From positions 32,001 through 96,000 of IMG/VR virus record IMGVR_UViG_3300013936_000011: a DNA stretch of 64,000 nt; one strand, given 5' to 3'. This document shows positions 1 to 64,000 of the stretch, piece by piece. How positions within the stretch are numbered: position 1 is the first letter of the stretch; every line of letters starts with the position of its first letter. The position numbers and the translations under genes were made by a program. The notes beneath the pieces were generated by a model, which was given only the letters and a program-made list of their open reading frames with translations, did not search any database and was not told the DNA's origin. Origin of the DNA: a virus (lineage: Duplodnaviria > Caudoviricetes).

Positions 1-247
1 ACAAGTTAAAGATGAAGTTATAGAAAAGATAGAGGTTATAGAAGAAAAGAAGGAAGAAGTAAAGGCCGAAAGACCTAGAAAAAAAGTTAAAAGAAAACCA
101 GATGATTCTAATAAGCTACTAAAACAAGAAGAGGAAGTAAAGGAAGAAGAAGCGAAAAAAGAAGAAGTTCCTGATGAAAGTCCACTTGCTAAAGTAGCAG
201 AGCTTATTAAAGAAAAAGATAAGGCTGAAGAAAATAACAATGGCTAA
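1..247 (+). CDS. 3' end of a Glu/Lys-rich protein (partial, begins before window)
   Basis: Open frame from nt 2 (QVKDEVIEKIEVIEEKKEEVK...EENNNG) to TAA 245-247, overlapping the next ATG at 240. Confidence 0.8.
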   Translation, partial: QVKDEVIEKIEVIEEKKEEVKAERPRKKVKRKPDDSNKLLKQEEEVKEEEAKKEEVPDESPLAKVAELIKEKDKAEENNNG

Positions 248-1262
248 TGTTCAAAATGTATTTTGTATTACTGGAATAGATACTAATTTTTCTAAAAAAA
301 CAATAATTATCGAAACTAATTTTCATGTTGATGCAAATACTGTAGATTTAGATACAGTTAGAGTTTATAGTATAAACAACGAAGTTGATATTGAATTACC
401 ACAGACAATTAAAATAAGAGGTAAAAAGATATATGTATACTTAGAAGATTTTCCTACTCCTAATGAATCTTATTATTTAATAGTAAGAAACATAAAGGAT
501 AAACTAGGAAGAGTATTAGCAGACGCTTTTGATAAACGTATTTATTTCGATTTTGGATCTATGGGTGAACTTAAAATAGTATCACCTAAAGACCAATATT
601 TGCACACAATTAAAGACGAGCCTATAAGGATTAAATTAGCTATATCTAACGAAGATACTGAAACTAAATATAGATTCGAGATTTCGTCTGATATAGCTTT
701 TTTTAATAAAGAAACAATTCTAATTAGTAATAGTAAAGCTATAGAAATGCCTAATAATTCTATGTACGAATTAGGAGATGTATCAAAAGAAAATATAGTA
801 TATGCGACAGACGAAAAAGGAAATGTTCTCGTTGATGAAAATGGTACACGTGTTATTGAATCTAGTGAGATTGTAGTTAACTTATTCATTAAGAAAAATG
901 AGATATTCTACTTAAGAGCTAGATTAGAAAAGACTGAAAATTACTTCAGTGATTGGAGTGAAATGGTACAATTCCAGACTTGTTATACAGCTCCATTAGA
1001 AGATGAATCTGGTTATTTAGATGATAATGTTATATCTAACAGAGAAGCTTTTGAAGACTTTTTATCTTATGAAGATATGTTTGCTGAAGAAGATGAGGTA
1101 GCTCCTGAGATAGTAAGTAAATCTGAAATAGGTAAAACAAATCAAGAGTTCTATGTTGAATACAATAAAAATATTAAATTTAAGAAAACTGATGAATCGC
1201 AGTTTACTGAGGATGGTTTATTATATATAGGAAAAACATTTATGACAAGGAGGGATTTATAA
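240..1262 (+). CDS. Putative virion structural protein with Ig/FN3-like beta-sandwich domains and acidic C-terminus
   Basis: 340-aa ORF; beta-rich patterns (YYLIVRNIKDKLG; YRFEISSDIAF...FYLRAR...SDWSE) resemble Ig/FN3 folds; position in neck region. Confidence 0.5.
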   Translation: MANVQNVFCITGIDTNFSKKTIIIETNFHVDANTVDLDTVRVYSINNEVDIELPQTIKIRGKKIYVYLEDFPTPNESYYLIVRNIKDKLGRVLADAFDKRIYFDFGSMGELKIVSPKDQYLHTIKDEPIRIKLAISNEDTETKYRFEISSDIAFFNKETILISNSKAIEMPNNSMYELGDVSKENIVYATDEKGNVLVDENGTRVIESSEIVVNLFIKKNEIFYLRARLEKTENYFSDWSEMVQFQTCYTAPLEDESGYLDDNVISNREAFEDFLSYEDMFAEEDEVAPEIVSKSEIGKTNQEFYVEYNKNIKFKKTDESQFTEDGLLYIGKTFMTRRDL

Positions 1263-2005
1263 TGGCTCAATTCGAATTTCCAGATGACAAACCTAGGGTA
1301 CTAGCTGGACGTGAAAAGATACCTGTGTATATGTTTATTGATCCAGATGAGCCTAACATTGTATATTTCCAACATAATGATCAAGTAGAGATACTTGATA
1401 ATAGTGAGTATACATTAAACGTCCCTTCTTTTGAATTTGAAGATGGTACTACTAGTGCTAAAGAAAGTATAAAGGTAACAACTGAATTAAAACCAATGTA
1501 TGTATCAATACAAGATGTGAAGAGTTTAGCTGGAGGGCTTCCATTAGAAGATGCAGATATTGCTTATCATATAAGACAAGCTAGCTTAATAGCTGAATAC
1601 TGGTCATGCAAAGATTCTGAACTTGTACCAGAAAAGTTAGCTGATATATTTGGTACTACAGAACAAATAAAAGAGGATTATTATCCTTTTCATATGTTCA
1701 TTAAATATCAAGCTGTAGTTGATTGCATACGTGAGTTTTATATAGCAGCTGTAGCAAGACCTTCTGAATATCATGATGTATTATCAGATTTAGAGAGAAA
1801 AGAAAAGATGGATCTTGGCGCTATTAAAGATTTATTAGATGCTTTAACTGGAGAAGCTGAAGATTGGTTGGCATATGTAGTAACAATTACTGCAGATCCT
1901 CAATGGGCATTACGTGGTAAATACTCATACGCTATTACTAATAAATCTTATAAACCTTATCACCCTACTCTACTTGATAGAGGCGGATGGAACAGGGGGT
2001 ATTAG
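1262..2005 (+). CDS. Putative head-tail adaptor / neck protein
   Basis: 247 aa; TAATG-coupled; MYVSIQDVK...IAYHIRQASLIAEYW resembles the start of gp6/gp15-type adaptor helices; synteny. Confidence 0.45.
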   Translation: MAQFEFPDDKPRVLAGREKIPVYMFIDPDEPNIVYFQHNDQVEILDNSEYTLNVPSFEFEDGTTSAKESIKVTTELKPMYVSIQDVKSLAGGLPLEDADIAYHIRQASLIAEYWSCKDSELVPEKLADIFGTTEQIKEDYYPFHMFIKYQAVVDCIREFYIAAVARPSEYHDVLSDLERKEKMDLGAIKDLLDALTGEAEDWLAYVVTITADPQWALRGKYSYAITNKSYKPYHPTLLDRGGWNRGY

Positions 2006-2008
2006 AAT

Positions 2009-2479
2009 ATGAAAACAGACGAAATTAATGAAAAAACTGTCCGATTGTTACTTAATAGATATGGATATTATTTCTATATTATAAAAAGGATACCTAATAC
2101 TAGATGTACATGTGTAGACCCTACAACCAAAGATCCCGATTTATCATGTAAAAAATGTCTAGGATTAGGTACAAGGGTTAAAATAAAAAAAGTATTTGGT
2201 GCCATTCGTGAATCACAAGAACGTGAAACTAGTGTTGCACAAAATATATCTTCTACTCCTAAAATAGTATATATAGACGGATTAGAATATGTAAATAAAG
2301 ATGATGTCGTCATAGATTCTGAAAATGTATATAATGTATTGCATATACAATATCATAGAGGAGGTAAAGGTAGTCAACAATTTACCAGACTAGTATGTCC
2401 TAATAGAAAAAGTAATACTGCTAAATTTGCTAAAAATTTTAAAGAGGTTTTACATGATCATAAATTACGAAAAAAATAA
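2009..2479 (+). CDS. Putative head-closure (stopper) protein with Cys cluster
   Basis: 156 aa; CTC-x11-CKKCLGLG zinc-knuckle-like motif followed by beta-barrel pattern (DDVVID...YNVLHI); between adaptor and tail genes. Confidence 0.5.
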   Translation: MKTDEINEKTVRLLLNRYGYYFYIIKRIPNTRCTCVDPTTKDPDLSCKKCLGLGTRVKIKKVFGAIRESQERETSVAQNISSTPKIVYIDGLEYVNKDDVVIDSENVYNVLHIQYHRGGKGSQQFTRLVCPNRKSNTAKFAKNFKEVLHDHKLRKK

Positions 2480-3518
2480 TATTAATTATAAGTCTAGTAT
2501 TAACATAAATTACAATGAAATGAGCATTGTTCTATTAGGTCCAGCAGATACCATGAATGAAAAATGTAATATTATAAATCCTATGAGTCTAGATAATGCG
2601 ATAATATTATATGGCGAAGATTCTGATTTAGCACAAGCTTATAAACAGGCTTACGCTATAACAGATACTCTTAACATATTTACAGTTAATTGTCAAACTG
2701 TATCTGATTATATAAATATTATAGATGACTTAATACAGTATGATTTTACATTTATAGTTCCTATTGGTATATATCTTAGTGATACATTCTATGACCCATC
2801 AACACAAAGAACGCGAAGTTTTGTATTTTATTATCTTGAAACTTTAAAAAATGTTAATAGTTTAGCTACTTTAATCATGACAGATAAACATGCTGAACTA
2901 TATGAAGATATCGATGATTATCTAACAAAGATGAAGAAAGTATGGAATACTATAAAGCGTAGAACAGGCTTTATGTCTTTATTAACAAACTATGGTTCTA
3001 ACTTATTAATAACTCTTAATATGCTAAAAGATATTAAATACAGCAATGTTATATTAAGCGCACTTCTAGCATCTTGTGACTTACCTAATTATCCTAAATC
3101 TATAAATTATACGCCAATCTATGATTTAGATGTTAACGATCTAACAGGACTTAGCGATTTCATTCATTTTAAATATAATTACATGACTGAAAGCACAAGT
3201 ATAGAAAATCTAGTTAACTGTAGAACAACTAGAAATATCTATAAAAATGCAATAATAGACATGATAATTAAAAAGGTTATTAAAGTAATGGACTTAAATG
3301 AATATAAAGGTAAGTTATATAATGCCTATACTAAGCTGCAAATCTCAAATAAAATTACTAATGTTTTAAAGCCATATATCAATAAACTTTTCAAATCATA
3401 TGAATTAATAAATATCGGATTTGTTAAAACAGGTCCTAGCTTTGGTTATATATATATAGAACTATCTATTATTCCGTTTGGATCAATTGAAGAATTAAAA
3501 GTTGTAATGGAGGTTTAG
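2454..3518 (+). CDS. Small tail-sheath-like protein (sheath paralogue)
   Basis: Start revised to ATG 2454 (GAGG SD at 2444-2447). N-term IVLLGPA...AIILYGEDSDLAQAYKQAY and C-term EYKGKL...IYIELSIIPFGSIEELKVVMEV parallel the termini of the 988-aa sheath. Confidence 0.6.
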   Translation: MIINYEKNNINYKSSININYNEMSIVLLGPADTMNEKCNIINPMSLDNAIILYGEDSDLAQAYKQAYAITDTLNIFTVNCQTVSDYINIIDDLIQYDFTFIVPIGIYLSDTFYDPSTQRTRSFVFYYLETLKNVNSLATLIMTDKHAELYEDIDDYLTKMKKVWNTIKRRTGFMSLLTNYGSNLLITLNMLKDIKYSNVILSALLASCDLPNYPKSINYTPIYDLDVNDLTGLSDFIHFKYNYMTESTSIENLVNCRTTRNIYKNAIIDMIIKKVIKVMDLNEYKGKLYNAYTKLQISNKITNVLKPYINKLFKSYELINIGFVKTGPSFGYIYIELSIIPFGSIEELKVVMEV

Positions 3519-3521
3519 GAT

Positions 3522-4310
3522 ATGAAACAAGATGATTTTAAACAACTTGAAGACATATTAACCACATTAGATGTTACTCTATTAAATCGACACTCATACA
3601 TACAAAACGAATTTGATAGCATACCAACAAGTGATTTAGAAACAAAGAAGAAAAGATTAAGAGCTCAAGGTAATGCTCAGGTCAGAGATTTTGTATCAAT
3701 GGTAGGGTTAATAGTGGAGTCAATATTTGAAGATCAACATGTCGAATACTTACCATATGAAAAAACATACAGCGTACGTGAAGATATGGATCAAACTATA
3801 ACACATCCTTATATAGCATGGAGAATAGTTCACAGAGAATATAGAGATAAATCAGCTTTGGGTCCTTATATCAGAGACACATTAATAGATGATGAAGGGC
3901 GTACAGGAGAGGTAAGTTCAGAGTGTTTTCAAACTAGAGTTAGATTTTACATAATTAATACAGAAATGAATTTATGTTGGGATCTAATGGATGAGTTTGA
4001 AGATATGTTAATTGAATATAAACCACATATTAAGAAACAGGGTATAGTTAATTATTATTTCGATCAACAACTAGAAGATGATTTTGCACAAGACTTCAGA
4101 GATATCGTCTCTATCTTAACCCTTGACTACATAATATTAACAGAAAAAAATAGGGTAATATTTAGAGAGAATACAAAAAGTATTTTGCTTCGTGGAGAAG
4201 CTGTTAACGAAGATGGTTCACCAATAACAGCTAGCGGTAAAGTATATACCGATAATGAAGAAGAGGTATTAGCTTCATTAAAAAATAATACTGATATTAA
4301 TAGAAAATAA
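3522..4310 (+). CDS. Putative tail terminator / tail completion protein
   Basis: 262 aa directly before sheath; HPYIAWRIVHRE...QTRVRFYI...LMDEFEDML alpha/beta pattern typical of terminator folds; mostly synteny. Confidence 0.45.
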   Translation: MKQDDFKQLEDILTTLDVTLLNRHSYIQNEFDSIPTSDLETKKKRLRAQGNAQVRDFVSMVGLIVESIFEDQHVEYLPYEKTYSVREDMDQTITHPYIAWRIVHREYRDKSALGPYIRDTLIDDEGRTGEVSSECFQTRVRFYIINTEMNLCWDLMDEFEDMLIEYKPHIKKQGIVNYYFDQQLEDDFAQDFRDIVSILTLDYIILTEKNRVIFRENTKSILLRGEAVNEDGSPITASGKVYTDNEEEVLASLKNNTDINRK

Positions 4311-4332
4311 ATACATAAGGAGGATAAAACCT

Positions 4333-7299
4333 ATGAGTATGACTTTATTTGATGATGAATTGACACTTCCTGGTGTCATAACTCAGGTAGTTCCAGATTA
4401 TTCTAGTGGATATGATACAAGTGCTTGGGGTACTACTGAATCTGTAACAATAATAGGTACAGCATTCAATGGTCCTGTAGGTAAGCCAGTACAAATTGCT
4501 ACTCCTGAACAAGCTAAATATATATTTGGTGACAGTTTTGATACTGCAACTAAAAGAGAAGCTACATTAGTAGCTGAAGTATACGATGCTTGGCAAAGAG
4601 GATGTAGAACTATATATGCAGTCAGAGTATCTGGAGACGAAATGTATAAAGACTACGACTTAGCAGTTGAGTCTAATTTAAAATTAAGAATTAGTGGATT
4701 ATTCCCTTCTAATGGTAATAAAGCTTGCTACATGACTTTTGCTTGTAAACAAGGTTCAAGTACAGCTTTTGGTGATGAAGAAGGTGTAATCAAAATCTAT
4801 AAACCTGGCGATAAAACAACTATAGATGAAAAAATAGCTGGTGTTGTAGATTCAATTGACGAATTATTAGTTACTACTATAAACTTAGATGAAAATGGAT
4901 TTGAACGTGGATCAAGATTAAGCGACTTATTAGATACTATAAATAATAATAGCCATAATAATGTTTTACGTGTAGATTTAGTTGATAAAGATGGTGTACC
5001 AAGAACTAATTCAGACCCTGAAGTTCAACAATTAACTGTAGCAGCTATGTTCCCAGGCATATATACTATATGTAGAGATAAAACAGCTGAAGGTGTGACA
5101 TTAACTACTGACGTTAAAGTTGTTGCTGATCAAACTTTATCTGGGGCTGAATCAGAACCAGTATGGAAACACTTAATAGCTAATACAAATCCTGACAAAC
5201 CATATCCTATATTTGCAGAAAATATTTCTACATTTGATAAATTACTTCCAAGCGGAATAGTAGTTGATGCAAACTTCGATTTCTTAAACGATACAGGTGT
5301 AATAGATAGAATATTAGTAGCTGATAACGTAGATTACGAAGGTGTAGATGTTACTGGATTTGAACTATACAAAAAATTAGGTTCTGGATTTGCTAGAACA
5401 GCTTGCTTAAAGAAACTAGGAGACAAATTAGTAAGTGGTTCAGTAGAAGAAGGAAATGCAGTATACGAACCTAGATATAAAGTTATAGCTGCTCCTGATG
5501 GTGACAAATACAAAGTAGTAGGAATAAATGATGGTATTTATTCTGTATTACAAATGCATGAATCAGATTATCTTGTATTAGCAGCTGCTACTGCAGAAAC
5601 TGATTTGAGTGCTAAATTACCTAAGAAAAAAGATTTCTTATTCGTAGAATCTAACGATGGTATAGCTGTAAATGACGCAGAACAAAATAAAATAATGAAC
5701 ATAAGCTGTAAGATAGACAAAGAAGATTTAAATGCTATGCCATGTAAATACGATATAAAATTAGCTTCGTATCCTGGTGATGAAGATGTTAAATCTAAAT
5801 TAATGGACGAACAAATCTTAAGATTACCTTGCGTAACTAAAGACGCTGCATTCGACCATGGTGTTGAAAAAGGACAATTAGCATTTGTTTTAGCTGACGG
5901 TATAATTCAAAAATTTGATGGTAAAAAATTCGTTGATGCTGAAGCAGGTATAGTTGAATTATCTAGAGTACTTGTAGAAGAAAGCGGCGAATTAAAAGTA
6001 TACGAAAAAGGAACAGAAACAACTGATAGTGGAGCTGTTAAGTTTACTGCTGTAGCTGATCCATTTACTAGTGATTCTGGTACTTACGAATATTTAGTTG
6101 CTTTCTGTGATGATGAAGCATTCGTTTATAAAAAAGATGATGATAAGATAGTACCATTTATGTCATTAAAAGACTTAGCAGATAACGTAATATCTACTGA
6201 AGACTTTATGTTGGTAGCTGCTGAACCAGATATCCCAGTATTAGATTGTGATAATATAACATTTATACATATCTATTCTGATATGATGGATTACTGTACA
6301 GTAGAAGAATTTGTTAAAGAACTTAATGAATGTGAAATGTTAAATGACAGATTTACTTTTGAATGTGTTGAAGGTAAAGATCAAGATGAATTAGAAGGAT
6401 TAGTATTAACTGGTTCTGGAACTAATTTAGCATTAGATGAAAAAGGTAACGTAGTTACTGCATACGATACTACTTTACGTATACCATATACTACTACAGA
6501 TAACTTTGCAAGACACCTTGCTCAACATTGTTTATATACTTCATTAAAATCTTATCCAACTCATGGTGTTATAGGTTGCGATAGATTACAAGGTATATCA
6601 TTAAACAATATAGCTGATAGAGTAAATGAAATATGCAACTTAGATTTAGATATGTATGCTAAGAAATCTAATGGACGTAATATGTATGACGCCAATAATG
6701 AACCACATCCAATAGGACGTTGTTTATCAGTTACATTTATGCAATACACAGTTACTACTGGTAATGGTTATTATTATATTTCTTCTGGTGCAGCTGGATA
6801 TGCTGGTATGATATCTACATTAGATCCAGATAGATCTTCAACTAATCAACCTTTCAATATAGACTCATTACAATACACATTATCAAATGCTCAATTAACT
6901 AAGTTAAATACAATTGGTATAGTATGTTGTAAAGAATCTCCTACTCTAGGAATAGTTGTAGTAGATGGTGTAACTCAAGCTCCTGCAACTTCAGTATACA
7001 GAAGATTATCTACTACTAAGATAATAAATGCAATAGGTAGAATATTAAAAGAAGTTATCGAACCATTCATCGGTAAACCAAGAACATTATCTAACTTAAA
7101 TGCTATGGAAACAGCTATAAAATCTGCTTTAAATAAAATAGTAGGCGTATTAATCAATGACTATTCATTTGAAATAGTTACAGATAGTGCTTCTGCTAGA
7201 TTAGGTGTCGTTAAGATAGATTATGCTATATATCCAGCTTACGAAATCAGAGAAGTAAGAAATACTATAACTGTTACTGAAAATGCTATAAACGAATAA
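4333..7299 (+). CDS. Contractile tail sheath protein
   Basis: LPGVITQV...IIGTAFNGPVGKPVQI...AKYIFG N-terminus; GYAG, LNTIGI, VVVDGVT, YRRLSTTKII, EPFIGKP, IYPAYEIREV sheath C-domain; AGGAGG SD. Confidence 0.92.
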   Translation: MSMTLFDDELTLPGVITQVVPDYSSGYDTSAWGTTESVTIIGTAFNGPVGKPVQIATPEQAKYIFGDSFDTATKREATLVAEVYDAWQRGCRTIYAVRVSGDEMYKDYDLAVESNLKLRISGLFPSNGNKACYMTFACKQGSSTAFGDEEGVIKIYKPGDKTTIDEKIAGVVDSIDELLVTTINLDENGFERGSRLSDLLDTINNNSHNNVLRVDLVDKDGVPRTNSDPEVQQLTVAAMFPGIYTICRDKTAEGVTLTTDVKVVADQTLSGAESEPVWKHLIANTNPDKPYPIFAENISTFDKLLPSGIVVDANFDFLNDTGVIDRILVADNVDYEGVDVTGFELYKKLGSGFARTACLKKLGDKLVSGSVEEGNAVYEPRYKVIAAPDGDKYKVVGINDGIYSVLQMHESDYLVLAAATAETDLSAKLPKKKDFLFVESNDGIAVNDAEQNKIMNISCKIDKEDLNAMPCKYDIKLASYPGDEDVKSKLMDEQILRLPCVTKDAAFDHGVEKGQLAFVLADGIIQKFDGKKFVDAEAGIVELSRVLVEESGELKVYEKGTETTDSGAVKFTAVADPFTSDSGTYEYLVAFCDDEAFVYKKDDDKIVPFMSLKDLADNVISTEDFMLVAAEPDIPVLDCDNITFIHIYSDMMDYCTVEEFVKELNECEMLNDRFTFECVEGKDQDELEGLVLTGSGTNLALDEKGNVVTAYDTTLRIPYTTTDNFARHLAQHCLYTSLKSYPTHGVIGCDRLQGISLNNIADRVNEICNLDLDMYAKKSNGRNMYDANNEPHPIGRCLSVTFMQYTVTTGNGYYYISSGAAGYAGMISTLDPDRSSTNQPFNIDSLQYTLSNAQLTKLNTIGIVCCKESPTLGIVVVDGVTQAPATSVYRRLSTTKIINAIGRILKEVIEPFIGKPRTLSNLNAMETAIKSALNKIVGVLINDYSFEIVTDSASARLGVVKIDYAIYPAYEIREVRNTITVTENAINE

Positions 7300-7341
7300 T
7301 TCCCTACTAGGAATTTAAATTAATAAAGGAGGAATTTAACT

Positions 7342-8010
7342 ATGGCTAATATGACAACTGAGCAATATACTAGTACATATTCAAGTTTTGGTGGTTGTGA
7401 TATAACTTGTACATTTAATGGTAAAGTTATCGGAGAATTACAAGCTATAAGTTATTCTATAAATAGAGAAAAAGTTGCAATCTATACTTTAGGTTCAGCA
7501 GAACCAAGATCTTTTTCAAGAGGTAAAAGAAGTATAGCTGGTAACTTAGTATTCGTATCTTTCGATAGAGATGCACTATTAGCTGAATTAGGTACAGAAC
7601 AAAAAATCTCTAAATTCAAAGCAAATGATGCTTATGCTTTTATGAGTAATGATGAACCTAGATTCATGAGCGTAGAAGATTGGGACAAATACATGTCAGA
7701 ATTAGCTTCACCTAATGGATTCACAGGTGGAGGAGAAACTGGCGGTACTTCTTCTGATATGGTTAACGACAGTGCTACTCCAGTTTATGCAGACGAATTA
7801 CTTCCATTCGATATCACAATAACATTAGCTAATGAATATGGACAAAAAGCTAGCATAGTATTATACGGAGTTGAACTATTAAATGAAGGTATGGGATTCT
7901 CTGTAGACTCATTAACTACTGAAAAAGCTTATACATTTATATGCAGATCAGTAGATACTATGAAAGCTATAGATGAAAATAATGCAGGTAAAATTTATAG
8001 TACTTGGTAG
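7342..8010 (+). CDS. Tail tube protein
   Basis: 222 aa after sheath; IGELQAISYSINREK..IYTLGSAEPRSFSRGKRSIAGNLVF tube-type pattern; AAAGGAGG SD; followed by terminator. Confidence 0.85.
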   Translation: MANMTTEQYTSTYSSFGGCDITCTFNGKVIGELQAISYSINREKVAIYTLGSAEPRSFSRGKRSIAGNLVFVSFDRDALLAELGTEQKISKFKANDAYAFMSNDEPRFMSVEDWDKYMSELASPNGFTGGGETGGTSSDMVNDSATPVYADELLPFDITITLANEYGQKASIVLYGVELLNEGMGFSVDSLTTEKAYTFICRSVDTMKAIDENNAGKIYSTW

Positions 8011-8043
8011 AATATATACATTGATAAGTAATATATTATAGAG

Positions 8044-8071
8044 AAGAGGGATAGTATTATCCCTCTTTTTT
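8044..8071 (+). terminator. Intrinsic terminator after sheath-tube
   Basis: AAGAGGGATA-GTAT-TATCCCTCTT stem-loop followed by TTTT. Confidence 0.85.
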
Positions 8072-8093
8072 AATACGCGAAGGTGGTGAAAAA

Positions 8094-10832
8094 ATGGCTA
8101 CGTATTTTAATATAGACGGGTATAATAGCTATTCTGGTTGTGATGCTATAGTTACTGCTCAATTGGCTAATATAGACGAAGATAGCTCTATCAGTAAAAA
8201 CTGTTATATTCTAGGCTCTTTACAAACTCTGAGTACATCTACACATCAAGATAAAGTTCCTGTACGTAATATAGGAAATATTAATGCTGTAGAATATACA
8301 ATGGGGCAAAGAACAATAGCAGGGTCTATGGTATTTGCTGTATTTGACAGACATTTTGCCGATGAAATATTTAATGATTTAAAAGAATATACTAACGATA
8401 CTGTTATATTAGCAGACGAAATACCAGCTCTTAACCTTACAATTACTTTGGCTAATGAGTATGGCTCTAGAAGTAGAATGGCTTTATACGGAGTAAAATT
8501 TGTAGATGAAGGACAAGTATTAAGTATAAACGATTTATATACAGAAAATACATTTCAGTTTGTTGCTGTAGGAATGGATCCATTAACAGCTGAAAAAACA
8601 GAATGGGCTAAAAGCACATCTAAGTCGAAAAAAAATAAAACATATATCTCTAAAGGTAATACACCTTTCCCTTCATATGATGGTAAGAGCTATCCTGGAA
8701 GTAGTGGTAAACCATCAGACGGTGAAGGTAATCCACAAGGTCCTAGCGATATTAATAAATATCAACCTGATGACGATGGGAATAAAGAGCCGTATTATAG
8801 AATAAATCAACCTTTAGCTCCTGGCAATAAAGGAATAATATCTGTCGATTTAAATGATCATCCTGACGTAACAGTTACGATAACAGATATAAACACAAAT
8901 AAATCTTATAATTCAGTTGGAGCCAATTTAAGTAATAATATATGGTATGTAGAATTAAGCGAAGGTAATTACAATATTAAATTCTTTGATAGAAAGAATA
9001 ATAAAGAATTAGGCTCTGAATATTTTAGCATAAACTCGAAATTAGGTAATTTAGAATCATCAAACAATGATTATCCGATTATAGTAAATATGACTCATAA
9101 CAGTGCTGAAATAGAAGCAAATGATTCTAGACATGATGAAGCTGTATTAATCGACAGAACTAATCAAATAGTTTATGATCATATACCTTTAACTAAAAGC
9201 ACCGTAACATTGAATGAAGAAAGTATTGGAACCAATTTAATTAGCGGTAACGTATATGAATTATATACAATCAATTCAAAAGAAGGTTATTCTAGTAAGA
9301 GCAAATCTATTATGTTCTCTCCATTAGAAAGACAAGACTATGATGTTGAATTGTTAGAAGACTACGTTAAATCTAATAAAAAGCTATGGGTCAATGATCT
9401 TAATGAATTCGATTATCATGCTTTATACAATAATGAAGATGATAACAATCTTATAGATAAAGTATTAAACGCGCCTACCGCTACTAGAATGACAAGAAAT
9501 TTTGCAACTTATGCAGCTGCTCCTGTTAATAGAGCTACTCCTACTGATAAAGAAGCGATTAAACAAGAAGTACTTCTATACGCAATTAAGCTACAGAATC
9601 AATTAGCATTAATATACAATAATGCAATAGCAGAAAACTCTATTTATAATAACAATATTCTTAATCTTGACATACAGATAAATGATGCTATAAACAGAAT
9701 CAATCTATATAAGATTAAAGGACACAAAGCTTATTATATGTACTCTGTTAAAGAACAAGACGAAATGAAGTTCTACGGGACTCCTAATGTAAGATATTAT
9801 CTGCAACCTATATTCAATCAATGCAAAGGTATATCTTATAATTACTGTTGCTTCAATAATGATACTAAAGAGGATCTAAATGTTTATAGCGATATAAATA
9901 ATTTATACGCATATGATTTTAATAATTATAAAACTAAATATGCTAAATACTCTAAAGACTTTTTATATGCATTAATTGCTCGTGATAATTTTTATTCTGA
10001 TAAATATATGATAGACGGTCCATATTGTTATTATGAAAACAATATATTATACGCTGATGTTGATTATTCTGAAACATTACAAAAAGGTGACTACTATTTA
10101 TGTATAGCTTCTATATACGAAGTATTAGACCACACTCCTATCAGAAAATATAAGTTTAGTACAGATGATAAACATCTTGAATTAGATAATTACAAGACTT
10201 CAATTACAAAAGATAATTATTATTTGACATGGATAGAGGATAATGAATTTAATAGTATATGCAAACCTACTATTCTTTGTACTTATGAAGACAATTCAGA
10301 TTTAGTAGATTTCGAATCTTCACTTATAAAGAATTACTTAAAGAGCAGAATCGATTCTATTAAAGCACGCTATTCTTATTCTGGAGTACTAGAATCTATT
10401 TACTTGTCTCTTATATCAGAAACATTATCATTTAAAAATACTATGTACAGATTACAACAAGAATTTATTAGTCAATTTGATGAATCATCTTATTTTTTAT
10501 ATCTTGATGAAATATTCTATGATTTAATCAGACAAGATTATGAATCATATAGCTTAGTATGTAGTGTACAGCAAAAAAATAAAGTATTTAATTTTAGTAG
10601 TAATATGGATGATACTCACCTAGTTTTAATAGATTACAAGATAGGAGAAGATTTGCCAACTAAGTCTACGCTTTATGATACAAACACTGTCGACTTAACA
10701 GATAGAAATAGTGATTATACATTAATCTATATGATAGATAAAACTATGGTCTACAGATCAGGCTTCTTACTAATAAATAACGTAACTAATAAAGTTTATA
10801 ATTACAACATGTCTTTGGAGGTGATTAAGTAA
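8094..10832 (+). CDS. Tube-fold protein (tube initiator-like) fused to ~700-aa C-terminal extension
   Basis: First ~165 aa paralogous to tube (SYSGCD, GQRTIAGSMVFAVFDRH, LADEIPALNLTITLANEYG); G/S/P linker; then Tyr/Asn-rich domains. Confidence 0.8.
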   Translation: MATYFNIDGYNSYSGCDAIVTAQLANIDEDSSISKNCYILGSLQTLSTSTHQDKVPVRNIGNINAVEYTMGQRTIAGSMVFAVFDRHFADEIFNDLKEYTNDTVILADEIPALNLTITLANEYGSRSRMALYGVKFVDEGQVLSINDLYTENTFQFVAVGMDPLTAEKTEWAKSTSKSKKNKTYISKGNTPFPSYDGKSYPGSSGKPSDGEGNPQGPSDINKYQPDDDGNKEPYYRINQPLAPGNKGIISVDLNDHPDVTVTITDINTNKSYNSVGANLSNNIWYVELSEGNYNIKFFDRKNNKELGSEYFSINSKLGNLESSNNDYPIIVNMTHNSAEIEANDSRHDEAVLIDRTNQIVYDHIPLTKSTVTLNEESIGTNLISGNVYELYTINSKEGYSSKSKSIMFSPLERQDYDVELLEDYVKSNKKLWVNDLNEFDYHALYNNEDDNNLIDKVLNAPTATRMTRNFATYAAAPVNRATPTDKEAIKQEVLLYAIKLQNQLALIYNNAIAENSIYNNNILNLDIQINDAINRINLYKIKGHKAYYMYSVKEQDEMKFYGTPNVRYYLQPIFNQCKGISYNYCCFNNDTKEDLNVYSDINNLYAYDFNNYKTKYAKYSKDFLYALIARDNFYSDKYMIDGPYCYYENNILYADVDYSETLQKGDYYLCIASIYEVLDHTPIRKYKFSTDDKHLELDNYKTSITKDNYYLTWIEDNEFNSICKPTILCTYEDNSDLVDFESSLIKNYLKSRIDSIKARYSYSGVLESIYLSLISETLSFKNTMYRLQQEFISQFDESSYFLYLDEIFYDLIRQDYESYSLVCSVQQKNKVFNFSSNMDDTHLVLIDYKIGEDLPTKSTLYDTNTVDLTDRNSDYTLIYMIDKTMVYRSGFLLINNVTNKVYNYNMSLEVIK

Positions 10833-11935
10833 TGGCTACTAGAGATTATTATACATACGGTACCAATCTTAGTGATAGAGAGTTTTTCACAACTACCGTT
10901 AACACTCCTTATGGCATTAAAAGATATTTTTCAAATGTTGATTCTGAAATATATTTTGGCAATATATTAATGGAAGATATCTATAAGTTTGATTTCACTG
11001 TAGAAGAAAAGAAGCTGCCTATATATGGCTATAATTGTTTCTATGCAGATATTATAGTTCCTGGTCAAAGATTCGTAAGTGGCTCTTTCGTTCTTAATTA
11101 TACTAATAGTGCGCACATAAATGATGTGCTATCTAAGATTGATGATTCTATTATGAACAAAACAATATTAGAGTCAGAAGTTTATAATCCTGGCGACAAA
11201 GAACGTGATAAGCCATTATGGTCTAAGAACTTTGATATTATGTTAGGATATGGTTATTACAAATCAGATTTACCAACTTATAATGCAAATTGTCAAACCA
11301 TTTGTGGAGTACAAATATCTGGTATGCAAACAGTGCTTGATACTACAGGCCAGCCTATAATGGAAGTATACAGCTTCGTTGCTAAAGACTTTATAGAAGG
11401 TGACGGAACAGGAATGACTCCATCTAAAGACGATAGCACTAAGAAAGATGATAAAAATGACGATAAAGGTTCTACAAGTAAAACTGATTCATCTACTGAT
11501 AAAGTAATATGTGCAGATGCAAATGATAGTGATGATTACAGTAAAAAATATCTTGAATATCAAAAATCTGATGGAAGTGATATAGGTGTAGTTCATAGTA
11601 TATTGTATGCTGATGATGAAAATAGTTATTACTACATTAAAGTCAATATAAAAGATTTCGATGGTAATGTATTAAATATAAGCGACTTCAAACTTATTAT
11701 CGATGACCAGAGAATAGAATCTAATATACAGTTTACTGGTAAACAAGACAATAATGGAATCATATATGTATCTTTATTAGATCATCCTACAATAAGTAAA
11801 TACATAAATGAGATATTATATGATAAAGACGAAACTGATCCTAAAATTGGTTGTACGCTTAAGTATACACTTACGCACAATAAAAAGAAATACGACGTCC
11901 TTTATGAAGGAAATATGTATTTAGCAAAACAATAA
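10832..11935 (+). CDS. Second tube-fold paralogue with C-terminal domain
   Basis: EEKKLPIYGYN...GQRFVSGSFVLNY...FDIMLGYG...EVYSFVAKD matches tube pattern; D/K/S linker then beta-rich domain. Confidence 0.7.
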   Translation: MATRDYYTYGTNLSDREFFTTTVNTPYGIKRYFSNVDSEIYFGNILMEDIYKFDFTVEEKKLPIYGYNCFYADIIVPGQRFVSGSFVLNYTNSAHINDVLSKIDDSIMNKTILESEVYNPGDKERDKPLWSKNFDIMLGYGYYKSDLPTYNANCQTICGVQISGMQTVLDTTGQPIMEVYSFVAKDFIEGDGTGMTPSKDDSTKKDDKNDDKGSTSKTDSSTDKVICADANDSDDYSKKYLEYQKSDGSDIGVVHSILYADDENSYYYIKVNIKDFDGNVLNISDFKLIIDDQRIESNIQFTGKQDNNGIIYVSLLDHPTISKYINEILYDKDETDPKIGCTLKYTLTHNKKKYDVLYEGNMYLAKQ

Positions 11936-11955
11936 AAAATATGGAGGTTATATAA

Positions 11956-12348
11956 ATGAAAGTTAATGAAAAAGCTAAAATTACAGAAGAGGAAATAAAA
12001 GAAGTAGAAGAAATGGATACAGAAGAAATAGCTGTACAAAAAATAATCGATAAATTCAAAAAGCAATATAAAAGAATTTACGAAACAGACGTTGCAGGAG
12101 AAAGAATAATATGGAGACCTATAAAACGTTCTGAATATAGAGAGATAATGGCCTATGAAGATAAAGAATTATCTGACAGAGAAATAGTTTATGTCAGAGA
12201 AGAAATGATGGCTAAGAAAGTTATATTGTATCCTAAAACTGAAGATATAATAGAAGAATTCGCAGGAGTAGCAGAAGTTATAGCTGATGAATGTATGTAC
12301 TATTCAGGATTCATGCCAAATGGAATAAAACCTACAAAACAACTATAA
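11956..12348 (+). CDS. Putative tail assembly chaperone 1
   Basis: 130-aa acidic protein between tube genes and tape-measure locus; IIWRPIKRSEY...VILYP; GGAGG SD. Confidence 0.6.
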   Translation: MKVNEKAKITEEEIKEVEEMDTEEIAVQKIIDKFKKQYKRIYETDVAGERIIWRPIKRSEYREIMAYEDKELSDREIVYVREEMMAKKVILYPKTEDIIEEFAGVAEVIADECMYYSGFMPNGIKPTKQL

Positions 12349-12349
12349 G

Positions 12350-13159
12350 ATGAAAACTAACGGCAAAGACTATAATCAAGTTGCATTTGATGCTATCGTA
12401 GAGAAGTTATCAAACGAATATGATAGCATCATCTACACTGAGATTATGGGTGAAATATTTATTTACCGCCCTATTACTAGATATGAATACAAAAATATAA
12501 TGATGGCTGACGTAGAAGATATTGAGAAGCAAGATTTAATATGTGATACCTGTGTATTGTATCCCGACGATTATGATTGGGATGATTGCATTGGAGGTAT
12601 ACCGAATGAATTGTGTACTGAGATATTAGATAAATCTTGTGTGTCATTAGAAGATATGGGTATTCTATTAGAAATGTATAGGGATGAAATGCATGAACTA
12701 GAAAACCAAATGACATGTATCATAACTAAAGCTTTCCCTGCTTATAAATTAGAAGAAATAGAAAAGATGGATACTATTAAGTTTACTAAACTATTTACAA
12801 GGGCTGAATGGATTTTAGAAAATCTTGATGGTCTAGAAGTCAATACAGATGTAGTTGAAGTTATTAATAATGCTTTAGGCAAATCTAAAAAAGCAGCAAT
12901 TGATGAAAATAAAGAAACTGAAGAAGTTGCTGCTGAAGCTAATGACGAAGAAAATAAAACTGAGCAACCACAGAAATCTAATAGACCAGCTATGTCTCCT
13001 GAACAATACAGACAATATCAGGAATTTTGTAAGAAATTCCCTGAATTTGATATGCGTACTGATTATGCTTTTACTGGTGATACAGGTATGAATGCTAGTA
13101 CTGTTAACCCAGCACAAAGAGTAGGTTGGGGTATATCTGATAGATATTCAAGTAGGTGA
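12350..13159 (+). CDS. Putative tail assembly chaperone 2 (paralogue of upstream gene)
   Basis: FIYRPITRYEY...CVLYP aligns with upstream ORF; extra C-terminal region. Confidence 0.6.
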   Translation: MKTNGKDYNQVAFDAIVEKLSNEYDSIIYTEIMGEIFIYRPITRYEYKNIMMADVEDIEKQDLICDTCVLYPDDYDWDDCIGGIPNELCTEILDKSCVSLEDMGILLEMYRDEMHELENQMTCIITKAFPAYKLEEIEKMDTIKFTKLFTRAEWILENLDGLEVNTDVVEVINNALGKSKKAAIDENKETEEVAAEANDEENKTEQPQKSNRPAMSPEQYRQYQEFCKKFPEFDMRTDYAFTGDTGMNASTVNPAQRVGWGISDRYSSR

Positions 13160-13166
13160 TAATTAA

Positions 13167-16100
13167 ATGGCAAGAAAAAGAAGAGATAAAAAACGTGATC
13201 CTTCAACTCTGGAAAGATTAAGTAAAGTAAGTGTAACTGCTCTGGCTGTTGGTGCTGGAGCAGTTTTTTTAAATCGTAATAAATCTGTTAATAAGTTTTT
13301 GACGGATACAGCCTCTCCTTTACTTAAAAGTACAAAAGGATTCAAAAAAGATTTAATAGGTCGTGATAAGAAAAATCTTATGACTTATTACAGAGCTTAT
13401 CAAAAGAACTTTGGTAAGAACAGATCCAAACTTAGAGATGAAATTAAAAGAAGAAAGATTAGTCCTTTAGCTCTTAACGTAAAGAATTCAAAAGCTGTAC
13501 GTGATGCTTTAGAGCATAAACAATTTGTTTCTAAGACTGGATACAAAGCGTTAGAAAAGAACAAGAGAATTGCTGGTAAGATATTAGCACGACAAGAGCT
13601 TTATAAATATTTCTTACAAAGCGAAAAATACAAACATCTTACTGAAGATAATGCAAGACAAATAGTAAAAAACGTATATGATAAATTAGACGACGAAGCT
13701 ATTGCGAGCAAGATAATAGATGAAATGATACCGAAGACCATGGAAGGTATAGGTATAGAGAAAATAGACTTTAATGAAATATTCACTCTTATCAATGAAG
13801 TTAAAAAGAAAAGTAGTCCAAAGACTAATTCATTAGATCCTTATTTACGAAAGAATAAAGATTTATTCGATAGCTTAAAAGGGCATAGAACTCGTGAAGA
13901 AAGTGCATTTGATAAAGTCGATAAGTTTTTTAAGAAATTCTTAGATGTAGATATAAACTCCGAAAAGTTTATAACAAGTTCTAAGGCTGCAACCATCGGA
14001 GATTTAGAAGATAATTTAGAGAAGTTTGATTTTGAATCTCCTCTGTATGAAAAGATGAATGTTACGGCCAAGAAGCCTTCGACTAGATCTAAACGTAAAG
14101 AGTTTGACTACGATACATTTATCCAAACATTGAAAGATATGTATGGTGAAGAAGACTACAGAAATGTAGTATTGGATCCTTCTATAAGAATAAAAGATGG
14201 AGCCGACGGTCCTGAATTCTTCTCTGTAGAAGAAATGTCAGAGACTATGAAGAATATCAAAAATGGATTTAAAGATACTTTACCTGGTCAAATATTAGCA
14301 AAAGGTTTCGACGATAAACGTGGAATGCCTGACATAGCTATTATACCAGCAGATACTAAATCAGCATTTGCTAGAGCCAGAACATTTGATATAGATGAAG
14401 TAGGTCAAGCATTTAAAGAAGATAGAGAAAGAAATATATCATCAACTCCGTCTTTATATATGGATGGCTATCTATATGATATGAGAGAAAATGCTGACGG
14501 CAAGGTAACTATAGATTTTGATAGCGGTCAAAGAGTTAAAATGGTCAGCGGTTATAAGCGCAGAGTATTAAATGAATTACTAGGTACTACTGATGAATAT
14601 AAACCAGAGGCTTTCCATAGTGAGCTTGCTAAGAAACTTGGATTAGTACAAGATGGTAAGTTCAATCCTATAAATCATCTTATGAGATCACTAACAAAAT
14701 TTGAAGATCCTAACTGGGAATTTAATCAAATTGAATCTATAGAAGGTATTTATTTATCTACTGCATCTCCTGCTGATACTGTAAAAGACATGAGATCTCT
14801 TGGTACAGCTGAGACAGAGATTAGTAAATATAAATCTAGATTGCATAGAAATGAAGAAACAGTGGCTGCATTACTTAATAAGAAGCTTACTGGTATAACA
14901 GATGAAACTATGGAAGCTATCATTGATAGTGGAAATATAACAGAAAAACAAAGAGATATGTTACAAGCTTTGATGGATGGGGACATAACATTTTATATTA
15001 AAGCCGCTGCTTTTGACGAAGCTGGTAACTATAATCTTAAAGATATTAAGAATGATAAGCTTAGAAATATAGTTAATAACTTAATAACTGATACTAAAGC
15101 TACATTAGATTCTACAGAAACATTATATAAAAAGGGTGCAGCGTTACCTATATTAGAACTAGAGTTTGATTCTTCTACTAAACTTAATCTTGAAGGTCAA
15201 TTAAGAATAGAAACAGTTAAAGATATCTTACTTAATAAACAAGGCACAGATGATGCTATGTTTAACTGGATAGACGAATTGAATGTTAATGATATTCCTA
15301 TTACTAGTAAAGACAATGCTATGTTAAAGAGTATGGGTACATTAGCTGTATTCGAAGATAGAACTCATTTAGGTACTATATCTAATTTTACTAGCGCAGT
15401 TAACTCTTTATATGAAAATACTGATTATACCTTAAACACTGAATTAGAGCTTAATCCTCAAATGAAAAATAGATTTGAAAATGATTTAGGCTCCATTAAA
15501 AGTGATTTCGGTTTATTCTCTATAGGATATAATAAAAATCTAAACGAAGAATATGGTACAGACTATACTAAGTATGGATTAATCCATATGTCTAGTGCAT
15601 CTCAAATATTAACATATAATATGAATGAGGGCATTAAGTTTAATGCACAAGCATTAAAAGATACTGTACGTGAACTTAATGCTGGACGTAATGATCCTGA
15701 ACATATAACTGAGCTTACAATAAATCTACAATACTTATTGTCTAGATTAAGCTACAGTGTTGAAGGCGAAGGTCTTGGTTTAAGTGCAAATGATATGGGT
15801 AGTCCCCTTGAAACTGTAAAGAATATAGCACTTAAAAGATTATTGCCTGCAGCCGCTATATATCAAGGTTATAACGTATTAAATTATGAATCACAGAAAT
15901 TGACTGGAACTTCTATACCTGGTGCTTTTGCTAACTCTTTAGCTAACATAGATATAGCAAGTAGAAGATTAATAGAGAATACGCCTTTATACGGTGCATT
16001 AAATTCATTAGCTGAATCTTCTGTAATCCATGAATATTATTTTGGTGATCGTCATTTTAATACAGCTGAAGAAGAGCAAGAATATTATGAAACAGGTTAT

Positions 16101-19100
16101 TCTCCAGTACGTAAAGGTAGATTCTGGAGTTTTGGTTCTGCTTCTGAATACAGAGGTGGAAGTATTACTTATTGGGAACCTAACTATTTAAAGAGAGCTA
16201 ACAGTGATTGGAAAGATGCTGGTATTTATGGAAGTATAGATAATAGATGGGCTCATAGCTGGATACCAACTCCACAACATCCATTAGCTCCTATTAGAAG
16301 ATTACTAGACCCATACTGGCTAGAAAAATATCATTTAAAAGAAAATGACAGACCTTATCCTTTAACTGGTAAAATGTTTACTGAAGGTACAGCCTGGGGT
16401 GCAGTACTTAATCCTACTATTGGACAAATATTAAAACCAGTTAAAATGCTACCTCAAGTTAAACGTCGTTTAGGTAGAGACGGTAGAGATTCTGTAGCTA
16501 TAATAGAAAACTTAAATAACAGAATCAAACAACGTGCTAAAGAAAATGATGACTTAATGGTAGTTAATGGTACAGATATAAGAAATGCTGAGTACGTTCC
16601 ATACGGTAATCCAGATGATGATGAACTTAATGTAACTGTTTCAAATGGACATGCAACTGTACAAGGCATGAATTATATGGACCAAGTTAAGAACATAAGA
16701 GAGTATGAGCCTCCAGATGGAGTGACTTATACAAATGATACTATAGATTATAATAGTGGTACAGTTAGCAGAAAACAACAATACATAGTAAGCAAAGCTG
16801 AAAAATTTGTAGATGAATTGGATAGAAGCAGTTACAATGCTACTAGTATAACTGAAAGTGCTACTAATATAATTAAAAAAGTAAATACAGCAATTAAACG
16901 TAAGAGTAAACATGCTAGACGAATAGATAATTCTACTTTAATGCCAGATAAACGTGAAGGTACTTTTGTATATCGTAACTTAGCAAATGAAAGGCTTAAT
17001 TACGATAATCAATATTACTCAGACCATGAAATTAAAAAGATGGTTGATCGTAGCGTTTATAAAGATTATGCCAGAGATGTTAAGCACAGTATAAAAGACC
17101 TTACTGGTATATATGGATTCCTTGGTGATAAAGCATTTGGTACAGATACATATACTTATCGTTTTGCTAATGCTGGTGAAATGACAAGTTTCAGCCGTGG
17201 ATTCTGGGATTCTAACATTGGTGGTTTAGGTGGAGAATTTATGGAAATCGCTAGACGTTTCTTCCCTAATACTGATAAGTCTAGAGTAAGTTATAATCCA
17301 TTAAGAAATAATATGCCAGATTGGATACCAGATACATATCATTATGGAGACCCTTATGTAGAAATACCTAAAGGCGAAATGAGACTTCCTGGTAAGGGTT
17401 ATGAAGCTATGTATGATTTGCATCCTGACCAATTCGGTAGATATGGTGCATTTGATAGATATAAAATCTTAGCAGATATTGCTCCTAACAGTACTGAATT
17501 TAAGAAATGGAAGAACATAGCTAAGAATACAGTAACGGATCCTAATTTAGTTAAAGAGATGGAAGACATTGGCGTACGTGCATCCAAGATGAGTGGTAAT
17601 CACGAATTCTTTGATTATAAATACATACGCAACAATCTTGAATACAGAAAAGGTAGAGTTCAAGGAATAAGCAATGGCCAAGTCGTATTAGCTGGCGGTG
17701 AAACATTAACATTAGCTGGACTTAACGTAAATGACCAAACTACTGAAGCATTAAAAGAATACTTAAAACCTGGACAAAAGATTACATATCGTACATATAA
17801 AGACAAGAAGATAGATTTAGAAAATACTCAAAGAATAACAGAAGCTGTAGTATATAGTGGCTCATCAAATATAAATGAGAGATTATTAAACGAAGGATAT
17901 GCTGAAAAGAACAAAGAAGATAATTCGGCTCTTGGTATAGCTGGTACACAATCTGGTCATCAAGAAGTTATGGGCGGTCTTCAAGAAGTTATAGCACATG
18001 CTCCTTTACCATACGTACACAGTAAATTCTTAAAAGTAGAAACTCCTCTTGAATCTTATAAGAATGAATTGTATTATGGACATCCATTTAATACATGGGA
18101 CCATCCTATTAAAGGATTCGTAACTCCTGCATTTAATAAAAATAGCGGTAAGAGTCTTGCAGGTGAAGCAGTAGCATTAGGATATGCTTATCTACACTTT
18201 AGTAAAATAGCAGGTAAAACTAGTAGTAAGTTATTAAGTAACGTTAGCACATTTACTATGGCTACATTAAATCCTGCATCATTCCTTGGTATAGCTTTAG
18301 GTTATGCTACTAGATTAAGTAATGGTAAGATAGAAGGTAATGGCGGAAGCTCTTTAACTAATGCACAAAAAGGAGCAGCTATTACTACTGCTATTAGTGC
18401 TGCTAAATATGGTTGGGATAATGCAGATAATCCTCTTAAAGCAGCTACTACATTTGCATTTGCTGGTAGTGTAATATCTCATAACCTAAAAGGCGTAAAT
18501 GAATTTGCAAGAGAAGCATTTAATAAAGAACTTAATTTCTTGCCTGGTGATTTTAAAGCTGGTGCTAAGATAGGAGCTCTCGTAGGTTTAGGAGTGTCAG
18601 CTATAAAGAACTCTCATTTTGACAAAGACAAAATATTCTCAACTAAATTTGTTCCTAAAGAAACAAAGGAAAGATGGGACATAGATGAATATTATGACAG
18701 AATGGAATATGTTAAATATATGGGATTATACAGAAAAGCAGCTAGAAAAGCTGAATTTTTTGAACATTCTAATATAAGAAGCACATTTAAAGAGTTAGAC
18801 AAGAATAAAGAAAAGATAGCTAAGCTTGATAGAAAAGCTACTAAACTTGCAACTAAGAATTCTACTAATGAAAAGATACAAAGCAAATTAACTGAAATAC
18901 AACAACAAAGACAAGCTCTTGAAGAACAAAACAACATGTTCTTTAAAGGTGGCAAATATACACAATCTGCTGTAGCTTATAAGAAGAAAGCAGAATCTAC
19001 ATTATATGGATTAAGCCCTACATCTACTAAAGATGAGTTACTAGCTGCAGTTCCAGATGAATATAAAGATCACTTCCAAGCATTTATGGACGTTACAGAT

Positions 19101-19595
19101 AAACATGAACAAAAACAAATATTAAAATATATGCCAGATTATTTAAAACGTCCATTGCAAATATCATGGGGACAAAAACCTGATAAGATGGAATCTAATT
19201 ACAGATATTTCAAAAGAAAGAAAATGCCTTCTATGTTCTGGAAAGGTTGGAAACCTAATGTGAATCTTAAATACGTTAAGATGAAAACTATTCAAAACGA
19301 AGGTATGATGTTATCTGATTTTGGTTACTATGAATCTGAAAAAGCTAAGCCTATGTATGAGGCAGCTCCTAGTATAGATGATTATAATAATAATTCAGGA
19401 CAATTATATAGAACTAATCTATTAACATCTTTACATGGTATGGGAATAGGACCAATGAATATATCTGTTAAAACTACATCAGCCCCTGGTCTATGGATAT
19501 ACGGTGATGTAAAGAGTACAGTAAGCGATGCTACAAAAGTAGCAGGCTATAAAGTAGCTACTGCAGCTCAAACATTGTCTAGTTTAATATTTTAA
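13167..19595 (+). CDS. Probable tape measure / ejected protein with degenerate thermonuclease (SNase)-like domain
   Basis: 2142 aa immediately after chaperones; basic N-terminus plus hydrophobic helix; Gly/Ala-rich hydrophobic segments near 18150-18600; SNase-like pattern ~17640-17910. Confidence 0.6.
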   Translation: MARKRRDKKRDPSTLERLSKVSVTALAVGAGAVFLNRNKSVNKFLTDTASPLLKSTKGFKKDLIGRDKKNLMTYYRAYQKNFGKNRSKLRDEIKRRKISPLALNVKNSKAVRDALEHKQFVSKTGYKALEKNKRIAGKILARQELYKYFLQSEKYKHLTEDNARQIVKNVYDKLDDEAIASKIIDEMIPKTMEGIGIEKIDFNEIFTLINEVKKKSSPKTNSLDPYLRKNKDLFDSLKGHRTREESAFDKVDKFFKKFLDVDINSEKFITSSKAATIGDLEDNLEKFDFESPLYEKMNVTAKKPSTRSKRKEFDYDTFIQTLKDMYGEEDYRNVVLDPSIRIKDGADGPEFFSVEEMSETMKNIKNGFKDTLPGQILAKGFDDKRGMPDIAIIPADTKSAFARARTFDIDEVGQAFKEDRERNISSTPSLYMDGYLYDMRENADGKVTIDFDSGQRVKMVSGYKRRVLNELLGTTDEYKPEAFHSELAKKLGLVQDGKFNPINHLMRSLTKFEDPNWEFNQIESIEGIYLSTASPADTVKDMRSLGTAETEISKYKSRLHRNEETVAALLNKKLTGITDETMEAIIDSGNITEKQRDMLQALMDGDITFYIKAAAFDEAGNYNLKDIKNDKLRNIVNNLITDTKATLDSTETLYKKGAALPILELEFDSSTKLNLEGQLRIETVKDILLNKQGTDDAMFNWIDELNVNDIPITSKDNAMLKSMGTLAVFEDRTHLGTISNFTSAVNSLYENTDYTLNTELELNPQMKNRFENDLGSIKSDFGLFSIGYNKNLNEEYGTDYTKYGLIHMSSASQILTYNMNEGIKFNAQALKDTVRELNAGRNDPEHITELTINLQYLLSRLSYSVEGEGLGLSANDMGSPLETVKNIALKRLLPAAAIYQGYNVLNYESQKLTGTSIPGAFANSLANIDIASRRLIENTPLYGALNSLAESSVIHEYYFGDRHFNTAEEEQEYYETGYSPVRKGRFWSFGSASEYRGGSITYWEPNYLKRANSDWKDAGIYGSIDNRWAHSWIPTPQHPLAPIRRLLDPYWLEKYHLKENDRPYPLTGKMFTEGTAWGAVLNPTIGQILKPVKMLPQVKRRLGRDGRDSVAIIENLNNRIKQRAKENDDLMVVNGTDIRNAEYVPYGNPDDDELNVTVSNGHATVQGMNYMDQVKNIREYEPPDGVTYTNDTIDYNSGTVSRKQQYIVSKAEKFVDELDRSSYNATSITESATNIIKKVNTAIKRKSKHARRIDNSTLMPDKREGTFVYRNLANERLNYDNQYYSDHEIKKMVDRSVYKDYARDVKHSIKDLTGIYGFLGDKAFGTDTYTYRFANAGEMTSFSRGFWDSNIGGLGGEFMEIARRFFPNTDKSRVSYNPLRNNMPDWIPDTYHYGDPYVEIPKGEMRLPGKGYEAMYDLHPDQFGRYGAFDRYKILADIAPNSTEFKKWKNIAKNTVTDPNLVKEMEDIGVRASKMSGNHEFFDYKYIRNNLEYRKGRVQGISNGQVVLAGGETLTLAGLNVNDQTTEALKEYLKPGQKITYRTYKDKKIDLENTQRITEAVVYSGSSNINERLLNEGYAEKNKEDNSALGIAGTQSGHQEVMGGLQEVIAHAPLPYVHSKFLKVETPLESYKNELYYGHPFNTWDHPIKGFVTPAFNKNSGKSLAGEAVALGYAYLHFSKIAGKTSSKLLSNVSTFTMATLNPASFLGIALGYATRLSNGKIEGNGGSSLTNAQKGAAITTAISAAKYGWDNADNPLKAATTFAFAGSVISHNLKGVNEFAREAFNKELNFLPGDFKAGAKIGALVGLGVSAIKNSHFDKDKIFSTKFVPKETKERWDIDEYYDRMEYVKYMGLYRKAARKAEFFEHSNIRSTFKELDKNKEKIAKLDRKATKLATKNSTNEKIQSKLTEIQQQRQALEEQNNMFFKGGKYTQSAVAYKKKAESTLYGLSPTSTKDELLAAVPDEYKDHFQAFMDVTDKHEQKQILKYMPDYLKRPLQISWGQKPDKMESNYRYFKRKKMPSMFWKGWKPNVNLKYVKMKTIQNEGMMLSDFGYYESEKAKPMYEAAPSIDDYNNNSGQLYRTNLLTSLHGMGIGPMNISVKTTSAPGLWIYGDVKSTVSDATKVAGYKVATAAQTLSSLIF

Positions 19596-19620
19596 AGCCA
19601 TGTTAAACCATGGCTTTCTT
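19594..19620 (+). terminator. Stem-loop / probable intrinsic terminator
   Basis: Perfect 9-bp stem AAAGCCATG-TTAAAC-CATGGCTTT followed by CTT. Confidence 0.65.
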
Positions 19621-19621
19621 C

Positions 19622-19635
19622 GTAATATACATAAG
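19622..19635 (+). promoter_or_regulatory. Candidate late-promoter element GTAATA-W-rich-AG
   Basis: GTAATATACATAAG between terminator and SD; similar words at 8028, 51638 and 56108. Confidence 0.3.
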
Positions 19636-19654
19636 AAGGTAGGTGTGTGCGTAT

Positions 19655-22600
19655 ATGGCGAATTTTAATAAAAATATTACGATATATGATAATAAATATA
19701 GTGTCGTTAAAGGTAGAAGAGCTGATGGTACTTTTAGAAGTGGCAGTGAGACATTAGCAGACAGACAGAAGAGAGTAAGTACTAAGTTTGCTGATGACAT
19801 AACAGCTATTCAAGACTTTGTTGATACTTTTGCCAATCAATCTAAAGTCATCTTTAGAGATGATAATACATTGGTTCTTAAAACTTCTCATAAGCCATTT
19901 GATAGAGTAGAAGAAAGCGAAGCTGCTAAGAAAGCTTTAGATATATTAAATACTAATAAATTTTTCAATACTATCACAAACAAAACAAGTCCTAGTAACG
20001 TAACTCTTAAATATCATAATTTAGCTAATATAAATACTACTGCTTCTTATGATAATATGAGTCATGTATTTGATAAATATCAAAACATAATAAAGAGTAA
20101 TGGTACTATAGTCGGTTACGACCTTGAAACACTTGGTGGTATGTCTGATGGTATATGGAATCCATTAGGTATAACTGAATTCGGTATTAATAAACAACAC
20201 ATAGTTAATGGTAAAGTAGCTAAAACAACTAGTGAGAATATCATGCTATCTGGTACTGTAAATCATACAGCTGAGTTAAATAAAATCAGAGCCGTACTTA
20301 TGAGTCCTAATGGTGCTAAGAAATTAGCAGAAGATCCTCAATATAGAGGTCTACTTGTTTCTGCAAAACGTTATAGTATGTACGGTCATAAAGATACTAA
20401 GATACATTTTGATGGAAAGAAAGGCTACGGAGTAATCGACTCATTCGTCGGTGAAAAAGGAGAAGCTTGGGGTAATTTAGAACAGATTACTGCAGGTGTT
20501 AATAAATTTATAAATATAGAAAAACAAGCTTCACAAGCCATAGATGAAGCTTCAGGATTAAGAAAAGATGTTAAAACATCTATTGATTATATATTCGATA
20601 TAATGAAGACAGGAAACGATCAACACGGTTTAGTAGTAGGTCATAATATACGTGGATTCGATAATGCTGCACTTAATCAATATGTAAAGAAACTTTATAA
20701 CAGTGATAAAGCTGCACAGAAATATATAACTAGTAAAATGGGTATCCTAGGAATAAATACTCCAGGATTCCATTTAGGACCTATTGCACAAGCCGATTCA
20801 TTAAACTTTTCTAGGGTAGTAAATAACAAGAATTATATGGGTGCATTACTTGATGTATCTGATAGAGGACGTCAAATACTTGCTCAAGCTGGACGTGGAA
20901 TTAATAAGCAAGAAAATATAGGAGCAGTATTCTTCCCTCACTTATTCGAAGGTGCTATGGCGCATAGTGCAGGTAACGATACAGCCGTAGTTAATGCGTT
21001 CTTTACTCATAGATTTACAGAAGATTATTTAAAGAAGATAGGTATCGATCAAGATGCTATCGGTACTTTTAAAGGCAAAACTCTTATAGAAGCTATGAAT
21101 GATATGATGGGCTCTTTCGATAATGCTGTCGATATTAAAGCTAATCGTCAACAAATATTTATGGCTAATAAAACTATGAATGGTAGCTTTGGCGGTAAGA
21201 AAGTATTTAACTTTACACGAGATAGCCAAGGAAATATAATAACTTCTACTGGTCATTTTATTAATCCAAATGGAGGTATAGAATATAATCCTGTACATGG
21301 TAAACAAATAGGTGTAGTTAGAAATCAACCATATACTATAGTTAATTATGGTTCCGTAAACACATCTCAATATTCAGGGCAATTAGCTAACTTAGTACCT
21401 GAGTTTGCAACGGATGAAGCGTATTATTTAAATCTAGAACAAGTAGTTGGTGATAAATATAAATCAAGAACAAATCCTACACAGACTACTATGTTGTTCT
21501 CTACTAAAGAAGAAATGGAAGGCTTTATAGATTCATACTTGACTCCATTTGCTGAATCTACTACAGGTGGAGGATATAAATATCTTGGTAACAGAAAAGT
21601 AGCTGAATCATACGCTAAACAATATATGCTTACTGATAAAGGTTTAGAATTTAATCAACAACAATGGAATAGTATGTTTGAAGCTGAACAAATCAAAGGT
21701 GCTTTAAATTCTAATTTCGAAAGAAGATACGAAAAGAAAGCTGCTGAAAACTTCTTATTTGGAGATAAGTCTGCTAAAAGAATTGGTGAGTCATTAGACT
21801 TTATAGAATACTTGAACAAAAAGAATTTATCTGCAATGACTGCTGATGATTTAGGACGTATCTATTACAATAAATACAGCGGAATGAAAGTAGGAAATGT
21901 AGAAATTACTAAGAACCTAGCCGATGAAATTAGAGAGAACATCAAAGATACATTCGGATTCCATCCTAGAGACGAAAACGGTAAGCCTCTTGAAAAGAAA
22001 ATATTATTAGATGCTACTGCAGATAATGCTATAGCTTCATTCGAACATGTTAAAGAACAAGAGAAATATTATAGAAATGCGTTAAACACAGTTTTTAAAG
22101 CTCACAATATAAATCCTAGTCAACATGGTAGTTATGGAGTAACTATAGCTAAAAGTGGTCAAGTCATGGCTGCAATTAATAATGACTTTATTACTCTTAA
22201 TGATGCATTAAGTGTTCCAGTAGCTAATTCTGTAGGAGAATTTATGGATTTATCTGAAAAAGGCGTACGTAACTTAGCATTAAATGCTGATACTCAACTT
22301 ATGCCTAAAGCTTTAGTAGATAATATGTATGAATTCAAATTAAGTAAAGATTTTTATTTCAATAAGAAAGCTAGTAATATTAATGGCCTTATGTCACCTA
22401 AAGAGTATCAAAACATAATTCAATATAGTCTTGATAGTTCTGACCCTGGCATGAACTTTATAGATAAGCTTATTAAAATACAAACAGGTGCTACACGTCA
22501 ATTAACAGAGACAGAAAGAATACAATCTGGTAGACAAGTATTTTATCAATTTGTAAATGACGAGTTATCTAAAGATAAAGTACTTAGCAAAAATCAACAT

Positions 22601-25600
22601 ATAATAGAACTAGGTAGTTATGTACAAAAGAAAGACTATAACCTACGTCATGCTTTATCATATTTAGAACAAGGTATTTCCGAAGTTCGTGAAGCAAATC
22701 CAGAAGCTGGAGTTATTAGATCAACTGCAAAACGTGGAATAAAAACTAATTATTTAATGAGTAAATACAGAAATAATCTAACTCCTGAAGCGATGGCAGA
22801 AACCATGAAAGGTATAGGTAAAACCGTAGATGTATCTTCAGCAAAGGGTACAGAGAGAAAGAAAATGGTTGAAAAACTAGTCAACAGCTTTATCATAGAT
22901 GAAGGCACTTTCTCTAGAGATTTAAAAGCATTGCATGGTTCAAACACTGACGCCATAGAAGATACTATGTTAGCATATCGTACATTAAAGAAACAATATG
23001 GAACATTTGTTAATGACTTAATAGATGCTGCAGGTAACGTAGATATGAATTTAGTATTTAATGAAAAGTCTGGCAGACTATTTGTTCAAAAAGGAGAAAA
23101 GATGGTCGACTTAGATAATATAGCTAGAATTATAAGCGACCAAGGTGCTTTATATGGTAAGAGTGGAAGTCAAAGACTTGCTATACACCATGTACTAGAA
23201 TATGATCAAAGAGCGAAGGCTTTAAAATATAGAACTAATTTAGATGACCATTTCGGCGGAATGAAGACTTTAGTTAAAAGAATTGATAAGTTAGCTGAAA
23301 AGGGCGAAGTAGACCTTGACTCATTCAGAAGAGCTGTTGGTAAATTACAAGTTGATCTTAATGAAGCTCCTGTTTATAAATATAATTATGGTTCTTTATT
23401 ATTAGCTAATAGCCCAGTTGATATAAGAGGAGTAGATCCATTATATCCTGAACTATTTAAAGAAGATGGAGAATTCCATAGCATTATAACTCGTATGAGT
23501 AATAACGATAAATTCAATGTTGATGATTTACAAAACATAATGGAAAGAAGAATACCAGAGTCTTTAGAGCCTGGTAAACTTGATCCTATGCAAAGATCAT
23601 TAATGTCTCCAGACGTAGTCCCTATACTACAAGAGTTCAATAGAGCTACTACTAATAACTCTGTTGTCGATAGAATATTAAAACATATAAATGATACTGG
23701 TAAAGAAACTAAAGAGACTAAAGGTATAAAAGTAGTCAATGAATTGTATATTCCACAAGGCTCTGGAGGATTTGATAACTATGGTCGTCCAGTATCAGTA
23801 TCTGCTTTTAATAGAAACTGGATAAAAGCGAACACTATAGAAGAAGCTAGTAAGACATATGAAAATCTATTAATAGGTGCTAGAGTTATAGATACTAAAC
23901 AAGTACATGCAAACATATATAAAAATGTTAAAGAAGTCGGTAATCTAGCAGGTGACTTTGCAATAAGACAATTAAATATGTCAAACCAAAACATATCTCA
24001 ATTAGTTAAATACAAGAGAAATTCAGTAATTGATTCTATTATAAATAAATATTCAAACGATCCAGATAGAAAATATATAGCAGATGATGTTGAACAAATA
24101 ATGTCTGAAGTGGAACATATAGTAAGAGGTTCTGTATATGAACAAGGTAAACTTATGGACCCTGAATTATTTGAAAGACTTATCGGAGATAATCCTCAAG
24201 ACGTTAGAAAGATAAGTTATAACTTAAATGCTATTCCTGCTATAGAAGCTATGCTTGAAAGGGAAGATCCTGAGAAATTAATCAAGACTAAAATCCCTCA
24301 AATGAGGGAGATGTTTGGTGAATTAAAGAGAGACGAAAATGGACATTACAGATATGTTAAGACTCCTGGTACTATTATTAAACGTGGAGAAACTATATTC
24401 CCTTATGAAGCATTCGGCGATATAGAAAAGAGATTCGGTTCTAAATTCCCAGAGAGTGTATTAAGTCTGAAGTTTAGAAACAAAGAAGGTATTGAATTAT
24501 CTGAAGCCGAAATATCAAAAATTATAAATGATACTTTTGGTAAACAGGATATTGATATAAAAGATGTAATCAATCTATTTTCAAATGGCGATGAGTTTAC
24601 TGCAGCATATGAAGTAGCGCATATTTCTCAACAAGAATTACCTAAGACTTTCTCTAACAGTGCTGAAAAATCTATGACTCGTATACCATATGCAAAAACT
24701 GGTTCGCACGATCCGAGAATAAGAAAGATATTAACTGATACTGAAAATGATCATTGGGTTAAAAATATTGTATTGAGAGATGAGACTCTTGATGCTTGGT
24801 ATCATGATTTAGAAAAAGCTTATAAAGATGGTGGCAAGACAGCAAAAGATATTCTTAAACAAAATGGTTTTGATACTATACAAGATTTAAAAGAAGCTGC
24901 TAAACGCGAAAGATTACTTTATCGTGATTTTGTATTTGGTGAAAATAGTATATTTGGCATGGTATCTGTAATAGCTAATGATAATGTTACAGGCCATGAA
25001 AATATGGGTCATCAAATGTCTAGTGCATTAGGTGAAGCTATAAGACTTACTGGTAAATACACAGCTAAACCTGGTGCTAGCAATACTGAACAATGGGAAT
25101 CAGGTATAAATAAAGTAGCTGAAATAATAGCTTCCGATCCTAAGAAATTTGGCTTTATAAGAGAAATGGATAGTAGCAAAGGTGTAAATGAAGCTAAGAC
25201 ACTTGATATTTCTCAAAACCTATCATTGCTATTTAGTACAAATACATATGATAAAAATAAAAAAGGCATTGAAGTATTAGACTCTGAAAAGATAGTTAAT
25301 TTATTCAGAGAGATAGATAAAACTATACTTAAGAATGCTCCAGAAGAAGATAGACTAGTTCATACTAATCTTGAAGGTGTAGATGAATTAGTTGGAGCTG
25401 TTAAGACAATAACTGTAGACGGCAAGAGACATGCTATTGGTTCTGTAGGTGTTACTTCTACTGCATTTGCTGAAGATTCAGAAGTGCAATCTGGTGTCAG
25501 TCAAGAATATCTTGATGCTAAAAAAGCTTTAAGACAATACACTCATATGTTGGATCAAGTAAAGGCTATTAAGCCTGAAGATCTTACAGAACAACATATT

Positions 25601-28600
25601 AACTTGCTTAAGATTCTACCAGAGAGAATAGAAGAAATACGTAACGAAATAGATGCTATGTCTGACGGTGCTGCATTTATGAAAATAGATGATCAGCTTA
25701 GAAACATACTTAGTAACTCAGCTTTAAACAGTACTACTGAAAGACGTTTAAGTAATTTAATTGCAAACAGTAGTGATCCTTATGGGTATACTAAATTGAT
25801 AGAAGAAGCTTCTGATAAGTTAATAGCTCGTAATAAAGATGGAGAATTTGAAATAAATAAAAAGTATAAAACAGATAATGTCAATAGACCATGGCTAGAA
25901 GATGTTAAACAACAAATTACTTTCAATCCATTAGAAGAAGACGAGTTAACTGAAAAGATGTTAAAGGAAGAAGAATACAGACATCTTGAGCCTATATACA
26001 ATGAAGTAGTCAGAAAACGTGGTATGAAACTAGGAACTGATAGCGCCGAATTATTCTATCAAGGTAATATCGCTTATGCTGGTGCTAAATTTAATGCTGG
26101 CGGAAATGTTGATTTACAGCCTTTATTAGACAAAGGAGTTGAAGTTGTACCTGCAGAAAAATATGTAGGTAATCTTGGCAGAGCTTCAGCTGGTCAATTT
26201 GTAAGCTCATATGCTGACAAAACTATATTATTAGACTTAGGTGAAAACTATGCTAATATGTCTGAAACAGGAAACAGATACATAGCAGTACCTGGATTAG
26301 GTAATGTAGTGAACAGTCAAGAAATTAAAAGAGATTGGCAAAAGACTGCAGGCGCTTTAGCTAATACATGGCAAGAATGGTCTAACCTAGGATTTAATGA
26401 TACTGAAGAAGGTCTTAGATTAGTTAGCAGAATGGATGACTTATACGATAAATTAAATACTGAAAGTCAACAAATAGTTAAGAAAGGTAACGTATTTGCA
26501 GAGAAAGCGAAAGTAAGAGTTAATGCTCCTGCACAACGTCTTAAAATACAAGCTACTCTTGGCGAATCAGAACTTCACGATCCATTAATAGATAAGATAA
26601 GAGCAAATACTCCTGATAATTATAAGGTTGATGAAGACTGGTTCAGAGACAATGCGACAATATTAGGTAAATCAGTATCTGAATGGGAAAAACATGGTCC
26701 TAATGGTCCTAGCTTATATTATAACTACAGATTATCATCAATGTCAGACTTCCAAAATAAAGGTTATTTTGATTATGATTTCATGAGACAAATGGGATTC
26801 ACTAAGAAAGATGCTAGTGGAAACATGGTACCTATTACTGATAAAACTGAGTTACGAAGTGAAATGATAAACTATTTAAAAACTCATGGTACTATGGATA
26901 TCTCAGACCGTTATCCTAATATATATGATACATCTGCACTTACTAACTATACATTCTTAGACACAACATTAGCTGATAATGCTACAGCTATAGCAGGACA
27001 TACTTTATCTAATCTTAATGGTGACCTTGACGGTGATTCAGATTCAACAGTTAAAATAGCAAAGAATAACGTAAACTATCTTTTATATAATAAGCATAAA
27101 GAAGATTCTATGGCACAAATGAAAGCTGATTTAAAAGCTCAAAACATAGATATAGATTCTTTAGACAAAGATATGGTTGAAGAAAACTTACGTAGAAATA
27201 CTATTCAATCAATGAAGCAAAATAATGTCAGAGGTACTGCTGAAGAACTTGGCGAAGCTTATGATTTCTTTAGAGGAAAAGAATTAGAATCTATTAGAGT
27301 CGCTGTAGATAATGCTAAAGTTGTAAGAGAAAACGTAGCAGAGACACTTGCTAAAGATAGTGGTAGAGCTTATAAATCTATGGCTTTATCAGTAGATGGT
27401 AAAAACTTGTTAGCAGAAGTAGAAGGTGGACGTTCATCTCTTGGTAGATTAAGAACGTTTAATAGAAGAGAAAACGTTGGAGCTGGAGAATTAGTTAAAA
27501 GCGATAACGAATTAAAAGATTATTTCGCAGAAGCTGTAAATGTATTAGATAAACAACCTGATTTATTTAAAGGCGAAAAGTTTAAATACGTTGAAGGCAT
27601 GAGAGAAATAGGAGATAAAGAATCTGCTAAGACTGTTGTTTCATTTGGTAATAACCAAAGAGAAGCTTTAGATGAAATGCTTTACATATTACAAAAGAGT
27701 GGTAGTCAGATGGCTGACCAAGCAGAAACTGCAGCACTTGGAAGAATTCAACAAAATAAATATGTCGAATCACTATTATTCAAAGGTTCTAAAGATGCCA
27801 TAGGTTTGGTTGATGCTCAATTATATGCTATGAAGCAAGCATCTGATAATTACTTTGCTCAAGCAGAAAAAGATACTGAACGTAGATTAAGATTATCTGG
27901 TATGAGCGAAAGTGAAATCAGAAATAGTCCTGAACTAAAATCTATTGCATTAAAAAGAGGAAATATAACTTTATTCTCTGGCGGTTCAGAACAAGATATT
28001 ATATCAGCTAAAAAGCTTAAAATGTACGCTGGTGATGATCGTTTCATGTCATTTGGTGGAACAATGCAATCAATAAGAAGTGGTAGAGCTACACAAGAAA
28101 CTCGTGAAGACTTCTTAGATTGGTTCGAACGTTACGGTAAATTCTCTACTGTAGCTAGTCAATTTGATACATGGGCAGATGATGGTACATTAAGTGAATC
28201 TATGATTAATAAAGCTTCTTCTTATATTGATAAATATGAAAAAGAAGGCGTTAAAGATGCTGCTGAAAAAGGTAAAGCTATGTATCTTGCTGAACACTAT
28301 TATGATACTATAGATACATTAAATAAGAATAATGAAAGCTTTAGAGCAGATGCTAACTTATTTGCTGTATTCGGTAGAAATGGTGGTAGCGTAGAAAGAT
28401 TAGTTAATGTAGAAGGAGCTTCTGGTGAGAGTCACACAGCTTTAATACAAAGTTTATTAAGTGGCCAAGATGTATCTTATAAAGACCATGACTTTGAAAA
28501 ACAAGGCACTAGAGTTATGGCAGATAGATTAAAGAATATAAATAACTTTAAGAACATTACTAAAGCTAGTAGCGAAACATTAGAACATATAGTTGAAGGT

Positions 28601-29002
28601 GGCAAAGATAGTTTATTAAGTAGCCCCGCTTCTATAATAGGATTTAGTGCTATCGGTTTAGCTATAGGTGTAGCTGCTGCAGGATATGCAGGTGGACCAC
28701 TTAAGAAGAGTAAAGCTGTTCAAGACGAACAACAACAAAGACAACAAACAGACGATAGAATGACTGTCCCTGAATTTTTTGACAATCAAGGAGGCTTTGT
28801 TACAGGAAATTCACAACAGGGCTATATTATCAATATCAATGCTAATACTAAGAAAGGTGAACGTCATATGAAGAGAGCTATGAAAGAAGCTGTATCAGCT
28901 TCTGTTGGTGGCGCAGTAAGTATAAATATGAATTTCAAAAGTAATAGTAGTGGTGGATGGTCAGATAAAGATATCGAAAAAATAATTAATAATTATATGT
29001 AA
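19655..29002 (+). CDS. Giant virion protein: DEDDh 3'-5' exonuclease plus single-chain two-barrel (DxDGD) RNA polymerase, hydrophobic C-terminus
   Basis: Start revised to ATG 19655 (AGGTG SD 19641-19645). Exo motifs YDLET (20117), GHNIRGFD (20639), HSAGND (20963). RNAP motifs YEQG (24137), K-x7-K (24644/24668), VIANDNVTGHENMG (24968), RYP (26909), NGDLDGD (27017-27037). Confidence 0.8.
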   Translation: MANFNKNITIYDNKYSVVKGRRADGTFRSGSETLADRQKRVSTKFADDITAIQDFVDTFANQSKVIFRDDNTLVLKTSHKPFDRVEESEAAKKALDILNTNKFFNTITNKTSPSNVTLKYHNLANINTTASYDNMSHVFDKYQNIIKSNGTIVGYDLETLGGMSDGIWNPLGITEFGINKQHIVNGKVAKTTSENIMLSGTVNHTAELNKIRAVLMSPNGAKKLAEDPQYRGLLVSAKRYSMYGHKDTKIHFDGKKGYGVIDSFVGEKGEAWGNLEQITAGVNKFINIEKQASQAIDEASGLRKDVKTSIDYIFDIMKTGNDQHGLVVGHNIRGFDNAALNQYVKKLYNSDKAAQKYITSKMGILGINTPGFHLGPIAQADSLNFSRVVNNKNYMGALLDVSDRGRQILAQAGRGINKQENIGAVFFPHLFEGAMAHSAGNDTAVVNAFFTHRFTEDYLKKIGIDQDAIGTFKGKTLIEAMNDMMGSFDNAVDIKANRQQIFMANKTMNGSFGGKKVFNFTRDSQGNIITSTGHFINPNGGIEYNPVHGKQIGVVRNQPYTIVNYGSVNTSQYSGQLANLVPEFATDEAYYLNLEQVVGDKYKSRTNPTQTTMLFSTKEEMEGFIDSYLTPFAESTTGGGYKYLGNRKVAESYAKQYMLTDKGLEFNQQQWNSMFEAEQIKGALNSNFERRYEKKAAENFLFGDKSAKRIGESLDFIEYLNKKNLSAMTADDLGRIYYNKYSGMKVGNVEITKNLADEIRENIKDTFGFHPRDENGKPLEKKILLDATADNAIASFEHVKEQEKYYRNALNTVFKAHNINPSQHGSYGVTIAKSGQVMAAINNDFITLNDALSVPVANSVGEFMDLSEKGVRNLALNADTQLMPKALVDNMYEFKLSKDFYFNKKASNINGLMSPKEYQNIIQYSLDSSDPGMNFIDKLIKIQTGATRQLTETERIQSGRQVFYQFVNDELSKDKVLSKNQHIIELGSYVQKKDYNLRHALSYLEQGISEVREANPEAGVIRSTAKRGIKTNYLMSKYRNNLTPEAMAETMKGIGKTVDVSSAKGTERKKMVEKLVNSFIIDEGTFSRDLKALHGSNTDAIEDTMLAYRTLKKQYGTFVNDLIDAAGNVDMNLVFNEKSGRLFVQKGEKMVDLDNIARIISDQGALYGKSGSQRLAIHHVLEYDQRAKALKYRTNLDDHFGGMKTLVKRIDKLAEKGEVDLDSFRRAVGKLQVDLNEAPVYKYNYGSLLLANSPVDIRGVDPLYPELFKEDGEFHSIITRMSNNDKFNVDDLQNIMERRIPESLEPGKLDPMQRSLMSPDVVPILQEFNRATTNNSVVDRILKHINDTGKETKETKGIKVVNELYIPQGSGGFDNYGRPVSVSAFNRNWIKANTIEEASKTYENLLIGARVIDTKQVHANIYKNVKEVGNLAGDFAIRQLNMSNQNISQLVKYKRNSVIDSIINKYSNDPDRKYIADDVEQIMSEVEHIVRGSVYEQGKLMDPELFERLIGDNPQDVRKISYNLNAIPAIEAMLEREDPEKLIKTKIPQMREMFGELKRDENGHYRYVKTPGTIIKRGETIFPYEAFGDIEKRFGSKFPESVLSLKFRNKEGIELSEAEISKIINDTFGKQDIDIKDVINLFSNGDEFTAAYEVAHISQQELPKTFSNSAEKSMTRIPYAKTGSHDPRIRKILTDTENDHWVKNIVLRDETLDAWYHDLEKAYKDGGKTAKDILKQNGFDTIQDLKEAAKRERLLYRDFVFGENSIFGMVSVIANDNVTGHENMGHQMSSALGEAIRLTGKYTAKPGASNTEQWESGINKVAEIIASDPKKFGFIREMDSSKGVNEAKTLDISQNLSLLFSTNTYDKNKKGIEVLDSEKIVNLFREIDKTILKNAPEEDRLVHTNLEGVDELVGAVKTITVDGKRHAIGSVGVTSTAFAEDSEVQSGVSQEYLDAKKALRQYTHMLDQVKAIKPEDLTEQHINLLKILPERIEEIRNEIDAMSDGAAFMKIDDQLRNILSNSALNSTTERRLSNLIANSSDPYGYTKLIEEASDKLIARNKDGEFEINKKYKTDNVNRPWLEDVKQQITFNPLEEDELTEKMLKEEEYRHLEPIYNEVVRKRGMKLGTDSAELFYQGNIAYAGAKFNAGGNVDLQPLLDKGVEVVPAEKYVGNLGRASAGQFVSSYADKTILLDLGENYANMSETGNRYIAVPGLGNVVNSQEIKRDWQKTAGALANTWQEWSNLGFNDTEEGLRLVSRMDDLYDKLNTESQQIVKKGNVFAEKAKVRVNAPAQRLKIQATLGESELHDPLIDKIRANTPDNYKVDEDWFRDNATILGKSVSEWEKHGPNGPSLYYNYRLSSMSDFQNKGYFDYDFMRQMGFTKKDASGNMVPITDKTELRSEMINYLKTHGTMDISDRYPNIYDTSALTNYTFLDTTLADNATAIAGHTLSNLNGDLDGDSDSTVKIAKNNVNYLLYNKHKEDSMAQMKADLKAQNIDIDSLDKDMVEENLRRNTIQSMKQNNVRGTAEELGEAYDFFRGKELESIRVAVDNAKVVRENVAETLAKDSGRAYKSMALSVDGKNLLAEVEGGRSSLGRLRTFNRRENVGAGELVKSDNELKDYFAEAVNVLDKQPDLFKGEKFKYVEGMREIGDKESAKTVVSFGNNQREALDEMLYILQKSGSQMADQAETAALGRIQQNKYVESLLFKGSKDAIGLVDAQLYAMKQASDNYFAQAEKDTERRLRLSGMSESEIRNSPELKSIALKRGNITLFSGGSEQDIISAKKLKMYAGDDRFMSFGGTMQSIRSGRATQETREDFLDWFERYGKFSTVASQFDTWADDGTLSESMINKASSYIDKYEKEGVKDAAEKGKAMYLAEHYYDTIDTLNKNNESFRADANLFAVFGRNGGSVERLVNVEGASGESHTALIQSLLSGQDVSYKDHDFEKQGTRVMADRLKNINNFKNITKASSETLEHIVEGGKDSLLSSPASIIGFSAIGLAIGVAAAGYAGGPLKKSKAVQDEQQQRQQTDDRMTVPEFFDNQGGFVTGNSQQGYIININANTKKGERHMKRAMKEAVSASVGGAVSINMNFKSNSSGGWSDKDIEKIINNYM

Positions 29003-29028
29003 AACTATATTATTAAGTAGGATATATT

Positions 29029-29065
29029 ATGATAGGCTTAGATTGTCCTAGGCCTATCGTTTATT
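29029..29065 (+). terminator. Stem-loop / possible weak terminator after the RNAP gene
   Basis: ATGATAGGCTTAG-ATTGTC-CTAGGCCTATCGT (two G-U pairs) followed by TTATT. Confidence 0.55.
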
Positions 29066-29086
29066 ATATGTAAAGGAAGTGAAAAA

Positions 29087-32000
29087 ATGGCTAATAATCT
29101 TTCAGATATAAGAGATAAATGGGCAGAGATGAAAGTCTCTAAAGTAGAAAATACTGATATGGATATAGAAGATTTTGTCCCTAATATCTACGAAATGATA
29201 AAAGAAGATTGTATTACTGAATATCTAGGGTCTATATCTGATTCTTTAAATAAAGGCAAAGATGATTATAAGAACGTAGCTTATTATTGCGAAGCTCCTT
29301 ACAGTGAAACTCTAGGCTATGATGATAAAGAAAAGGTCTGGGTATTAAGTGTAGACGGAATAGAATATAGTAAAAATATGCTTGATATGGGTTCTATAGA
29401 TGGTGATACATATGGTTTTAGTTTTTCTGATATAGATGATGGTGGCAAAAGCGCAACTATAGGTTCTAAAACATATAAAGGATTTGAAGATTATATTAAA
29501 TCTATGAACTGCGTTAGTAGTGGTGGCGACGACAGAGGCGGTATTAAAGTCAGAGCCGCAGGTGTAGACTGTGCCGAAATCCCTCACTACGAAGCTGTGG
29601 TTGTTTACAATAAAGATACAGAACTAGAAGCATTGACATGGGACCAAATAGAAGGTTTAGCTGTATCTAAAAAAGCTGAGATACAATATGCTCCTTATCT
29701 TATAAATAAGAATAAGAGTGATGATCCTGATAAATGGACTCTTTCAGAAAGAGATAAATCACACTCTGTTTTATTCTACAAAAACAAACAAGACGGAATT
29801 ACTACTTATCTAGAAGTAGTTAAAAAAGATGCTTCTTATTTATTTAGCTCATCTAGTGATTATGCTGGCGGTACTCCTATGTTAGTTGTAGGAGCTGGTA
29901 AATCTTGGGGCAAGGATACAGTATTAGATGGTTATAAAGCTCAAAGAAGAATCAAAGAGCTTTTAATAGATAAAAAGAGCAGCATACAAGATATGATACT
30001 AATACTTGATGCTCACACTACTACTGCAGTTAGAACAGCTCCTACATATACATGTTATACCTCTTTATATTATTTCCCTGAAACAGTAAAAAATATAATA
30101 CAAAGTTGGATTGATAAACAAGATGGTAGACCATTAAGCAGATTAACTTATTCTCCATTCGGTACAGATAAATATGGACGTTTACTAGGAACACTATACG
30201 TTAAGATGAAAATGAACGGAGAATCTGTATGGATTAATGTATCTAAATATGTTCAAGCAGGAACAAACCTTACTGAACCAGATCCTGATTTTAGTGGTTC
30301 TCCAGAATTAGAAGGTATTTACAACGGACTAAGTAACGATGCATTTAAAATAGGAAGTTATAATAACTCTTATAGATTTATAGATGATAGTAATGTTAGC
30401 GGAAATGAATCATTTGAAAAAATGATCAAACTTCATGAATCTCTTACTGGTTTAGAATGGAACGCAGAAAAAGAATGTACTGTATTGCTTGGTGATAGCT
30501 TCTTCTTAATTCCTCCACAAAGTATTCGTAATGTAAGTAACATAGATTATACAAAAGTACCACTATTAAGAAGTAAAGGTACCATGGTTAAGAATCAAGC
30601 TAACCGTGAACAAGTACTCGAAATGGACGTATTCTTCTATGGTGAAAATGGTATCAACGGTATTCCGTATAAAGCAGAAACGCCTAATGGTACAGAAGTT
30701 ACTTACTATATGAATGGTCTAAGAGCATTATTTGCTCAGTTCAGAATATGCCCTTTCTTACCTATTCATAATTATTATATCAATAATGTATTAGGAATAG
30801 AAGCTGTAACAATGGTAGGCATCTCACTTGATACGGTTGAAGGATTTCCTAAATTGCTTAAAGCTACTCTTACTCTTCGTGAGTTTAACTACAGAGTTTA
30901 TATGCCAGATTTACCTATACAATATGTAAATAGTGATACTGGTAAAATACAAGACTTTGAACCTATATTTGCCAAATGTTTCGAATGGGAAGTTTACAGA
31001 TATTATTATCAAAGATGTATTATGCACGGAGAAGAAATAAGTAAGTATACTTACAATACATATGAATACGGTGAATACTATTATTCTTATAAGAATGTCT
31101 TACAACGTGCAAATTTAACTTCTCAAAGTATAGAGTTTTATGTGCCAGATGATAATTGGTTAACTAAAGCTTTACAATGCAAAAAAGATAAGGATAGATA
31201 TGGTCAAATGATATCTTCAGTATCATTAAATGATGATGAATCAAGTTATGTAAATGAAATAGCTGGCGATGATCCATTAGTAGATAACGATACTTTTAAA
31301 AGCAAACTTAAAACATTGCTTAAGGATAGTAAGGTTCAACTTAAAAATAAATATAATACTTCAGATAGTGTAGTTGGTGTCAACACCAATGATATATACC
31401 GTACTGATGATTATGCTACAACATGGTCTAAATCAAGAACTCATGTTATGGATGTTAAACCTAGCGATCTTAAAACTATATTCAAGAACAGACTAAATGT
31501 ATTATTTAACTTAGGATGGGTTAATGATGTTACATTAGATGAAGGATTAAATAGTGCTAATACAGCAGTCGTATGGACTTTTAATATCAAGCTTGATACT
31601 AGTAAAGTTAGTTTAGATAATATCAGAGAATATGTCAGAGACTTATCAACTAAGACAGATGAAGGTGCTTCATCAGCTAACTTCTTTAAAGATGGATGCG
31701 GTAAATATATCGTAACAGCTCAATATGATGAAAACAGTAAGTTTGTCGGCGTATCAGCTGCTTATGATGCAGGACTTGCCGCTATAATGGCCGCAGGTTC
31801 AGGAAGTAATAAGCCATCTGAAGTTAGCACAACTTCTGAAGTATTCAATTATGCAAACTATACAGATCCTAAAGCTATGAAGTTTGTTCCTTACATAAAA
31901 GATTTAAATGGTAACAGTGTAAGCATAGATCTAGATTTATTACATGTAGTAACACAAAACACTTTTACAGAAATGTATTTAAAAGCTCAAGATGGTTTTG

Positions 32001-35000
32001 CTCCTCAATTTATGGGTGGAGGAGATGTAACATTTGAAATAATGTTTACTACACAAGATTTATTAGTAGTATCATTAATGAATCAATTACCTGCTTATGC
32101 ATTACAAACAACTAAAACATATCGTAGAGTAATGCCTTGTTTCCCAGTTAAAGCTAAAAATGATTATTTACAAATGCTAGGAATTAATGAGTGCTTGGTC
32201 GAAAATGTTAACGTAACAACAGTAGACGGCTTCCCTGGAACTTATCAAATACAAATGAGATTCACATCTGTAGATAGAACATTAAGACAAAGAGAAGCTT
32301 TACGTAAAATAAATACTGATGGATTTACTAGTGATATAGCATCTACTAATATAAAAGATTATTTTTCATTAGAAGAAGCTCTAGCACAATCTGAATTATA
32401 TCCTGACTTAGATTTACCTAGTCTTGCTGAATTAGAGAAACTAGGTTGGAGCTATTTAAAATATGCTAATGAGAATAGAGCATATGTCGATCCTGATTTC
32501 TATATTATATATTCTTATCAATACAGCGCTCAGATGACTAAAGAGATAGTTAAAACATATTTGTATGACAAATATTATGTAGCAGCTGAAAAGGATAAGG
32601 AAGATGGTACAGAAACAAAAACAGTTGGACAATGTTCTGCCAGTGATTCTGTATTACATATGGAAGACGATAGTGGTCTTGTTTTAGCAACTAAGCTTAA
32701 TAAGATAATGGGACTTGATGTATGCGATAATAGTCAAAACTCTGTATCTAAATATGCGCAAGAATTAATGAGTCAGCTCAATGTAGCAGGTGAACAAGAA
32801 ACTTTATTTAGAAAAGGTAGTATGTTTGCATCTGATAATTTCGATGACTTAATGGAATTAGGCACAACTTTATCTTGCTTAACAGCTTATGGTATAGAAA
32901 ATGGATGGCAAATAAAAGAAGGTTGGTTTGCTACATTGTCTCAAACTTATGTTAATGATTTAGTTGAAAGATTAAAAGTATCAGGCATCAACAAAGCTAA
33001 CAGTAAAAAAGAAGATAAAGAAGCAAAATGGGTAAACGAAATATACACAAAGAGAAGAAATGCTATCCTTGCTATAAATGAAATACTATATTCTCCAATG
33101 GAATTAGAAGGCGGAAATAGATATGCTGATTTATCATGTGTTGCTGATGCTTTCTGTAAAGTATTCGATACTGATGCTGGTATAAGACTATTAAATATTT
33201 TAGACCCTATGGGCAATTATTCAAAAGGCGGATTAAAGAAACTTGCTACTACTGGTGGTGAAAGTGGTGGAGCATCTAGCGGTCACTTTAGTGAAAAAGA
33301 TGGCTACTATTATGGAGACTCTTCTTATACTACTGACAATGCTGGTGAAAAATTTGATGAAGAAGTATGGGCTGAAGGTAACTTGCCATTATACTTACAA
33401 GGATATATTTACGCAGCAGGTTGTTGTCGTACTGGTCAACAATATAATAAGAGCAATAACGACTGGGCTCCACAACAATTTATTAATGGCGATACTAATA
33501 AACCTAATATAAGATATAAAGATAACAAAGTAGTTAAAGCATACGACGAAAATGATAAAGACATAAAGAAGATAGCTAAAGATAAGAACTTAGGCATGGA
33601 AGATGCTTATTGGTATTATGTAGCTACTGTTGGAGATTTCTTTGGTGCTTGGGGAATAGGTAAATATAATATCAAAAGAATACAAGATATGATGTGTCCT
33701 AAAAGCCAAGTTAATTATAAATGTAAAGAAATGTACGATTTAAGTAAAGATCCTAAATGGTGCGAAAAAGGATTCCTTGATCCATATTATAACTACCAAG
33801 GTTACAGAAGTAAAAAAGGTCGTGACTATATAAAAGCTATATCTACTAATGCATGCGATAACTGTGTAGCTTTCATACGTGTAGTATTACAAAAGCTAAA
33901 AGAAATGCTAATAGATGGTTATTTTATAAGTGAAGTAGATGTTATAGCTGGAAACTATGATCAAGTAAAAAAAGAATGGGACGAATATATTGATCAATGG
34001 GATAGTTCCTTAAACTATAATAGTGGTGATCAAGACCACGGCGGAAGTGGCAAAAAGCTACAAGAAGAGGCACTTAATGATGCAATAGAAAAGAAATACG
34101 GTATGTCTAAAGAAGATATGGATGCATTAATAGAAGACGATATACCAACTAGTTATTCTCAAATATTTAGTGCTAGAATGATTTATCCTGTAATGTTAAT
34201 GGCAATAGACTGTAATGCTAAAATAGCTAAGTTAGTAACAAAGAGAAATTATGATGAATTAAATAATATGACTCTTGGTACTTCTGTAGGTACTGCTGAC
34301 TGTACTCCTATGAATAAATTCTTACAAGCATTAGCTGGAATTAAGATGTTAGGAACAACTATGGAAACAGATACAGATGCCATAACATCAAATGCACAAA
34401 AGATATTTAATACTTTAATGCAAGAAATAGCTGAAAACTTCTCTAACGATCCTAGAAGATATGTACTTCATAGTTTCTATGATATGCTTACTACTGATAA
34501 GAGAGGTAGATTAGTAAGGGCTTTCCCTACATTTTATATTATATTTGTAGATGAAGGTAGACGTATAGGTACATGGAAATTATACGATAACTTCTACAAC
34601 ATGTCAGCTATAAGCAATATAGATATTGTTAAATCTAGAAAAGTACCAGCAGATACATGCACATTTACTATGAGTAACTTATATACTTCATATGCTTCTA
34701 CATACGATAATACAGTGTATCAACAATACGTAGATGTATATGGTGTTAAAGATTACTTTAATAGCATATTCTCTCCTCGTGCTTATTTAAATACAGAAGA
34801 GATGATACGTGGACGTAAACAATTAACAGATACTACAGTATTAAGTGCAGGTGTTAGAATACATGTAAGAATGGGTTATGGTTCTGATGGTTCTAAATTG
34901 CCTATAGTATTTAATGGTAAAATAGCCGAAGTTAACTGCGGTGAAACTATCGATGTAGTATGTCAAGGTGATGGTCATGAATTAATGAATCCATTAAATG

Positions 35001-37462
35001 CATTTGGTGAACTTGAAGCTAAGTCTCTCGAAGAAGCACAAAGCTGGGTTACAATATGTAAAGATATCCGTGGAGCAATAGCTCGTGGTGGCGAAACTCC
35101 TAAGAACTTAGTTGCAAAACTAATGACTGCTAAATACGGTGGCGTAGTTAAAACAGCTATCAGAAAAATGTTTAATAACAGATTCTTCTCTGAAAACCCA
35201 TTTGGTATATATCATTTCGGAGATAGAAGATTTAAAGATATATTTGCAGATAGTGAAATAGTTCAAAACTTATATGAAGTATCAGATGAAGCTATATTAT
35301 CAGGCGTAACAGCTTTGGTCCCTGATAAGTCAGAAAGTAATTCGACTCCTACAATCAACTGTTCAATACAAGATAAATCAATGTGGGAAATAGTTAATCT
35401 ATGCGCTCATGCAGGTGATGATTATTTTGCAGCAATCAGAGACTTTGGTATGAGAAGTACATTATGTATGATGAAAGGTAATCATTATTATGCATATGCT
35501 TATAAGAAAGTAAACAGTGTGATTTATGAAAGACGCAAGCCTTTCCAACAATATCATTATTTCGATTCTTATAACGATATAATCTATAATAGCATCGAAG
35601 CTACAGAAACTAATATGAAAACTAATGCTGTAGGTACATGGCAAGCAACAGACTTTATCTGGGGACATGAACAAGCTACAGTAGGTCCTGTATATCTAGA
35701 CATGAATATATATCCTGAATATCAAAAATCTATGACAGTAGATACTGGTCTTATAGCTAGTGGTAACGGCGGTATCGATATACCACTTATAACTGGTTTA
35801 TCAGAAAGATGGTCAACTGATGCTGATGATGATAAAGTTAACAAGCAATTAGCGAGAAAGATAACTACTAACGTACTTAGAGAATCTGTAAAGGATATGT
35901 ATGATGGACAATTATGTGTAATAGGAGATCCTTCAGTTAAACCATATGATAGATTTGATATCGTAGATACATATGAAGATATGTCTGGACAAATGGAAGT
36001 AGAAACAGTTGTATTTAGTATGAACAGTGAAACAGGTTTTACTACTACAATAACTCCTGATTTAATAGTTCGTGCAGTAGACTGTACTCAAGAAACAAGT
36101 TATCAAAATGTAACTGGACATTTCTTAGCTACTGAAGGTATAGCTGTTACAGCTAGATTAGGTATGGCTAAATTAATTGAATCTAGTGCTACAGCAACTT
36201 TAACTTCTTCAATAATGTCATCTGCTAAATTAAGCTCTTTAGTAGAAAGCTTAGGTGGAGCGGAAGCTTGGGCAAGTCTTAATCAATTAATAACTTCTAC
36301 TACGGTTGGAACTGAAACTGCGGGTGTAGCTGCTGTATTATTAAATCCTGTAACATTAATCGAAACAGTTGTTGCTGGTGCTTGTATATTTATAATTGCA
36401 AAGAATATTCAAGCTGCTTTATTTAACTGGTTAAGAAACGTTCAGGCCTTAACTGTTTATCCTATAAATAAATATCAAAGACAATTAATAGCTGGTATGG
36501 CAGGTCATCGTGGTTCTGTAATGGGTTACCCTTATAAACAATCAAAAGATTCTATACAAGCTATGATAATGGCAGGTTATGAAAAGATAACTGATGTGCC
36601 TATAGTTGGTTCATTAACTAAATCTTTCTGTAAAGGCTCAAATGTAGATAGCGTATTTGAACATTGGAGAGAATCTTTAGGTATAGCTCAAATGTCTAAC
36701 GATACTAATTTATCTATAGAAAATCTATATCAAGAAATATGTGGTTATGCTTCAAAAGAGTATTCATCTAATGGAGCTGAAATACAAGCCCTTAAATTCA
36801 AAGATAGATTGTTGAGTTTTGATACTAAAGGCAAAACAGATCAAACATTCTTACTTTATCAAATAGGTGGTATCGATGATCCAGATAAAAAAGAATACGA
36901 AAGTTTACCTCCTGATGAAAAGAAAAAAGTAACAATAAAAGAATTGCCTACAAATAAGAGAGTTTTAGCATTAACTCCTATAGAAGATGATGATGAAATT
37001 AAGCTTGCTAAAAGTGGTGGACATTCTGTTATCAAAAACTTTAAGATAGCTCATGCAACTAGTGCCTTAGAAGTAGGTATGAAATTTGAAGGTGGAGATA
37101 GAGTTATTAAATATATCACAGATAATGAAGGTAAAGTTTTCGACTTACCTATGATACAAACAGATGCTATATATGTAATAAAAGTAATAATGCAAGATGA
37201 AGCTCTACAAGGAGCAGAACTTACTTTTAATAGTGGTACTAGAGTTAATGATTCACGTTCATGGAAAAGTACAGGATTTGCATTCGTACTTGACTGCGAT
37301 AACAAGGATTCATTAATAACAGCAATTAAGAACGCTAGAAAACAAACAGATTGCGAAACATTAGGACCAAATAGTAAAAAAATAAAACGTCATGTATTTT
37401 CTTATCAAGACACTGATAATGGTGTTGCAATAACAGTATATCCAGGAAAGTCAGGTGAATAA
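29087..37462 (+). CDS. Giant baseplate hub protein (gp27/gpD-like) with N-terminal thermonuclease domain
   Basis: Hub signatures RIHVRMGYGSDG...VFNGKIAEV (~34855) and VIGDPSVKPYD...GQMEVETVVF...GFTTTITPD (~35920-36060); SNase motifs DGDT, RAAGVDCAE, TDKYGR. Confidence 0.78.
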   Translation: MANNLSDIRDKWAEMKVSKVENTDMDIEDFVPNIYEMIKEDCITEYLGSISDSLNKGKDDYKNVAYYCEAPYSETLGYDDKEKVWVLSVDGIEYSKNMLDMGSIDGDTYGFSFSDIDDGGKSATIGSKTYKGFEDYIKSMNCVSSGGDDRGGIKVRAAGVDCAEIPHYEAVVVYNKDTELEALTWDQIEGLAVSKKAEIQYAPYLINKNKSDDPDKWTLSERDKSHSVLFYKNKQDGITTYLEVVKKDASYLFSSSSDYAGGTPMLVVGAGKSWGKDTVLDGYKAQRRIKELLIDKKSSIQDMILILDAHTTTAVRTAPTYTCYTSLYYFPETVKNIIQSWIDKQDGRPLSRLTYSPFGTDKYGRLLGTLYVKMKMNGESVWINVSKYVQAGTNLTEPDPDFSGSPELEGIYNGLSNDAFKIGSYNNSYRFIDDSNVSGNESFEKMIKLHESLTGLEWNAEKECTVLLGDSFFLIPPQSIRNVSNIDYTKVPLLRSKGTMVKNQANREQVLEMDVFFYGENGINGIPYKAETPNGTEVTYYMNGLRALFAQFRICPFLPIHNYYINNVLGIEAVTMVGISLDTVEGFPKLLKATLTLREFNYRVYMPDLPIQYVNSDTGKIQDFEPIFAKCFEWEVYRYYYQRCIMHGEEISKYTYNTYEYGEYYYSYKNVLQRANLTSQSIEFYVPDDNWLTKALQCKKDKDRYGQMISSVSLNDDESSYVNEIAGDDPLVDNDTFKSKLKTLLKDSKVQLKNKYNTSDSVVGVNTNDIYRTDDYATTWSKSRTHVMDVKPSDLKTIFKNRLNVLFNLGWVNDVTLDEGLNSANTAVVWTFNIKLDTSKVSLDNIREYVRDLSTKTDEGASSANFFKDGCGKYIVTAQYDENSKFVGVSAAYDAGLAAIMAAGSGSNKPSEVSTTSEVFNYANYTDPKAMKFVPYIKDLNGNSVSIDLDLLHVVTQNTFTEMYLKAQDGFAPQFMGGGDVTFEIMFTTQDLLVVSLMNQLPAYALQTTKTYRRVMPCFPVKAKNDYLQMLGINECLVENVNVTTVDGFPGTYQIQMRFTSVDRTLRQREALRKINTDGFTSDIASTNIKDYFSLEEALAQSELYPDLDLPSLAELEKLGWSYLKYANENRAYVDPDFYIIYSYQYSAQMTKEIVKTYLYDKYYVAAEKDKEDGTETKTVGQCSASDSVLHMEDDSGLVLATKLNKIMGLDVCDNSQNSVSKYAQELMSQLNVAGEQETLFRKGSMFASDNFDDLMELGTTLSCLTAYGIENGWQIKEGWFATLSQTYVNDLVERLKVSGINKANSKKEDKEAKWVNEIYTKRRNAILAINEILYSPMELEGGNRYADLSCVADAFCKVFDTDAGIRLLNILDPMGNYSKGGLKKLATTGGESGGASSGHFSEKDGYYYGDSSYTTDNAGEKFDEEVWAEGNLPLYLQGYIYAAGCCRTGQQYNKSNNDWAPQQFINGDTNKPNIRYKDNKVVKAYDENDKDIKKIAKDKNLGMEDAYWYYVATVGDFFGAWGIGKYNIKRIQDMMCPKSQVNYKCKEMYDLSKDPKWCEKGFLDPYYNYQGYRSKKGRDYIKAISTNACDNCVAFIRVVLQKLKEMLIDGYFISEVDVIAGNYDQVKKEWDEYIDQWDSSLNYNSGDQDHGGSGKKLQEEALNDAIEKKYGMSKEDMDALIEDDIPTSYSQIFSARMIYPVMLMAIDCNAKIAKLVTKRNYDELNNMTLGTSVGTADCTPMNKFLQALAGIKMLGTTMETDTDAITSNAQKIFNTLMQEIAENFSNDPRRYVLHSFYDMLTTDKRGRLVRAFPTFYIIFVDEGRRIGTWKLYDNFYNMSAISNIDIVKSRKVPADTCTFTMSNLYTSYASTYDNTVYQQYVDVYGVKDYFNSIFSPRAYLNTEEMIRGRKQLTDTTVLSAGVRIHVRMGYGSDGSKLPIVFNGKIAEVNCGETIDVVCQGDGHELMNPLNAFGELEAKSLEEAQSWVTICKDIRGAIARGGETPKNLVAKLMTAKYGGVVKTAIRKMFNNRFFSENPFGIYHFGDRRFKDIFADSEIVQNLYEVSDEAILSGVTALVPDKSESNSTPTINCSIQDKSMWEIVNLCAHAGDDYFAAIRDFGMRSTLCMMKGNHYYAYAYKKVNSVIYERRKPFQQYHYFDSYNDIIYNSIEATETNMKTNAVGTWQATDFIWGHEQATVGPVYLDMNIYPEYQKSMTVDTGLIASGNGGIDIPLITGLSERWSTDADDDKVNKQLARKITTNVLRESVKDMYDGQLCVIGDPSVKPYDRFDIVDTYEDMSGQMEVETVVFSMNSETGFTTTITPDLIVRAVDCTQETSYQNVTGHFLATEGIAVTARLGMAKLIESSATATLTSSIMSSAKLSSLVESLGGAEAWASLNQLITSTTVGTETAGVAAVLLNPVTLIETVVAGACIFIIAKNIQAALFNWLRNVQALTVYPINKYQRQLIAGMAGHRGSVMGYPYKQSKDSIQAMIMAGYEKITDVPIVGSLTKSFCKGSNVDSVFEHWRESLGIAQMSNDTNLSIENLYQEICGYASKEYSSNGAEIQALKFKDRLLSFDTKGKTDQTFLLYQIGGIDDPDKKEYESLPPDEKKKVTIKELPTNKRVLALTPIEDDDEIKLAKSGGHSVIKNFKIAHATSALEVGMKFEGGDRVIKYITDNEGKVFDLPMIQTDAIYVIKVIMQDEALQGAELTFNSGTRVNDSRSWKSTGFAFVLDCDNKDSLITAIKNARKQTDCETLGPNSKKIKRHVFSYQDTDNGVAITVYPGKSGE

Positions 37463-37463
37463 T

Positions 37464-37820
37464 ATGTCAAGTTTAAAAAACACAATACGTTCTAACGTAG
37501 TTAATAGAAGCGATAAATATAATATATCTCAACAAAAGATAGCTAAAGTAATTGAGATATCAAATTCAAATTGTTACACCGTCTCTGTTATAAACAGGGA
37601 CGGTGCTAACACAGTAGAATATAATGTTGCCATAAGAAAAGATAATAATGATAAAGGATTAGTTAGTTGGGAACCAGCTGTTGGTGATCTAGTTAATATA
37701 GCTGAAGACGGTAGACGTTTTGTTATAACTGGAAGATATGATAGCTCAGTTAATAATAGCACTAATTATGATTATTACAGCAACAGTATAAATAGTACAT
37801 TAGGTGGATTTCTACAATAG
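37464..37820 (+). CDS. Putative baseplate spike OB-fold protein (gpV/gp5 N-domain-like)
   Basis: Start revised to ATG 37464 (GGTGA SD +5 nt). IAKVIEI...YTVSV...WEPAVGDLVNI pattern; follows hub. Confidence 0.6.
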   Translation: MSSLKNTIRSNVVNRSDKYNISQQKIAKVIEISNSNCYTVSVINRDGANTVEYNVAIRKDNNDKGLVSWEPAVGDLVNIAEDGRRFVITGRYDSSVNNSTNYDYYSNSINSTLGGFLQ

Positions 37821-37836
37821 ATAAGGAGTGATGTAT

Positions 37837-38379
37837 ATGAGTTTAGAAGATAGCAAAGATAATTTATTTACTAAGGCCGTTGCACAATCAGAGAAAGCTG
37901 ATACTAATACATCTAAAGGTATTATAAATAAGAATTCTGGTTCATCCATGGTTTATGATAAAGAAGGTAATGTTAACTTATCATCTGGTAATTATACGCA
38001 ATATAAACATAATGCTAAAGCAGGTTCTGCTACAGAAATAAGTTTACACTCTAATACAATAACTGTACAAAAAGATATTGTAACTAGTGACTTGTGCGTA
38101 AACTATCATAAGCTTAATTCTCAATTATATGAGTTAACTAATATGAAAGAAGTTATGAATACTTCAATAGGGAACTTAACTATGATGGGTACAGTACTTG
38201 TTAAAGTTTGGGAGCCAACATTACAGAAGTGGGTTCTTATAAGACGTCAAGTTCGTGTACCAGTATTTAGTAATATACTAGATCCTTATGCTGTAGATAA
38301 AAATATAGATTTAGATCTAGATGATGCTTATGACAATATAGCTGATTATAAAATATCTAAAGATAATTCAAGAAAATAG
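37837..38379 (+). CDS. Putative spike / baseplate protein
   Basis: Start revised to ATG 37837 (AAGGAG SD). Short beta-strand repeats (SMVYDKEGNVNLSSG) as in spike beta-helices; synteny. Confidence 0.45.
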   Translation: MSLEDSKDNLFTKAVAQSEKADTNTSKGIINKNSGSSMVYDKEGNVNLSSGNYTQYKHNAKAGSATEISLHSNTITVQKDIVTSDLCVNYHKLNSQLYELTNMKEVMNTSIGNLTMMGTVLVKVWEPTLQKWVLIRRQVRVPVFSNILDPYAVDKNIDLDLDDAYDNIADYKISKDNSRK

Positions 38380-38389
38380 GTGATACAGT

Positions 38390-38926
38390 ATGATAGATTT
38401 TCAATTAAATAAAAATGGAGATTTGTTGTTTGAAGAATCACAGGTCTTAAATAATAGTTTTGAATTAAACTTCTTTGTATCTAAAAGTGATACATTAGCT
38501 ATAAATTTTTATACTGAAAATCTATCTTCGTTCTCATATTTAGAGAATCATAAAGAAGATAGAATATTGAATCCTGGTATATGTTTAAATTTATATATCA
38601 AGAAAACAGAAAATAATAAAGAAGTTGTAATAGCTAAAGATGAAGATTATATTGAACAACAGATAAAAATAAGACTTCAAACTGCATTAGGCACGCTGTT
38701 AAACAATGAAGACATAGGATCTGATTTAGATTTATATAAACATAATATAATTGCGGATAATGATAATTTTAGTATTATTAGAGAAAGTGCTAAAAGAGCT
38801 ATAAGCGATATTTTACCAAATGCAGAAATTGATGTTCAAAAAATAGAAACTATCTACTTAGATTATAGTAATAGTTTAATGATAACAATCAAAAACGATG
38901 ATTATAATTACTATTATTATGTATAG
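38390..38926 (+). CDS. Baseplate wedge / sheath initiator (gp25/gpW-like)
   Basis: MIDFQLNKNGDLLF and IEQQIKIRLQTALGTLLNNEDIGSDL motifs; precedes baseplate J. Confidence 0.7.
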   Translation: MIDFQLNKNGDLLFEESQVLNNSFELNFFVSKSDTLAINFYTENLSSFSYLENHKEDRILNPGICLNLYIKKTENNKEVVIAKDEDYIEQQIKIRLQTALGTLLNNEDIGSDLDLYKHNIIADNDNFSIIRESAKRAISDILPNAEIDVQKIETIYLDYSNSLMITIKNDDYNYYYYV

Positions 38927-39739
38927 GTGGTGATTAAAATTAAAACATTATTAGAAATATATAAAGAATTGAAAGAAACTTTCTACCAAAAAACCAATAT
39001 AGATATTGGAAGAGGAACTGTAATTGATATGTTCTTTTCTGCAATAGCAGATCAATTTTCTACAATATATCAAACCATAGAAGATAATAAAAAGCCATAT
39101 TTATTTACAGAACAAACTGGTGATGAATTAGACAGTACTGGTTATTTTGTTTCTTTGCCTAGGATAGATGGCGAGAGTGACGAGAATTATAAATATAGAT
39201 TAATGAACTGGAATTTAAGACATGCGTCATGTAACTCTACAGCTATAAATGATAAATGCAAAGAATTAGAATTCTCTACAGCTGCTAATTATGTTCAATA
39301 TACTAAAGGAGTAGGTACAGCTACTATTTATTTGACTCCTTTATCTTACGATGAAGATGATATTAGATTAGCTATAGACGAAGCTACTGATAAAGTATCT
39401 ACTGTTATTAATCCATCATCAAGAGTCGAATTTAGAGTTCCTACTCCTGTTGATGTAAAATTTGTTGCTTATTTAAAAATTAAAACTGATGGAGATCAAT
39501 ATATTATTAAACAAGAAGTAAGTGACAAAGTAAAAGATTATGTAAATAGCATTGCTCCAGGCGATTATCTAGAACTTGGAGACATTAACGAAATAGGATT
39601 AGCAGTAGATGGTGTTGAATATTTCAATATAGTTCAAGTATATTTAGATGACGAAGAATCTACTGATTTTGAAATCTTACAAACAATTAAAGCAAGATTT
39701 GTATATAATCAAATAATATGGTGGGATGTTGAATCTTAG
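38927..39739 (+). CDS. Baseplate J-like wedge protein (compact; true start possibly ATT at 38939)
   Basis: TGDELD..G....LPR, GESDENYKYRL, GVGTATIY, YVNSIAPGD...AVDGVEY motifs typical of gpJ/XkdT. Confidence 0.85.
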   Translation: MVIKIKTLLEIYKELKETFYQKTNIDIGRGTVIDMFFSAIADQFSTIYQTIEDNKKPYLFTEQTGDELDSTGYFVSLPRIDGESDENYKYRLMNWNLRHASCNSTAINDKCKELEFSTAANYVQYTKGVGTATIYLTPLSYDEDDIRLAIDEATDKVSTVINPSSRVEFRVPTPVDVKFVAYLKIKTDGDQYIIKQEVSDKVKDYVNSIAPGDYLELGDINEIGLAVDGVEYFNIVQVYLDDEESTDFEILQTIKARFVYNQIIWWDVES

Positions 39740-39756
39740 AAGGGTAAGGTGATAGA

Positions 39757-42700
39757 ATGTTTGATTACGAAAAAATGATTAAACGTGCAATTAACTTTTT
39801 CCCTACATGGTCAGATATAAGAAAAAGACATTCTAAATCTACAGGTGGTAAATTACTAAGTACAGTAACAGAACAATCTTTAGATATAGAAAAAGCTATC
39901 CAAGAATATATTGATTCTTATTTTTTAGATAGAATAGAAGGTCACAACATTGTGGCCTTTTCTTATATGGCTACTATAGGGATTATGCAAGATACTGATA
40001 ATGTAAAAGTTGTATATAATAATACAAATTATAAGTTAACATTAGATGTTGATGAGTTTCTAAATGCTACTGATAACTATTTATCTTATTATGAAAATGG
40101 TAAGATATATATCAGAGAAGAAGTGTATAACGGAAATAATACTATAACAATATATGTTGATAATGATTGTCTTGATTATGAATTAACTAGAATTCATGTT
40201 TGGAATATATATGATGAGTTCGCATGCTTTATAGGAATGGAAAGACATGAAGGTGAATCTAACGAAGATTTATATAAACGTATGATTTACTTTAATGAGA
40301 ATAAACCTAATGCATCTGAATCAGGATTAAAGAATGCTATAATGTCTGAACTATTAATAGATTGTCCAGATCTTAAAAGAGAAGACATAAAAATAGAACC
40401 TGTCGATGCTGTAAACTTACGAAAAGCATATAAAGGTTACAGCGAATTACTTGATTTATTAAATGAAATGAACAGAGATGTTTATAGATGGAAAAGATGG
40501 GATCTTGATGAATGGCAATATGATTTTAAAAGCATAGAGTATTTACCTTATAAATGGGACGAAGCATTAACTAAGTGGCAAAATGGCATAGGCTATGGAG
40601 ATGACTTAAAAGTTATTTTATCTAATAATGTCAATAAAACCAATGCCGACATAACTCTTTATTCTAAAGATAAAGAAACGTTAAATGCTTATATAAGAAA
40701 CAAAGAGATATATAAGAACGTTAAATTAACATTCCAGAAATATAATCAAAAGTTAAATAGCGTAAATGTTAAGTATCGCTTAAAAGCAGCTCCTATGAAA
40801 ATAATAGATCCAGGTGCTATAAATCTTAGTATATATAGTTCTAATGAAGTAACAGAGACTTTAAAATTACAAGATGTATATAAATTCGGTACAGATATAA
40901 CAAGAACGGATGGTTCTAAAATAACTGATGCTTACAGATACAGATTACAATTTGTTCCTAAGAATAATAATTATAACATAGAAATATACAGAGCTACTGT
41001 AGCATACAGACACAAAACAACTAAAGCTATATTAAAGACAGAATCATTATTAAAGAATGCCAACGGATTTGTATTAAATTCTTCTGGTACATTAGCATCT
41101 ACATCTATAAGCAAAACAATAAATAATATAAATAATATGGTTACTTCTAACTATTTGACTAATGTAGACAAAGGCGGATTTACTATAAGAAATGGTTACA
41201 CAAATGGTTCTGGAACTATTAATATAAATGGTTATGGAAATCAAACAATAACTTTTACATCTAATTGTGAAATGAGCGACTTAGCTCATTCTGATATAGT
41301 AACTAAAGGTTGCTTATGGAGAGATAATGATTTAATACTTAGAACTGACTATGATGGCTATAAAGAAATAACAATAGATATAGAAGCTAACAAGTTCTCG
41401 TTTACTTTAAATACAGACACTACTTTAGATTTTTATATGTTTGATTATGAAGATAATAAATATATACCACACAGTATATCTGGAGCAGGCAGTGTATTTG
41501 AAACAGAAGAAACATTGACTCCTCGAAAAATTAAGATGTTCTTAAAATTAAAGAATATGATAGAAGTATCTCTTGGCAACTTTAAATATAATAATTATAC
41601 AATTAAGTTGTCTGCAGCAAATGGAGCTCTTGTGGCTGTTGAAAATAATGACAGAACTTTCATATTACCTGATTATATACAAAATAAATTGTTTATAGAA
41701 ATGAAAACTGAAAGCTCACATGCTCCTGTAATCAATTCCATAGCTATAGGAAGCGACGTACTTAATAATTACTATACTACAGATGTAATAACATATTTAA
41801 ATAACTACGATAGAATATTAGATATAGATTGCAACTGTGATTGTACGCTTATTAAATATGATGCTAATGATATAGAAATAGAACGAATAGATAATTATGT
41901 TTCTTCTTCTTATTATAAAGCTACAAGCAACGATTCTTATATTAGATTAAATCTAGATGATTGGGATGAAGTATATTCAGTAATAAGCGAAACTGGTTCA
42001 ATTGATTTAATAGAAGAAAGCGGACAATACTTCTACAACTTATTATTATCTAACGGAGAAATAGCTACTGCAGTTACTATAAATGGTATTAAGCATGTTG
42101 ACCCTGTAGTCGTTTCTTTACACGATATATTAAAGAGCCAATTCGAAGGATATGACATAACTAAGAATAGAGTATATTGTAGTAAATTAGCTGATGGGTT
42201 AATAATAAGTACTGGTAATACAACATCAGACTTTGAGATATTTAAAATAAACAGCGATTACTTTAAAAGAAAGAATGCAGTTAAATATGTATTTGAAGAT
42301 ATACCATCAGACATAAATGTAATATGGGGTACAGATGATATACTAGTTGACGGCTTCTCTAATACTCATGACTTTGATTATATATCTTTCTATCCTGTAA
42401 ACTCTGTCATATCTACAGCTATAAACGAATATAATTTATTCTTAAATGAGATGAAAGAAATACCTGTTGTTAATAATTTCTCTCCTCTAATCGATACTAC
42501 TTCATTAAACTTCTATACTGTAGAGCCTTATGTAGGTTCTGACCCTATAGATATTAGATTTTATCCATTTGATAAACAGAGAGAATTTGATGAACTTAAG
42601 AACTGGTCTGTAGGTATTAAAGAGTTATATATCAAATATGACGCTGATTTATTTAATATAGAAGCATATGAAATACAAGAAACAGTTATTATAAATAGAA

Positions 42701-44883
42701 TGAAGTTAAGCAATTATATGGAAATAGCTGACATGTATAGTTTAAGTGATAACTCTGTTTTATATACTCAACAATATGTTATAATTCCTCCAGATAATGC
42801 AGAGATAATATATAAGACATATGATGGAACAGATGAGACTTCAGATTTAATTATAGACGAAACTGTTGACGTAGATAATTATTTTGTAAAGCTTAAATAT
42901 GCAAATATAGATAGAATAGTACAGTTAAATGAATATTACAATTATACTGATTATGACCCATATGAAGATTATAAAGTTCTACACGATCAAGGAATTATAG
43001 TATGGCCTGCTTACGAAAGAGATAAAGATAAGAAGATAACTGTTCATATAAGATATACAATTAAGAAACCTATTGCTTTAGTATATACAGAAGATGCTTT
43101 ATATGAAGCTGTATCTTACGTTGTAGATGCTTATAAAGAATTGTCAACTTATACTATATTCAATATAGAAAATGGAGATAAATACGATTTACGTAACTTA
43201 GAAGATTTTAAAGATTGTGATTTGGTATACGTTAACTGCAGCGAACCATCATTTGAATCTATGATGGTAGATACATATCTTAAATTTAATAAGTTTGCTG
43301 AAGAGAATACAGTCCTAGTTAAGACGGGATACTATTACATAAATGGAAAAGAATATTACTTATTTAGCAATGACGGTACTCTTGATATAGATACTTATAC
43401 AGGACTTAACTCTGTTAATGCTAAATTAAGAAATGGCGAAATAGAAACTTATAAAGCTACTGATAATTATGTACGTAATTCTGCCATGAATCTACGAGGC
43501 ATGAATAATTTATATGGATTTAACTACAATAAAGAAACTATATATGGAATATCTAACTTTGGCAAATATACTGCATGTAATAGCTTTAATGAATGGAATA
43601 CATTCGGTGTAAGATTAAGCTTAGTATCTAATTTAGAAAACTATGAATTAAATGATGTGGCTTTAGAATTTAACTTTGAAGAAGATTGGGGCTATGCATA
43701 TATAGATATAACAGATTATTTATATGATGATATATCTTACATAGGATACATGGCTTATGGTTTAGATGTATATATCGGAGTAGAAAGACCATATAAAGAC
43801 GTTAGATTTAGTCGTGCATTAAATATAGAAATCGGCGATCCTATTAAGAGTGCTAGTTATATATACGCTAGTGAACTACAAAGAGAAGATAAATGCAGAT
43901 ATTATTTAGTTGTCAAAAACAATGTACATAGTACATATGATCACAAACTTCTAGACGATATCATAATAACTGATGATAAAGATAAACTTTATTCTTCTAC
44001 TGTACATATGAAGAACTTAGACATATTAGGATTAAATATTGAAAACCAAAAGACAGAAACTACATGCTACAGAATGGCTATCAAGTCTAATAAATACTGT
44101 GATTGTAAAGGTGCTAGTTTATGTTCAGATGGTTGCATAAAAACTACTTCTAATATAGATTGGGGATTAACAATATTAGCTAAATACGAAACAAAAGAAG
44201 AGTTCACTACTTGTGAATTAGACAACTTAATATTAACTAATAACTATGTACAAGCTTCTCATACTGGTTACGGATATTTAACTACACAACCTATCTATAT
44301 AGAAAATCCTAATACTATAAAACGTCTATTCTATAAACTTAATAATATCAATACTGAAGAAATGTCAGGACTAAAATTTGCTATATATACTTCTAACACA
44401 AAAGATGGAGTATACAGTCCTAATAAATATGAAAATTCTAATTACGGATGTATTGATAATAAGGATATAGAAATGTATATAAAAGTTAAAATTGCAATAC
44501 CTGCAGGTAAGATATTAGACAATTTAATATTATTTGCAGAGTATCGTTCTGATAAAGAAAACTTATTAATGGCTCCTACTTGTGAAAGAGGTAATTTTAT
44601 ATCATACGTTTTTGATGCTCAAGAGAATCTAAGTTATAAAGTTAAATCTATAAGTTTAAAAGCTATAAGTAATATAAATGATGTAAATCTTTATGTAAGA
44701 GCGTCTTCTGATAAATATAGTGCTGATGTTTGGGGTGATTGGAAACTGCTTAAATTTAATGCTGATGGCAAACTAATTAATACAGTTAAATGGAATTCAG
44801 CTAGATTCTTCCAAATTAAAATAGCAATTAATAACAGAAACGGATATATAGATTTAGATTATATAGATTTAGAGGTGATATAA
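39757..44883 (+). CDS. Large baseplate wedge/structural protein
   Basis: 1708 aa; IGMERHEGESNEDLYKRM...NASESGLKNAI wedge-type motif; tandem C-terminal beta-sandwiches (GYLTTQPI..., GNFISYVFD...WGDW...ARFFQIKI). Confidence 0.65.
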   Translation: MFDYEKMIKRAINFFPTWSDIRKRHSKSTGGKLLSTVTEQSLDIEKAIQEYIDSYFLDRIEGHNIVAFSYMATIGIMQDTDNVKVVYNNTNYKLTLDVDEFLNATDNYLSYYENGKIYIREEVYNGNNTITIYVDNDCLDYELTRIHVWNIYDEFACFIGMERHEGESNEDLYKRMIYFNENKPNASESGLKNAIMSELLIDCPDLKREDIKIEPVDAVNLRKAYKGYSELLDLLNEMNRDVYRWKRWDLDEWQYDFKSIEYLPYKWDEALTKWQNGIGYGDDLKVILSNNVNKTNADITLYSKDKETLNAYIRNKEIYKNVKLTFQKYNQKLNSVNVKYRLKAAPMKIIDPGAINLSIYSSNEVTETLKLQDVYKFGTDITRTDGSKITDAYRYRLQFVPKNNNYNIEIYRATVAYRHKTTKAILKTESLLKNANGFVLNSSGTLASTSISKTINNINNMVTSNYLTNVDKGGFTIRNGYTNGSGTININGYGNQTITFTSNCEMSDLAHSDIVTKGCLWRDNDLILRTDYDGYKEITIDIEANKFSFTLNTDTTLDFYMFDYEDNKYIPHSISGAGSVFETEETLTPRKIKMFLKLKNMIEVSLGNFKYNNYTIKLSAANGALVAVENNDRTFILPDYIQNKLFIEMKTESSHAPVINSIAIGSDVLNNYYTTDVITYLNNYDRILDIDCNCDCTLIKYDANDIEIERIDNYVSSSYYKATSNDSYIRLNLDDWDEVYSVISETGSIDLIEESGQYFYNLLLSNGEIATAVTINGIKHVDPVVVSLHDILKSQFEGYDITKNRVYCSKLADGLIISTGNTTSDFEIFKINSDYFKRKNAVKYVFEDIPSDINVIWGTDDILVDGFSNTHDFDYISFYPVNSVISTAINEYNLFLNEMKEIPVVNNFSPLIDTTSLNFYTVEPYVGSDPIDIRFYPFDKQREFDELKNWSVGIKELYIKYDADLFNIEAYEIQETVIINRMKLSNYMEIADMYSLSDNSVLYTQQYVIIPPDNAEIIYKTYDGTDETSDLIIDETVDVDNYFVKLKYANIDRIVQLNEYYNYTDYDPYEDYKVLHDQGIIVWPAYERDKDKKITVHIRYTIKKPIALVYTEDALYEAVSYVVDAYKELSTYTIFNIENGDKYDLRNLEDFKDCDLVYVNCSEPSFESMMVDTYLKFNKFAEENTVLVKTGYYYINGKEYYLFSNDGTLDIDTYTGLNSVNAKLRNGEIETYKATDNYVRNSAMNLRGMNNLYGFNYNKETIYGISNFGKYTACNSFNEWNTFGVRLSLVSNLENYELNDVALEFNFEEDWGYAYIDITDYLYDDISYIGYMAYGLDVYIGVERPYKDVRFSRALNIEIGDPIKSASYIYASELQREDKCRYYLVVKNNVHSTYDHKLLDDIIITDDKDKLYSSTVHMKNLDILGLNIENQKTETTCYRMAIKSNKYCDCKGASLCSDGCIKTTSNIDWGLTILAKYETKEEFTTCELDNLILTNNYVQASHTGYGYLTTQPIYIENPNTIKRLFYKLNNINTEEMSGLKFAIYTSNTKDGVYSPNKYENSNYGCIDNKDIEMYIKVKIAIPAGKILDNLILFAEYRSDKENLLMAPTCERGNFISYVFDAQENLSYKVKSISLKAISNINDVNLYVRASSDKYSADVWGDWKLLKFNADGKLINTVKWNSARFFQIKIAINNRNGYIDLDYIDLEVI

Positions 44884-44884
44884 A

Positions 44885-46720
44885 GTGATAAAACCTACGG
44901 CTAGAGTAGAAATAGATAATGGTATCAAGTTTTATGAACAGGATGTCTTATTTGATGACTATACATATAAAGGAGATACAGATATAACAGTTACTGTCGA
45001 CTATGCTAATCCAGGCTTTGGTATAGCACTGCTCGACAGTGCTGGTACTTATTTAGCACAAAAAAGAGAATTGCTAATGTTCAAGCTTGGAGTAAAGTTT
45101 GTAGACGTATACTATCGTAATCTTGATGATCTTGACAGTATAAATAATCCTATACAAGGAAGTTTGAATGCTGCATATGCTAAATGTTATACAGAGAATT
45201 TAGAGTTTAAAATCTCTAAGCGTGATAACCAATACACTATTTATGTTGGCGGGCAAAAAATAGCTATATATAATTCTCAATGCGATTTAGATAGTTTTAA
45301 TGTAGCATATTATTCTGTTAAAGATAATGTTATTAAAGACATAGCTATTGCTTCTTCTGTTCCTTATGACTGGAATGTTAATATGACTAATACTCATGGC
45401 GGATACATAGAATTTAATGAAGATGGATTCGAACTTAAGGGATGTAAATACAATGCCGAAGTAGAACAATTAAATATAGAATTAGAAAAAGGTACATATT
45501 ATTTGAAATATAATAAGTCTGATTTATGTGATATTAAGCCTTATGTTATGTATTCAAATGACGAAAGAATTGTCGACGATGAAAAGAATATATTGAACTC
45601 CAATAGGACATTTACATTACCAATGGATTCTAAAGTGTCATTGAAATTTGTTGGAACCAATGGTTCTATAAATGATATAGCAATTACAACTGCAAAGAAT
45701 AATAGTTACATTCAAACAACTCCCGAGACAGGTGATTTTGTAAAGATAGAACGTAGCTATTTAGAATTTGATTTAAAAGAATTAGCTAAGATTGAATTTG
45801 ACGCTATCGTTTATTTCGTTCCAGGAGATACGGATTTTAGCCCAACTGAATATGCAATAGTCAATATATTAAACAGACATTATGGATTAAATGATTTAGG
45901 ATTATCCGTCGGTATTAAATATCATTTTGTTTATGAAAATGGACAATTAATAAGTAGTAATGAAGTTAACGCTAATAAGTTTACTCTTCCTATTGATAGT
46001 CTTAAATTTATTATGTTTGATAATGTAAATGCAATAATAACTAATTTAATACTTACTGATAAAGATGGAAGTCAAACTAATGTAGGCGTTCAATTTACAA
46101 CTACTAAATCAGTTCCAGGACTTATCAAATCTCCTATTGTAGTACTTAATAAGCATAATGATCCTTTAGACTTAAGTGCATCTTTTAGAATTGTAATGCA
46201 AAATGATTCTCCTTATTATATCTTTACTAATACAGAAAGAGAAATATTTAAAGCAGATAGCTTAATAAAGCTAAACTCTTTGCCTATAAATAATTCAGGA
46301 GCAATCATTATATATGGCATTCCTAAAGATGCTATGCTTGATATGGATAAGTTATATTATATACCAGAACGCGGTAAAGACAATATAGATTTATGTTGCA
46401 ATATATATGATGTAATGTACGAAGGTGATGAATATCAAGTATATATTGATTATACAACAGGATACGTTACTATACGTAATCCAGAAAAGTATAAATATTT
46501 TATTGTAGATTATGTGAAGCTAGATAGTTATTGCATTAATTACAATTATGAATATAACAGCTATCTTGTAGAAATAGCTACAGATGATAAAGAAGGTATT
46601 AACGTAATTTACGATAACACAGAAAAGAAAAATGGTTCTTATGAATATATCAATGAACAAAAATATTATGATACTAAATTAGTTCCATCAGAGAACTGTT
46701 ACATAGTAATAGGAAGATAG
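44885..46720 (+). CDS. Baseplate-associated structural protein (beta-rich)
   Basis: 611 aa, GTG start with GAGGTGA SD; synteny; lectin-like beta pattern at N-terminus. Confidence 0.5.
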   Translation: MIKPTARVEIDNGIKFYEQDVLFDDYTYKGDTDITVTVDYANPGFGIALLDSAGTYLAQKRELLMFKLGVKFVDVYYRNLDDLDSINNPIQGSLNAAYAKCYTENLEFKISKRDNQYTIYVGGQKIAIYNSQCDLDSFNVAYYSVKDNVIKDIAIASSVPYDWNVNMTNTHGGYIEFNEDGFELKGCKYNAEVEQLNIELEKGTYYLKYNKSDLCDIKPYVMYSNDERIVDDEKNILNSNRTFTLPMDSKVSLKFVGTNGSINDIAITTAKNNSYIQTTPETGDFVKIERSYLEFDLKELAKIEFDAIVYFVPGDTDFSPTEYAIVNILNRHYGLNDLGLSVGIKYHFVYENGQLISSNEVNANKFTLPIDSLKFIMFDNVNAIITNLILTDKDGSQTNVGVQFTTTKSVPGLIKSPIVVLNKHNDPLDLSASFRIVMQNDSPYYIFTNTEREIFKADSLIKLNSLPINNSGAIIIYGIPKDAMLDMDKLYYIPERGKDNIDLCCNIYDVMYEGDEYQVYIDYTTGYVTIRNPEKYKYFIVDYVKLDSYCINYNYEYNSYLVEIATDDKEGINVIYDNTEKKNGSYEYINEQKYYDTKLVPSENCYIVIGR

Positions 46721-46730
46721 GAGGTGCAAT

Positions 46731-48608
46731 ATGAAAATTTATCCGTCTAATCATAAAATAAAAACTATAACAACATCTCGTGTAGATACTGATTTAAATA
46801 TACCATTAGCATATATGGATATTGATTACAGTAAATACAATATAGATAAATTGCCTAGTGAGTATTTCAGTACAGATTCTATGACTCCATTAATACCTGG
46901 ACAAGAATTAGAGAATGGTAAAGTTAAGATATTTAATAGATACAAAGAAGAAGCTAATACTACAAATTTGATACAGTATACAAATCAAAAATGGTACTAT
47001 ATGCCAAATAATATTATTCAATATACTCCTAAGTTCTTCCTATGGAAAGCCATGGTAAAAAAGAGTATGAGCTATTGTATAGATACAGTTTATAATTTAA
47101 ATATTAATTGCTATAACGAATATATGTCTAATAGCTTATCTCCTGTATTTACTGGTGCTTCTGATAATGGATATGTTCCTAGTAATATTAAGATAAACGA
47201 TAACCAATTAACAGCAGATACATTCATGAATATGTCTTTAGAAAAAGCAGACTTCTGTTTTATAGCAACAGCCAATGCTGCATATTATGATGATGAATGC
47301 ACTCAACAAATAGATATAAATGAATATTTCGAAAAGGGATGTAATTTATGGATAGCATGTGAAGATGCTCGTTCTTTTAATGAGAACTATGAGATGTTAT
47401 CATCTATAGACAACGTAACTTATCATTTAGATTCTCCTATTATTAATTCTAATGCTTCTATAATGTGCGACACATATTTTAATCTTAATCGTATACATGA
47501 AGTAACTGGAATTAGTGTACATAATATATTTAATAAGGACGCTACATCTCCAATATTAATTCTAGAATATACAAACGGAGGCTTCGTAATTATATCTCAC
47601 ATAAGCTTATTTGATTCTAATCATCAATCAGCAGGATTCCCTATAATATTTGAAACATTAATGTACGTATATATGAATAGCTATAAATCAAGTGATTATA
47701 TAAAAGAATGGATTACATATAAAGTCCCTGATTATGAAGTAGTTGGCAATACATTGACTGTAAAGAATAACTTTACTTCTAATACAAATCTATCAACTTA
47801 CTTTGGAATTAATTCTAATGATATGTCTCTTGTCAATATAAGTATCATAGATGATCCTAATACTAGAACTGCGGTATCAGATACAGATTTGGATTATTCA
47901 ACTAACGCTATTAAATGTATAGGTCAGAATAATAATAGACTTATGTTTGAATTAGATCCTGACTTAAAAATAGATGGCTATACTGAACCTGATCGTCCTA
48001 ATGGCTGGAAATCTATATACTACAATGGACAGATATATTATTTGAGCGTACTTCATTATTTAATAGAAACTGATCTTACAAATAATATCTACATGATTGA
48101 AGAAAATGATAACTTGAAGATATTAATCTATGCATTTAAGAGTAGTTCTCTTGGTATAAATGTTGCTAAAAGTACAACTATTACAATACCTTATATAATA
48201 GCGAATATTGATTCTGGAGAGACAATAGTACAAAGAATAAGAGAAGCTAATTATTCTGTATATTATGATAAAACTGCTGACAGTATTTCTTATTGTTTCT
48301 CTGAAGATTATATAGAAAAAGATGAACAATACTTGCTATTTACAGTTTCTGTTAGTCAAACTTCGGATGCTATAACTATGTATGATATAAGACAGCTAGG
48401 CGGAGGATTGCCAGAAGGTGAGCCTGATAATTACAATCTATTCGACATAGGTCATATTAATGGACGACCATATAGACAAGCAGGAACACTTATAATTACA
48501 TTGCCTAGCAGATACAAAGAATATGAAGATAGAATCATGAATGTAGTTAAGAAATACATGGTAGCAGAAGACTATCCTGTTATATTTTTTGAAGATGAGG
48601 AGGTATAA
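46731..48608 (+). CDS. Baseplate-associated structural protein
   Basis: 625 aa; GGAGGT SD; conserved-looking C-terminus DIRQLGGGLP...DIGHINGRPY...LIITLP. Confidence 0.5.
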   Translation: MKIYPSNHKIKTITTSRVDTDLNIPLAYMDIDYSKYNIDKLPSEYFSTDSMTPLIPGQELENGKVKIFNRYKEEANTTNLIQYTNQKWYYMPNNIIQYTPKFFLWKAMVKKSMSYCIDTVYNLNINCYNEYMSNSLSPVFTGASDNGYVPSNIKINDNQLTADTFMNMSLEKADFCFIATANAAYYDDECTQQIDINEYFEKGCNLWIACEDARSFNENYEMLSSIDNVTYHLDSPIINSNASIMCDTYFNLNRIHEVTGISVHNIFNKDATSPILILEYTNGGFVIISHISLFDSNHQSAGFPIIFETLMYVYMNSYKSSDYIKEWITYKVPDYEVVGNTLTVKNNFTSNTNLSTYFGINSNDMSLVNISIIDDPNTRTAVSDTDLDYSTNAIKCIGQNNNRLMFELDPDLKIDGYTEPDRPNGWKSIYYNGQIYYLSVLHYLIETDLTNNIYMIEENDNLKILIYAFKSSSLGINVAKSTTITIPYIIANIDSGETIVQRIREANYSVYYDKTADSISYCFSEDYIEKDEQYLLFTVSVSQTSDAITMYDIRQLGGGLPEGEPDNYNLFDIGHINGRPYRQAGTLIITLPSRYKEYEDRIMNVVKKYMVAEDYPVIFFEDEEV

Positions 48609-48611
48609 TAA

Positions 48612-51236
48612 ATGGCCAAGAAATTAAATATTATAGATTTTGACTATGGAGTACGTAGCGAAGAAATACAGGAAAATTTTGAGATACTACAAGATGAAAT
48701 AAACAGGGAAAGAATAAGTATAGGAGGTCCTGGTATAGCTAATGGTTTAGACATAACTGTTACTGCTAACGAAAATGATTTCTATATTACAGTATCTTCT
48801 GGGACTATAATCACTAAAGACGGTGAGGAAATATTTATAGAAGAACAAACTATAGATATAGAAAGACCTATGCTTTCACAACAATGCGAATATCTTGTAG
48901 CAGATACAAAGAATCAAATAACATTAAATGAGGTTCCATATTCATTCTTCAGTAGATACGAACCTGTTGAGTTTAGTGATTCTTATTTGCCAACAGCTTC
49001 TGGTATAGATATAAACTACGTAAATAGCATAGCTACAGATGACGGTATAAGAGTTAAAGCTATTAAAGATAAGACATTGACTCTTACTGGTCTAATAAAA
49101 AGAAGTTTAAAAATAAAATACTACAGCACAGCTGATAGAATAGATACATTATATATAGACAATAACAATCAACTACAAGTCAAAGTTTCATCAATTACAT
49201 CTACAACACCTTCAGCTATCTTACCTGATAATTACAAATACTTAATAGCATATTTACTTATTACAAGTGATTATAAAGAAAATAGTGAAGATACTCCACA
49301 TGCTAATATATTAATCAAAAAGGATTTACGAGATAAAAGAAATCTTTATACTGACAGTAATGGTGTCTTATATATCTGTGGTATTCCATTTGACGATTTA
49401 GAATTTATAAATATGGAAGAACCAGAAGATCCACATGAAAATCAATTATGGTTAAATCTTAATAACAATACTTTATATGTATATAAGAAAGTAGATAGCT
49501 ATTTCTATAAAAAGACTATAGAAGTAACAACAGATTTTCAAGATGGACAAGACGAAGTGGATTATAAAACTAATATCGCATATAAAGTAGAACAAGGAGA
49601 ATTATCTGTATATGTAAATGGCGTGCGTCTTACTAAAGATATTGATTATGTAGAAATGTTTGGTGGCATTCCGTCTACTAATCAGACAATATTAAAAGAT
49701 TCTGAATCAGATATATTCAGAATCTATAAATCATTATACATAGGAGATAAAATAACATACTGCATAAATATTAAAGAAAGCGGTATGATGTGGGTTCCTG
49801 TAAATAAAGAGTCATATGTTAATACAAAAGAAATAAAATATTATGGTGTACATGATACATGGCCTGGAGGCAATTATTGGCAAACAAAACTTGCTAAAGA
49901 TCTTGGAGAAAATGAGAACTATCCATATAAATATCAATTCTTCTTCTTCGATGCAGAACAAGATAGACGTATGCTATTTACTCCTAATAGACATGAAGTA
50001 GATGTATATGTAAATCAATTCCCATTACACAGCGATCAATATATAGAATTAACTCTTGATAATGTATTTGATTATGCTCCACAATGCGTAATTGATTCAT
50101 TATTTAAAGATGAGAATTATCATTGGGCTAACTATAAGACTACCGCTCTTAATAAAGATGAAGATACTGGTCTTGGAATCATGTTAGTTGAGCCTCTTGA
50201 TGCAAGATACAGCGAAGGCTTAGAAGATGAATTAAGATATGATGAACTAGGTACTCCATTAATAGAAGAAGACTTATTCGTAGAAATAAGAGTTAATCGT
50301 TCAGTAGTAGACACTCCTAGTAAACGTAAGTTACAACGTATAGCAACTTATATCAATGAAGATGATATTGTAGTTGAAGATCCTAATATAAAGAATATAG
50401 ATATTAAAACAGGTTATTATAGATATGGCGAAAAGCAATTGGAAGTATATCTTAACGGCGTGCGTTTAACAGAAAACGTTGATTATATTGAAGGTACAGA
50501 TATAGGAACACCTGATGCAGATTTATTAAATAAGAATCTTGAATATCTAGATAGCTACGATACATCAGTAGCAATGAGAGATAAAGGTACTCCAAGCCGT
50601 AGATTTACAATACGTAGACTATTAAATACAGGCGATAACATAACTTATAGAATAACTAGTACTTACTACAGTTATGATCATATAAATAGTTTACTTGATT
50701 CTATAGATGTAGACTATGAAGAATTCAAAACTGCAATAGATAGTTTTGGTACAAAACTTGATGAGCTTGAAGCTAGCTTTGGTAGTTCAATAATGAATAT
50801 GCAAACTACTATAAATCAAATAGCTGGTAATCTATCACAAGATCAAGATACATACCTAACAGTAAACAGTGTAATAAAAGAATCACAAATCAATGCTGAA
50901 TTCTCAGCTAGAGTCCCACAAACACTTAATTTTATTAATGCTTCAATAAAGAGTGATGGAACAACTAAGTCTTATACAGTAGGTAGCTTAAATAATGATA
51001 CTTACAATATAAGAGAAAAGGACTATGTACAACTTATACATAGAATGAAAGAGGGTACAGAGTTCTTAAAAGATAGATTCTTAATTCGTGATGAAAACTA
51101 TACTCTAGAAGATGTCGTTGTAAATAATAGCTATTCTGTTACACAGCTTACGATATCAGATAATTACATTGGTAATATAAGTGACGGAGATGAACTTATA
51201 ATAACAGGAATAAGATTCGGAAGGGAAGGTAGATAG
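48612..51236 (+). CDS. Tail fibre attachment / baseplate protein with repeated VYxNG(V)...DY domains
   Basis: 874 aa; GIANGLDITV...ITVSSGTIITKDG N-terminus; repeats LSVYVNGVRLTKDIDYVE and LEVYLNGVRLTENVDYIE; coiled-coil near C-terminus. Confidence 0.6.
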   Translation: MAKKLNIIDFDYGVRSEEIQENFEILQDEINRERISIGGPGIANGLDITVTANENDFYITVSSGTIITKDGEEIFIEEQTIDIERPMLSQQCEYLVADTKNQITLNEVPYSFFSRYEPVEFSDSYLPTASGIDINYVNSIATDDGIRVKAIKDKTLTLTGLIKRSLKIKYYSTADRIDTLYIDNNNQLQVKVSSITSTTPSAILPDNYKYLIAYLLITSDYKENSEDTPHANILIKKDLRDKRNLYTDSNGVLYICGIPFDDLEFINMEEPEDPHENQLWLNLNNNTLYVYKKVDSYFYKKTIEVTTDFQDGQDEVDYKTNIAYKVEQGELSVYVNGVRLTKDIDYVEMFGGIPSTNQTILKDSESDIFRIYKSLYIGDKITYCINIKESGMMWVPVNKESYVNTKEIKYYGVHDTWPGGNYWQTKLAKDLGENENYPYKYQFFFFDAEQDRRMLFTPNRHEVDVYVNQFPLHSDQYIELTLDNVFDYAPQCVIDSLFKDENYHWANYKTTALNKDEDTGLGIMLVEPLDARYSEGLEDELRYDELGTPLIEEDLFVEIRVNRSVVDTPSKRKLQRIATYINEDDIVVEDPNIKNIDIKTGYYRYGEKQLEVYLNGVRLTENVDYIEGTDIGTPDADLLNKNLEYLDSYDTSVAMRDKGTPSRRFTIRRLLNTGDNITYRITSTYYSYDHINSLLDSIDVDYEEFKTAIDSFGTKLDELEASFGSSIMNMQTTINQIAGNLSQDQDTYLTVNSVIKESQINAEFSARVPQTLNFINASIKSDGTTKSYTVGSLNNDTYNIREKDYVQLIHRMKEGTEFLKDRFLIRDENYTLEDVVVNNSYSVTQLTISDNYIGNISDGDELIITGIRFGREGR

Positions 51237-51238
51237 TT

Positions 51239-51667
51239 ATGACAGTTAATATAACTTGGTTCATCAATGAAGATGATGCTTTTGAACCAATTAATACATA
51301 TACTGCAGACGGAGCATATACTCCAGGTGATTACTTAGAAAAGGTTATTAGAATTTATAACAATTACAACGGTGCTACTGATATAGATTCTGCAGTTAAC
51401 GCTAAATTAGTTGTAGCATTCAAATCATATGAAGACAATTTTTTATTAAATTTATTCCAAGTATCTATCGATGGTGTGAATTATTTTCCTCTTACAATCA
51501 ATATAGATAGAGGCGAATATGAATTAGGTACTTTAACTGGCTACGCTAATAATGGAGGCAGTGATTCTTATAACTGCAAGACTATTTATATTAAGATCGG
51601 CCCTATTCCTGACAATATAAAAAGTAGTCTCAAATCGGTAATATTTTATTTAGAATATGACAAATAA
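51239..51667 (+). CDS. Hypothetical virion protein
   Basis: 142-aa beta-rich ORF coupled to neighbours. Confidence 0.55.
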   Translation: MTVNITWFINEDDAFEPINTYTADGAYTPGDYLEKVIRIYNNYNGATDIDSAVNAKLVVAFKSYEDNFLLNLFQVSIDGVNYFPLTINIDRGEYELGTLTGYANNGGSDSYNCKTIYIKIGPIPDNIKSSLKSVIFYLEYDK

Positions 51668-51684
51668 GAAAGGAGACATATTAC

Positions 51685-53079
51685 ATGCTAACAAAAACTC
51701 AAACCCTTGCCGCTATTCAAAAATCATTAATCAAATACAATGACTTAGTGGCTAATCAAATTGATTCCAAAATAAGCGCTCATAATACTTTAGCTTCTGC
51801 TACTGCAAACGGACATATGTCATCAGGTATGGTGACTAAGTTAAACAGTATAGCAGACGGAGCTGAAGTAAACCAAAACGCTATATCAAAAATTAAAATA
51901 GGCGATGATACTGTAACTGCTGCTGGTAAAGAATCTACTGCTACTTTTAAAGGTAGTAACGGTATATCTGTATCATTTGATAAAGATAATGCTATAGAAA
52001 TATCTGGAGCAGATGCTGTTGGTGCTGCTAATAAAGTTTCGTCAGATTTATCGTCTTACAAAACTACTGTTGCAAACACTTACATGCCTAAGTCAGGTGG
52101 CACTTTTACTGGTATTATCACATTATCTGGCGCTCCTACATCTAACTTACATGCTGCTACTAAAAAGTATGTAGACGATAAAGTTACTGGATTAAGTATA
52201 GGAGATTACATGCCTAAATCAGGTGGAACATTCACAGGAACTGTTACACTATCTGGAGCTCCTACTACAGATTTACAAGCAGCAACTAAGAAATATGTAG
52301 ACGATGCTGCTGCTGCAGCTGCTGCTAAAGTTGTTGATTCGGCTCCTGATACATTAAATACTTTAAACCTATTAGCTGAAGCTTTAGGCGATGACCCTAA
52401 ATTTGCTACTACAATAGCTACTCAAATAGGTACTAAAGTAGATAAAGTAGACGGTAAAGGATTATCAACTAATGACTATACTACAGATGAAAAGAATAAA
52501 TTAAAAGGTATAGCATCTGGTGCAGAAGTCAATCAAAATGCATTTGCTACTATAGCTGTTAAAGTAGGAACAACTACTACTAATGTAGAAGCTGACGCTA
52601 AACAAGATGTATTAACATTAACACAAGGAGATAACGTAACATTAACTCCTAATGCTACTAATGATACAATAACTATATCTGCAAAAGATACTACATATCC
52701 TGAAGCAACTACAAGCGCACACGGTTTAATGAGTACTGGTGATAAAGACAAATTAAATAAAATAGCTGCAGGTGCAGAAGTTAACCAAAACGCATTTTCA
52801 ACTGTTAAGGTAGGAAATACTAGCATAGCTTCTGGTGGTAAAACAGCTACATTAACATTGGCAGCTGGTTCTAATGTTACTTTGACTCCAGATGCAACTG
52901 GTAAAAAAGTAACAATAGCTGCTACAGACACTACTTATCCTGAAGCCTCACAATCAGCTCATGGTCTAATGAGTGCAAGTGATAAAACTAAATTAGACAG
53001 TATAGTAGCTGAAGCAGATGTTTCTGATGAAGAAATAACTTCTATGATAGCTAATGTTCAAACTGCTATAAATGCATAA
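51685..53079 (+). CDS. Fibre protein 1 (repeat-rich)
   Basis: APDTLNTL..LAEALGDDPKFATT, KVDGKGLSTNDYT, AATKKYVD, GAEVNQNA and HGLMS..DK.KL fibre repeats; GAAAGGAG SD. Confidence 0.8.
   Translation: MLTKTQTLAAIQKSLIKYNDLVANQIDSKISAHNTLASATANGHMSSGMVTKLNSIADGAEVNQNAISKIKIGDDTVTAAGKESTATFKGSNGISVSFDKDNAIEISGADAVGAANKVSSDLSSYKTTVANTYMPKSGGTFTGIITLSGAPTSNLHAATKKYVDDKVTGLSIGDYMPKSGGTFTGTVTLSGAPTTDLQAATKKYVDDAAAAAAAKVVDSAPDTLNTLNLLAEALGDDPKFATTIATQIGTKVDKVDGKGLSTNDYTTDEKNKLKGIASGAEVNQNAFATIAVKVGTTTTNVEADAKQDVLTLTQGDNVTLTPNATNDTITISAKDTTYPEATTSAHGLMSTGDKDKLNKIAAGAEVNQNAFSTVKVGNTSIASGGKTATLTLAAGSNVTLTPDATGKKVTIAATDTTYPEASQSAHGLMSASDKTKLDSIVAEADVSDEEITSMIANVQTAINA
52081..52305 (+). repeat. Degenerate 99-bp coding direct repeat (YMPKSGGTFTG..TLSGAPT..L.AATKKYVDD x2)
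   Basis: Copies at 52081-52179 and 52207-52305, period 126 nt. Confidence 0.85.
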
Positions 53080-53098
53080 TAGAAAATAGAATAAATAG

Positions 53099-53141
53099 AA
53101 TATAGGCACAAAAATTTTTATATTCTTGTGCCTATATTTTT
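53099..53141 (+). terminator. Intrinsic terminator between fibre genes
   Basis: 13-bp stem AATATAGGCACAA / TTGTGCCTATATT followed by TTT. Confidence 0.75.
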
Positions 53142-53189
53142 AATAAAAATAATATATTAATTATTATAATGAAAGGAGATAACGATTGA

Positions 53190-54896
53190 ATGCTTACTAA
53201 AACTCAAACAATGAATGCTATTCAAAAATCGTTAATAGCATATAAAACGAATGTGTTAGATAATTTATATACTAATCAAAATGCATTCTCTAATGTAAAG
53301 GTTGGCAATACTACTATTGCTGCTGATTCAGCTACTGATACATTAACATTAACTGCTGGAAATAATATAACTTTGACTCCTAATGCAACTGATGATAGTG
53401 TTTCTATAGCTGCTAAGGATACTACTTATACAACTAGTTCTCCTATATCACTATCTGGAACTACTATCTCTCACGCTACATCTGGAGCATCAGCTGGTAG
53501 TTATGGAGATAGTACTAATCAAACTCCTGCTTATGGAGCAACATTTAAAGTGCCATATTTAACAATAAATAATACTGGACATGTAACAGGTATATCTGAA
53601 CATACAGTAAAAATACCTGCTTCAAATAATACAGATACTAAAATGAATGTAACTCTTAACACTACTACTAAGGCTTATCTTGTAGGTGTTTCTACAACTC
53701 CTACTACAACAGCTAAAGCTTTAACTGGTATAGCAGATACAGGCGTTTATCTTGATACTACTGCTGGTAGTTTAACAGCAACTACTTTCAATGGAGCTCT
53801 TAGCGGTAATGCTACTAGTGCAGATAAAGTTAATAATCAATTAAATATTGTATTAAAAGCAATACAAGGAGGAGCAAGAACATCATATGATGGATCTTCT
53901 GTTCAAACAGTTCTTATAAATCCATCAAGTATAGGCGCAGCATTTGAAAGTCATACACATAGCCAATATGTAAACCCAAATTCATATGGCTATATATTTA
54001 TAGGTGATGATGAAAACATTAGTGCTACTGGCACAGATGATGTAATAGCTTTTAAACCTGGAGATGGTATAAATATCAGTTTTGGGACTTCAGATGTTGC
54101 AACATCTTCAGTATTAATTGCTAATGCTGGTGTTAGAAGTATATCTTCAGGTAGTACTAATGGTACTATATCAGTTAATACAGGCGGTACAACAGCAGAT
54201 GTAGCAGTAAAAGGATTAGGAACTGCAGCATATACAGCATCAACAGCTTATGCATCTTCAAGCCATACACATAAATATGCAGGTTCATCATCAGCAGGTG
54301 GTACTGCAACAGAAGCTGCTAAGACAACTGGTACACTTACTATACAAGGTAATGGTATAAGTATTAATACATTTAATGGTTCTGCAAATAAAACAGTAAA
54401 TATTACACCAGCTAATATAGGTGCTGCTACTAGCAGTCATACCCATAGTGGATATGCATCTTCTACTCATGCTCATGGACTACTTAACAGTGATTTTACG
54501 AAAGAAGTAAATGGTTCTACTGGAGGATGGGAATTAATAAATAGCACTAATACTGGTTATTTATTAACATCACTAAGAGGTGGTAATTCTGTTCCAGATT
54601 GGTTTAACTCACCATATGGTTCAGGTATCATATTTGGTGGTTCTGATACAAAGGGTGTATTGTCAATGTCTTATACTTCACCTTCAATAACATTTGCAGG
54701 CGGTGCATCATCTCCTTCTTGGAATTTAAAAATAACTGGTTCAAACAATAAAACATATAATCTTAATGATTATGCAACAAACGATGTAATCTTAACTCTA
54801 CAAGGTTATGTAAGCACTTTACAAAGCGATGTAAGTACTTTAAAAACTCAAATGGGAGATGTAGAAAGTATATTACAAGAAATTAACGGAGAATAG
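53190..54896 (+). CDS. Fibre protein 2
   Basis: 568 aa; N-terminus paralogous to fibre 1; Thr/Ser/Gly-rich; four HxH motifs; FNGALSGNATSA motif; C-terminal coiled coil. Confidence 0.8.
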   Translation: MLTKTQTMNAIQKSLIAYKTNVLDNLYTNQNAFSNVKVGNTTIAADSATDTLTLTAGNNITLTPNATDDSVSIAAKDTTYTTSSPISLSGTTISHATSGASAGSYGDSTNQTPAYGATFKVPYLTINNTGHVTGISEHTVKIPASNNTDTKMNVTLNTTTKAYLVGVSTTPTTTAKALTGIADTGVYLDTTAGSLTATTFNGALSGNATSADKVNNQLNIVLKAIQGGARTSYDGSSVQTVLINPSSIGAAFESHTHSQYVNPNSYGYIFIGDDENISATGTDDVIAFKPGDGINISFGTSDVATSSVLIANAGVRSISSGSTNGTISVNTGGTTADVAVKGLGTAAYTASTAYASSSHTHKYAGSSSAGGTATEAAKTTGTLTIQGNGISINTFNGSANKTVNITPANIGAATSSHTHSGYASSTHAHGLLNSDFTKEVNGSTGGWELINSTNTGYLLTSLRGGNSVPDWFNSPYGSGIIFGGSDTKGVLSMSYTSPSITFAGGASSPSWNLKITGSNNKTYNLNDYATNDVILTLQGYVSTLQSDVSTLKTQMGDVESILQEINGE

Positions 54897-54910
54897 GAAA
54901 GGGTGATAAA

Positions 54911-56056
54911 ATGGCAATATCAGATGAATTAGATTTAACGTTACAAACAAAAGAAGGTCTTAAAGGAGTTATAGAAGATAACGGTCAGACTGCTCCTACC
55001 AAGTTCTCGCAATATCCTGCAGTACTTGATAATATAATAGATAATATGAGAAGCCAATTAAAAATAGCGGATTTTATAATTATCAATGATGATACAACTC
55101 TAGCATCATTAAATAGTTTCTTTGAATTTTTACCTTCTGTTCCAGCAGGTTCTACAACTACTACACAAGCTACGGCTGAAGTAACAACATCAAACTTAAA
55201 CGTAAGAGCTTCTGGTTCTTCTAGTGGTAGTTATGTAGGACTATTGGTTAAAGGAGATGTTGTTAATGTATATGGCACAGCATCTTCAGGATGGTATAAA
55301 ATAAATCAATGGCGTAGTAGCTCTACTGGTGCATTAACAAATCATGGAAGTAGTTATGCTTATATATCTAACAGTTCATCTTATGTAACATATTATCCTT
55401 CTACTACAATATCTAATAAGAAACAAATAGATATAAGTAGTACAGATGGTACTTCTGTACAACAAAAATGTAATTACGTATTAGCTGAAACTAAAGGCTG
55501 GGAAGTATTATTTGACGAAACTTATAAACCAGGAACAGGTTCTTCTGGAGCTTCAACTACAACAGAAAGAACTACTGATTATTCATTTAATAACTGCTAT
55601 ACAGATAACTATTCTTCAAGCAGTTATGGTAGTAAAGTTGCTACAAATACTTCAACAGTAAGACAAGGTTATTATTCTGGATACTATTATTATAAAGGTA
55701 ATTTCAGATTTACAAGTTCTAGACTTTCTGAAATTAAGAGTGTCTTAAATAATTCAACTGTAAAATCTGTTCAAATATATGTACAAAGAGCAAATACTAC
55801 ACATGGTACGTCTGGCTCAGCTACATTAAAACTATATGCATGTAACAGTTCAGGTTCATATTCTGATGTTTTAGTAGATGGCTCAAGTACATTAGCTAGA
55901 GGCGGAGGCAAATGGATAACATTAAGTAGTGATGTAGTTAATGGATTCAAGACTGGTAAATATGATCACTTCAAAGCATATTATCCTTCTACTAGTTTAT
56001 CATATTATATAGTATTTGCATTAAATGCTAAATTGAGAATAACTTATACAGCATAA
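54911..56056 (+). CDS. SH3b-domain-containing tail/receptor-binding protein
   Basis: AEVTTSNLNVRASGSSSGSYVGLLVKGDVVNVYGTASSGWYKI...AYIS..YV is a bacterial SH3 (SH3_3) pattern; Tyr/Ser-rich C-terminal beta domain. Confidence 0.75.
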   Translation: MAISDELDLTLQTKEGLKGVIEDNGQTAPTKFSQYPAVLDNIIDNMRSQLKIADFIIINDDTTLASLNSFFEFLPSVPAGSTTTTQATAEVTTSNLNVRASGSSSGSYVGLLVKGDVVNVYGTASSGWYKINQWRSSSTGALTNHGSSYAYISNSSSYVTYYPSTTISNKKQIDISSTDGTSVQQKCNYVLAETKGWEVLFDETYKPGTGSSGASTTTERTTDYSFNNCYTDNYSSSSYGSKVATNTSTVRQGYYSGYYYYKGNFRFTSSRLSEIKSVLNNSTVKSVQIYVQRANTTHGTSGSATLKLYACNSSGSYSDVLVDGSSTLARGGGKWITLSSDVVNGFKTGKYDHFKAYYPSTSLSYYIVFALNAKLRITYTA

Positions 56057-56073
56057 TTTTATAAGTATCATAT

Positions 56074-56103
56074 AAAAGGGTCGATCAACAATCGGCCTTT
56101 TTT
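56074..56103 (+). terminator. Intrinsic terminator
   Basis: AAAAGGGTCGAT-CAACA-ATCGGCCTTTTTT. Confidence 0.8.
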
Positions 56104-56107
56104 ATTG

Positions 56108-56122
56108 GTAATAATATTATAG
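56108..56122 (+). promoter_or_regulatory. Candidate late-promoter element GTAATA-W-rich-AG
   Basis: GTAATAATATTATAG immediately after terminator and before SD. Confidence 0.3.
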
Positions 56123-56143
56123 TTAATGAAAGGGTGTGTTATT

Positions 56144-56677
56144 ATGGCCGATATTAATCAAAAAGATTGGGATAAAATAAAGGACGTTATAGTATCACCT
56201 TATTATAATGACGGATATGGTCGTTATGATTTAAGCCTTGAAGAAGTAGCTCGTGGCCTACAAGCTATGGGTTATGATCTAAATGGAGGCGGTGGTAGTA
56301 CTAATCCAGATGAATCTCAAGCAGATACATCTAATTATAAATTAGAATTATTAAGCACTAATGGAACACAGATTACAGACGAAGGCTTTTACACTACATT
56401 ATATGTTAAGTTATATAAAGACAATAAAGATGTTACAGATATAACGAGTGAATCTAATTTTAAATGGACCAGATTTTCTGGTAATTCTGAAACTGATAAA
56501 TTAAAAGATGCTGCATGGAATTTACGTTATGCAGCAGGTGCAAAAGAAATATTAGTTACCAGAGAAGACGTAAACAGAAGAGCATTATTCCAATGTCAAT
56601 ATGTTCAATACGAAGATGAAGTAACATGGGTAAAAAATGCATACTCTACTTACGTTGATTCAATAACAAAAAATTAA
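56144..56677 (+). CDS. Ig-like tail protein
   Basis: Start revised to ATG 56144 (GAAAGGGTG SD). YKLELLSTNG...LYKDNKDVT...FKWTRFSG...WN...ILVTREDV...FQC Ig-like module shared with the next two genes. Confidence 0.65.
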   Translation: MADINQKDWDKIKDVIVSPYYNDGYGRYDLSLEEVARGLQAMGYDLNGGGGSTNPDESQADTSNYKLELLSTNGTQITDEGFYTTLYVKLYKDNKDVTDITSESNFKWTRFSGNSETDKLKDAAWNLRYAAGAKEILVTREDVNRRALFQCQYVQYEDEVTWVKNAYSTYVDSITKN

Positions 56678-56691
56678 AAGAGGTGATATAA

Positions 56692-58257
56692 ATGGCAAAC
56701 AACAATTATGCAGCTAAAGCTACTGCACAGATTACTATCGTCGATACTACAGATGCGTCTTATCTATCAGGTGGGTTATCAATAGTTAGCGGTAGTAGAA
56801 ATCAAATATATGTTCCTACAGCTACAGGAGATAGTGCATATTCTCCTAACTGGAAATTTAATAATCTTGTTATTAGACCATTTTTAACTGCTTCTAACAT
56901 AAAGAAAGCTGATGGAACAACATATTATAATCCTGATTTATTTTCGCCTGAAGAATATCCTTCATTTACTACTGGTACTTTTACGAATATTATAAGTGAT
57001 ATACATTGGTATCGTAGAGATAATGCAGGAGTAGAAACTGAAATAGTTTCTGGAACAGAAGGTTATAGCTTTAATTGGGATTACAGTATAAATAACGAAA
57101 CTGTTACTATAAATGACAAGAGACAATTAGTTATTAATGAAAATGTATTGTCTCCTAATACTAGTATGGACATTATATGTAAATTCTCTTATAACGATCC
57201 ATATGCTAATATGTCAATTGGACAACAATTTAGTATTAATATTTCAAACATAGCAGCAGGGACTGGTACTTCTAAAGTTCATATAGAAGCTGTTAATGGA
57301 AATACGATATATAACGATAGCCCTGAGTATATACAATTAGAGGCTAGCTTCTATTATAATGGAGATGCTATAGAGTTAGCATCAGAAATAGCAAATGCAG
57401 AAAGTACTACATCTGTTTTATGGTATATAAGAGATATAAAGACAAATACATGTTGGAGATTACTTGATGCAACTCAACAAGATTATATTAACGAAAATTC
57501 TGAAACAGGAAATAAATTATACGAAGTTTGCGAATATGAACAAGTAACAGGTTCAGATAGCACTATCACTACTGAATTATCTCCTGTTAAGAATTCTAAA
57601 GGCGGAACAGTACTTAAAGTGTATCCAGATTTAATAGCTGGTTCTGATGTTATTAAATGCGTAGTTACTTATAACAACGTACAATATAGTGAATTACAAG
57701 TTGTATATGACAATTCAGATCCTATAAGAATGTATATTCAATCAAGTACTGGAGATAAATTAAGTCGTGGTCAAGATAATGATAATACAATACTTAAACC
57801 TGTAATTATATATAAAGGTCAATTATTAGATGATACTAATACAGAAGACCTACAATTACTTAATAGCTTGTTTTCATATTTCTGGTATAAAGATGCTATC
57901 GATGGTTCTGTTACATGGAATGTATGGAATGAATATGACGGAGGTATAGCTACATTAAAAAGTCAAGTAGTGACTAACTCAAATGAAGGATTGACACTTA
58001 TGGAAGGAACTAGAGAATTATATGTTACTGCAGATGATATAGATAAGCAAAATAAATTCACGCTAGACTTGGTTGATAAAGTACAAGTAGCTGCTTCAAA
58101 TAGTAGAACTTATCTTATGACGAATCAATTAACTGAAGATCAAGTAATGACAGCTAGTTTAATAAATGAAAATGCAGGAATAAACGCTAACGATATGGAT
58201 GCTACATTAGCAACTGCATATGAAATACAAGCTTATACTCAAGAAGAAAACAAATAA
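56692..58257 (+). CDS. Tail protein with tandem Ig-like domains
   Basis: 521 aa; KATAQITIVDTTD, YSPNW N-terminus; two further Ig-like modules; GAGGTGA SD. Confidence 0.65.
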   Translation: MANNNYAAKATAQITIVDTTDASYLSGGLSIVSGSRNQIYVPTATGDSAYSPNWKFNNLVIRPFLTASNIKKADGTTYYNPDLFSPEEYPSFTTGTFTNIISDIHWYRRDNAGVETEIVSGTEGYSFNWDYSINNETVTINDKRQLVINENVLSPNTSMDIICKFSYNDPYANMSIGQQFSINISNIAAGTGTSKVHIEAVNGNTIYNDSPEYIQLEASFYYNGDAIELASEIANAESTTSVLWYIRDIKTNTCWRLLDATQQDYINENSETGNKLYEVCEYEQVTGSDSTITTELSPVKNSKGGTVLKVYPDLIAGSDVIKCVVTYNNVQYSELQVVYDNSDPIRMYIQSSTGDKLSRGQDNDNTILKPVIIYKGQLLDDTNTEDLQLLNSLFSYFWYKDAIDGSVTWNVWNEYDGGIATLKSQVVTNSNEGLTLMEGTRELYVTADDIDKQNKFTLDLVDKVQVAASNSRTYLMTNQLTEDQVMTASLINENAGINANDMDATLATAYEIQAYTQEENK

Positions 58258-58274
58258 TATAGCGAGGTGATAAT

Positions 58275-61200
58275 ATGATATCTTATAAAGCACTTACACG
58301 TGCCAGCATCACCTTACAACTTATCGATGATATAGGACTATATGATTCAGAGATATTCTCTAGTAATGGTTTATTATTACAACCTTATGATCGAAGTACA
58401 ACTTTAACTGGAATTATATATAAGAATAATAGAGATATCACTTCTGAGATAAAAGATATTAGATGGACTATGTGGTCTCCCGACGCATCTAATTATGCTA
58501 CAGATGAAGAATGGAACGAAAACCATAAAGGCTCAAATGTAATAGAAGTAACTTCTGATGAAATTGATAGTAAATGCGTTATTCAATTCGAAGCTTATAA
58601 AAAGAATAAGATGAATGAAGATGAACTTATTGCATGTAGCCATATAACATTAGTAGATATTAATGACTTAATAGCCGTAACCGAAAAACCTGATAATCCT
58701 TATGATGGACAATTATGGGTTGATACTTCAACAGATCCTGCTACTATATGGGTTTATAAAAATGGTAAATGGAATAGAGTTGGAACAGTAGACGCAATAG
58801 TTAAGAACTTAATTAGAAACTCTGCTTTTACTACATTTACTAATAAATATTATGATGTAGTCGGTAGCACTGTTTTATCTTATACTCCTTCTGTATTTCA
58901 ACGAGGAAGTTATAACTGGTTAAAGTTACAATCAGATGTAGCTATTGATGCAGAGCGTGGTGTATCATATACAGTATTTGATGAAGATATCAAAACTAAT
59001 TCTGATTATAGTTTTCAGATGTTAGCATATGCTACGTCAGCAACATCTGCTGTAGACAATAGAATAAATGTAAGAATATGTTCTATCGATGAAAGTAATA
59101 CAGAGACTGCTTTATATGAATATAAAGATTTAGAAATAACAACTGATGTATGTAAGTTCTTTACATCTTTTAAAACTCTACCAAATACAAAGACTATTAA
59201 GATATATATAACTGGTCGTAATGGTTCAGTGTACGATTTTAATATTTCACATTTAGCTTTATATAATACTGCTAATGATTATCCATGGCAACCACATCCA
59301 GATGATGCTTCACTTATATTGGATCAAGAAACTGTATTTAATGCATTAACTAATAACGGCACAGTTAAAGGCTTATATTCTATTCGTGACCCTAAAACTG
59401 GACAATTACAAATATACTTTAATGCTAATTATATACAATCAGGTACAATAAAAGGTGATCGTATAGATGCTCGTAACTTAACTGTTATTCGCGATGACGG
59501 CATTAAGACTCTTGAAATAACAGACAAGGGAGAAGTTAATCTTATCGTTAATTCATTTAAGCTTTCTTCTACTGGACAAACAATAGAAGATTTTATACTT
59601 GATTCTATTGATTTAAATGATAGTGGACAACTTAAATATCTGTTAAAGCAAATACAAAAAGAGAGCTCTGAAGCTGATGCTATATATACTGAGTTATATA
59701 ATACAGATGAATTAAAAGATGCTACATATAGCAAAGAGACTGCTACAGATTTAGATTTATCTATGTATACTAATGAAGCTAGTAGCGGACAACAAAGAGC
59801 TCGTAGACGTTCTATTATTACTCCAGGTTCAGATACAGGTGAAGAAAAGCTGCCTTCATTTGTATTAGGACAGTCTAAACTTGGATATGCAGTTCTTGGA
59901 GAAACAGGTTCTGGCAATTTAAAAACTATATTATATAATGTTAAACGTTCATATAATGGCGATACAGATAGATTAATTGCTAAGATAGAAGAGAGAATAG
60001 CAGAGATTGAAAAAGGTGGTAAAGCTAAAACTCAGGCTATTGCTATTTATTCTAACGATGAAATAATAGAAGAATCTACACTAGAAGATTTATACACAGT
60101 CTATATTGATAAATATTCATTATTAAAAAGAGTATTTGTAATATGTCAAGACGCTGTAGGCATAGTTAGATTAACAGTGGTAACTGATAGATGGTCTAAA
60201 CTTGAAGTTGAAACTAACCAAATATTATCTGAAGTTGGAGAAGTTAAAAAGTATTATGCTGGACCAGAGGGCGAAGAACCTACTTTATTAGAAGCGATAG
60301 GCTCAATAGCATCTGAAAAGATAACTCCTGAAGCTATAGTAAATATAGTACAAAACGGAGTAGTTGATGTTGATAAGGATCCACAGAAAGTATCTGAAAT
60401 AATATCTCAAACTGTAATTAATCAAACTGCTAGTGATATAGACATGTCTGCAGAGAATCTAAAGCAAGGATTAAAATCTTCATTTGACTTAAGTATTAAC
60501 GGTATTAAATTAGGCACTAAGGATGCTGATGGAAATACTACGTTAATAGATATGCATGGTGATACTGTACAAATAGCAGCACCTCAAATAGATTTAAGCG
60601 GTTATGTAACATTTAGTAAATTCGGTGATGAGTTTAATAAGAATTTTACTACTAGTTTTGATAAAAGTTTCAATGATAGTTTTGGTAAGAAATTTGATGA
60701 TAGCTTTACAATTAATTTAAATAAAGCATTCAAAGGAGAGTTACCAGATATAACTACTATAAACGGTGGTTTAATTACTACTAATACTATTTTAGGTAAC
60801 GCATTAGTTACTAATACAATAACTACTGATAAATTAGCAGCTGATGTATTGACTGCTAATAATATTAAAACAGGTAATCTACAAGGAACTAATAGTAAAA
60901 GCTATTTCGATCTTGATAATGGTACGTTTAGATTGGCTAATGCTGATAAAACATTCCTTACTTTTGATGGAAGTAAATTAAGCTTTGGAGATGTTGCAGC
61001 TAGTGACTTAGGTATATTAGTAGATGATGTTACAGGAGTTTTACCTTCTTGGGTTAAAGACTGGAATGGTAGAACTGTTGAAATAGATAATGAAAATATA
61101 GTAGGGGTTCGTGCTTTTCTTGGACATAAAGAAGGAACTGAACTAACTGGTATAGGACTAGGTGTTGATTTAGGAACTAATACTGGCGAAGAAGAATTTA

Positions 61201-63227
61201 AGGGCAATGTTGATTCTGGTATCGTAGGTATGAGATTTGGTAAAAAAACATTCGAACTTAAACTTGACGGTACTTTTAAATTTGGTAATGATTCCAGATA
61301 CATATCTTTTGATGACGAAGGATTAAAAGTATCTGCTATCTATGGTGAAGAAATTAAAGCATATAATCTTGATGTATATAAACGTAGTAAAGATACTGAA
61401 GGCAATTATGTATATGATAACAAGAATAAGACTTTTAGTGTAGATGATGAAGGTAACATATCTATAAAGGCTAATAGCTTTAGTTTAACTCCAACGACTG
61501 CAAATCAACAACAATTAATCAATGGTTTAACAAATAGTTCTACAAATAGCGAAACCAATGGTTTATGGATTAATGATGGCAAATTGAATATCAATGCTGA
61601 TAATATAACTACTGGTAAAATGAGTGCTGGACGAGTAAATATAACTGACGGTTCATTCTTGATAGGAACAGAAGATAAACCTGTATTTTGGATTAAGAAT
61701 AATGATGAAGTAATAATCAAACCTAGTCAATTCTTATTAACAGATATAAATGGCAATACAGTTATAGAAGTAAATGAAAATAAGAAAGTAACTATGAATG
61801 CTAGCTATATAAATACTGGTTCTATAAATGGTAAATTTATAGAAGCTGAAACTATCGATGTTTCACATCTTGTAGCTGGTACAGGTGCAACTAATATTAA
61901 CAATATATTGGATCAAGGCGGTATAGCATGGTCTAGTAAATTTGGTAGTGAAACTTCAGCTACTGCAATAACAGATTGTAAATTAGGATACGATGTAGCT
62001 CAAAACATAACAGATAAATATTCTGTAGGAGGTATTGTTAATGCCGATGAGGTAAACGAAACAGCTTATATAGAAATAGATTTAGGAAATACATATAAAA
62101 TATCTTCTTCAACTATTTATTTTGATACTAGTGCTGCTCCTGATAGTGGTGTTACATATTACTATAAAATTAAATATTCATATAACGGAACTGATTGGTA
62201 TTACATTGTTGGTAATGAATATAGTTCATATCAATCTGGATGGGCTACAGGCATTTTACCTAATCAGATAGCTCCATTGACTAATAATTTTAATGCAGAA
62301 TCTGGTGTTGAATATATAAATGCTCGTTATATTAGATTATGCCTTGGCAATCTTGGAACTGATCCTATTAACATGAAAGTAATATCATGGCATTTATATA
62401 GTTCTGGTAGATCTACGATAATAGACAGCTCTGGTATTACTACAGGTGCAATCAAAGCCGAACAAATTGCAGCAAATAGTATTAGTACGGAACATATCGA
62501 TATACTTGATGATTCATTTACTTTTACAGATAATGATGGAAACACTGTATTCGCTATAACAGAAGTTAATGATAATACTACTGTTGAAATAAGACCAGAT
62601 ACGTTTATATTAAAAGACGATAGCGGTAATGTTGGTGTAAGTCTTAAAGATGGTAAACTAGATATTGATGCTAGCAATATTACAACTGGTAAGTTAAAAG
62701 CTGATTATATACAAGGCGGTACTTTAGACACTTCGGTTATAAAATCAGGCTCTATATCTGGAAATCAGATAGATGCTAGAGAATTAAAAGTAATCAGAGA
62801 TGGCGAAAATGGACAAGTAACTACTTTACAAATAACTAATAATGGTGCTATTTATGCCAATTATGAAGACTTTATGTTAGTATCCAGTGATGGAACTAAA
62901 AACGTAGGAGACTATACAGATGCTCTACGCGATGACATAGAAGAATATATTCGATTTAGTGGAGACACTATCACTCTTGGTAAAGAAATTATGGAAGATG
63001 GTACAGCTAATAAGTTTAAAGCTAAATTAAGTTCTACATCACTTGATTTCATGGAAAATGATGTAGCTGTAGCATCTATATCAAACAACAGAATGTTTAT
63101 TACTAATGCACAAGTTAAGAATGTTTTAACTATTGGTAATTCAGCATCTGGAAATAATGTCGGTGGGTTCTTCGATTGGACTCTAAGACAAAATGGACAT
63201 TTATCATTGAAATGGAGGGCTAATTAA
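58275..63227 (+). CDS. Large tail-tip / host-specificity protein with Ig-like, CBM-like, beta-helical and F5/8C (discoidin)-like domains
   Basis: 1650 aa; KNLIRNSAF...WQPHPDD CBM-like domain; repeated I(D/N)A..I.TG.I; YIEIDLG...YKIKYSYNGTDW...ARYIRL discoidin; C-terminal EYIRF...ISNNRMFIT...NGHLSLKW. Confidence 0.75.
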   Translation: MISYKALTRASITLQLIDDIGLYDSEIFSSNGLLLQPYDRSTTLTGIIYKNNRDITSEIKDIRWTMWSPDASNYATDEEWNENHKGSNVIEVTSDEIDSKCVIQFEAYKKNKMNEDELIACSHITLVDINDLIAVTEKPDNPYDGQLWVDTSTDPATIWVYKNGKWNRVGTVDAIVKNLIRNSAFTTFTNKYYDVVGSTVLSYTPSVFQRGSYNWLKLQSDVAIDAERGVSYTVFDEDIKTNSDYSFQMLAYATSATSAVDNRINVRICSIDESNTETALYEYKDLEITTDVCKFFTSFKTLPNTKTIKIYITGRNGSVYDFNISHLALYNTANDYPWQPHPDDASLILDQETVFNALTNNGTVKGLYSIRDPKTGQLQIYFNANYIQSGTIKGDRIDARNLTVIRDDGIKTLEITDKGEVNLIVNSFKLSSTGQTIEDFILDSIDLNDSGQLKYLLKQIQKESSEADAIYTELYNTDELKDATYSKETATDLDLSMYTNEASSGQQRARRRSIITPGSDTGEEKLPSFVLGQSKLGYAVLGETGSGNLKTILYNVKRSYNGDTDRLIAKIEERIAEIEKGGKAKTQAIAIYSNDEIIEESTLEDLYTVYIDKYSLLKRVFVICQDAVGIVRLTVVTDRWSKLEVETNQILSEVGEVKKYYAGPEGEEPTLLEAIGSIASEKITPEAIVNIVQNGVVDVDKDPQKVSEIISQTVINQTASDIDMSAENLKQGLKSSFDLSINGIKLGTKDADGNTTLIDMHGDTVQIAAPQIDLSGYVTFSKFGDEFNKNFTTSFDKSFNDSFGKKFDDSFTINLNKAFKGELPDITTINGGLITTNTILGNALVTNTITTDKLAADVLTANNIKTGNLQGTNSKSYFDLDNGTFRLANADKTFLTFDGSKLSFGDVAASDLGILVDDVTGVLPSWVKDWNGRTVEIDNENIVGVRAFLGHKEGTELTGIGLGVDLGTNTGEEEFKGNVDSGIVGMRFGKKTFELKLDGTFKFGNDSRYISFDDEGLKVSAIYGEEIKAYNLDVYKRSKDTEGNYVYDNKNKTFSVDDEGNISIKANSFSLTPTTANQQQLINGLTNSSTNSETNGLWINDGKLNINADNITTGKMSAGRVNITDGSFLIGTEDKPVFWIKNNDEVIIKPSQFLLTDINGNTVIEVNENKKVTMNASYINTGSINGKFIEAETIDVSHLVAGTGATNINNILDQGGIAWSSKFGSETSATAITDCKLGYDVAQNITDKYSVGGIVNADEVNETAYIEIDLGNTYKISSSTIYFDTSAAPDSGVTYYYKIKYSYNGTDWYYIVGNEYSSYQSGWATGILPNQIAPLTNNFNAESGVEYINARYIRLCLGNLGTDPINMKVISWHLYSSGRSTIIDSSGITTGAIKAEQIAANSISTEHIDILDDSFTFTDNDGNTVFAITEVNDNTTVEIRPDTFILKDDSGNVGVSLKDGKLDIDASNITTGKLKADYIQGGTLDTSVIKSGSISGNQIDARELKVIRDGENGQVTTLQITNNGAIYANYEDFMLVSSDGTKNVGDYTDALRDDIEEYIRFSGDTITLGKEIMEDGTANKFKAKLSSTSLDFMENDVAVASISNNRMFITNAQVKNVLTIGNSASGNNVGGFFDWTLRQNGHLSLKWRAN

Positions 63228-64000
63228 TGAGTACATCATGCAAATTGACGGTAACAGAAACTAGCGTCGACCAAGCGAATAATAAGAGTACTATATCAGT
63301 AAAGCTTACTGCAACAACTACTGGACAATCGCACAATAATTATACATCAGGATCCTATTTCCCTAAAGGCACTATCACTGTAAATGGTACTTCGTATAGC
63401 ATAGGACGTACATTGCCATATAACTCTACTGTTACTTTATATAATAAATCTCACACTATAACACATAACTCTGACGGGAGTAAGAGCGTAACTGTTAAAT
63501 ATAGTTTCAATACACATATATATGATGGAACATTAACAGGCAGTAAGACTTTAAAACTAACAGATATATCGATAGATAAAAAATCGACACCAACTGCTAG
63601 CTCAAGTAGTGTTTATATTGGCAGTTCTATAACTATAGATATGAATCCATATATGAGTTCATACACTCATTCAATAAGCTATAAATTTAATGGTGGCACT
63701 ACAAATATGACTAGTGGACTTAGTGCAACAAGTGGAATTAAGGACTCATGTACATTCACACCTCCATCAAGTTTATTGAATTATATGGACCCGGATTCTA
63801 CATCAGCTAATGCAGTGTTTACTGTAAATACTTATAAATCTAGTGGAACATTAATTGGTTCAAGTACATTTACGGTTGCAGTTAAAACATCTGCTACTTC
63901 TTATCCTCCTGTTATGGGAAGCATTTCTGCTTCTGTATATAATAATGGTTCACCGTTTAGTAATATATATGTTAAAAATTATAATGGCGTTAAATTATCT
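63227..64000 (+). CDS. DUF859-like siphovirus-type minor tail protein (partial, runs off window)
   Basis: TAATG-coupled ORF MSTSCKLTVTETSVDQANNKSTISVKL...ITHNSDGSKSVTV...YTHSISYKF, no stop seen before the window end; absent from the ORF track because it is truncated. Confidence 0.7.
   Translation, partial: MSTSCKLTVTETSVDQANNKSTISVKLTATTTGQSHNNYTSGSYFPKGTITVNGTSYSIGRTLPYNSTVTLYNKSHTITHNSDGSKSVTVKYSFNTHIYDGTLTGSKTLKLTDISIDKKSTPTASSSSVYIGSSITIDMNPYMSSYTHSISYKFNGGTTNMTSGLSATSGIKDSCTFTPPSSLLNYMDPDSTSANAVFTVNTYKSSGTLIGSSTFTVAVKTSATSYPPVMGSISASVYNNGSPFSNIYVKNYNGVKLS

Follow-up and report, generated by a model that had tools for sequence, protein, structure and literature searches.

In the window, by which we mean the whole 64,000-nucleotide stretch of viral DNA analysed here, three consecutive giant genes lie in the tail module of a jumbo myovirus, and the middle one occupies the slot of the tape measure protein (TMP) and is predicted to combine a DEDDh exonuclease with a single-chain two-barrel RNA polymerase (RNAP). 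With a probability of roughly 60%, giant 1 is an ORF145-type virion protein, giant 2 an exonuclease-RNAP protein of the tape-measure slot and giant 3 a gp27-type hub with swappable cargo, and the polymerase is delivered via the tail. This reading builds on direct observations of gene order, homologies, the fold of the polymerase with the conservation of its motifs, and the homology of the hub, from which we infer virion location, ejection, catalytic activity and membrane insertion of giant 2. Since a protein in the tape-measure slot holds an RNAP, injection of a phage-encoded transcription enzyme is probable.

Organization of the giant-gene cassette

The cassette consists of three giant ORFs that follow each other on the plus strand, with 2142 aa (13167-19595), 3115/3119 aa (19643-29002) and 2791 aa (29087-37462). 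They are separated by intergenic gaps of 47 and 84 nt and belong to a series of late structural genes on one strand (Table 1). Upstream are located the sheath, the tube, a tube paralogue and a two-gene tail chaperonin, whose two proteins have a common N-terminal domain as seen in sequence comparison, and downstream the gpJ-like baseplate genes. The original prediction of three consecutive giants is confirmed, but what it took for an oddity against the usual order of tape measure and then hub is the norm in this lineage, known since 2007. The two-gene form of the chaperonin is described for Bacillus phage 0305phi8-36 (PMC2147016). Using phmmer, a 0305phi8-36-like tail module was recovered in order (sheath, tube, paralogue, two-gene chaperonin, ORF145, slot giant, hub and gpJ), and the block is collinear gene for gene with ORF138 to ORF151 of that phage. 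A pairwise match is missing only for the ORF146 slot, the slot giant being tied to the module via its C-terminal module instead, while for the 121-aa gene at the place of the gpV-like spike gene no sequence match was found.

Relatives among GenBank phages surfaced only via hub and sheath protein queries; megablast of the sheath gene and tblastn of giant 2 against GenBank phages gave no match. Scanning the three giants with Pfam, PHROG and NCBIfam gave next to no matches, searches of PDB sequences (phmmer and hmmsearch with all giants and the profiles A1, A3 and A4) returned only sub-threshold rows, and ESM Atlas feature searches gave weak leads only, with scores of 0.76-0.83. An assignment to the crAss-like phages was dropped once genes for sheath and baseplate had been recognized. 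The phage is an uncultured jumbo myovirus of the 0305phi8-36 lineage, with a host that is probably a low-GC member of Bacillota, and the cassette represents the inner tail and the hub within its tail module. ORF145 and ORF146 are marked in the GenBank record of 0305phi8-36 as virion proteins found by mass spectrometry, and ORF146 is the sole slot protein with published virion proteomics. Judged from sequence, it is very probable that giants 1-3 belong to the virion as tail and baseplate proteins, giant 2 through the ORF146 slot and the C-terminal module.

Table 1. Features of the giant-gene cassette and of the neighbouring tail genes (positions in the window).
Feature	Position	Strand	Evidence or remark
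Tail sheath, 988 aa	4333..7299	+	PHROG tail sheath 8.7e-65; phmmer to 0305phi8-36 ORF139 1.6e-34
Tail tube, 222 aa	7342..8010	+	phmmer to 0305phi8-36 ORF140 (tail tube) 8.8e-39
Tail tube paralogue with long extension, 912 aa	8094..10832	+	phmmer to 0305phi8-36 ORF141 (tube paralogue) 6e-26
Two-gene tail chaperonin pair, 130 + 269 aa	11956..13159	+	phmmer to 0305phi8-36 ORF143/ORF144 'tail chaperonin', 1.8e-8 to 3.2e-25
Giant 1, 2142 aa, orthologue of 0305phi8-36 ORF145 (virion structural protein)	13167..19595	+	phmmer 8.1e-113; family profile 3.7e-184
Giant 1 N-terminal hydrophobic segment, aa 18-36, after basic N-terminus	13218..13274	+	KD19 1.46; family average 1.34
Giant 1 SNase-like domain, aa ~1495-1583, without catalytic residues	17649..17915	+	Pfam SNase E 0.031; Atlas lead 0.76
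Giant 1 Gly/Ala-rich, moderately hydrophobic segments, aa 1696-1813	18252..18605	+	family-averaged KD19 1.05 and 1.13
Giant 2, tape-measure-slot protein: predicted exonuclease, RNAP and C-terminal anchor module	19655..29002	+	3115 aa from ATG 19655
Giant 2 DEDDh 3'-5' exonuclease motif set	20102..20980	+	ExoI D160/E162, ExoII D340, ExoIII H441/D446
Giant 2 RNAP beta-like module, aa 1377-1949	23771..25489	+	VIA Z 10.5 to E. coli beta; invariant K1668, K1676
Giant 2 RNAP beta'-like module, aa ~2114-2555	25982..27307	+	Foldseek, VIA; R2423-Y-P2425 and D2461-L-D-G-D2465
Giant 2 predicted catalytic metal-binding motif DLDGD	27023..27037	+	invariant in 27/27 sequences
Giant 2 hydrophobic Gly/Ala-rich segment, aa 2996-3016	28628..28690	+	KD19 1.92; family average 1.62; >=1.38 in 27/27 members
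Giant 2 C-terminal module (GYIININA...INMN...DKDIE)	28808..28999	+	many invariant columns 3060-3112; common to ORF146 C-terminus
Giant 3, 2791 aa, 'hyperplastic' baseplate hub with predicted N-terminal nuclease	29087..37462	+	phmmer to ORF147 hub 3.5e-86
Giant 3 predicted SNase-type nuclease with long insert, aa 105-372	29399..30202	+	DGDT, RAAGVDCAE, DKYGR triad
Giant 3 DUF6046-like conserved region, aa ~950-1063	31934..32275	+	Pfam DUF6046 0.0036; 9e-8 in L010 homologue
Giant 3 gp27 / Mu gp44 / VgrG-type hub domain, aa 1774-2374	34406..36208	+	PHROG 20474 at 6.8e-171
Giant 3 hydrophobic segment(s) past hub domain, aa ~2405-2445	36299..36421	+	KD19 1.93; family average 1.71
Giant 3 conserved C-terminal alpha/beta domain, aa ~2620-2790	36944..37456	+	only confidently modelled part, pLDDT 70-89
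121-aa gene at the place of gpV-like spike gene (ORF148)	37455..37820	+	position only
gpJ-like baseplate wedge protein, 270 aa	38927..39739	+	PHROG baseplate wedge 8.6e-13; phmmer to ORF151 5.7e-12

Giant 2: a slot protein with predicted exonuclease and polymerase

The ORF of giant 2 spans 3119 aa from a GTG at 19643, from which its residue numbers are counted here; the likely start is the ATG at 19655, which gives the 3115-aa length of the 98%-identical homologue P0004. Its family consists of 26 homologues, and of 179 representatives at 50% identity in a wider set, with nearly all full-length representatives of 2600-3344 aa. Conservation was assessed in a narrow alignment of 27 sequences with 24-98% identity (profile A1) and in a wider one (A4). 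In the N-terminal part, an ExoI DxE, an ExoII D and an ExoIII Hx4D are present in the order expected for DEDDh enzymes. D160, E162, D340, H441 and D446 are invariant in A1, and in A4 D340, H441 and D446 remain invariant with D160/E162 kept in at least 90% of the sequences. The 195-aa exonuclease chain 9mrc_A gave a sub-threshold match (E 0.05) that is collinear and aligns the three motifs, and weak Pfam exonuclease matches (PolB-exo/RNase_H_2) appear in 4/36 members. This part is therefore called a DEDDh exonuclease at the level of motifs, below Pfam thresholds.

The polymerase is recognized by fold and by catalytic residues. In an AF2 model of the region (pLDDT 78, pTM 0.77), VIA aligns model residues 18-590 with beta subunits (Z 8.6-10.5) and residues 755-1196 with beta' (Z 6.5). 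The best superpositions comprise 301 aligned residues with E. coli beta 672-1242 (Z 10.5, rmsd 7.3) and 251 with M. tuberculosis beta' (Z 6.5, rmsd 6.2). VIA returned 103 chains with Z of at least 8, the 50 listed all being second-largest RNAP subunits, and the top Foldseek matches are all beta'/Rpo1/A190 subunits (best E 3.2e-4, prob 1.0). Likeness to both large subunits is hence found by VIA and Foldseek in a single chain, in the order beta then beta'. All two-barrel RNAPs have as invariants a DxDxD motif, an R-x-P about 35 residues earlier (Rpb1 R446/P448) and two lysines (Rpb2 K979/K987) (PMC2919709). In agreement with these, D2461/D2463/D2465 are preceded by R2423 and P2425, invariant in the 27 sequences and 38 residues before D2461, and the invariant K1668 and K1676, 8 residues apart, fall within the region superposing on E. 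coli beta 672-1242. Of the 74 IMG/VR giants encoded directly ahead of a homologous hub, 72 keep an RxP...DxD[G/S/T]D signature, which lies 460-680 aa from the C-terminus. Invariance of the catalytic residues over 24-98% identity and in 72/74 distant loci speaks for an active enzyme. Neither a bridge helix nor a trigger loop was recognized in the giant 2 RNAP; as modelled, the body of giant 2 holds a complete single-chain, cell-type two-barrel RNAP.

Besides its position, giant 2 is connected to the tape-measure slot by its C-terminal hydrophobic and anchor module. The narrow A1 profile gave no link between giant 2 and 0305phi8-36 ORF146, the 'hypothetical tape measure' whose slot giant 2 occupies, but a broader profile built from 49 IMG/VR tails linked the giant 2 C-terminus to ORF146 (E 4.7e-14 to its last 180 aa), to MTATph1 CDS0031 (2.9e-5) and to Bacillus phage KLEB27-3 gp034 (1.5e-60). 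The assignment of ORF146 as TMP was based on tail length, and the protein is fast-evolving (PMC2147016); giant 2 likewise evolves fast, as known TMPs do, and its full-length structural matches in BFVD include a 'Minor tail protein'. Because ORF146 has no recognizable RNAP, its virion status reaches giant 2 only via the common slot and the last ~180 aa.

Giant 1 and giant 3

Giant 1 has at least 220 homologue clusters, with lengths of 2084-2204 aa (SD 22 aa over the 120 clusters listed). A sub-threshold Pfam SNase match (E 0.031) at aa 1538-1583, seen in 8/29 pieces of the family, and a lead from the Atlas (score 0.76, to an SNase cluster) point to an SNase-like fold; the SNase catalytic residues are absent family-wide, with LAGLNVND instead of RxxGxDxxE. 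By its sequence, giant 1 is a conserved ORF145-type inner-virion protein of near-fixed length with a presumably inactive SNase-like fold.

Giant 3 belongs to a family of at least 257 homologue clusters, whose profile matches 0305phi8-36 ORF147 at 1.3e-95. ORF147 contains a T4 gp27 domain (PMC2147016), and tblastn of the giant 3 hub domain matches ORF147, MTATph1 and KLEB27-3 at 2e-62 to 1e-83, with 2e-62 for ORF147. Foldseek with a low-confidence AF2 model of aa 1650-2791 (pLDDT 54) retrieved diffocin, PVC, Mu gp44, pyocin and VgrG hubs (best 1.9e-4), and since this model is poor, the fold matches serve only as support for the sequence homology. At the N-terminus, the SNase domain is split by a ~190-aa insert and lies below the Pfam gathering score (PF00565, E 0.039, 14.9 bits against a cut-off of 21). 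Its DGDT, RAAGVDCAE and DKYGR triad, whose residues we take to be the equivalents of SNase D21, R35, D40, E43 and R87, is kept in relatives P0030-P0036 (58-99% identity), so that the SNase-type nuclease is a motif-level call. In other hub relatives the N-terminal part has Endonuclea_NS_2 in place of SNase (E 1.8e-22); among 120 homologues, SNase-type motifs are present in 36 and Endonuclea_NS_2 in 54. Swaps between SNase, Endonuclea_NS_2 and wall hydrolases form a pattern that looks like a cargo slot rather than a fixed DNA-handling part. Giant 3 is best described as a gp27-type baseplate hub whose extra size is attributed to a swappable, predicted cargo domain at the N-terminus, to hydrophobic segments and to a C-terminal domain.

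Domain by domain, much of what had been predicted for the giants holds. An exonuclease, at the level of motifs, an RNAP and a hydrophobic C-terminus in giant 2 are borne out by the DEDDh motifs, the AF2/VIA/Foldseek results and the conserved segment 2996-3016, and an SNase, a hub and a hydrophobic segment in giant 3 by the intact triad, the ORF147 homology and the family-conserved segment at 2419-2437. A potential membrane segment in each giant was likewise recovered as a family-conserved hydrophobic segment in all three. A nucleic-acid enzyme fold in each giant stands for giants 2 and 3 but not fully for giant 1, with its sub-threshold SNase match devoid of catalytic residues. The idea that every such fold processes DNA during entry was not sustained, given this loss in giant 1 and the exchangeable nuclease of the hub. 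In the synteny survey the RNAP giant and the hub giant are conserved together, adjoining each other in every relative examined, including very distant ones, but giant 1 is not adjacent to them in relatives L007 and L010.

Comparison with known systems

0305phi8-36 has the same gene order from sheath to gpJ, a two-gene chaperonin and a 'hyperplastic' hub with exchangeable domains. Its ORF145 and ORF147 are clearly homologous to giants 1 and 3, and the last ~180 aa of ORF146 correspond by homology to the giant 2 C-terminus. This phage differs in that ORF146 has no recognizable exonuclease or RNAP and no DxDxD motif, and the accessory domains of ORF147 are wall hydrolases, whereas giant 3 has a predicted nuclease. 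A member of the giant 2 family is found in a cultured phage, namely gp034 of vB_BauM_KLEB27-3 (OM634661; 2434 aa), annotated as 'structural protein'. The tail profile covers its aa 1511-2434 with DYDGD at 1933, the A1 profile matches at 1.7e-7 in collinear pieces including the exonuclease region, and the gene of gp034 immediately precedes that of the hub giant gp035, as giant 2 precedes giant 3; the giant 1 homologue of this phage is split into two genes. In the literature searched, no description of a polymerase in the tape-measure slot of the 0305phi8-36 lineage was found.

The closest precedent of giant 2 is gp96 of Thermus phage P23-45, a TMP-fused virion RNAP (vRNAP) transcribing pre-early genes (PMC10770324). 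Both are single-chain two-barrel RNAPs with DxDGD inside a giant tape-measure-slot protein with membrane segments. However, P23-45 is a siphovirus, whereas the phage of giant 2 has a contractile tail, and the polymerase is N-terminal in gp96 but in mid-protein in giant 2, with a DEDDh exonuclease fused at the N-terminus. The beta-like half of giant 2 matches cellular beta at Z ~10. No sequence similarity to gp96 was found in the PDB sequence searches, only a VIA Z of 6.7 to the related P74-26 gp62, and no metallopeptidase domain was found in giant 2. More distant are N4, with the gp50 vRNAP and the gp51/gp52 ejectosome, and crAss-like phi14:2 with gp66, in which a giant virion polymerase is ejected with companions and starts early transcription. 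Both are podoviruses with cargo stored in the capsid, and the N4 enzyme is T7-like, not two-barrel; phi14:2 gp66 gives a weak match to the giant 2 model (BFVD E 0.03). Giant 3, for its part, resembles evolved VgrG spikes and hubs of contractile injection systems, in which a gp27/VgrG-type hub is fused to swappable enzyme cargo, but it is a phage hub of 2791 aa with N-terminal cargo whose delivery is only predicted.

Proposed mechanism and alternative explanations

In the mechanism that we propose, the three giants would be made late and built into tail and baseplate. Upon contraction, the hub and the slot protein would exit the tube and their hydrophobic segments would enter the cell membrane. 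The polymerase, in few copies per virion, would then refold or be freed at the entry site and transcribe the first phage genes without the host enzyme, as shown for P23-45 gp96, and the hub-borne nuclease would act as an injected effector. A more far-reaching version, which we consider rather improbable, extends this to a large, widespread clade of contractile-tailed jumbo phages related to 0305phi8-36, including KLEB27-3 and possibly Acinetobacter phage ME3. There, the exonuclease-RNAP would be threaded through the tail within the TMP and refold as a membrane-anchored entry complex beside the hub nuclease, so that proteins coming through the tube would carry out early transcription and perhaps contribute to genome entry and to the destruction of host DNA.

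A folded polymerase of ~130 kDa is too big for a tube lumen of ~4 nm, and it must hence be extended, located in the baseplate or located in the head. Location in the head would make giant 2 a capsid-packaged ejection protein like N4 gp50, crAss-like cargo or the phiKZ vRNAP, with another protein as true tape measure. Giant 1 could be this ruler instead of the slot protein, given its near-fixed length, and in T7, N4 and crAss-like phages ejected proteins are indeed encoded beside tail genes. We nevertheless hold packaging in the capsid to be unlikely, since the gene of giant 2 follows the chaperonins and precedes the hub, the canonical place of a TMP, its C-terminal module is common with the assigned TMP of 0305phi8-36, and its fast evolution resembles that of known TMPs, while a ruler divided over two genes, as giant 1 would be in KLEB27-3, is odd. 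A polymerase acting outside the virion in middle or late infection, or an inactive polymerase-derived structural relic, is very unlikely. Absence of the motif from the slot proteins of 0305phi8-36 and MTATph1 speaks in its favour and implies that some lineages can do without the polymerase part. Yet the invariance of the catalytic residues is at odds with a relic, and the conserved C-terminal anchor module and the place in the tail operon are hard to square with a soluble enzyme. For a non-virion polymerase, a better candidate is found in the early region, where a separate small ORF with a DFDGD motif is located. This 716-aa ORF lies outside the window, has no Pfam, PDB or phage match, and may encode a second, small non-virion polymerase, which would be a further parallel to P23-45.

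The original prediction went further than delivery via the tail and saw in the three giants one ejected machine, comprising a trans-envelope channel, a membrane-anchored polymerase, DNA processing and a genome pulled in by transcription. The hydrophobic segment conserved in each giant and the constant pairing of RNAP and hub giants are compatible with it. The authors of the P23-45 study propose a vRNAP coupled to a TMP pore (PMC10770324), and the N4 vRNAP is ejected as part of an ejectosome that includes two other proteins (PMC13434306). So unified a machine has, in our estimate, a low probability. Besides the catalytically empty fold of giant 1, its separation from the other giants in L007 and L010 and the replacement of the hub nuclease by other nucleases or wall hydrolases, the probable Gram-positive host has a single membrane, and polymerase-driven entry is too slow for such genome sizes according to Hardies et al. 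(PMC2147016).

Implications for jumbo phage biology

A polymerase carried by a tape measure has been demonstrated experimentally only in the Thermus siphovirus P23-45. What is new here is a sequence-unrelated, more cell-like beta/beta' form with a predicted exonuclease fused to it, in the tape-measure slot of a contractile-tailed jumbo clade, whose slot protein is annotated in cultured relatives merely as 'tape measure', 'structural protein' or 'hypothetical'. With a family member in the cultured Bacillus phage KLEB27-3, the question is directly testable. Delivery of the polymerase via the tail, if true, would explain how transcription starts in 0305phi8-36-type jumbo phages, would raise the question of how an enzyme of ~350 kDa gets through a 4 nm tube, and would mean that phage hubs can bear swappable nuclease cargo, akin to the spikes of secretion systems.

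Gene order and lineage of the giant genes

The source of the window is a 146.6-kb IMG/VR viral record with a GC content of approximately 31% and a CheckV completeness of 56%, from which a genome of approximately 260 kb, and hence a jumbo phage, is estimated. Its tail module carries three consecutive giant ORFs (giants 1, 2 and 3), preceded by genes for the tail sheath, the tube and a paralogue of the tube protein, by a gene of 367 aa and by a pair of small paralogous genes, and followed by small genes and gp25/gpJ-like baseplate genes. For giant 2, the ATG start has a better ribosome-binding site than the GTG and gives the same length as that of the 98% identical protein P0004. Stem-loops lying past the stop codons of giants 1 and 2 could be attenuators or RNA-processing sites within a late operon.

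Coordinates of the giant genes and associated features (window positions unless a locus is named)
Feature	Position	Strand	Description
Tube paralogue	8094-10832		912 aa; tube-like only in first ~180 aa, rest a long extension
Giant 1	13167-19595	+	2142-aa ORF
Stem-loop	19596-19615		immediately past giant 1 stop codon; 7-bp stem, T-rich tail
Giant 2	19643-29002	+	3119-aa ORF from GTG 19643 (origin of residue numbers); 3115 aa from ATG 19655
Stem-loop	29029-29060		past giant 2 stop codon; 13-bp stem
Giant 3	29087-37462	+	2791-aa ORF
Hub nuclease module	29087-32000; L005:19284-27752		N-terminal ~1000 aa of hub giant
ROS_MUCR-family regulator gene	L008:5779-6252	opposite to giants	contig of P0009
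Slot region, MTATph1	L012 8934-16290		transposase gene within middle-giant slot
Giant 1 homologue, KLEB27-3	L013 947-8100		split into gp031 and gp033, small gene between
Tail module, ME3	L101 3932-19539		vB_AbaM_ME3, Gram-negative host
DFDGD ORF	genome C1:10910-13060 (L014:3014-5161)	-	716 aa, early region outside the window

Cultured relatives, which only searches with the sheath and with the hub portion of giant 3 brought up, are the Bacillus phages 0305phi8-36, KLEB27-3, WH1 and Edson and the Moorella phage MTATph1, with a weaker match to Acinetobacter phage ME3. [quoted passage not shown] 2007, PMC2147016), ORF145, ORF146, ORF147, gpV-like ORF148 and gpJ-like ORF151. According to the GenBank record, ORF145 (1930 aa) is a virion protein by MS, ORF146 (2537 aa), also found in the virion by MS, is a 'hypothetical tape measure protein' and ORF147 (1903 aa) is the baseplate hub. 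ORF-by-ORF phmmer comparison gave collinear matches for all these genes except ORF146, with E-values of 8e-113 for giant 1 against ORF145 and 3.5e-86 for giant 3 against ORF147. Because this module shares the gene order (GenBank record; PMC2147016), a trio of giants at this position is typical of the 0305phi8-36 lineage and no anomaly. The original prediction had taken them as a departure from the usual tape measure followed by hub; the giants are real, but they are the norm in this lineage. A low-GC host from the Bacillota is probable, on weak evidence: the cultured relatives grow on Bacillus and Moorella, and MAG bins of related contigs are assigned to Bacillota, Clostridium, Clostridia and Bacilli, with one labelled Proteobacteria.

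Conservation of the trio among relatives

The three giants are adjacent in L005 (with giant 2 at 25% identity), in L009 and in 0305phi8-36, KLEB27-3 and MTATph1, as well as in the contig encoding P0009, apart from an inserted ROS_MUCR gene between giants 1 and 2. The giant 2 relative P0009 is 33% identical over the whole protein and 36% over the RNA polymerase (RNAP) region. A synteny survey had been proposed to examine whether the trio stays together: in the loci L007 and L010 the pair of RNAP and hub giants is kept, but giant 1 is not adjacent. There, two small reverse-strand genes lie just upstream of the RNAP giant, and farther upstream are replication genes in L007 and a 2581-aa LRR/CotH fibre-like gene in L010. 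In MTATph1, CDS0027 and CDS0031 look like pieces of the disrupted slot gene, that is, the gene between giant 1 and the hub giant, with CDS0031 retaining the C-terminal module. ME3 has the same module, made up of a homologue of ORF145, a slot protein of 1603 aa carrying RxP...DHDQD, and a hub of 2329 aa.

Giant 2 encodes a predicted single-chain RNA polymerase

A word-indexed search retrieved 26 giant 2 homologues of approximately 3000 aa (24-98% identity). Among 1.84 billion representatives, searching with a profile gave 179 family members, of which nearly all full-length ones measure 2600-3344 aa with the matched region at the same place. Invariant in the giant 2 alignment are K1668 and K1676, 8 residues apart, R2423 and P2425, and D2461, D2463, G2464 and D2465, groups corresponding to the basic and acidic residues invariant across two-barrel RNAPs (PMC2919709). 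Equally invariant are D160, E162, D340, H441 and D446, the DEDDh exonuclease set; these motifs, in the right order, together with sub-threshold profile matches, point to a putative exonuclease.

The AF2 model of residues 1360-2555 (pLDDT 78, pTM 0.77) found in Foldseek only largest subunits of cellular RNAP as top matches (best E 3.2e-4, probability 1.0). In VIA-align, model residues 18-590 superpose on the second-largest subunit, in its C-terminal half, best on E. coli beta 672-1242 (Z 10.5, 301 aligned residues), and residues 755-1196 on beta' (Z 6.5); the non-virion RNAPs of AR9 and phiKZ reached Z 9.5-9.9, and the top-ranked matches of the beta-like half are cellular and jumbo-phage multisubunit enzymes. 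Since the model segments match beta and then beta', the enzyme is predicted to join a beta-like and then a beta'-like module in one chain, in which no bridge helix or trigger loop was recognised. Among predicted viral structures, the best matches cover the whole model, one labelled 'Minor tail protein' and another being an ME3 protein in BFVD, UniProt A0A172Q021, possibly ME3_36 (whole-model match, E 3.6e-6), with phi14:2 gp66 matching weakly. ORFs, model and invariant motifs bear out the presence of three consecutive giants with a predicted RNAP in the middle one.

Giant 2 occupies the tape-measure slot

A search profile built on giant 3's conserved DUF6046 region brought up 80 IMG/VR loci (21-99% identity), 74 of which have a giant directly upstream. 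Giant 2's C-terminal module recurs in most of these 74, and RxP followed after 28-48 residues by DxD[G/S/T]D occurs in 72, at 460-680 residues from the C-terminus. In giant 2 this module is made up of three parts: a conserved hydrophobic segment rich in Gly and Ala at aa 2996-3016, a linker rich in Q, and a conserved terminal stretch of ~60 residues. When 49 non-redundant tails from the upstream giants were combined into a profile, with this genome's ORFs and reversed decoys as background, it matched KLEB27-3 gp034 (E 1.5e-60, aa 1511-2434), the C-terminal fragment of the transposase-disrupted MTATph1 slot gene (2.9e-5) and ORF146 (4.7e-14, limited to its last 180 residues). KLEB27-3 gp034 has DYDGD, and a narrower giant 2 family profile aligns with it as well, in collinear segments that take in the exonuclease region. 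Slot position and C-terminal module thus make giant 2 the orthologue of this lineage's so-called tape measure. Most members have the polymerase, which is absent or unrecognisable in 0305phi8-36.

The tape-measure assignment of ORF146 was based mainly on tail length, and this protein is diverged beyond BLAST recognition apart from its last 60 residues (PMC2147016). In the same relatives, giant 2 shows 24-25% identity versus 37-45% for giants 1 and 3, in line with the rapid divergence that has been described for tape measures (PMC2147016).

Giants 1 and 3

Giant 1 has at least 220 homologue clusters, 2084-2204 aa in length (SD 22) among 120 listed members, with a conserved N-terminal hydrophobic segment and strongly conserved blocks. 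Of the predicted hydrophobic helices and degenerate SNase fold, the N-terminal segment is upheld, but the SNase-like stretch lacks catalytic residues and has support only below threshold.

Giant 3, with at least 257 homologue clusters, fits its description as intact SNase, hub and hydrophobic segment. At its N-terminus the triad DGDT / RxxG[IV]DxAE / DKYGR is retained, interrupted by a large insert. The hub domain, aa ~1774-2374, shows homology to ORF147, and the hydrophobic segment past this domain is conserved; a poor AF2 model matched only hub and VgrG proteins in the PDB. Among 120 listed homologues, 54 contain Endonuclea_NS_2, some also with Endonuclease_NS, 36 the SNase motif pair and a few other domains, in one case Amidase_2. 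The hub nuclease is thus a swappable module, and the gp27-type hub of 0305phi8-36 was described as 'hyperplastic', its N- and C-terminal domains being exchangeable (PMC2147016). The accessory domains of that hub are wall hydrolases (PMC2147016), whereas giant 3 carries a predicted nuclease.

Proposed function and related systems

The observation itself is confirmed, and the original prediction is partly supported, its single ejected trans-envelope machine remaining a hypothesis. A folded RNAP is too large for the tail tube. With homologies, fold, motif conservation and gene order as the observations, giant 2 would be made late alongside the tail genes and incorporated in the tail or baseplate via its C-terminal module. 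Contraction would eject it, the hydrophobic segment would enter the membrane and the polymerase would begin early transcription, while the hub nuclease may be an injected effector.

By descent, the closest known system is the 0305phi8-36 tail module, and by mechanism P23-45 gp96, a virion polymerase fused to the tape measure that transcribes pre-early genes, including that of a second polymerase (PMC10770324). The 716-aa ORF of the early region has DFDGD at aa 648, and its neighbour on that strand is an ORF of 566 aa; Pfam, PDB sequences and GenBank phages yielded no match to it. It could be a second, small non-virion two-barrel RNAP, comparable to 0305phi8-36 ORF99 and P23-45 gp64.

In the literature, no paper was found that reports a polymerase for this slot in the 0305phi8-36 lineage. 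The papers of 2007 and 2010, like the jumbo-phage survey from 2021, name none but the YonO-like ORF99, and neither 0305phi8-36 nor KLEB27-3 appears in the survey that accompanies the P23-45 paper as a supplement (PMC10770324). With KLEB27-3, a cultured model phage is now available for testing the slot polymerase.

Follow-up and report, generated by a model that had tools for sequence, protein, structure and literature searches.

A probable DnaQ-like DEDDh exonuclease on one chain with a putative two-barrel RNA polymerase in the tail module of an uncultured jumbo myophage

The window (the whole stretch of 64,000 nucleotides that was analysed) carries a giant gene at positions 19655..29002, which, according to the open reading frame list and its translation, encodes a protein of 3115 aa. 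This gene and all the features given below lie on the plus strand unless otherwise stated. From the N-terminus to the C-terminus, the protein is composed of an N-terminal region, a predicted DEDDh exonuclease domain, about 800 aa without assigned function, an RNA polymerase (RNAP) core with a candidate β-like and a β′-like part, a transmembrane helix, and a C-terminal tail. Its homologues are ~2900–3180 aa long, and homologues of 2894–3143 aa share its N-terminal start at an MA..N motif. The ATG at 19655 is the likelier start codon, because the annotated start of the close homologues is MANFNK and because a Shine-Dalgarno-like GAAGGTAGG run is found about 13 nt upstream of this ATG. An in-frame GTG at 19643 is an alternative start, which shifts the residue numbers by +4. 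The initial annotation had named D160, E162, D340, H441 and D446 as the catalytic residues of the exonuclease: the choice of residues was right, but the count runs from the GTG, and from the ATG at 19655 (the numbering used hereafter) they are D156, E158, D336, H437 and D442, respectively. Near the C-terminus, a Kyte-Doolittle scan predicted a single hydrophobic (transmembrane-like) helix (28634..28696; aa ~2991–3014), the G/A-rich hydrophobic consensus of which is kept across the homologue family. It is followed by a conserved C-terminal tail (28772..28999; GYIINI ... INMN ... D.DIE..NNY) with nearly invariant columns in alignment A2; this tail may be an assembly or anchoring element.

The neighbouring genes place the giant gene in a tail module. 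On its upstream side, two tail assembly chaperone genes (11956..13159), which match ORF143 and ORF144 ('tail chaperonin') of Bacillus phage 0305phi8-36 by BLASTP, are followed by another giant gene (gene A; 13167..19595; 2142 aa), a homologue of 0305phi8-36 gp145, which is a virion protein by mass spectrometry. On its downstream side lies a third giant gene (gene C; 29087..37462; 2791 aa), a homologue of the baseplate hub/endolysin gp147 of the same phage (phrog_20474, E 6.8e-171; also by tblastn and BLASTP). Taken together, the flanking genes are those for the sheath, the tail chaperones, the hub, a gpJ-like protein, a baseplate wedge and a fibre. This cassette arrangement is kept in the distant relatives L002 and L008, and L009 keeps the link with the hub gene. 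A podovirus of the crAss or N4 type was rejected as the source, because the contig has genes for a tail sheath and a baseplate; the source is an uncultured, contractile-tailed jumbo myophage with a genome of about 250–265 kb. The contig of 146.6 kb represents 56% of this genome, and its ends are not physical termini. A genome with a direct terminal repeat (G004) was considered for locating the physical termini and was rejected, because a repeat of this kind in an assembly does not reveal the first-entering end.

Phage 0305phi8-36 is likewise a jumbo myovirus, and its tail module gp143–gp151 (chaperones, gp145, gp147 and gpJ-like baseplate protein) is collinear with the one described here. The slot between the gp145 homologue and the hub gene, which is filled here by the exonuclease-RNAP gene, is that of gp146 (2537 aa; 'hypothetical tape measure') in 0305phi8-36. 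However, gp146 was rejected as a homologue, since similarity to the exonuclease-RNAP is lacking and neither the DxDGD nor the DEDDh motifs occur in it; the mass-spectrometry evidence for gp146 therefore transfers by position alone. The YonO-like RNAP of 0305phi8-36 is encoded elsewhere in its genome (PMC7824862). Position and synteny suggest that the exonuclease-RNAP is probably a tail-internal virion protein, which would be delivered into the cell at infection.

We then focus on the exonuclease domain (20081..21139; aa 143–495). The initial annotation had reported a complete set of DEDDh motifs, and ExoI, ExoII and ExoIII are indeed all present, in the same frame and in the canonical order, at nt 20111–20980. 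The ExoI motif VGYDLET (20111..20131; aa 153–159) provides D156, E158 and T159, all of which are invariant in 35 of 35 homologues. It is followed by the strand β2 motif PLGITEF (20162..20182), which has invariant P170, T174 and E175 and is the counterpart of KIIEIG in the ε subunit of E. coli DNA polymerase III. The ExoII motif VVGHNIRGFD (20633..20662; aa 327–336) forms a strand and then the N-terminus of a helix in the AF2 model; N331 and D336 are invariant (35/35), and the residue preceding N331 varies among H, Q and Y in the same 35 homologues. Further downstream, QADSLNF (20789..20809), with invariant D381, resembles the D(T/S)L motif, which we take to be typical of strand β5 in the DnaQ family. 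Finally, the ExoIII motif AHSAGND (20960..20980; aa 436–442) is of the 'h' subtype (H437-x4-D442), and its H and D are invariant (35/35).

A long insert between ExoI and ExoII had also been noticed at the outset, and the measured spacing bears this out: 178 residues separate E158 from D336, versus 89 in E. coli ε if its catalytic residues are, as we assume, D12, E14 and D103. Relative to the DnaQ core, about 150 extra residues are distributed over two insertions. One of them is a family-specific α/β insertion (approximately 20252..20569; ~aa 200–305), located between strand β3 and the helix before β4 according to the secondary structure of the model, and the segment SAKRYSMYG (20360..20386) inside it carries R239 and Y243 in invariant columns.

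The pattern of conservation is informative about whether the domain acts as an enzyme. Among 35 full-length homologues (23–98% identity), only 14 of the 353 columns in the domain are invariant, and this set includes D156, E158, D336, H437 and D442 together with T159, E175, N331 and D381 (hypergeometric P = 4.5e-8 for the pentad, uncorrected for phylogeny), which is far more than chance would give. Even when the distant homologues, at 23–34% identity, are counted, the pentad is found in 35 of 35; the conservation of the acidic catalytic residues is thus complete, as is that of the histidine. An enzymatically irrelevant scaffold, which would serve in folding, tail packaging or ejection and would keep the motifs by descent, might be suspected from the strong divergence of the domain sequence, and the N- and C-terminal regions of the virion RNAP of coliphage N4 do function in injection and encapsidation, not in catalysis. 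However, the pentad and N331, T159, E175 and D381 are the same in every homologue, whereas elsewhere the domain has diverged to about 25% identity. Such a contrast points to selection on catalysis, and makes a mere scaffold very improbable. The exonuclease is predicted to be catalytically intact.

With respect to the fold, the AF2 model of aa 101–520 (pLDDT 87.9, pTM 0.86) was compared with 48,161 PDB chains by VIA-align, and the best 50 matches were all DEDD/DnaQ-like exonucleases. The best match was Pol III ε (1j53_A; Z 12.3, rmsd 2.8, 171 of 174 residues aligned), for which the aligned core corresponds to 20105..21091 (aa 151–479; model residues 51..379). It was accompanied by the DinG exonuclease (Z 12.2), a TREX1 homologue (10.8), ExoI (10.6), Cas2-DEDDh (10.4) and RNase T (9.8). 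In the ESM Atlas shape search, PF00929 RNase_T clusters occupied 9 of 10 rows, with row 3 taken by a PF21762 DEDDh_C cluster, and the BFVD matches were DEDDh and RNase H-like viral proteins. An RNase H-like fold is therefore predicted by the model and by these three structural searches. The identification as a DEDDh exonuclease accordingly holds at the fold level, and the family-wide conservation concurs with it.

One correction to the initial annotation concerns the sequence profiles: Pfam RNase_T (PF00929) fails to recognise the domain. No Pfam family was found at E ≤ 10 for the exonuclease domain alone, and searches of Pfam and PHROGs with the whole protein and with the domain gave no match. 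A six-frame search of the whole contig with PF00929 also gave no match at E ≤ 10, with controls detected in 13 of 14 genomes. Against PDB sequences, phmmer found no match for the domain or the whole protein, and the family profile (E ≤ 10) gave two chance matches and nothing else. When the full-length family profile was aligned with E. coli DnaQ by hhalign, ExoI alone was aligned, with negligible probability. In an hhalign comparison with five aligned DEDDh exonucleases of E. coli (DnaQ, Orn, SbcB, RNase T and ExoX), ExoI was paired with ExoI (E 0.0052) and ExoIII with ExoIII (E 0.0045), the two matches being collinear. Foldseek of the exonuclease model against the PDB returned Hsp70 ATPase-domain rows alone (TM about 0.14); this miss is probably due to insertions that break the 3Di alignment, so that VIA-align was required. 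The Atlas feature search gave one sub-threshold DnaQ-like lead for the domain and nothing usable for aa 480–1350. The lack of a Pfam RNase_T match marks a divergent member of the DnaQ family, whose membership rests on fold and motifs.

The resemblance to E. coli Pol III ε and to the PF00929-type DEDDh enzymes (ExoX, RNase T, Orn, TREX1 and the N-terminal domain of DinG) thus consists of the same RNase H-like fold, the ordered ExoI DxE(T), ExoII NxxxxD and ExoIII Hx4D motifs, and the glutamate in strand β2. The phage domain differs from them in the two insertions described above, and, unlike ε and the small DEDDh enzymes, sits inside a 3115-aa virion-module protein. From these results, aa ~143–495 very probably constitute a divergent DnaQ-like DEDDh 3′–5′ exonuclease with a complete two-metal site, on one chain with a two-barrel RNAP. 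Its substrate is unreadable from the fold, because DNA and RNA exonucleases alike are included among the structural neighbours.

The RNAP label given by the initial annotation is well founded. The β′-like module, as modelled, spans 25502..28504 (aa 1950–2950; AF2, pLDDT 84), and among the matches listed by Foldseek against the PDB, only the largest subunits of multisubunit RNAPs appear, with a probability of about 1; these include Pol I A190, bacterial β′, and the AR9 and phiKZ nvRNAP subunits. A second look by VIA-align gave β′ chains with Z 7.2–8.3 and 250–460 residues aligned, as well as ZmRDR2 (Z 8.3) and P74-26 gp62 (Z 8.2, 233 residues aligned); in the 'wide' mode on the 1001-residue RNAP model, helical-hairpin matches swamped the results. 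The fold is supplemented by invariant RxP and DxDGD residues. The former belong to the selectivity motif DRYPNIY (RxPx[L/I]; 26906..26926; aa 2418–2424), in which R and P are invariant in alignment A2 and Y replaces the histidine of RxPxLH. Multisubunit RNAPs carry RxPxLH, the arginine of which contacts the ribose, where the archaeal DNA polymerase PolD has PHT (PMC7708050). The latter belong to the catalytic acidic motif NGDLDGD (27017..27037; aa 2455–2461), in which D, D, G and D are invariant in 26 of 26. A candidate for the basic (b) motif is LPKTFSNSAEK (24638..24670; aa 1662–1672), in which both lysines are nearly invariant in alignment A2 and the K-x7-K spacing equals that of K838/K846 in Thermus thermophilus β (PMC7708050). 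By motif and spacing, this region is a candidate β-like barrel.

These motifs also bear on whether the protein could be a two-barrel DNA polymerase with DnaQ-type proofreading, that is, a phage analogue of PolD. An N-terminal exonuclease followed by a polymerase is a layout typical of replicative DNA polymerases, and the search of the 146.6-kb contig yielded no DNA polymerase of family A or B. However, RxP is present instead of the PolD PHT and DxDGD instead of NxDGD (PMC7708050), and the gene is placed in the tail module beside the hub gene. In addition, since the contig is 56% complete, the remainder of the genome may hold a conventional DNA polymerase. We consider a PolD-like enzyme extremely unlikely.

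The co-occurrence of the two domains, proposed from the outset as a check on the fusion, was found throughout: every detectable homologue, found through either domain, has both the exonuclease and the RNAP. In IMG/VR, 10 of 11 loci contain both domains, and the eleventh ends at a contig edge. Short forms of the polymerase devoid of the exonuclease were rejected, since no shorter forms were found except for contig-end fragments. An exhaustive search by phmmer, which covered 1.84 billion representatives, returned no stand-alone copy of the exonuclease. In 50,697 GenBank phage records, tblastn with aa 1–1000, the exonuclease domain and the RNAP core gave no match even at E 0.1. We found no description of an exonuclease-RNAP fusion in the literature or in cultured phage, and, to our knowledge, none of the known virion RNAPs (those of N4, crAss-like phages, P23-45 and phiKZ-like phages) has been described with a nuclease. 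Judging from the sequences, the exonuclease-polymerase fusion is obligate across the family. This strict linkage, together with the lack of a stand-alone copy, suggests that the exonuclease does a job linked with the polymerase or with entry.

The same linkage counts against a role in host take-over or counter-defence, in which the injected domain would act independently of transcription and destroy nucleic acids of the host or of its defence where the phage enters, such as the ssDNA or RNA that defence systems produce, the 3′ ends of transcripts of the host, or host DNA that carries nicks. Such a role would agree with the presence of T4 DexA, Cap18 and Cas2-DEDDh, phage or defence-associated proteins, among the VIA-align matches, and with the heavy investment of jumbo phages in early protection; phages are well known to deliver anti-defence proteins with the virion. 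However, one or a few molecules per virion are poorly suited to bulk degradation. This role seems unlikely.

On the other hand, the linkage is in favour of transcript proofreading or backtrack rescue, in which the exonuclease would trim the 3′ end of the nascent RNA where nucleotides are misincorporated or backtracked, a role like that of Gre/TFIIS-assisted cleavage in cellular RNAPs or of nsp14 ExoN for the nidovirus RdRp. A polymerase that shares its chain with a DEDDh 3′–5′ exonuclease has the proofreading layout that is classical for the family A, B and C DNA polymerases, and RNA-acting DEDDh enzymes (CAF1, 3′hExo, RNase T and PARN) are also among the structural neighbours. However, the active site of two-barrel RNAPs itself cleaves backtracked RNA, it is not obvious why a virion polymerase with a few early transcripts to make should need much fidelity, and the exonuclease is separated from the nearest RNAP motif by about 1200 residues. 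We regard proofreading as rather unlikely, and a mechanistic coupling, in which the exonuclease would serve the polymerase as its dedicated site for proofreading nascent RNA or resolving backtracks, as a little more doubtful still. If such a coupling were true, the protein would be the first DNA-dependent two-barrel RNAP to have its editing done by a distinct DnaQ-type domain; it would match nidovirus ExoN on the side of the DNA viruses and would parallel PolD, the catalytic core of which is paired with the DP1 exonuclease. Nidovirus nsp14 ExoN is a DEDDh 3′–5′ exonuclease tied functionally to the viral RdRp, and we know of no other well-known precedent for proofreading of RNA synthesis. Unlike the phage domain, it is a separate protein, works with a palm-type RNA-dependent polymerase and belongs to an RNA virus; the likeness is conceptual only.

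A clue to a function in entry may be provided by the left 15 kb of the contig. A minus-strand gene block is located there, including a second polymerase gene (DFDGD), and nine hairpins that have perfect GC stems and a GACA loop are found on the plus (template) strand only. In the sense of the genes, each of these hairpins is followed by a conserved motif of about 20 nt and then by a minus-strand gene. The hairpins were rejected as intrinsic terminators, because they lack a T-run, lie upstream of genes and are followed by the conserved motif. N4 similarly has short GC-rich hairpins upstream of its early genes, and uses template-strand hairpin promoters. Its gp50 (~3500 aa) is, like the present protein, a giant injected polymerase, and a second phage polymerase is made from early genes there too; unlike it, gp50 is a T7-like single-subunit polymerase without an exonuclease, needs host gyrase and SSB for extrusion of the hairpins, and is carried in a podovirus capsid.

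The mechanism that we prefer, tentatively and with well under even confidence, is that 3′–5′ resection of the entering genome end exposes a single-stranded template with hairpin promoters. The hydrophobic C-terminal end would anchor the protein at the DNA-entry channel, and the N-terminal exonuclease would meet the 3′ end that comes first as the linear genome enters, and would resect that strand in the 3′→5′ direction. The complementary strand would be left single-stranded, whereby the hairpin promoter elements of the outward-pointing early genes could fold, and the attached polymerase would use them with no need of host gyrase or SSB. Because the recessed 3′ end could be filled in afterwards, no information would be lost. 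If a terminally redundant genome were resected in this way at both ends, complementary 5′ overhangs for circularisation would also result. By geometric reasoning, 3′–5′ polarity at the left end would expose the hairpin-bearing template strand. The explanation as a whole, from the exonuclease-RNAP through its delivery with the tail to resection, is one that we would put somewhat short of an even chance. Against resection, the hairpin block is placed on a partial (56%) contig whose ends are not the physical termini, two polymerases are candidate users of the hairpins, and the exonuclease lies ~1200 residues away from the first RNAP motifs.

Tail delivery of an RNAP has a precedent in the virion RNAP of Thermus phage P23-45, which is fused to the tape measure protein (PMC10770324). 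Its gp96 is likewise a giant tail-module protein with a two-barrel RNAP and a hydrophobic, membrane-active C-terminal part, and a second, non-virion two-barrel RNAP is encoded among the early genes (PMC10770324). The nvRNAP of a relative of P23-45, P74-26 gp62, is one of the better structural matches of the β′-like module, as given above. However, P23-45 is a siphovirus, in which the RNAP is N-terminal in the tape measure protein, and an exonuclease or nuclease is absent from that report (0 occurrences in PMC10770324), whereas the present phage is a contractile-tailed jumbo phage whose RNAP lies in the C-terminal two thirds and is most like multisubunit β′. In phi14:2, a crAss-like phage, gp66 is similarly a single-chain two-barrel RNAP within a giant virion protein; it differs in being a podovirus cargo protein and has no sequence match to the profile of the present family, and no exonuclease is reported for it in the literature searched.

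Virion RNAPs start phage transcription before any phage protein is made. An obligate exonuclease-RNAP fusion throughout a clade of uncultured jumbo phages with genomes of ~250 kb suggests a new step in DNA entry, for which the making of a single-stranded, hairpin-forming template, the editing of RNA and the disarming of the host are candidates. For the annotation of giant phage proteins, it is relevant that a DnaQ-type domain can escape Pfam yet be recognised by its motifs and fold. Resection, if true, would account for the use of hairpin promoters with neither host gyrase nor SSB.

The exonuclease-polymerase gene is the middle one of three giant ORFs (2142, 3115 and 2791 aa) that occur in succession in the ORF list. 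The three exonuclease motifs of the initial annotation were all found in the translation of the plus-strand ORF at window 19643/19655-29002: ExoI (VGYDLET) at aa 153-159 (nt 20111-20131), ExoII (VVGHNIRGFD) at aa 327-336 (nt 20633-20662), and ExoIII (AHSAGND) at aa 436-442 (nt 20960-20980). The positions of the catalytic residues had been given correctly, but they had been numbered from an in-frame GTG at 19643; the ATG at 19655 is the better start, because MANFNK is the called N-terminus of the homologues and this ATG has a Shine-Dalgarno-like run ahead of it. Immediately behind the stop of gene A, the giant ORF on the upstream side, and ahead of the exonuclease-polymerase gene, an inverted repeat (AGCCATG ... 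CATGGCT) is followed by a T-rich run (window 19596-19622); it may act as a terminator or attenuator separating these giant genes.

The profile comparison with RNase_T that had been proposed for verifying the exonuclease found nothing, and the domain is undetectable by Pfam: the RNase_T model gave zero matches in a six-frame search of the whole contig, and the same model gave matches in 13 of 14 control genomes. Pfam, PHROG and PDB-sequence searches at permissive thresholds also returned zero matches to the domain. Homologues were gathered in two ways, by a word-indexed search with aa 100-520 and by phmmer, run exhaustively on 1.84 billion representatives. The AlphaFold model of aa 101-520, built from the resulting alignment, had a pLDDT of 87.9 and a pTM of 0.86. 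Foldseek against the PDB returned Hsp70 ATPase entries alone (TM about 0.14). When the model was compared with 48,161 PDB representatives by VIA-align, the best 50 matches were all DEDD/DnaQ-like exonucleases: Pol III epsilon came first (Z 12.3, rmsd 2.8, 171 of 174 residues, model positions 51-379), and the others included the DinG exonuclease domain (12.2), a TREX1 homologue (10.8), ExoI (10.6), CAF1 (10.6), Cas2-DEDDh (10.4) and RNase T (9.8). In the ESM Atlas shape search, PF00929 clusters occupied nine of the ten matches listed, and the third match was a PF21762 (DEDDh_C) cluster. In BFVD, phage DEDDh proteins and two long viral proteins were matched (E 2.6e-7 and 1.3e-5), the second of these two automatically annotated as 'YprB ribonuclease H-like domain-containing protein, fragment'. 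The two long proteins, entries A0A7R7G2L5 and A0A8S5RKK9, have the exonuclease fold, including its insertions, in common with the query (TM by query 0.45-0.47, about 390 columns), and may belong, unrecognised so far, to the exonuclease-polymerase family. Finally, when the domain-only profile was compared by hhalign with aligned E. coli DnaQ, Orn, SbcB, RNase T and ExoX, it produced two local matches in collinear order, one pairing the ExoI motifs (E 0.0052) and the other the ExoIII motifs (E 0.0045).

Among 35 full-length family members, D156, E158, D336, H437 and D442 are invariant, as are T159, G161, P170, T174, E175, R239, Y243, N331 and D381; these are the only invariant columns (14 of 353), and the domains of distant members are 23-34% identical to that of the query. 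Judged from the alignment, this pattern is as expected for a working active site, and it is very improbable that the domain is a non-catalytic scaffold. The conserved acidic residues and the RNase H-like fold, on which the initial annotation had made the DEDDh assignment depend, both hold in the alignment and the predicted model, and the assignment is thereby borne out. Compared with Pol III epsilon, the domain is larger by about 150 residues, the bulk of which lies between strand beta3 and the helix preceding beta4 (about aa 200-305). This insertion is probably functional because it contains the invariant R239 and Y243; its putative role is perhaps substrate binding.

For the C-terminal part, the AlphaFold model of aa 1950-2950 had a pLDDT of 84. 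The 50 Foldseek matches listed were all largest subunits of multisubunit RNA polymerases, including yeast and human Pol I A190, bacterial beta' and the beta'-like subunits of the AR9 and phiKZ non-virion polymerases (probability about 1, E from 1.4e-4). A second look by VIA-align gave middling Z values for beta' chains (7.2-8.3, with 250-460 residues aligned), together with plant RDR2 (8.3) and gp62 (8.2), the non-virion polymerase of P74-26, a relative of P23-45. Could this part instead be a two-barrel DNA polymerase with a proofreading exonuclease? RNA polymerases are marked by RxPxLH and DxDGD, while PolD has PHT and NxDGD (PMC7708050). Here, R2419 and P2421 (DRYPNIY) and D2457, D2459, G2460 and D2461 (NGDLDGD) are invariant. 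Since these RNA polymerase-type residues are invariant despite the middling Z values, the DNA polymerase reading is disfavoured and most improbable, and the RNA polymerase label given earlier is well supported. A K-x7-K at aa 1664-1672, almost invariant in the family, is a candidate for the basic motif expected in the beta-like barrel. The C-terminal end consists of a single predicted hydrophobic helix (aa ~2991-3014) and a conserved tail.

The two domains were found together in all full-length homologues. Searches seeded with either region returned matches of ~2900-3180 aa carrying both domains, and the short matches are regarded as fragments because they begin at the family N-terminus or come from contigs that are very short. 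Among 11 IMG/VR loci found via the polymerase, nine carry the gene as an unbroken ORF whose exonuclease match is complete, and a contig end truncates another; in the last (L019), the whole gene lies in a single frame but contains in-frame TGA codons. In the homologues found, the fusion is obligate. It had been called unusual, and this agrees with the searchable record: GenBank cultured phages contain zero detectable relatives of either part, and in our literature searches, an exonuclease attached to a phage RNA polymerase was nowhere described. L019 is IMGVR_UViG_3300045988_160394 (263 kb, direct terminal repeats; locus stretch 4757-21889). Its exonuclease-polymerase gene, which stops with TAA at 13073, and the next giant gene each occupy one frame interrupted by TGA codons (locus positions 4757, 6689, 11060, 17033, 17651, 19706, 21371 and 21887), which suggests that this jumbo phage translates TGA as a sense codon.

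The IMG/VR record (146.6 kb), of which the window is a part, is estimated to be 56% complete. These are jumbo phages with a G+C content of about 30%, because the genomes of relatives are as long as 242-265 kb, at 92-100% completeness, and the present one is of the myovirus type, which corrects the initial annotation. The gene is part of the tail module, with the tail sheath gene at window 4333-7299, baseplate wedge genes at 38390-39739 and a fibre gene at 51685-53079. This module has a collinear counterpart in Bacillus phage 0305phi8-36, in which ORF143/144 match the two tail chaperones, gp145 (detected in virions by mass spectrometry) matches gene A, the gp147 hub/endolysin matches gene C (2791 aa, window 29087-37462), and gp151 matches the gpJ-like baseplate protein. 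The exonuclease-polymerase occupies the slot of gp146, a 2537-aa virion protein verified by mass spectrometry and annotated 'hypothetical tape measure'; however, gp146 is not homologous to it and lacks both motif sets. Gene C also has homologues in Moorella phage MTATph1 and Bacillus jumbo phages, which with 0305phi8-36 were the only cultured relatives found for the module. The two ORFs after the sheath gene (window 7342-10832) match PHROG 9206, labelled 'major head protein'; ORF141, in the same module of 0305phi8-36, has a 'major head protein' entry noted 'tail tube paralog', and by this likeness in annotation the label may be misleading here too. A relative with 75% identity and the most distant relative both have the cassette unchanged; a third lineage has a different upstream neighbour and retains the link to the hub gene. 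Judged from its position, the protein is probably delivered with the virion, for which the tape measure-fused virion RNA polymerase of P23-45, carried in a tail protein, is a precedent (PMC10770324).

Outside the window, a minus-strand block occupies the leftmost 15 kb of the contig. It contains a 716-aa ORF with GSDFDGDDL (10910-13060, minus strand, in G000:C1, the whole record) and a 234-aa ORF ending in VEDFDGDEF (8404-9108, minus strand), separated by a 566-aa ORF; from their motifs, the two are candidates for a second, non-virion two-barrel RNA polymerase of this early block. Nine perfect GC-rich hairpins with the loop GACA lie on the plus strand at contig 1405-7953, and none occurs in the opposite orientation; the mean over all 256 4-mer loops is 1.1. 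Each is located upstream of a minus-strand gene and, in the sense of that gene, is followed by a conserved motif of ~20 nt, approximately GAATACTTTACA-N-TTTTGTGA. Terminators were rejected on account of this location, the conserved motif and the lack of a T-run. The hairpins look like promoter elements, and are reminiscent of the template-strand hairpin promoters of N4.

The fold, the intact and conserved active site, the obligate fusion and the location in the tail module are shown here, and any account of the mechanism goes beyond them by inference. We tentatively prefer, as a possibility short of an even chance, that the membrane-tethered exonuclease-polymerase resects the end of the entering genome. 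Acting 3'-5' at the left end, it would remove the minus strand and leave single-stranded exactly the template strand of the hairpin-block genes, and refilling of the recessed 3' end could follow at a later stage; our preference comes from this exposure and refilling. Against it, contig ends are not genome ends, either of the two polymerases may be the one that uses the hairpins, and the structural neighbours of the domain are DNases and RNases alike. A counter-defence or host-directed nuclease at the entry site is rather unlikely, and RNA proofreading or backtrack rescue is unlikely. In a combination without precedent in the searched papers and phage genomes, the family joins a DEDDh exonuclease domain to a giant tail-associated virion RNA polymerase, each of them a component of a known kind.

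Follow-up and report, generated by a model that had tools for sequence, protein, structure and literature searches.

Among the described systems, gp96 of P23-45 is a virion RNA polymerase (RNAP) of a Thermus siphovirus that is fused to the tail tape measure (PMC10770324; PDB 8H2M). This 'flat', clamp-less enzyme is a member of the phage/RdRP-like clade and occupies an N-terminal position in a ruler of 5002 aa. Giant virion-delivered polymerases for early transcription are also represented by crAss-like phi14:2 gp66 (PDB 6VR4) and N4 gp50 (bioRxiv 10.1101/2020.03.07.982082; PMC13492108), the former QDE-1-like and from podoviruses, the latter T7-like and not two-barrel. The phi14:2 and P23-45 precedents named in the earlier note exist as it described them (PMC10770324). 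A cellular-type beta/beta' architecture is found in the multisubunit RNAPs of phiKZ and AR9 (PDB 7OGP/8QUE and 7S00/7S01), and phiKZ-like phages package a virion enzyme, this vRNAP going into the head. Finally, gp146 of Bacillus phage 0305phi8-36 is a mass-spectrometry-verified virion protein annotated as 'hypothetical tape measure protein' (PMC2147016), and no description of it or of ME3_36 as a polymerase is given in PMC2147016 and PMC7824862. Here we consider it likely that an uncultured low-GC, 0305phi8-36-like jumbo myovirus has a multi-domain virion protein of about 350 kDa whose central ~1600 residues form, in one chain with beta before beta', a complete two-barrel DNA-dependent RNAP of cellular type, which would be assembled with the tail, be ejected, and start early transcription.

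The window, i.e. the whole stretch of 64,000 nucleotides that was analysed, contains three consecutive giant genes:

13167..19595, plus strand: upstream giant gene (2142 aa), orthologue of 0305phi8-36 gp145 and of ME3_35 (virion structural protein)
19655..29002, plus strand: giant protein gene, likely true start ATG 19655, in an ORF that opens with GTG at 19643
29087..37462, plus strand: downstream giant gene (2791 aa), orthologue of the 0305phi8-36 baseplate hub gp147 and of ME3_37

In blastp the upstream giant matches gp145, which is mass-spectrometry-detected in virions per its record annotation, at 9e-37 and ME3_35 at 4e-14, while the downstream giant, which has a hydrophobic segment at aa 2411-2446, matches gp147 at 5e-68 and ME3_37 at 2e-14; in the PHROGs search it matches phrog_20474 at 7e-171. 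The central gene lies between the tail chaperone-position genes and gp145 orthologue on one side and the baseplate hub orthologue on the other, in a setting of sheath and baseplate J genes with terminase, portal and capsid genes upstream, and the three-giant cassette is also present in a 37%-identical relative. With orthologues of gp145 and gp147 on its two sides, the gene occupies the gp146 'tape measure' slot, as does ME3_36; the tail-operon location given in the earlier note is therefore real and is sharpened by synteny with both 0305phi8-36 and ME3. The slot alone implies no polymerase, since gp146 lacks a DxDxD motif and does not match the RNAP region in a profile comparison, and a polymerase residing there need not serve as a ruler.

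The ORF at 19643..29002 (plus strand) gives a stop-free translation of 3119 aa, and residues are counted throughout from 19643, as in the earlier note. This numbering holds for the motifs, but 19643 does not stand as the gene start: judged from the homologues, which open with MANFNK, and from the AGAAGGTAGGTG ribosome-binding site upstream, translation most likely begins at ATG 19655 (residue 5), yielding 3,115 residues. The full-length homologues, 38 in number and 2.8-3.2 thousand residues long, share a common architecture and are mostly 20-30% (about 25%) identical. No cultured family member was found, with zero matches among 50,697 phage records; Pfam, PHROGs, PDB sequence and phage BLAST searches gave no match to the giant protein, a PDB profile search with it was empty, and the Pfam RNAP models PF00562 and PF00623 matched nowhere in the genome. 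At this level, the Pfam models that detect cellular enzymes fail on the predicted protein.

Its fold was approached with two AlphaFold models, model 1 covering aa 1345-2540 (pLDDT 86.8, pTM 0.85) and model 2 covering aa 2090-3119 (pLDDT 72, good until about aa 2945), from which the following modules were delimited:

23675..25942, plus strand: beta-like module with the second (Lys-bearing) barrel, aa 1345-2100, from model 1 and structure searches
26102..28522, plus strand: beta'-like module, aa 2154-2960, with a clamp-like N-part, the Asp-triad barrel, a long bridge-like helix and a C-terminal part
26522..27079, plus strand: canonical double-psi beta-barrel with metal-binding loop, aa 2294-2479 (model 950..1135)

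In VIA-align, the beta-like module (model 1..605/757) superposes on E. coli beta 553-1310 with Z 13-14 and on plastid PEP beta with Z 13.7-14.0, and it also matches the second-largest subunits of Pol I/II/III/IV, ASFV and vaccinia. The phiKZ nvRNAP (7ogp_C) and the AR9 enzyme (7s00_C), each at Z 13.0, are among the best structural matches, as they are for the other module; their scores tie with those of bacterial and plastid beta and therefore indicate no specific kinship. The beta'-like module (model 2 65..870) is collinear with E. coli beta' 23-1361 over 340-450 aligned residues at Z 7.6-8.5; a Z of about 8 is in the range reachable by chance for helical proteins, and the match is held credible because the best 50 VIA rows are all beta'/Rpb1 and the alignment is collinear. 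The best 50 Foldseek matches of both models are likewise all largest subunits, with E about 1e-4 and probability 0.87-1.0 (model 1) or 0.85-1.00 (model 2), the best for model 2 being AR9 nvRNAP 7s01_d (E 3e-4, probability 1.00), and ESM Atlas shape matches of this module fall into Rpb1_1/Rpb1_2 clusters. When 48,161 chains were searched without bias, its barrel matched CDC48-N (Z 9.1, rmsd 2.0, 84 aa) and the designed msDPBB 7dww (Z 8.0, rmsd 2.0), in addition to VAT-N, expansins and formate dehydrogenase barrels. For single-chain RNAPs, a single alignment covers both barrels (QDE-1 Z 7.8, P23-45 gp96 Z 7.0, P74 gp62 Z 7.0), and in the predicted structures the two barrels are placed relative to each other as in an RNAP.

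The comparison with RNAP beta/beta' and P23-45 called for in the earlier note thus returned matches for both modules, gp96 spanning both barrels (Z 7.0), and its proposal of two catalytic double-psi barrels in one chain, beta-like then beta'-like, is supported by both AlphaFold models as well as by four independent structure searches. These models support the presence of a complete two-barrel RNAP of ~1600 residues at aa 1345-2960 of the 3,115-residue protein, and the modelled enzyme is closer to the multisubunit RNAPs of cells, phiKZ and AR9 than to YonO or QDE-1 types. Like gp96, it is a two-barrel RNAP inside a giant protein in the tape-measure slot; unlike gp96, it is of the cellular type (beta Z 13-14), comprises a full beta'-like part, clamp region included, lies mid-protein behind exonuclease motifs, comes from a contractile-tailed jumbo phage, and has no detectable sequence similarity to its counterpart. 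The phiKZ and AR9 enzymes share its architecture but are split into 4-5 polypeptides, whereas here one chain lies within a tail-operon giant. phi14:2 gp66 and N4 gp50 are, like the present gene, encoded beside other giant virion genes, but they are without beta/beta' collinearity and without the fused DEDDh motif set; 6VR4 was absent among the matches listed in the structure searches.

The nine motifs singled out in the earlier note all lie, in the ORF translation, at the residues it gave, and they are listed here together with key residues within them and two candidate helices:

aa 1378-1382, plus strand: DNYGR
aa 1496-1508, plus strand: GSVYEQGKLMDPE
24140..24145, plus strand: E1500-Q1501, candidate counterpart of beta E813-D814 (NFED), invariant in 38/38, pLDDT about 89
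aa 1575-1585, plus strand: PGTIIKRGETI, candidate 'SBHM' (sandwich-barrel-hybrid) motif
aa 1667-1676, plus strand: PKTFSNSAEK
24644..24670, plus strand: K1668-x7-K1676, candidate active-site lysine pair (beta K1065/K1073), both 38/38
aa 1774-1797, plus strand: VSVIANDNVTGHENMGHQMSSALG
aa 2422-2425, plus strand: DRYP
26909..26917, plus strand: R2423-Y-P2425, [RK]xP element upstream of the Asp triad, R and P 38/38
aa 2459-2465, plus strand: NGDLDGD
27023..27037, plus strand: D2461-L-D2463-G-D2465, Mg-binding aspartate triad (DxDGD), D, D, G and D 38/38, pLDDT 87-93
27713..27895, plus strand: 60-residue helix aa 2691-2751, bridge-helix candidate containing K2714 and G2721
aa 2716-2723, plus strand: SKDAIGLV
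27929..28015, plus strand: helix ending E2783..I2787-S-x-K2790-K2791, trigger-loop-base candidate (helix 674-702 of model 2)
aa 2783-2791, plus strand: EQDIISAKK

The E. coli sites given in that note are correct in MG1655, with R678, NFED 811-814, K1065/K1073 and a stretch of 25 protein letters at 1094 in rpoB, and R425-A-P and NADFDGD 458-464 in rpoC; the gap from R-x-P to the Asp triad is 38 residues here versus 35 in E. coli. The equivalence of E1500-Q1501 with beta E813-D814 is suggested by agreement in order and spacing, and the two lysines keep the E. coli x7 spacing on adjacent strands (pLDDT 86-92), while the stretch around R1382, the candidate R678 counterpart, has a pLDDT of about 49. 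R2423-Y-P2425 fits the [RK]xPx{20,100}DxDxD filter for two-barrel RNAPs (PMC10770324 Supplementary Data 4). The first helix (DSSP helix 602-662 of model 2, pLDDT 83-90; K2714 and G2721 in 37/38) may correspond to the bridge helix, and the second (E2783, I2787 and K2790 in 38/38, S2788 in 37/38, K2791 in 36/38) to the trigger-loop base.

In a MAFFT alignment of the 38 full-length homologues, 84 of 3119 positions (2.7%) are near-invariant, i.e. kept in at least 36/38, and these include every residue emphasized in the earlier note, among them R1382/P1383, E1500/Q1501, K1668-x7-K1676, N1779/D1780/H1785, R2423-x-P2425 and D2461-x-D-G-D2465. The chance of ten named positions all falling within this 2.7% subset is ~2e-16, so motif conservation in the alignment is far beyond chance. 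This bears on the idea that the protein is mainly structural, a tape measure or an ejection protein, and that its core, although derived from a polymerase, would grip or pull the genome or act as a pilot or plug with little or no role in mRNA synthesis. Such a role would suit the tape-measure slot and the tape-measure-like C-terminus, and it is established that T7 genome entry is driven by transcription. Transcription-driven entry has been raised for the 0305phi8-36 polymerase (PMC2147016). Moreover, ME3_36, in the gp146 slot, keeps only a D-H-D-Q-D variant (R-E-P..D-H-D-Q-D); this protein is half the size of the present one and has no sequence-level match to it, but Foldseek matches it to the RNAP model over 571 columns (E 1.9e-5). 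However, three Asp, two Lys, E-Q and R-x-P are invariant across 38 sequences otherwise about 25% identical, which argues for retained chemistry, and transcription-based DNA pulling would still represent an active RNAP; a mainly structural role is unlikely.

Outside the polymerase, the protein carries further features:

20090..20992, plus strand: N-terminal DEDDh (DnaQ/RNase T-type) exonuclease-like motif set, from sequence motifs
20993..23674, plus strand: region of about aa 451-1344, between the DEDDh set and the beta-like module
28610..28693, plus strand: single strongly hydrophobic segment, predicted membrane helix, aa 2990-3017 (Kyte-Doolittle mean 1.92)
28769..28999, plus strand: highly conserved C-terminal end with motif GY-I-I-N-I, aa 3043-3119

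The DEDDh set comprises ExoI D160-x-E162, ExoII N335..D340 and ExoIII H441-x4-D446, its six residues being invariant in 38/38 homologues, and the region has no significant Pfam or PDB sequence match. The following region, without Pfam or PHROG matches and with ESM Atlas features scoring only 0.79, might contain a counterpart of the beta N-terminal lobes. Proofreading DNA polymerases typically have an exonuclease fused to the polymerase, which could favor a two-barrel polymerase of other specificity (RNA-dependent RNA polymerase, primase-like or DNA polymerase) with the DEDDh exonuclease as proofreader. Archaeal PolD is a two-barrel enzyme, as is QDE-1, which has dual template use (PMC10770324; PMC9508822). 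Nevertheless, DNA-dependent multisubunit RNAPs are by far the best matches in structure, covering a beta-like and a whole beta'-like part including the clamp region, and no PolD chain was among the matches listed in the structure searches, where QDE-1 reached only Z 7.8; another specificity is thus very unlikely.

With regard to delivery, G3009, G3014, A3016 and G3017 are conserved in the predicted membrane helix, where model 2 is of low confidence, and in the C-terminal end P3043, G3060, Y3061, N3064 and M3096 are kept in 38/38 and D3110 in 37/38. The last ~120 residues of gp146, with a membrane segment, a Q-rich linker and GYEVNVKG, bear a weak positional likeness to this end (5.3 bits). An active RNAP might instead be co-expressed with late genes and transcribe late or middle genes as a non-virion enzyme, given that the gene is large and that its RNAP part resembles the phiKZ and AR9 non-virion enzymes. 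This appears unlikely in view of flanking orthologues of MS-verified virion proteins, the tape-measure slot, a gene position kept in a distant relative, and a C-terminal membrane helix and conserved end with weak likeness to the end of gp146. The genome, moreover, encodes another polymerase candidate in its early region, P0066, which contains K-Y-P...GSDFDGDD and falls in ESM Atlas clusters with PF05183 (score 0.98), the PF05183 match at its DFDGD site being 12 bits, below cut-off; a second, non-virion two-barrel RNAP elsewhere in the genome is likewise a feature of P23-45.

For the favored virion RNAP, the protein would be assembled into the tail or virion via its tape-measure-like C-terminal end (membrane helix and conserved terminus) and ejected on infection. 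A 350 kDa enzyme that is folded and has a clamp can pass a tail tube only by unfolding, which weighs against ejection. Once inside, the RNAP would begin to transcribe the first phage genes in a host-independent and rifampicin-insensitive manner, and phage-specific promoter-like elements are found upstream of leftward genes. A separate YonO/RdRP-type polymerase, P0066 and perhaps also P0067 of the leftward early region, might later take over, in a two-polymerase scheme as in N4, phiKZ and P23-45. Since the N-terminal DEDDh motifs are invariant, a 3'-5' exonuclease may travel with the polymerase, acting perhaps on host nucleic acid, on the 3' ends of transcripts or on the ends of the template.

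In conclusion, a complete RNAP overlooked by sequence searches was revealed by structure models, and in the literature searched no description of a single-chain beta-beta' RNAP in a tail giant was found. Its location at the tape-measure position of the tail operon suggests that the phage injects its own transcription enzyme. The protein may represent a new form among virion RNA polymerases.

The source record is a linear molecule of 146.6 kb with a GC content of about 30% and an estimated completeness of 56% (CheckV), and the + strand carries nearly all genes of the window. Its structural module is arranged as follows.

just upstream of the window: terminase, portal, protease-like and capsid genes
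window 4333-7299, + strand: tail sheath, 988 aa
between the sheath and the giants: small ORFs, tube- and chaperone-position genes
window 13167-19595, 19643-29002 and 29087-37462: three giants in a row of 2142, 3119 and 2791 residues, the middle one being the protein studied here
window 38927-39739, same strand as the giants: baseplate-J gene
in the structural module of the window: long fibre-like genes

An origin among crAss-like phages, guessed from the three giants and the 30% GC, is excluded by the tail sheath, the baseplate-J gene and a synteny of the type seen in Bacillus phage 0305phi8-36. Among other features of this module, a 912-aa ORF (window 8094-10832) directly after the tube-position gene matches a 'major head protein' PHROG over its N-terminal 170 residues (1.6e-30), despite the capsid gene proper being located upstream of the window, and a perfect 9-bp inverted repeat, AAAGCCATG-ttaaa-CCATGGCTTT, occupies window 19596-19619, directly past the stop codon of the first giant and ending 36 nt upstream of the ATG of the middle one.

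The reading frame of the middle giant is uninterrupted over 3119 codons, and its true start is likely ATG 19655, which is preceded by the ribosome-binding site AGAAGGTAGGTG and agrees with homologues that begin MANFNK; residues are nevertheless counted here from 19643. A word-indexed search of 5.8 billion proteins returned 7 relatives, and an exhaustive HMMER search of 1.84 billion cluster representatives returned 59, including 52 with E <= 1e-10. The 37 full-length relatives, each of 2.8-3.2 thousand residues and none carrying a name, share the layout of the query, and in a MAFFT alignment of these with the query (38 sequences, most of them 20-30% identical to it) only 84 positions, or 2.7%, are near-invariant (at least 36 of 38 sequences). 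In the beta-like part these include R1382/P1383, E1500/Q1501, G1576/G1582, K1668/E1675/K1676 and N1779/D1780/H1785/N1787/G1789; in the beta'-like part, R2423/P2425, D2461/D2463/G2464/D2465, K2714/G2721 and E2783/I2787/S2788/K2790/K2791; and outside the polymerase, an N-terminal DEDDh set and a block at the extreme C-terminus. The earlier note had proposed that a single-chain two-barrel RNA polymerase is hidden in this protein, and all nine motifs on which it relied are present at the residues it named, while the E. coli residues it cited agree with MG1655 rpoB and rpoC. The conservation it proposed to check was also borne out, as DxDGD and both lysines are invariant in the 38 homologues. Since every residue chosen from sequence alone falls within the 2.7% subset, the choice cannot be attributed to chance, and this pattern argues that the chemistry has been preserved, disfavouring the view that the protein holds a decayed domain. 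The predicted protein P0060, considered as a second paralogue in the source genome, proved to be a distant orthologue from another phage.

An AlphaFold2 model of aa 1345-2540 built on the 38-sequence alignment (model 1) reached a mean pLDDT of 86.8 and a pTM of 0.85. The comparison by AlphaFold and Foldseek that the earlier note had proposed retrieved RNAP subunits, the 50 best Foldseek matches in the PDB all being RNAP largest subunits (E about 1e-4, probability 0.87-1.0). When the Foldseek list was realigned with VIA-align, model residues 1-605/757 superposed on second-largest subunits, residues 1 to 757 being collinear with E. coli beta 553-1310, from the fork region to the C-terminal clamp part. 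Among these were plastid PEP beta (Z 14.0), phiKZ nvRNAP (8que_C; Z 13.7, rmsd 3.4), AR9 (7s00_C), ASFV and Rpb2, and aa 1345-2100 stand at Z 13-14 on second-largest subunits. An unbiased alignment against 48,161 representative chains likewise placed second-largest subunits at ranks 1-9 (Z 10.2-13.7; bacterial, plastid, phiKZ, AR9, Pol I, Pol III, Pol IV, ASFV and vaccinia). In the same search, model residues 950-1135 (aa 2294-2479), which contain the R-x-P and DxDGD motifs, matched textbook double-psi beta-barrels (DPBB) at an rmsd of about 2 Å, among them CDC48-N (Z 9.1), the designed msDPBB (Z 8.0), VAT-N, expansins and the barrels of formate dehydrogenase, and residues 768/810-1135 matched the N-terminal part of beta'/Rpb1/A190 (Z 8.3-9.0). 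The proposal of a beta-like and a beta'-like barrel in one chain is thus upheld by the model, both of them superposing on RNAP subunits. Known single-chain two-barrel enzymes were aligned as well, namely QDE-1 (Z 7.8, 257 residues), P23-45 gp96 (Z 7.0) and P74 gp62 (Z 7.0), each spanning both barrels (model residues ~6-1135) in one rigid superposition, and these superpositions are the best available evidence that the predicted mutual arrangement of the two barrels is polymerase-like, with the pTM of 0.85 as a further indirect sign.

R2423-Y-P is followed, 35 residues on, by D2461-L-D-G-D, both invariant in the 38 homologues, and a published filter for two-barrel RNAPs looks for DxDxD preceded by [RK]xP at 20-100 residues (PMC10770324 Supplementary Data 4). 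Accordingly, aa 2294-2479 combine a DPBB bearing a DxDxD loop with an upstream [RK]xP, and the second barrel module of the superfamily, with its two basic residues, has its counterpart in aa 1345-2100, with the candidate pair K1668/K1676, invariant and with the same x7 spacing as in E. coli. The model has a pLDDT of only about 49 around R1382, the candidate counterpart of beta R678. E1500 and K1668 are separated by a beta-rich insert (strands at aa ~1560-1613, with G1576 invariant and G1582 in 37/38 sequences); at this place the beta barrel of cellular and jumbo-phage subunits contains the flap sandwich-barrel hybrid (SBHM), an element that YonO/RdRP types do not have (PMC7824862).

The beta'-like part as a whole was covered by a second model (model 2, aa 2090-3119), with a pLDDT of 72 and good to about aa 2945. 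Its best 50 matches in the VIA alignment were all beta'/Rpb1 and its best 50 in Foldseek were all largest subunits, headed by the N-part of AR9 nvRNAP beta', and a shape search of the ESM Atlas led to Rpb1_1/Rpb1_2 clusters, one of them a phage cluster. Model residues 65-870 (aa 2154-2959) follow E. coli beta' 23-1361 collinearly, with 340-450 residues aligned, at Z scores (7.6-8.5) that can arise by chance in helical proteins, and the match is credible because the hits are uniform and the collinearity is full-length. In this alignment the beta'-like part runs from the N-terminus of the clamp region to the C-terminal region. It includes a 60-residue helix (aa 2691-2751) that holds the conserved K2714 and G2721; a helix after it has the E2783..K2791 block at its end, and in the model the two appear to be positioned as the bridge helix and the base of the trigger loop.

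As to the kind of two-barrel enzyme, the RdRP-like class of YonO, QDE-1 and crAss gp66 (PF05183) was considered and rejected, since QDE-1 reaches only Z 7.8 versus Z 13-14 for multisubunit-type beta, and the scores of the beta-like module with multisubunit-type enzymes are roughly double those with QDE-1 or gp96. PF05183 itself has no match on the gene, its only match in the record being elsewhere, at the predicted protein P0066. Among the marks of cellular-type beta and beta', structural collinearity was found and a Pfam match above the gathering score was not. The higher multisubunit scores, the full coverage of beta' and the lack of a PF05183 match together indicate that, as modelled, the protein most resembles a fused minimal beta-beta' core. 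The scores of phiKZ and AR9 equal those of bacterial and plastid beta, and no closer kinship with the phage enzymes is therefore claimed.

Sequence searches gave no sign of this fold. Pfam and PHROGs returned nothing meaningful on the protein and no Pfam RNAP match; phmmer and family-profile hmmsearch against PDB sequences found no RNAP; and blastn and tblastn had no match among 50,697 phage records, a set from which near-identical records may be missing. PF00562 (RNA_pol_Rpb2_6) and PF00623 (RNA_pol_Rpb1_2) gave zero matches at E <= 10 over the whole 146.6 kb record, with 14 of 14 control genomes matching, and the family profiles, aligned by hhalign with lone rpoB and rpoC sequences of E. coli, reached a probability of 0.2, a comparison made uninformative by its single-sequence template. 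With the Pfam, PHROGs, PDB, RNAP-model and BLAST searches all empty for the polymerase region, the description of the enzyme as hidden is apt.

Upstream of the polymerase, the residues D160, E162, N335, D340, H441 and D446, invariant in the 38 homologues, follow in order the DEDDh (DnaQ/RNase T) pattern of ExoI DxE, ExoII Nx(2-4)[FY]D and ExoIII Hx4D, and the N-terminal part therefore carries the motifs of a DEDDh 3'-5' exonuclease. Pfam made contact with this region through RNase_H_2 in 1/38 members (0.0025) and DNA_pol_B_exo1 in 1/38 (0.0034), and a PDB profile search with it was empty. For the stretch between, aa 700-1345, ESM Atlas features scored only 0.79.

The position of the gene bears on how such an enzyme might be delivered. 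Acinetobacter jumbo phage ME3 and 0305phi8-36 have in common the gene order sheath, tube, chaperones, giant, giant, giant hub. The first giant of the window is the orthologue of gp145 of 0305phi8-36 (blastp 9e-37) and of ME3_35 (4e-14), and the third is the orthologue of the hub gp147 (5e-68) and of ME3_37 (2e-14), so that the middle giant occupies the gp146 slot. Sheath, tube-position genes, gp145 orthologue, middle giant, hub orthologue and baseplate J form a single-strand run, and the location in a tail operon that the earlier note had read from the sequence is confirmed by these neighbours. In its record annotation gp146 is a virion protein verified by mass spectrometry and a hypothetical tape measure; Hardies et al. 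assigned this role from tail length and could align its positional homologues only over the last 60 residues (PMC2147016). The gene studied here is likewise in the position of a tape measure, in the orf146 slot, one gene away from the chaperone-position ORFs and before the hub, and in the models a globular polymerase fold covers at least 1600 of its residues. In gp146, neither a DxDxD motif nor a profile match to the polymerase was found, and the full-length family HMM gave nothing significant in the polymerase region against gp145-147 and ME3_35-37. What gp146 and the middle giant have in common is a C-terminal layout of hydrophobic segment, Q-rich linker and GY-x-[IV]-N-[IV], with a weak profile match (5.3 bits). 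The three-giant cassette is kept in a 37%-identical relative on another contig (L007). The surroundings of the gene being virion structural genes, as for a virion-packaged RNAP, its position and the orthology of its neighbours make it a well supported inference that the protein is packaged in the virion.

Several further observations concern these giants. A small ROS/MucR-family gene (L007:9382-9891, - strand), oriented against the giants, lies between the first and second of them in the relative, and the window has no such gene. In the third giant (window 29087-37462), aa 1774-2374 strongly match the phrog_20474 'endolysin', aa 2411-2446 form a hydrophobic segment, and aa 354-376 give a staphylococcal-nuclease match below threshold; an SNase domain on the BtI1 hub homologue has been reported by Hardies et al. 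(PMC2147016).

Foldseek matches of the model in BFVD include fragments of giant phage proteins, with an unnamed protein at E 1.5e-8, a "minor tail protein" from a metagenome at 4.3e-7 and, at 1.9e-5, a protein of ME3 that is uncharacterised. The last of these is the following.

L023:13173-17984 (ME3 genome): ME3_36, hypothetical protein, 1603 aa, from a cultured jumbo phage, in the corresponding tail slot

Besides this match to the RNAP model (E 1.9e-5), ME3_36 contains R-E-P and, about 40 residues on, D-H-D-Q-D. The family profile had no match in the whole ME3 genome, and hhalign of the family against ME3_36 paired DRYP..DLDGD with REP..DHDQD at a probability of 0.2. In their account of such enzymes, Iyer et al. 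give no two-barrel enzyme for the group of ME3. On the structural match, ME3_36 may be a polymerase-derived tail giant, unrecognised so far.

The source genome also appears to encode a second polymerase, to the left of the window (coordinates of the source record, L002).

L002:10910-13060, - strand: P0066, 716 aa, carrying K-Y-P...GSDFDGDD
L002:9125-10825, - strand: P0067, 566 aa, adjoining P0066

The ESM Atlas clusters nearest to P0066 (score 0.98) have PF05183 in 16-19% of members, and PF05183 reaches 12 bits at its DFDGD site, below the cut-off, as it also does in B. subtilis, the sole matching control genome. P0066 looks like a YonO/RdRP-type enzyme (PF05183) and is a candidate non-virion RNAP, of which P0067 could be the second half. 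In this respect the source genome resembles 0305phi8-36, which has an RdRP-family polymerase, orf99, together with 21-bp candidates for phage-specific promoters (PMC2147016). A 21-nt element, TCACAAAAnTGTnnAGTATTC, occurs in ten copies with 0-2 mismatches at L002:1378-7965, left of the window and upstream of leftward genes; all copies are intergenic and on the + strand, the template strand of those genes. In the inspected copies it is directly followed by a GC-rich stem of 5-7 bp with a GACA loop. Perfect stems of at least 5 bp number nine, and the whole 146.6 kb record has no hairpin with a TGTC loop. These elements and their hairpins are promoter-like, recalling the hairpin promoters of N4 as well as the 21-bp candidates in 0305phi8-36. 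When the DNA upstream of the P0066 operon was searched for direct repeats that might form a second class of promoter, nothing convincing emerged.

The fold, as modelled, and, as read from the sequences, the conservation of the catalytic motifs and the gene slot can be regarded as established. From there, the giant would be assembled into the tail through its tape-measure-like end and ejected on infection. It would have to leave in an unfolded or extended state, because an enzyme of 350 kDa with a clamp cannot go through the tail tube folded. It would then refold and transcribe the first genes without the host enzyme, the YonO-type enzyme taking over next, and the DEDDh motifs suggest that a second activity is delivered with it. 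A more elaborate and rather unlikely version makes the protein in the tape-measure slot itself a transcription machine anchored in the membrane. Once the tail has contracted, the C-terminal helix and conserved end of the protein would remain in the membrane or at the tip of the tail, and the fused beta-beta' polymerase would engage the first DNA to emerge, physically coupling early transcription to genome entry. The co-delivered DEDDh exonuclease would serve to process the ends of template or transcript, or to destroy nucleic acid of the host. If true, jumbo myoviruses would have arrived independently, with a cellular-type enzyme, at the solution of P23-45, and ME3_36 would be the sign of a broader group of tail giants, derived from polymerases, that has gone unrecognised.

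Four forms of virion-delivered RNAP have been described: the T7-like enzyme of N4, the QDE-1-like enzyme of crAss phages, the split multisubunit enzyme of phiKZ and the tape-measure fusion of P23-45. The accessible portions of the literature on these solutions, namely N4, crAss, phiKZ/AR9 and P23-45, along with the YonO-type enzymes of 0305phi8-36 and c-st (PMC7598289, PMC7824862, PMC10770324, PMC13282480, PMC2147016), describe no single-chain beta-beta' enzyme in a myovirus tail giant; subscription journals were mostly outside the search, and an earlier description is possible. The protein would be a fifth form, a complete cellular-type beta-beta' chain with exonuclease motifs in the tape-measure slot of a contractile-tailed jumbo phage. 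This bears on the independence of phages from host transcription, on the delivery of very large enzymes through tails and on the evolution of two-barrel polymerases, for which a minimal beta-beta' fusion with no alpha or omega homologue within the chain would be a natural "core of the core". The Foldseek match to ME3_36 leads to a phage in culture, where a related idea is open to test, and giant "hypothetical tail proteins" can conceal enzymes visible only by structure prediction.

What the first reader, a model, noticed from the sequence alone, without database searches (positions are those of the whole stretch)
29390..30250. Baseplate hub begins with a thermonuclease whose catalytic residues are all intact
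Seen: IDGDT (D105/D107), VRAAGVDCAE (R156, D161, E164) and GTDKYGRLLG (D361, R365). Established: staphylococcal nuclease uses D19/D21, R35-x4-D40-x2-E43 and TDKYGR87; the local spacings match exactly, but large insertions separate the motifs. Hubs of Gram-positive phages usually carry muralytic enzymes rather than nucleases. Inference: either a tail-tip DNase for extracellular DNA in biofilm or mucus, or an injected nuclease.
Basis: partly seen in the sequence, partly recalled or inferred. Interest (0 to 1): 0.78.

Follow-up and report, generated by a model that had tools for sequence, protein, structure and literature searches.

The report
Split nuclease on jumbo-phage tail hub
The giant tail-tip (baseplate hub) protein of an uncultured jumbo phage starts with a staphylococcal-type nuclease domain that looks active and is interrupted by three insertions. 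This arrangement is typical of its phage lineage and was first noted in 2007, and nobody has tested what the nuclease does.

Summary
ORF 29087-37462 (+, 2791 aa) contains IDGDT (aa 104-108), VRAAGVDCAE (155-164) and GTDKYGRLLG (359-368) with exact SNase spacings. Chance expectation is about 5e-8 per protein.

An AlphaFold model puts the motifs in one SNase OB fold: 1sta_A Z 9.0, 125 of 137 residues aligned, and the next 14 hits are all SN-like. Three insertions hide the domain from Pfam (14.9 bits against a cut-off of 21). A profile-profile comparison with real SNases gives 95.5% probability, or 98.7% with the insertions removed.

Residues about 1812-2330 are a true gp27/Mu gp44-type hub (Z about 20). 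The nuclease therefore sits about 1,400 residues before the hub domain, in the same polypeptide.

In 70 family members the catalytic core is intact in 65. The five degenerate cases fall at three separate places on the hub tree, and all carry a second, Spd1-like nuclease domain. That pattern argues for real nuclease function.

Cultured relatives also have N-terminal SNase domains on their hub proteins: Bacillus phages WH1 and KLEB27-3, and Moorella phage MTATph1. Hardies et al. 2007 reported one on the BtI1 hub. This scan has already found the same arrangement in at least 7 other genomes.

It is a new member of a known kind. Where it acts (cell surface or injected) is unresolved. Interest is moderate.

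The parts
29087..37462 (+). Whole gene: 2791-aa multidomain tail-tip protein (P0001). Order of modules: SNase, conserved middle modules, hub, hydrophobic segment, C-terminal domain.
   Evidence: ORF list and translation. RBS at 29071-29079. 31 homologues of 2.7-3.3 kaa and 74 representatives in 1.84 billion proteins.
29087..29266 (+). N-terminal helical leader, aa 1-60. Conserved, but modelled with low confidence.
   Evidence: Model secondary structure and pLDDT. Conserved columns M1, K11, P32, M37, E40, D41.
29294..29422 (+). SNase segment A, aa ~70-112: strands beta1-beta2 with IDGDT. D105, D107 and T108 correspond to SNase D19, D21 and T22.
29423..29536 (+). Insertion 1, aa ~113-150.
   Evidence: Spanned as a gap in the hhalign alignment to real SNases. 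Model.
29537..29587 (+). SNase segment B, aa ~151-167: strand beta3 and the catalytic loop VRAAGVDCAEIPH. R156, D161, C162, E164 and H167 correspond to R35, D40, T41, E43 and H46.
29588..29902 (+). Insertion 2, aa ~168-272: a beta-rich inserted domain of unresolved fold.
   Evidence: Model pLDDT 85-92. Only weak structural rows, Z<3. Weak beta-trefoil-like Atlas leads at 0.85-0.87.
29903..30016 (+). SNase segment C, aa ~273-310: helix alpha1 and strand beta4.
   Evidence: hhalign alignment of the core. Model.
30017..30151 (+). Insertion 3, aa ~311-355. Low-confidence, partly helical.
   Evidence: pLDDT 33-40.
30152..30286 (+). SNase segment D, aa ~356-400: GTDKYGR followed by strands beta5-beta6 and helix alpha2. 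D361, K362, Y363 and R365 correspond to D83, K84, Y85 and R87.
   Evidence: Pfam SNase sub-threshold hit at aa 354-376. PDB thermonuclease 5ige_A local alignment. hhalign. VIA.
30464..31306 (+). Conserved module, aa ~460-740, shared with cultured relatives. It may resemble a tail-tube initiator or Dit (lead only).
   Evidence: BLASTP to Moorella phage MTATph1 CDS0032, E 4e-40. Atlas clusters at 0.92-0.93, some carrying PF23980 or PF21821.
31874..32416 (+). Second conserved module, aa ~930-1110, DUF6046-like.
   Evidence: Pfam DUF6046 sub-threshold in P0001 and above cut-off in relative P0023. Weak internal repeat with the previous module.
34520..36076 (+). Baseplate hub domain, aa ~1812-2330 (gp27 / P2 gpD / Mu gp44 fold).
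   Evidence: Foldseek E 3.5e-13 to 1e-7 against baseplate hubs of contractile injection systems and phages. VIA: 3d37_B Z 20.4, pyocin R2 hub Z 19.3, Mu gp44 Z 19.0 with 300 of 325 residues aligned. phrog_20474 E 7e-171.
36323..36424 (+). The most hydrophobic segment of the protein, aa 2413-2446, just after the hub.
   Evidence: Kyte-Doolittle scan. Aligned to the equivalent region of the Moorella phage.
36434..37459 (+). C-terminal domain, aa ~2450-2791, with no family match. In relatives this position holds cell-wall peptidases.
   Evidence: No Pfam or NCBIfam hit. 0305phi8-36 ORF147 has NlpC/P60 and M23 here, and the Moorella phage protein has a weak VanY hit.

Best explanation
Shown in silico: the first ~400 residues of the 2791-aa tail-tip protein form a staphylococcal-nuclease (SNase) OB-fold domain. 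It keeps the complete Ca2+/phosphate-binding and general-base set (D107, D161, E164, R156, R365, Y363, K362). Three lineage-specific insertions interrupt it. The same polypeptide carries the trimeric baseplate hub about 1,400 residues further on.

Inferred: each virion carries three copies of an active, Ca2+-dependent, sugar-non-specific nuclease at or inside the tail tip. My preferred reading (about 0.4, the confidence given for this entry) is that the domain is exposed or released at the cell envelope when the tail fires. There it would cut DNA outside the cytoplasm: extracellular DNA of the biofilm or gut matrix, or DNA bound to the wall of its probably Bacillota host. It would play the same local barrier-clearing role that wall hydrolases play at this position in relatives.

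That it is an SNase-fold domain with an intact site: about 0.9. That it is catalytically active as a nuclease in the virion: about 0.65.
For: Fold: VIA-align top hit is staphylococcal nuclease 1sta_A (Z 9.0, rmsd 2.6 A, 125 of 137 residues aligned, 21% identity). Ranks 2-15 are all SN-like domains (Z 5.3-7.7), then scores drop to 3.2.

Sequence: hhalign of a 70-sequence phage profile against 20 genuine SNase domains gives Prob 95.5 (E 1.4e-8) unedited, and Prob 98.7 (E 2.1e-16, 77 columns from DGDT to DKYGR..VY) with the insertions removed.

Selection: catalytic positions are kept in 64-69 of 70 family members, against a mean top-residue frequency of 41% across the domain. The five proteins with a degenerate core all carry a second, Spd1/streptodornase-like nuclease domain (5 of 18, against 0 of 52 without it). 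They fall at three separate places on the hub tree.

Site of action:
- The same N-terminal position holds wall hydrolases in relatives: Amidase_2 in P0010, and a transglycosylase in 0305phi8-36 gp147 according to PMC2147016.
- From established knowledge, SNase needs millimolar Ca2+, and both SNase and Spd1-type enzymes are classic secreted DNases of Gram-positive bacteria.

Host: cultured relatives infect Bacillus and Moorella, and related contigs are binned mostly with Bacillota MAGs.

Virion status: the homologue WH1 gp094 is deposited as a virion structural protein.
Against: - No activity data exist for any member.
- P0001 itself fails the Pfam SNase cut-off (14.9 bits against 21). It also has no significant NCBIfam hit, PDB sequence hit or Foldseek PDB hit.
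- I had no model coordinates, so active-site geometry is inferred from the alignment, not measured.
- The Tyr113/Tyr115 base-stacking positions of SNase have no obvious equivalent.
- The domain's location in the virion is unknown. If the modules between it and the hub stack as tube initiators, the N-terminus could lie in the tube lumen and be ejected inward.
- Earlier notes of this scan say the upstream gene encodes an injected RNA polymerase and exonuclease. I did not confirm this, but if true it favours delivery into the cell.
- The link between a dead SNase core and a second nuclease rests on only three loss events.
Confidence: 0.4

Rival explanations
1. Injected nuclease. The N-terminal part of the hub protein lies in or near the tube lumen and is expelled into the host cytoplasm with the tape-measure-position proteins. 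There it degrades host DNA or RNA (or plasmids and rival phage DNA) at the start of infection. This would be a phage counterpart of nuclease effectors delivered by T6SS spikes and extracellular contractile injection systems.
For: - The hub is a VgrG/gp27 homologue.
- The module order (SNase, possible tube-initiator-like region, hub) runs from the top of the tail to the tip (lead only).
- Precedents exist for enzymes delivered through tails: P23-45 tape-measure-fused RNA polymerase (PMC10770324) and a nuclease effector injected by a phage tail-like structure (bioRxiv 10.1101/543298).
- Earlier notes of this scan say the upstream 3119-aa protein carries an RNA polymerase and an exonuclease.
- From my own knowledge, the PF13930 domain found in relatives also occurs in toxins delivered into cells, such as S. 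aureus EsaD.
Against: - SNase-type enzymes need far more Ca2+ than the cytoplasm offers (established knowledge).
- A non-specific nuclease entering together with the phage genome would endanger that genome, and I saw no protective feature.
- No immunity-like extra gene sits next to the hub gene in the window or in L007.
- My sequence searches did not confirm the upstream polymerase or exonuclease.
Confidence: 0.3
2. Phosphodiesterase for a non-nucleic-acid envelope polymer. The SNase scaffold at the tail tip cleaves phosphodiester-linked wall polymers, such as teichoic acids, as glycerophosphodiesterase domains on other Gram-positive phage tails are thought to do.
For: - The position is shared with wall-degrading domains in relatives.
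- The host is probably Gram-positive.
- The SNase base-stacking tyrosines are not evident.
- The inserted domain gives weak lectin-like (beta-trefoil) leads.
Against: - I know of no SNase-fold enzyme with such a substrate.
- The complete nucleotide-phosphate-binding set (R156, R365, K362, Y363) is kept.
- The domain becomes dispensable only where a bona fide DNA/RNA endonuclease domain is present, which points to nucleic acid as the substrate.
Confidence: 0.08
3. Non-catalytic OB-fold. The domain only binds nucleic acid (for example the leading end of the phage genome) or serves as an assembly or plug module, and the conserved 'catalytic' residues serve binding.
For: OB folds are common structural parts of tail spikes (T4 gp5 N-terminal domain; established knowledge). 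SN-like domains in Tudor-SN and extended-Tudor proteins are mostly non-catalytic, and they are the next-best structural matches. Some lineages tolerate loss of the catalytic residues.
Against: The whole catalytic set, including the general base Glu and both Ca2+-ligand Asp residues, is kept in 93-97% of members at 25-45% overall identity. Binding alone would not require this. Losses occur only where another nuclease is present.
Confidence: 0.12

Closest known systems
Hub protein of the BtI1 prophage-like element and relatives of Bacillus phage 0305phi8-36 gp147 (Hardies, Thomas & Serwer 2007, Virol J 4:97, PMC2147016)
   Same: - A giant gp27/gpD-type hub protein encoded after the tape-measure gene and before the gpV-, gp25- and gpJ-like genes.
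- An N-terminal staphylococcal-nuclease domain at the place where 0305phi8-36 itself carries a transglycosylase.
- The hub domain of the window protein is 29% identical to ORF147 (E 3e-65).
   Different: - The window's SNase is split by three insertions (about 38, 105 and 45 aa) and is invisible to Pfam.
- The protein is about 900 aa longer than ORF147.
- It has no recognisable wall hydrolase.
- It comes from an uncultured phage of about 260 kb.
Hub proteins of cultured jumbo phages: Bacillus phage vB_BceM_WH1 gp094, Bacillus phage vB_BauM_KLEB27-3 gp035, Moorella phage MTATph1 CDS0032
   Same: - Collinear architecture: SNase, then the conserved 460-740 module, the 930-1150 module, the hub and the hydrophobic segment. 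BLASTP to MTATph1 gives E 4e-40, 3e-15 and 2e-92 for the three blocks.
- N-terminal DGDT, R..(D/N)..E..H and YGR motifs are present in MTATph1; KLEB27-3 keeps DGDT and YGR but has Gln at the D161 position and no His.
- WH1 gp094 reaches the Pfam SNase cut-off (25.9 bits).
- WH1 and MTATph1 also hit the NCBIfam calcium-activated nuclease EcnA model.
   Different: Their SNase domains are compact or carry smaller insertions. They are deposited as 'virion structural protein', 'putative baseplate protein' or 'endolysin', with no nuclease mentioned. Identity to the window protein is only about 30%.
Staphylococcus aureus thermonuclease (SNase, PF00565; PDB 1sta)
   Same: OB-fold core, with residue-for-residue equivalents of D19, D21, T22, R35, D40, E43, H46, D83, K84, Y85 and R87.
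   Different: SNase is a 149-aa secreted, free enzyme. Here the fold is interrupted three times and fused to a 2.4-kaa virion scaffold. T41 is Cys (only its backbone binds Ca2+ in SNase), and the Tyr113/115 equivalents are unclear.
Nuclease effectors carried by contractile injection systems (T6SS spike-borne nucleases; the nuclease injected by a phage tail-like structure, bioRxiv 10.1101/543298)
   Same: A nuclease physically associated with a gp27/VgrG-type hub of a contractile device.
   Different: Those are bacterial weapons, with the effector at the C-terminus of the spike or loaded as separate cargo. Here the nuclease is at the N-terminus of a hub protein of an infectious phage, and delivery into the cell has not been shown.
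Spd1 / streptodornase D (PF13930, PDB 2xgr, 5fgw)
   Same: Relatives of the window protein carry this nuclease type at about aa 740-930 (E 2.5e-10 to Spd1).
   Different: The window protein has no such domain and no remnant of one.

Membership tests
SNase / thermonuclease superfamily (PF00565) | OB-fold beta-barrel with three helices | tested here: met
   AlphaFold model (pLDDT 84-94 over most of the core). VIA-align: 1sta_A Z 9.0, rmsd 2.6 A, 125 of 137 residues aligned. The next 14 hits are all SN-like, then scores drop to Z 3.2.
SNase / thermonuclease superfamily (PF00565) | Ca2+ ligands (D21, D40, T41 backbone), general base E43, phosphate-binding R35 and R87, plus K84/Y85 | tested here: met
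   D107, D161, C162, E164, R156, R365, K362 and Y363 align to these positions in the profile-profile alignment with 20 genuine SNases. They are kept in 64-69 of 70 relatives, except D161, which is D in 41 and mostly N in the rest, as in some genuine SNases.
SNase / thermonuclease superfamily (PF00565) | Significant sequence-profile match to the family | tested here: inconclusive
   The Pfam HMM gives 12.9-14.9 bits, below the 21-bit cut-off. hhalign to real SNases gives Prob 95.5% unedited and 98.7% with insertions excised. The insertions explain the Pfam failure.
SNase / thermonuclease superfamily (PF00565) | Ca2+-dependent endo/exonuclease activity yielding 3'-phosphates | not testable with these tools
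   Needs a biochemical assay.
gp27 / P2 gpD / Mu gp44 baseplate hub | Four-domain hub fold, including the two tube-like barrels | tested here: met
   Model of aa 1760-2390. Foldseek E 3.5e-13 to 1e-7 against contractile-injection-system and phage hubs. VIA Z 20.4 (3d37_B), 19.3 (pyocin R2 hub) and 19.0 (Mu gp44, 300 of 325 residues aligned).
gp27 / P2 gpD / Mu gp44 baseplate hub | Gene position between the tape-measure-position gene and the gpV-, gp25- and gpJ-like baseplate genes of a contractile tail | tested here: met
   Sheath at 4333-7299. Giant genes at 13167-29002. gp25-like at 38390-38926. Baseplate_J at 38927-39739. The order is the same in 0305phi8-36.
gp27 / P2 gpD / Mu gp44 baseplate hub | Trimer at the tip of the tail tube in the virion | not testable with these tools
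   Only indirect evidence: homologue WH1 gp094 is deposited as a virion structural protein.
0305phi8-36 gp147-like giant hub family with N-terminal SNase | Collinear homology over the hub and middle modules, plus an N-terminal SNase domain | tested here: met
   tblastn of the hub domain hits six phage records, five distinct cultured jumbo phages (29-34% identity, E 3e-65 to 4e-87). Collinear BLASTP blocks to MTATph1. SNase motifs or Pfam hit in MTATph1, KLEB27-3 and WH1.
Endonuclease_NS_2 / Spd1-like nucleases (PF13930) | beta-beta-alpha-metal finger with the N-R-C-H-L-I-G catalytic motif | tested here: not met
   Present in 18 of 70 relatives but absent from P0001, even at permissive thresholds. 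The window protein is not a member.

The most novel reading that the evidence does not exclude
The hub-borne nucleases are warheads that this jumbo-phage lineage injects, not surface-clearing enzymes. These are SNase everywhere in the family, plus a Spd1-like domain in some clades. They would enter the cell through the contractile tail together with the enzymes said to be fused to the upstream tape-measure-position proteins, and destroy host or competing DNA before any phage gene is expressed. That would be a phage equivalent of evolved-VgrG nuclease toxins. The inserted domains would keep the nuclease latent until firing.
Probability: 0.25. Interest if true: 0.7.

Novelty: new member of a known kind. 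Interest (0 to 1): 0.4.

Why it matters
Tail-tip enzymes of phages are normally wall or capsule hydrolases. A conserved and apparently active nuclease at this position implies that nucleic acid is something these phages must cut in order to infect. The target could be extracellular DNA in biofilm, gut contents or the cell wall, or the host's own DNA after injection.

The protein family is common in metagenomes. The exact protein occurs on 26 contigs, and its 90%-identity cluster has 241 members. The family also has cultured relatives, so the question can be tested directly.

The result also shows that domain insertions can hide a complete enzyme from standard annotation. Finally, it gives one new piece of evolutionary evidence: the SNase core decays only where a second nuclease is present.

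Tried and rejected
Searches that gave nothing significant for the window's N-terminal domain:
- Pfam (sub-threshold only).
- NCBIfam.
- PHROGs.
- phmmer against PDB sequences, using the whole domain and two halves. The only related row was a thermonuclease at E 1.5.
- The full-length family profile against PDB, which found only Spd1-type hits for the relatives' insert.
- Foldseek against PDB. Only VIA-align recovered SNase.
- tblastn of the N-terminal 500 aa against 50,697 phage records.
- Close-relative scan of IMG/VR, which returned only near-identical loci.

Other dead ends:
- Sequencing-run search: no RNA holder listed. Most holders are coded or have small shares, so I draw no conclusion about habitat.
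- The fold of insertion 2 is unresolved. VIA rows are below Z 3 (SH3, SlyD and PDZ-like), and Atlas gives only 0.85-0.87 beta-trefoil-like leads.
- The upstream 3119-aa protein: Pfam and PDB sequence searches found no polymerase or exonuclease. I could neither confirm nor refute the earlier structure-based notes.
- No remnant of the Spd1-like domain exists in P0001.
- Literature searches found no assayed virion-borne SNase on a phage tail.

Readings I rejected:
- Chance motifs (expectation about 5e-8).
- Spurious ORF (conserved full-length in at least 70 proteins, with a good RBS).
- 'Not a hub' (Z about 20 to solved hubs).
Full report
**Observation.** The window is a one-strand block of phage structural genes at about 31% G+C. 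ORF 29087-37462 (+) encodes 2791 residues.
- IDGDT at aa 104-108
- VRAAGVDCAE at aa 155-164
- GTDKYGRLLG at aa 359-368

His167 lies three residues after Glu164, as His46 does after Glu43 in staphylococcal nuclease. From the protein's composition, an ordered DGDT / R-x4-D-x2-E / TDKYGR triple is expected about 5e-8 times per protein. The start codon has a strong ribosome-binding site.

**Is it one SNase fold?** Standard searches fail on the window protein:
- Pfam SNase scores 12.9-14.9 bits against a cut-off of 21, and only over aa 354-376.
- NCBIfam, PHROGs and PDB sequence searches give nothing significant.
- Foldseek against PDB gives nothing significant.

An AlphaFold2 model of aa 1-500, built with 30 homologues, has mean pLDDT 70, and most of the core scores 84-94. 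The exhaustive VIA-align search of 48,161 chains gives staphylococcal nuclease 1sta_A as the top hit: Z 9.0, rmsd 2.6 A, 125 of its 137 residues aligned, 21% identity. Ranks 2-15 are all SN-like domains (Tudor-SN and extended Tudor, Z 5.3-7.7). The next row drops to Z 3.2.

I then took 20 genuine SNase domains from Bacilli-class genomes and compared them with a 70-sequence profile of the phage domain using hhalign:
- Unedited: probability 95.5%, E 1.4e-8, across motifs I and II, with insertion 1 spanned as a gap.
- With the three insertions excised: probability 98.7%, E 2.1e-16, over 77 columns running from DGDT through the catalytic loop, helix 1 and strand 4 to DKYGR..VY.

The insertions are about aa 113-150, 168-272 (a confident beta-rich domain of unresolved fold) and 311-355 (low confidence).

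**Is it a hub?** The gene follows a tail sheath gene, tube-like genes and two giant genes (2142 and 3119 aa). It precedes gp25-like and Baseplate_J genes. A model of aa 1760-2390 matches solved baseplate hubs:
- Foldseek E 3.5e-13 to 1e-7 against hubs of contractile injection systems, phi812, Mu, T4 and pyocin.
- VIA Z 20.4 (3d37_B), 19.3 (pyocin R2 hub) and 19.0 (Mu gp44, 300 of 325 residues aligned).

The hub domain is aa ~1812-2330. 'The hub begins with a thermonuclease' is therefore true of the polypeptide, but about 1,400 residues separate the end of the SNase domain (~aa 400) from the hub domain. Between them lie conserved modules:
- aa ~460-740, with Atlas leads to tail-tube-initiator or Dit-like clusters.
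- aa ~930-1110, DUF6046-like.

After the hub comes the most hydrophobic segment of the protein, aa 2413-2446. A C-terminal domain with no family match follows.

**Family and selection.**
- The word-indexed search found 31 homologues of 2.7-3.3 kaa.
- The exhaustive search found only 74 representatives among 1.84 billion proteins. Apart from a few shorter proteins and short fragments, they are giants of 2.1-3.2 kaa, most with the domain at or near the N-terminus, and no ordinary SNase was hit.
- The exact protein occurs on 26 contigs of up to 264,696 bp, and its 90% cluster has 241 members.
- The window's own record is an IMG/VR contig estimated at 56% complete.

In 70 full-length members the core D107/R156/E164/R365 is intact in 65. 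Individual catalytic positions are kept in 64-69 of 70, against a mean top-residue frequency of 41% for the domain. D161 alternates with Asn, as it does in some genuine SNases.

Eighteen relatives carry a second nuclease domain at about aa 740-930. It is PF13930/PF01223, with E 2.5e-10 to the streptococcal prophage DNase Spd1. The window protein has none, and no remnant of one.

All five proteins with a degenerate SNase core belong to these eighteen, and none belongs to the other 52. On a quick hub-domain tree they fall at three separate places: P0010, P0036 and the P0019-21 clade. Three events is a small number. Still, the pattern is what redundancy between two nucleases predicts, and it is the best available argument that the SNase domain is selected for nuclease activity.

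**Relatives and precedent.** The hub domain finds six phage records at 29-34% identity, five distinct cultured jumbo phages:
- Moorella phage MTATph1
- Bacillus phage KLEB27-3
- Bacillus phage WH1
- Bacillus phage Edson
- Bacillus phage 0305phi8-36 (present as two records)

Their hub proteins are collinear with the window protein. Three of them start with SNase motifs:
- MTATph1 has a compact, canonical domain.
- WH1 gp094, deposited as a virion structural protein, reaches the Pfam SNase cut-off at 25.9 bits.
- WH1 and MTATph1 also hit the NCBIfam calcium-activated nuclease EcnA model.

Phage 0305phi8-36 ORF147 instead carries NlpC/P60 and M23 peptidases. [quoted passage not shown] One metagenomic relative, P0010, has an Amidase_2 domain in front of a degenerate SNase.

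The scan's own index shows the same arrangement already followed up in at least seven other genomes, with the same 2007 precedent. I found the paper independently before seeing those notes.

**Host.** All cultured relatives infect Bacillota. Four of five MAG bins holding related contigs are labelled Bacillota, Clostridium or Bacilli. Binning is weak evidence, but a Gram-positive host is likely.

**Mechanism.**
- Shown in silico: an SNase-fold domain with a complete catalytic set, under purifying selection, sits in the same polypeptide as the tail hub.
- Inferred: three active, Ca2+-dependent nuclease domains per virion.

Where they act is open. I favour action outside the cytoplasm, at the cell surface or wall (about 0.4), for three reasons:
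- Wall hydrolases occupy the same position in relatives.
- SNase needs millimolar Ca2+.
- Both nuclease types found on these hubs are archetypal secreted DNases of Gram-positive bacteria.

Injection into the cell (about 0.3) is favoured by the VgrG-like context, the top-to-tip module order, and precedents for enzymes delivered through tails (PMC10770324; bioRxiv 10.1101/543298). Earlier notes that the upstream gene encodes an injected polymerase and exonuclease also favour it, but my sequence searches did not confirm them. A structural or binding-only role (about 0.12) and a non-nucleic-acid phosphodiester substrate (about 0.08) are less likely.

**Verdict.** This is a new, insertion-split member of a known and lineage-typical arrangement, and its function remains untested. 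Interest is moderate.

Noticed in passing
window 29029-29060: A 13-bp-stem hairpin followed by a T-rich tail lies between the stop of the 3119-aa gene (29002) and the start of the hub gene (29087). It could be a terminator or attenuator that sets the ratio of the two giant proteins.
   Followed up: no
window 17775-17915 (inside the 2142-aa ORF 13167-19595): The best Pfam SNase hit in the whole 146.6-kb record (15.5 bits, sub-threshold) lies in the 2142-aa upstream protein, not in the hub protein.
   Followed up: partly
window 36323-36424 (aa 2413-2446): The only strongly hydrophobic, membrane-span-like segment of the protein sits directly after the hub domain. It aligns with the equivalent region of the Moorella phage MTATph1 protein.
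   Followed up: partly
window 30464-31306 and 31874-32416: Two conserved modules between the nuclease and the hub share a short 'P-x-P...N-x-Y...G-I...V-x-T-V-x-G-F-P' stretch (BLASTP E 0.001). The first has protein-language-model leads to tail-tube-initiator or Dit-like clusters, and the second resembles DUF6046. The giant protein may be a fusion of several baseplate-core proteins.
   Followed up: partly
relatives P0008-P0027 and P0036 (for example P0008 aa 788-932); P0010 aa 27-152: Eighteen relatives carry a Spd1/streptodornase-like DNA/RNA endonuclease domain inserted at about aa 740-930. One relative (P0010) also has an N-terminal Amidase_2 domain. The hub's N-terminal half appears to be a platform for swapping enzyme domains.
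   Followed up: partly
window 36434-37459 (aa 2450-2791): The C-terminal ~340 residues match no family. At the same position 0305phi8-36 has NlpC/P60 and M23 peptidases, and the Moorella phage has a weak VanY hit. No wall hydrolase was recognised anywhere in the window's hub protein or in its immediate neighbours.
   Followed up: no
L043 1960-3447 (Moorella phage MTATph1, record 34538-36025): An annotated transposase gene sits inside the tail module of this cultured relative, between the giant upstream gene and the hub gene.
   Followed up: no
L019 and L042 (SNase genes in genomes G060 and G045, 0.7-0.8 Mb): SNase-family matches in two very small Bacilli-class genomes contain in-frame TGA codons (3 and 1). 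This is what a TGA=Trp (table 4) genetic code would produce.
   Followed up: no
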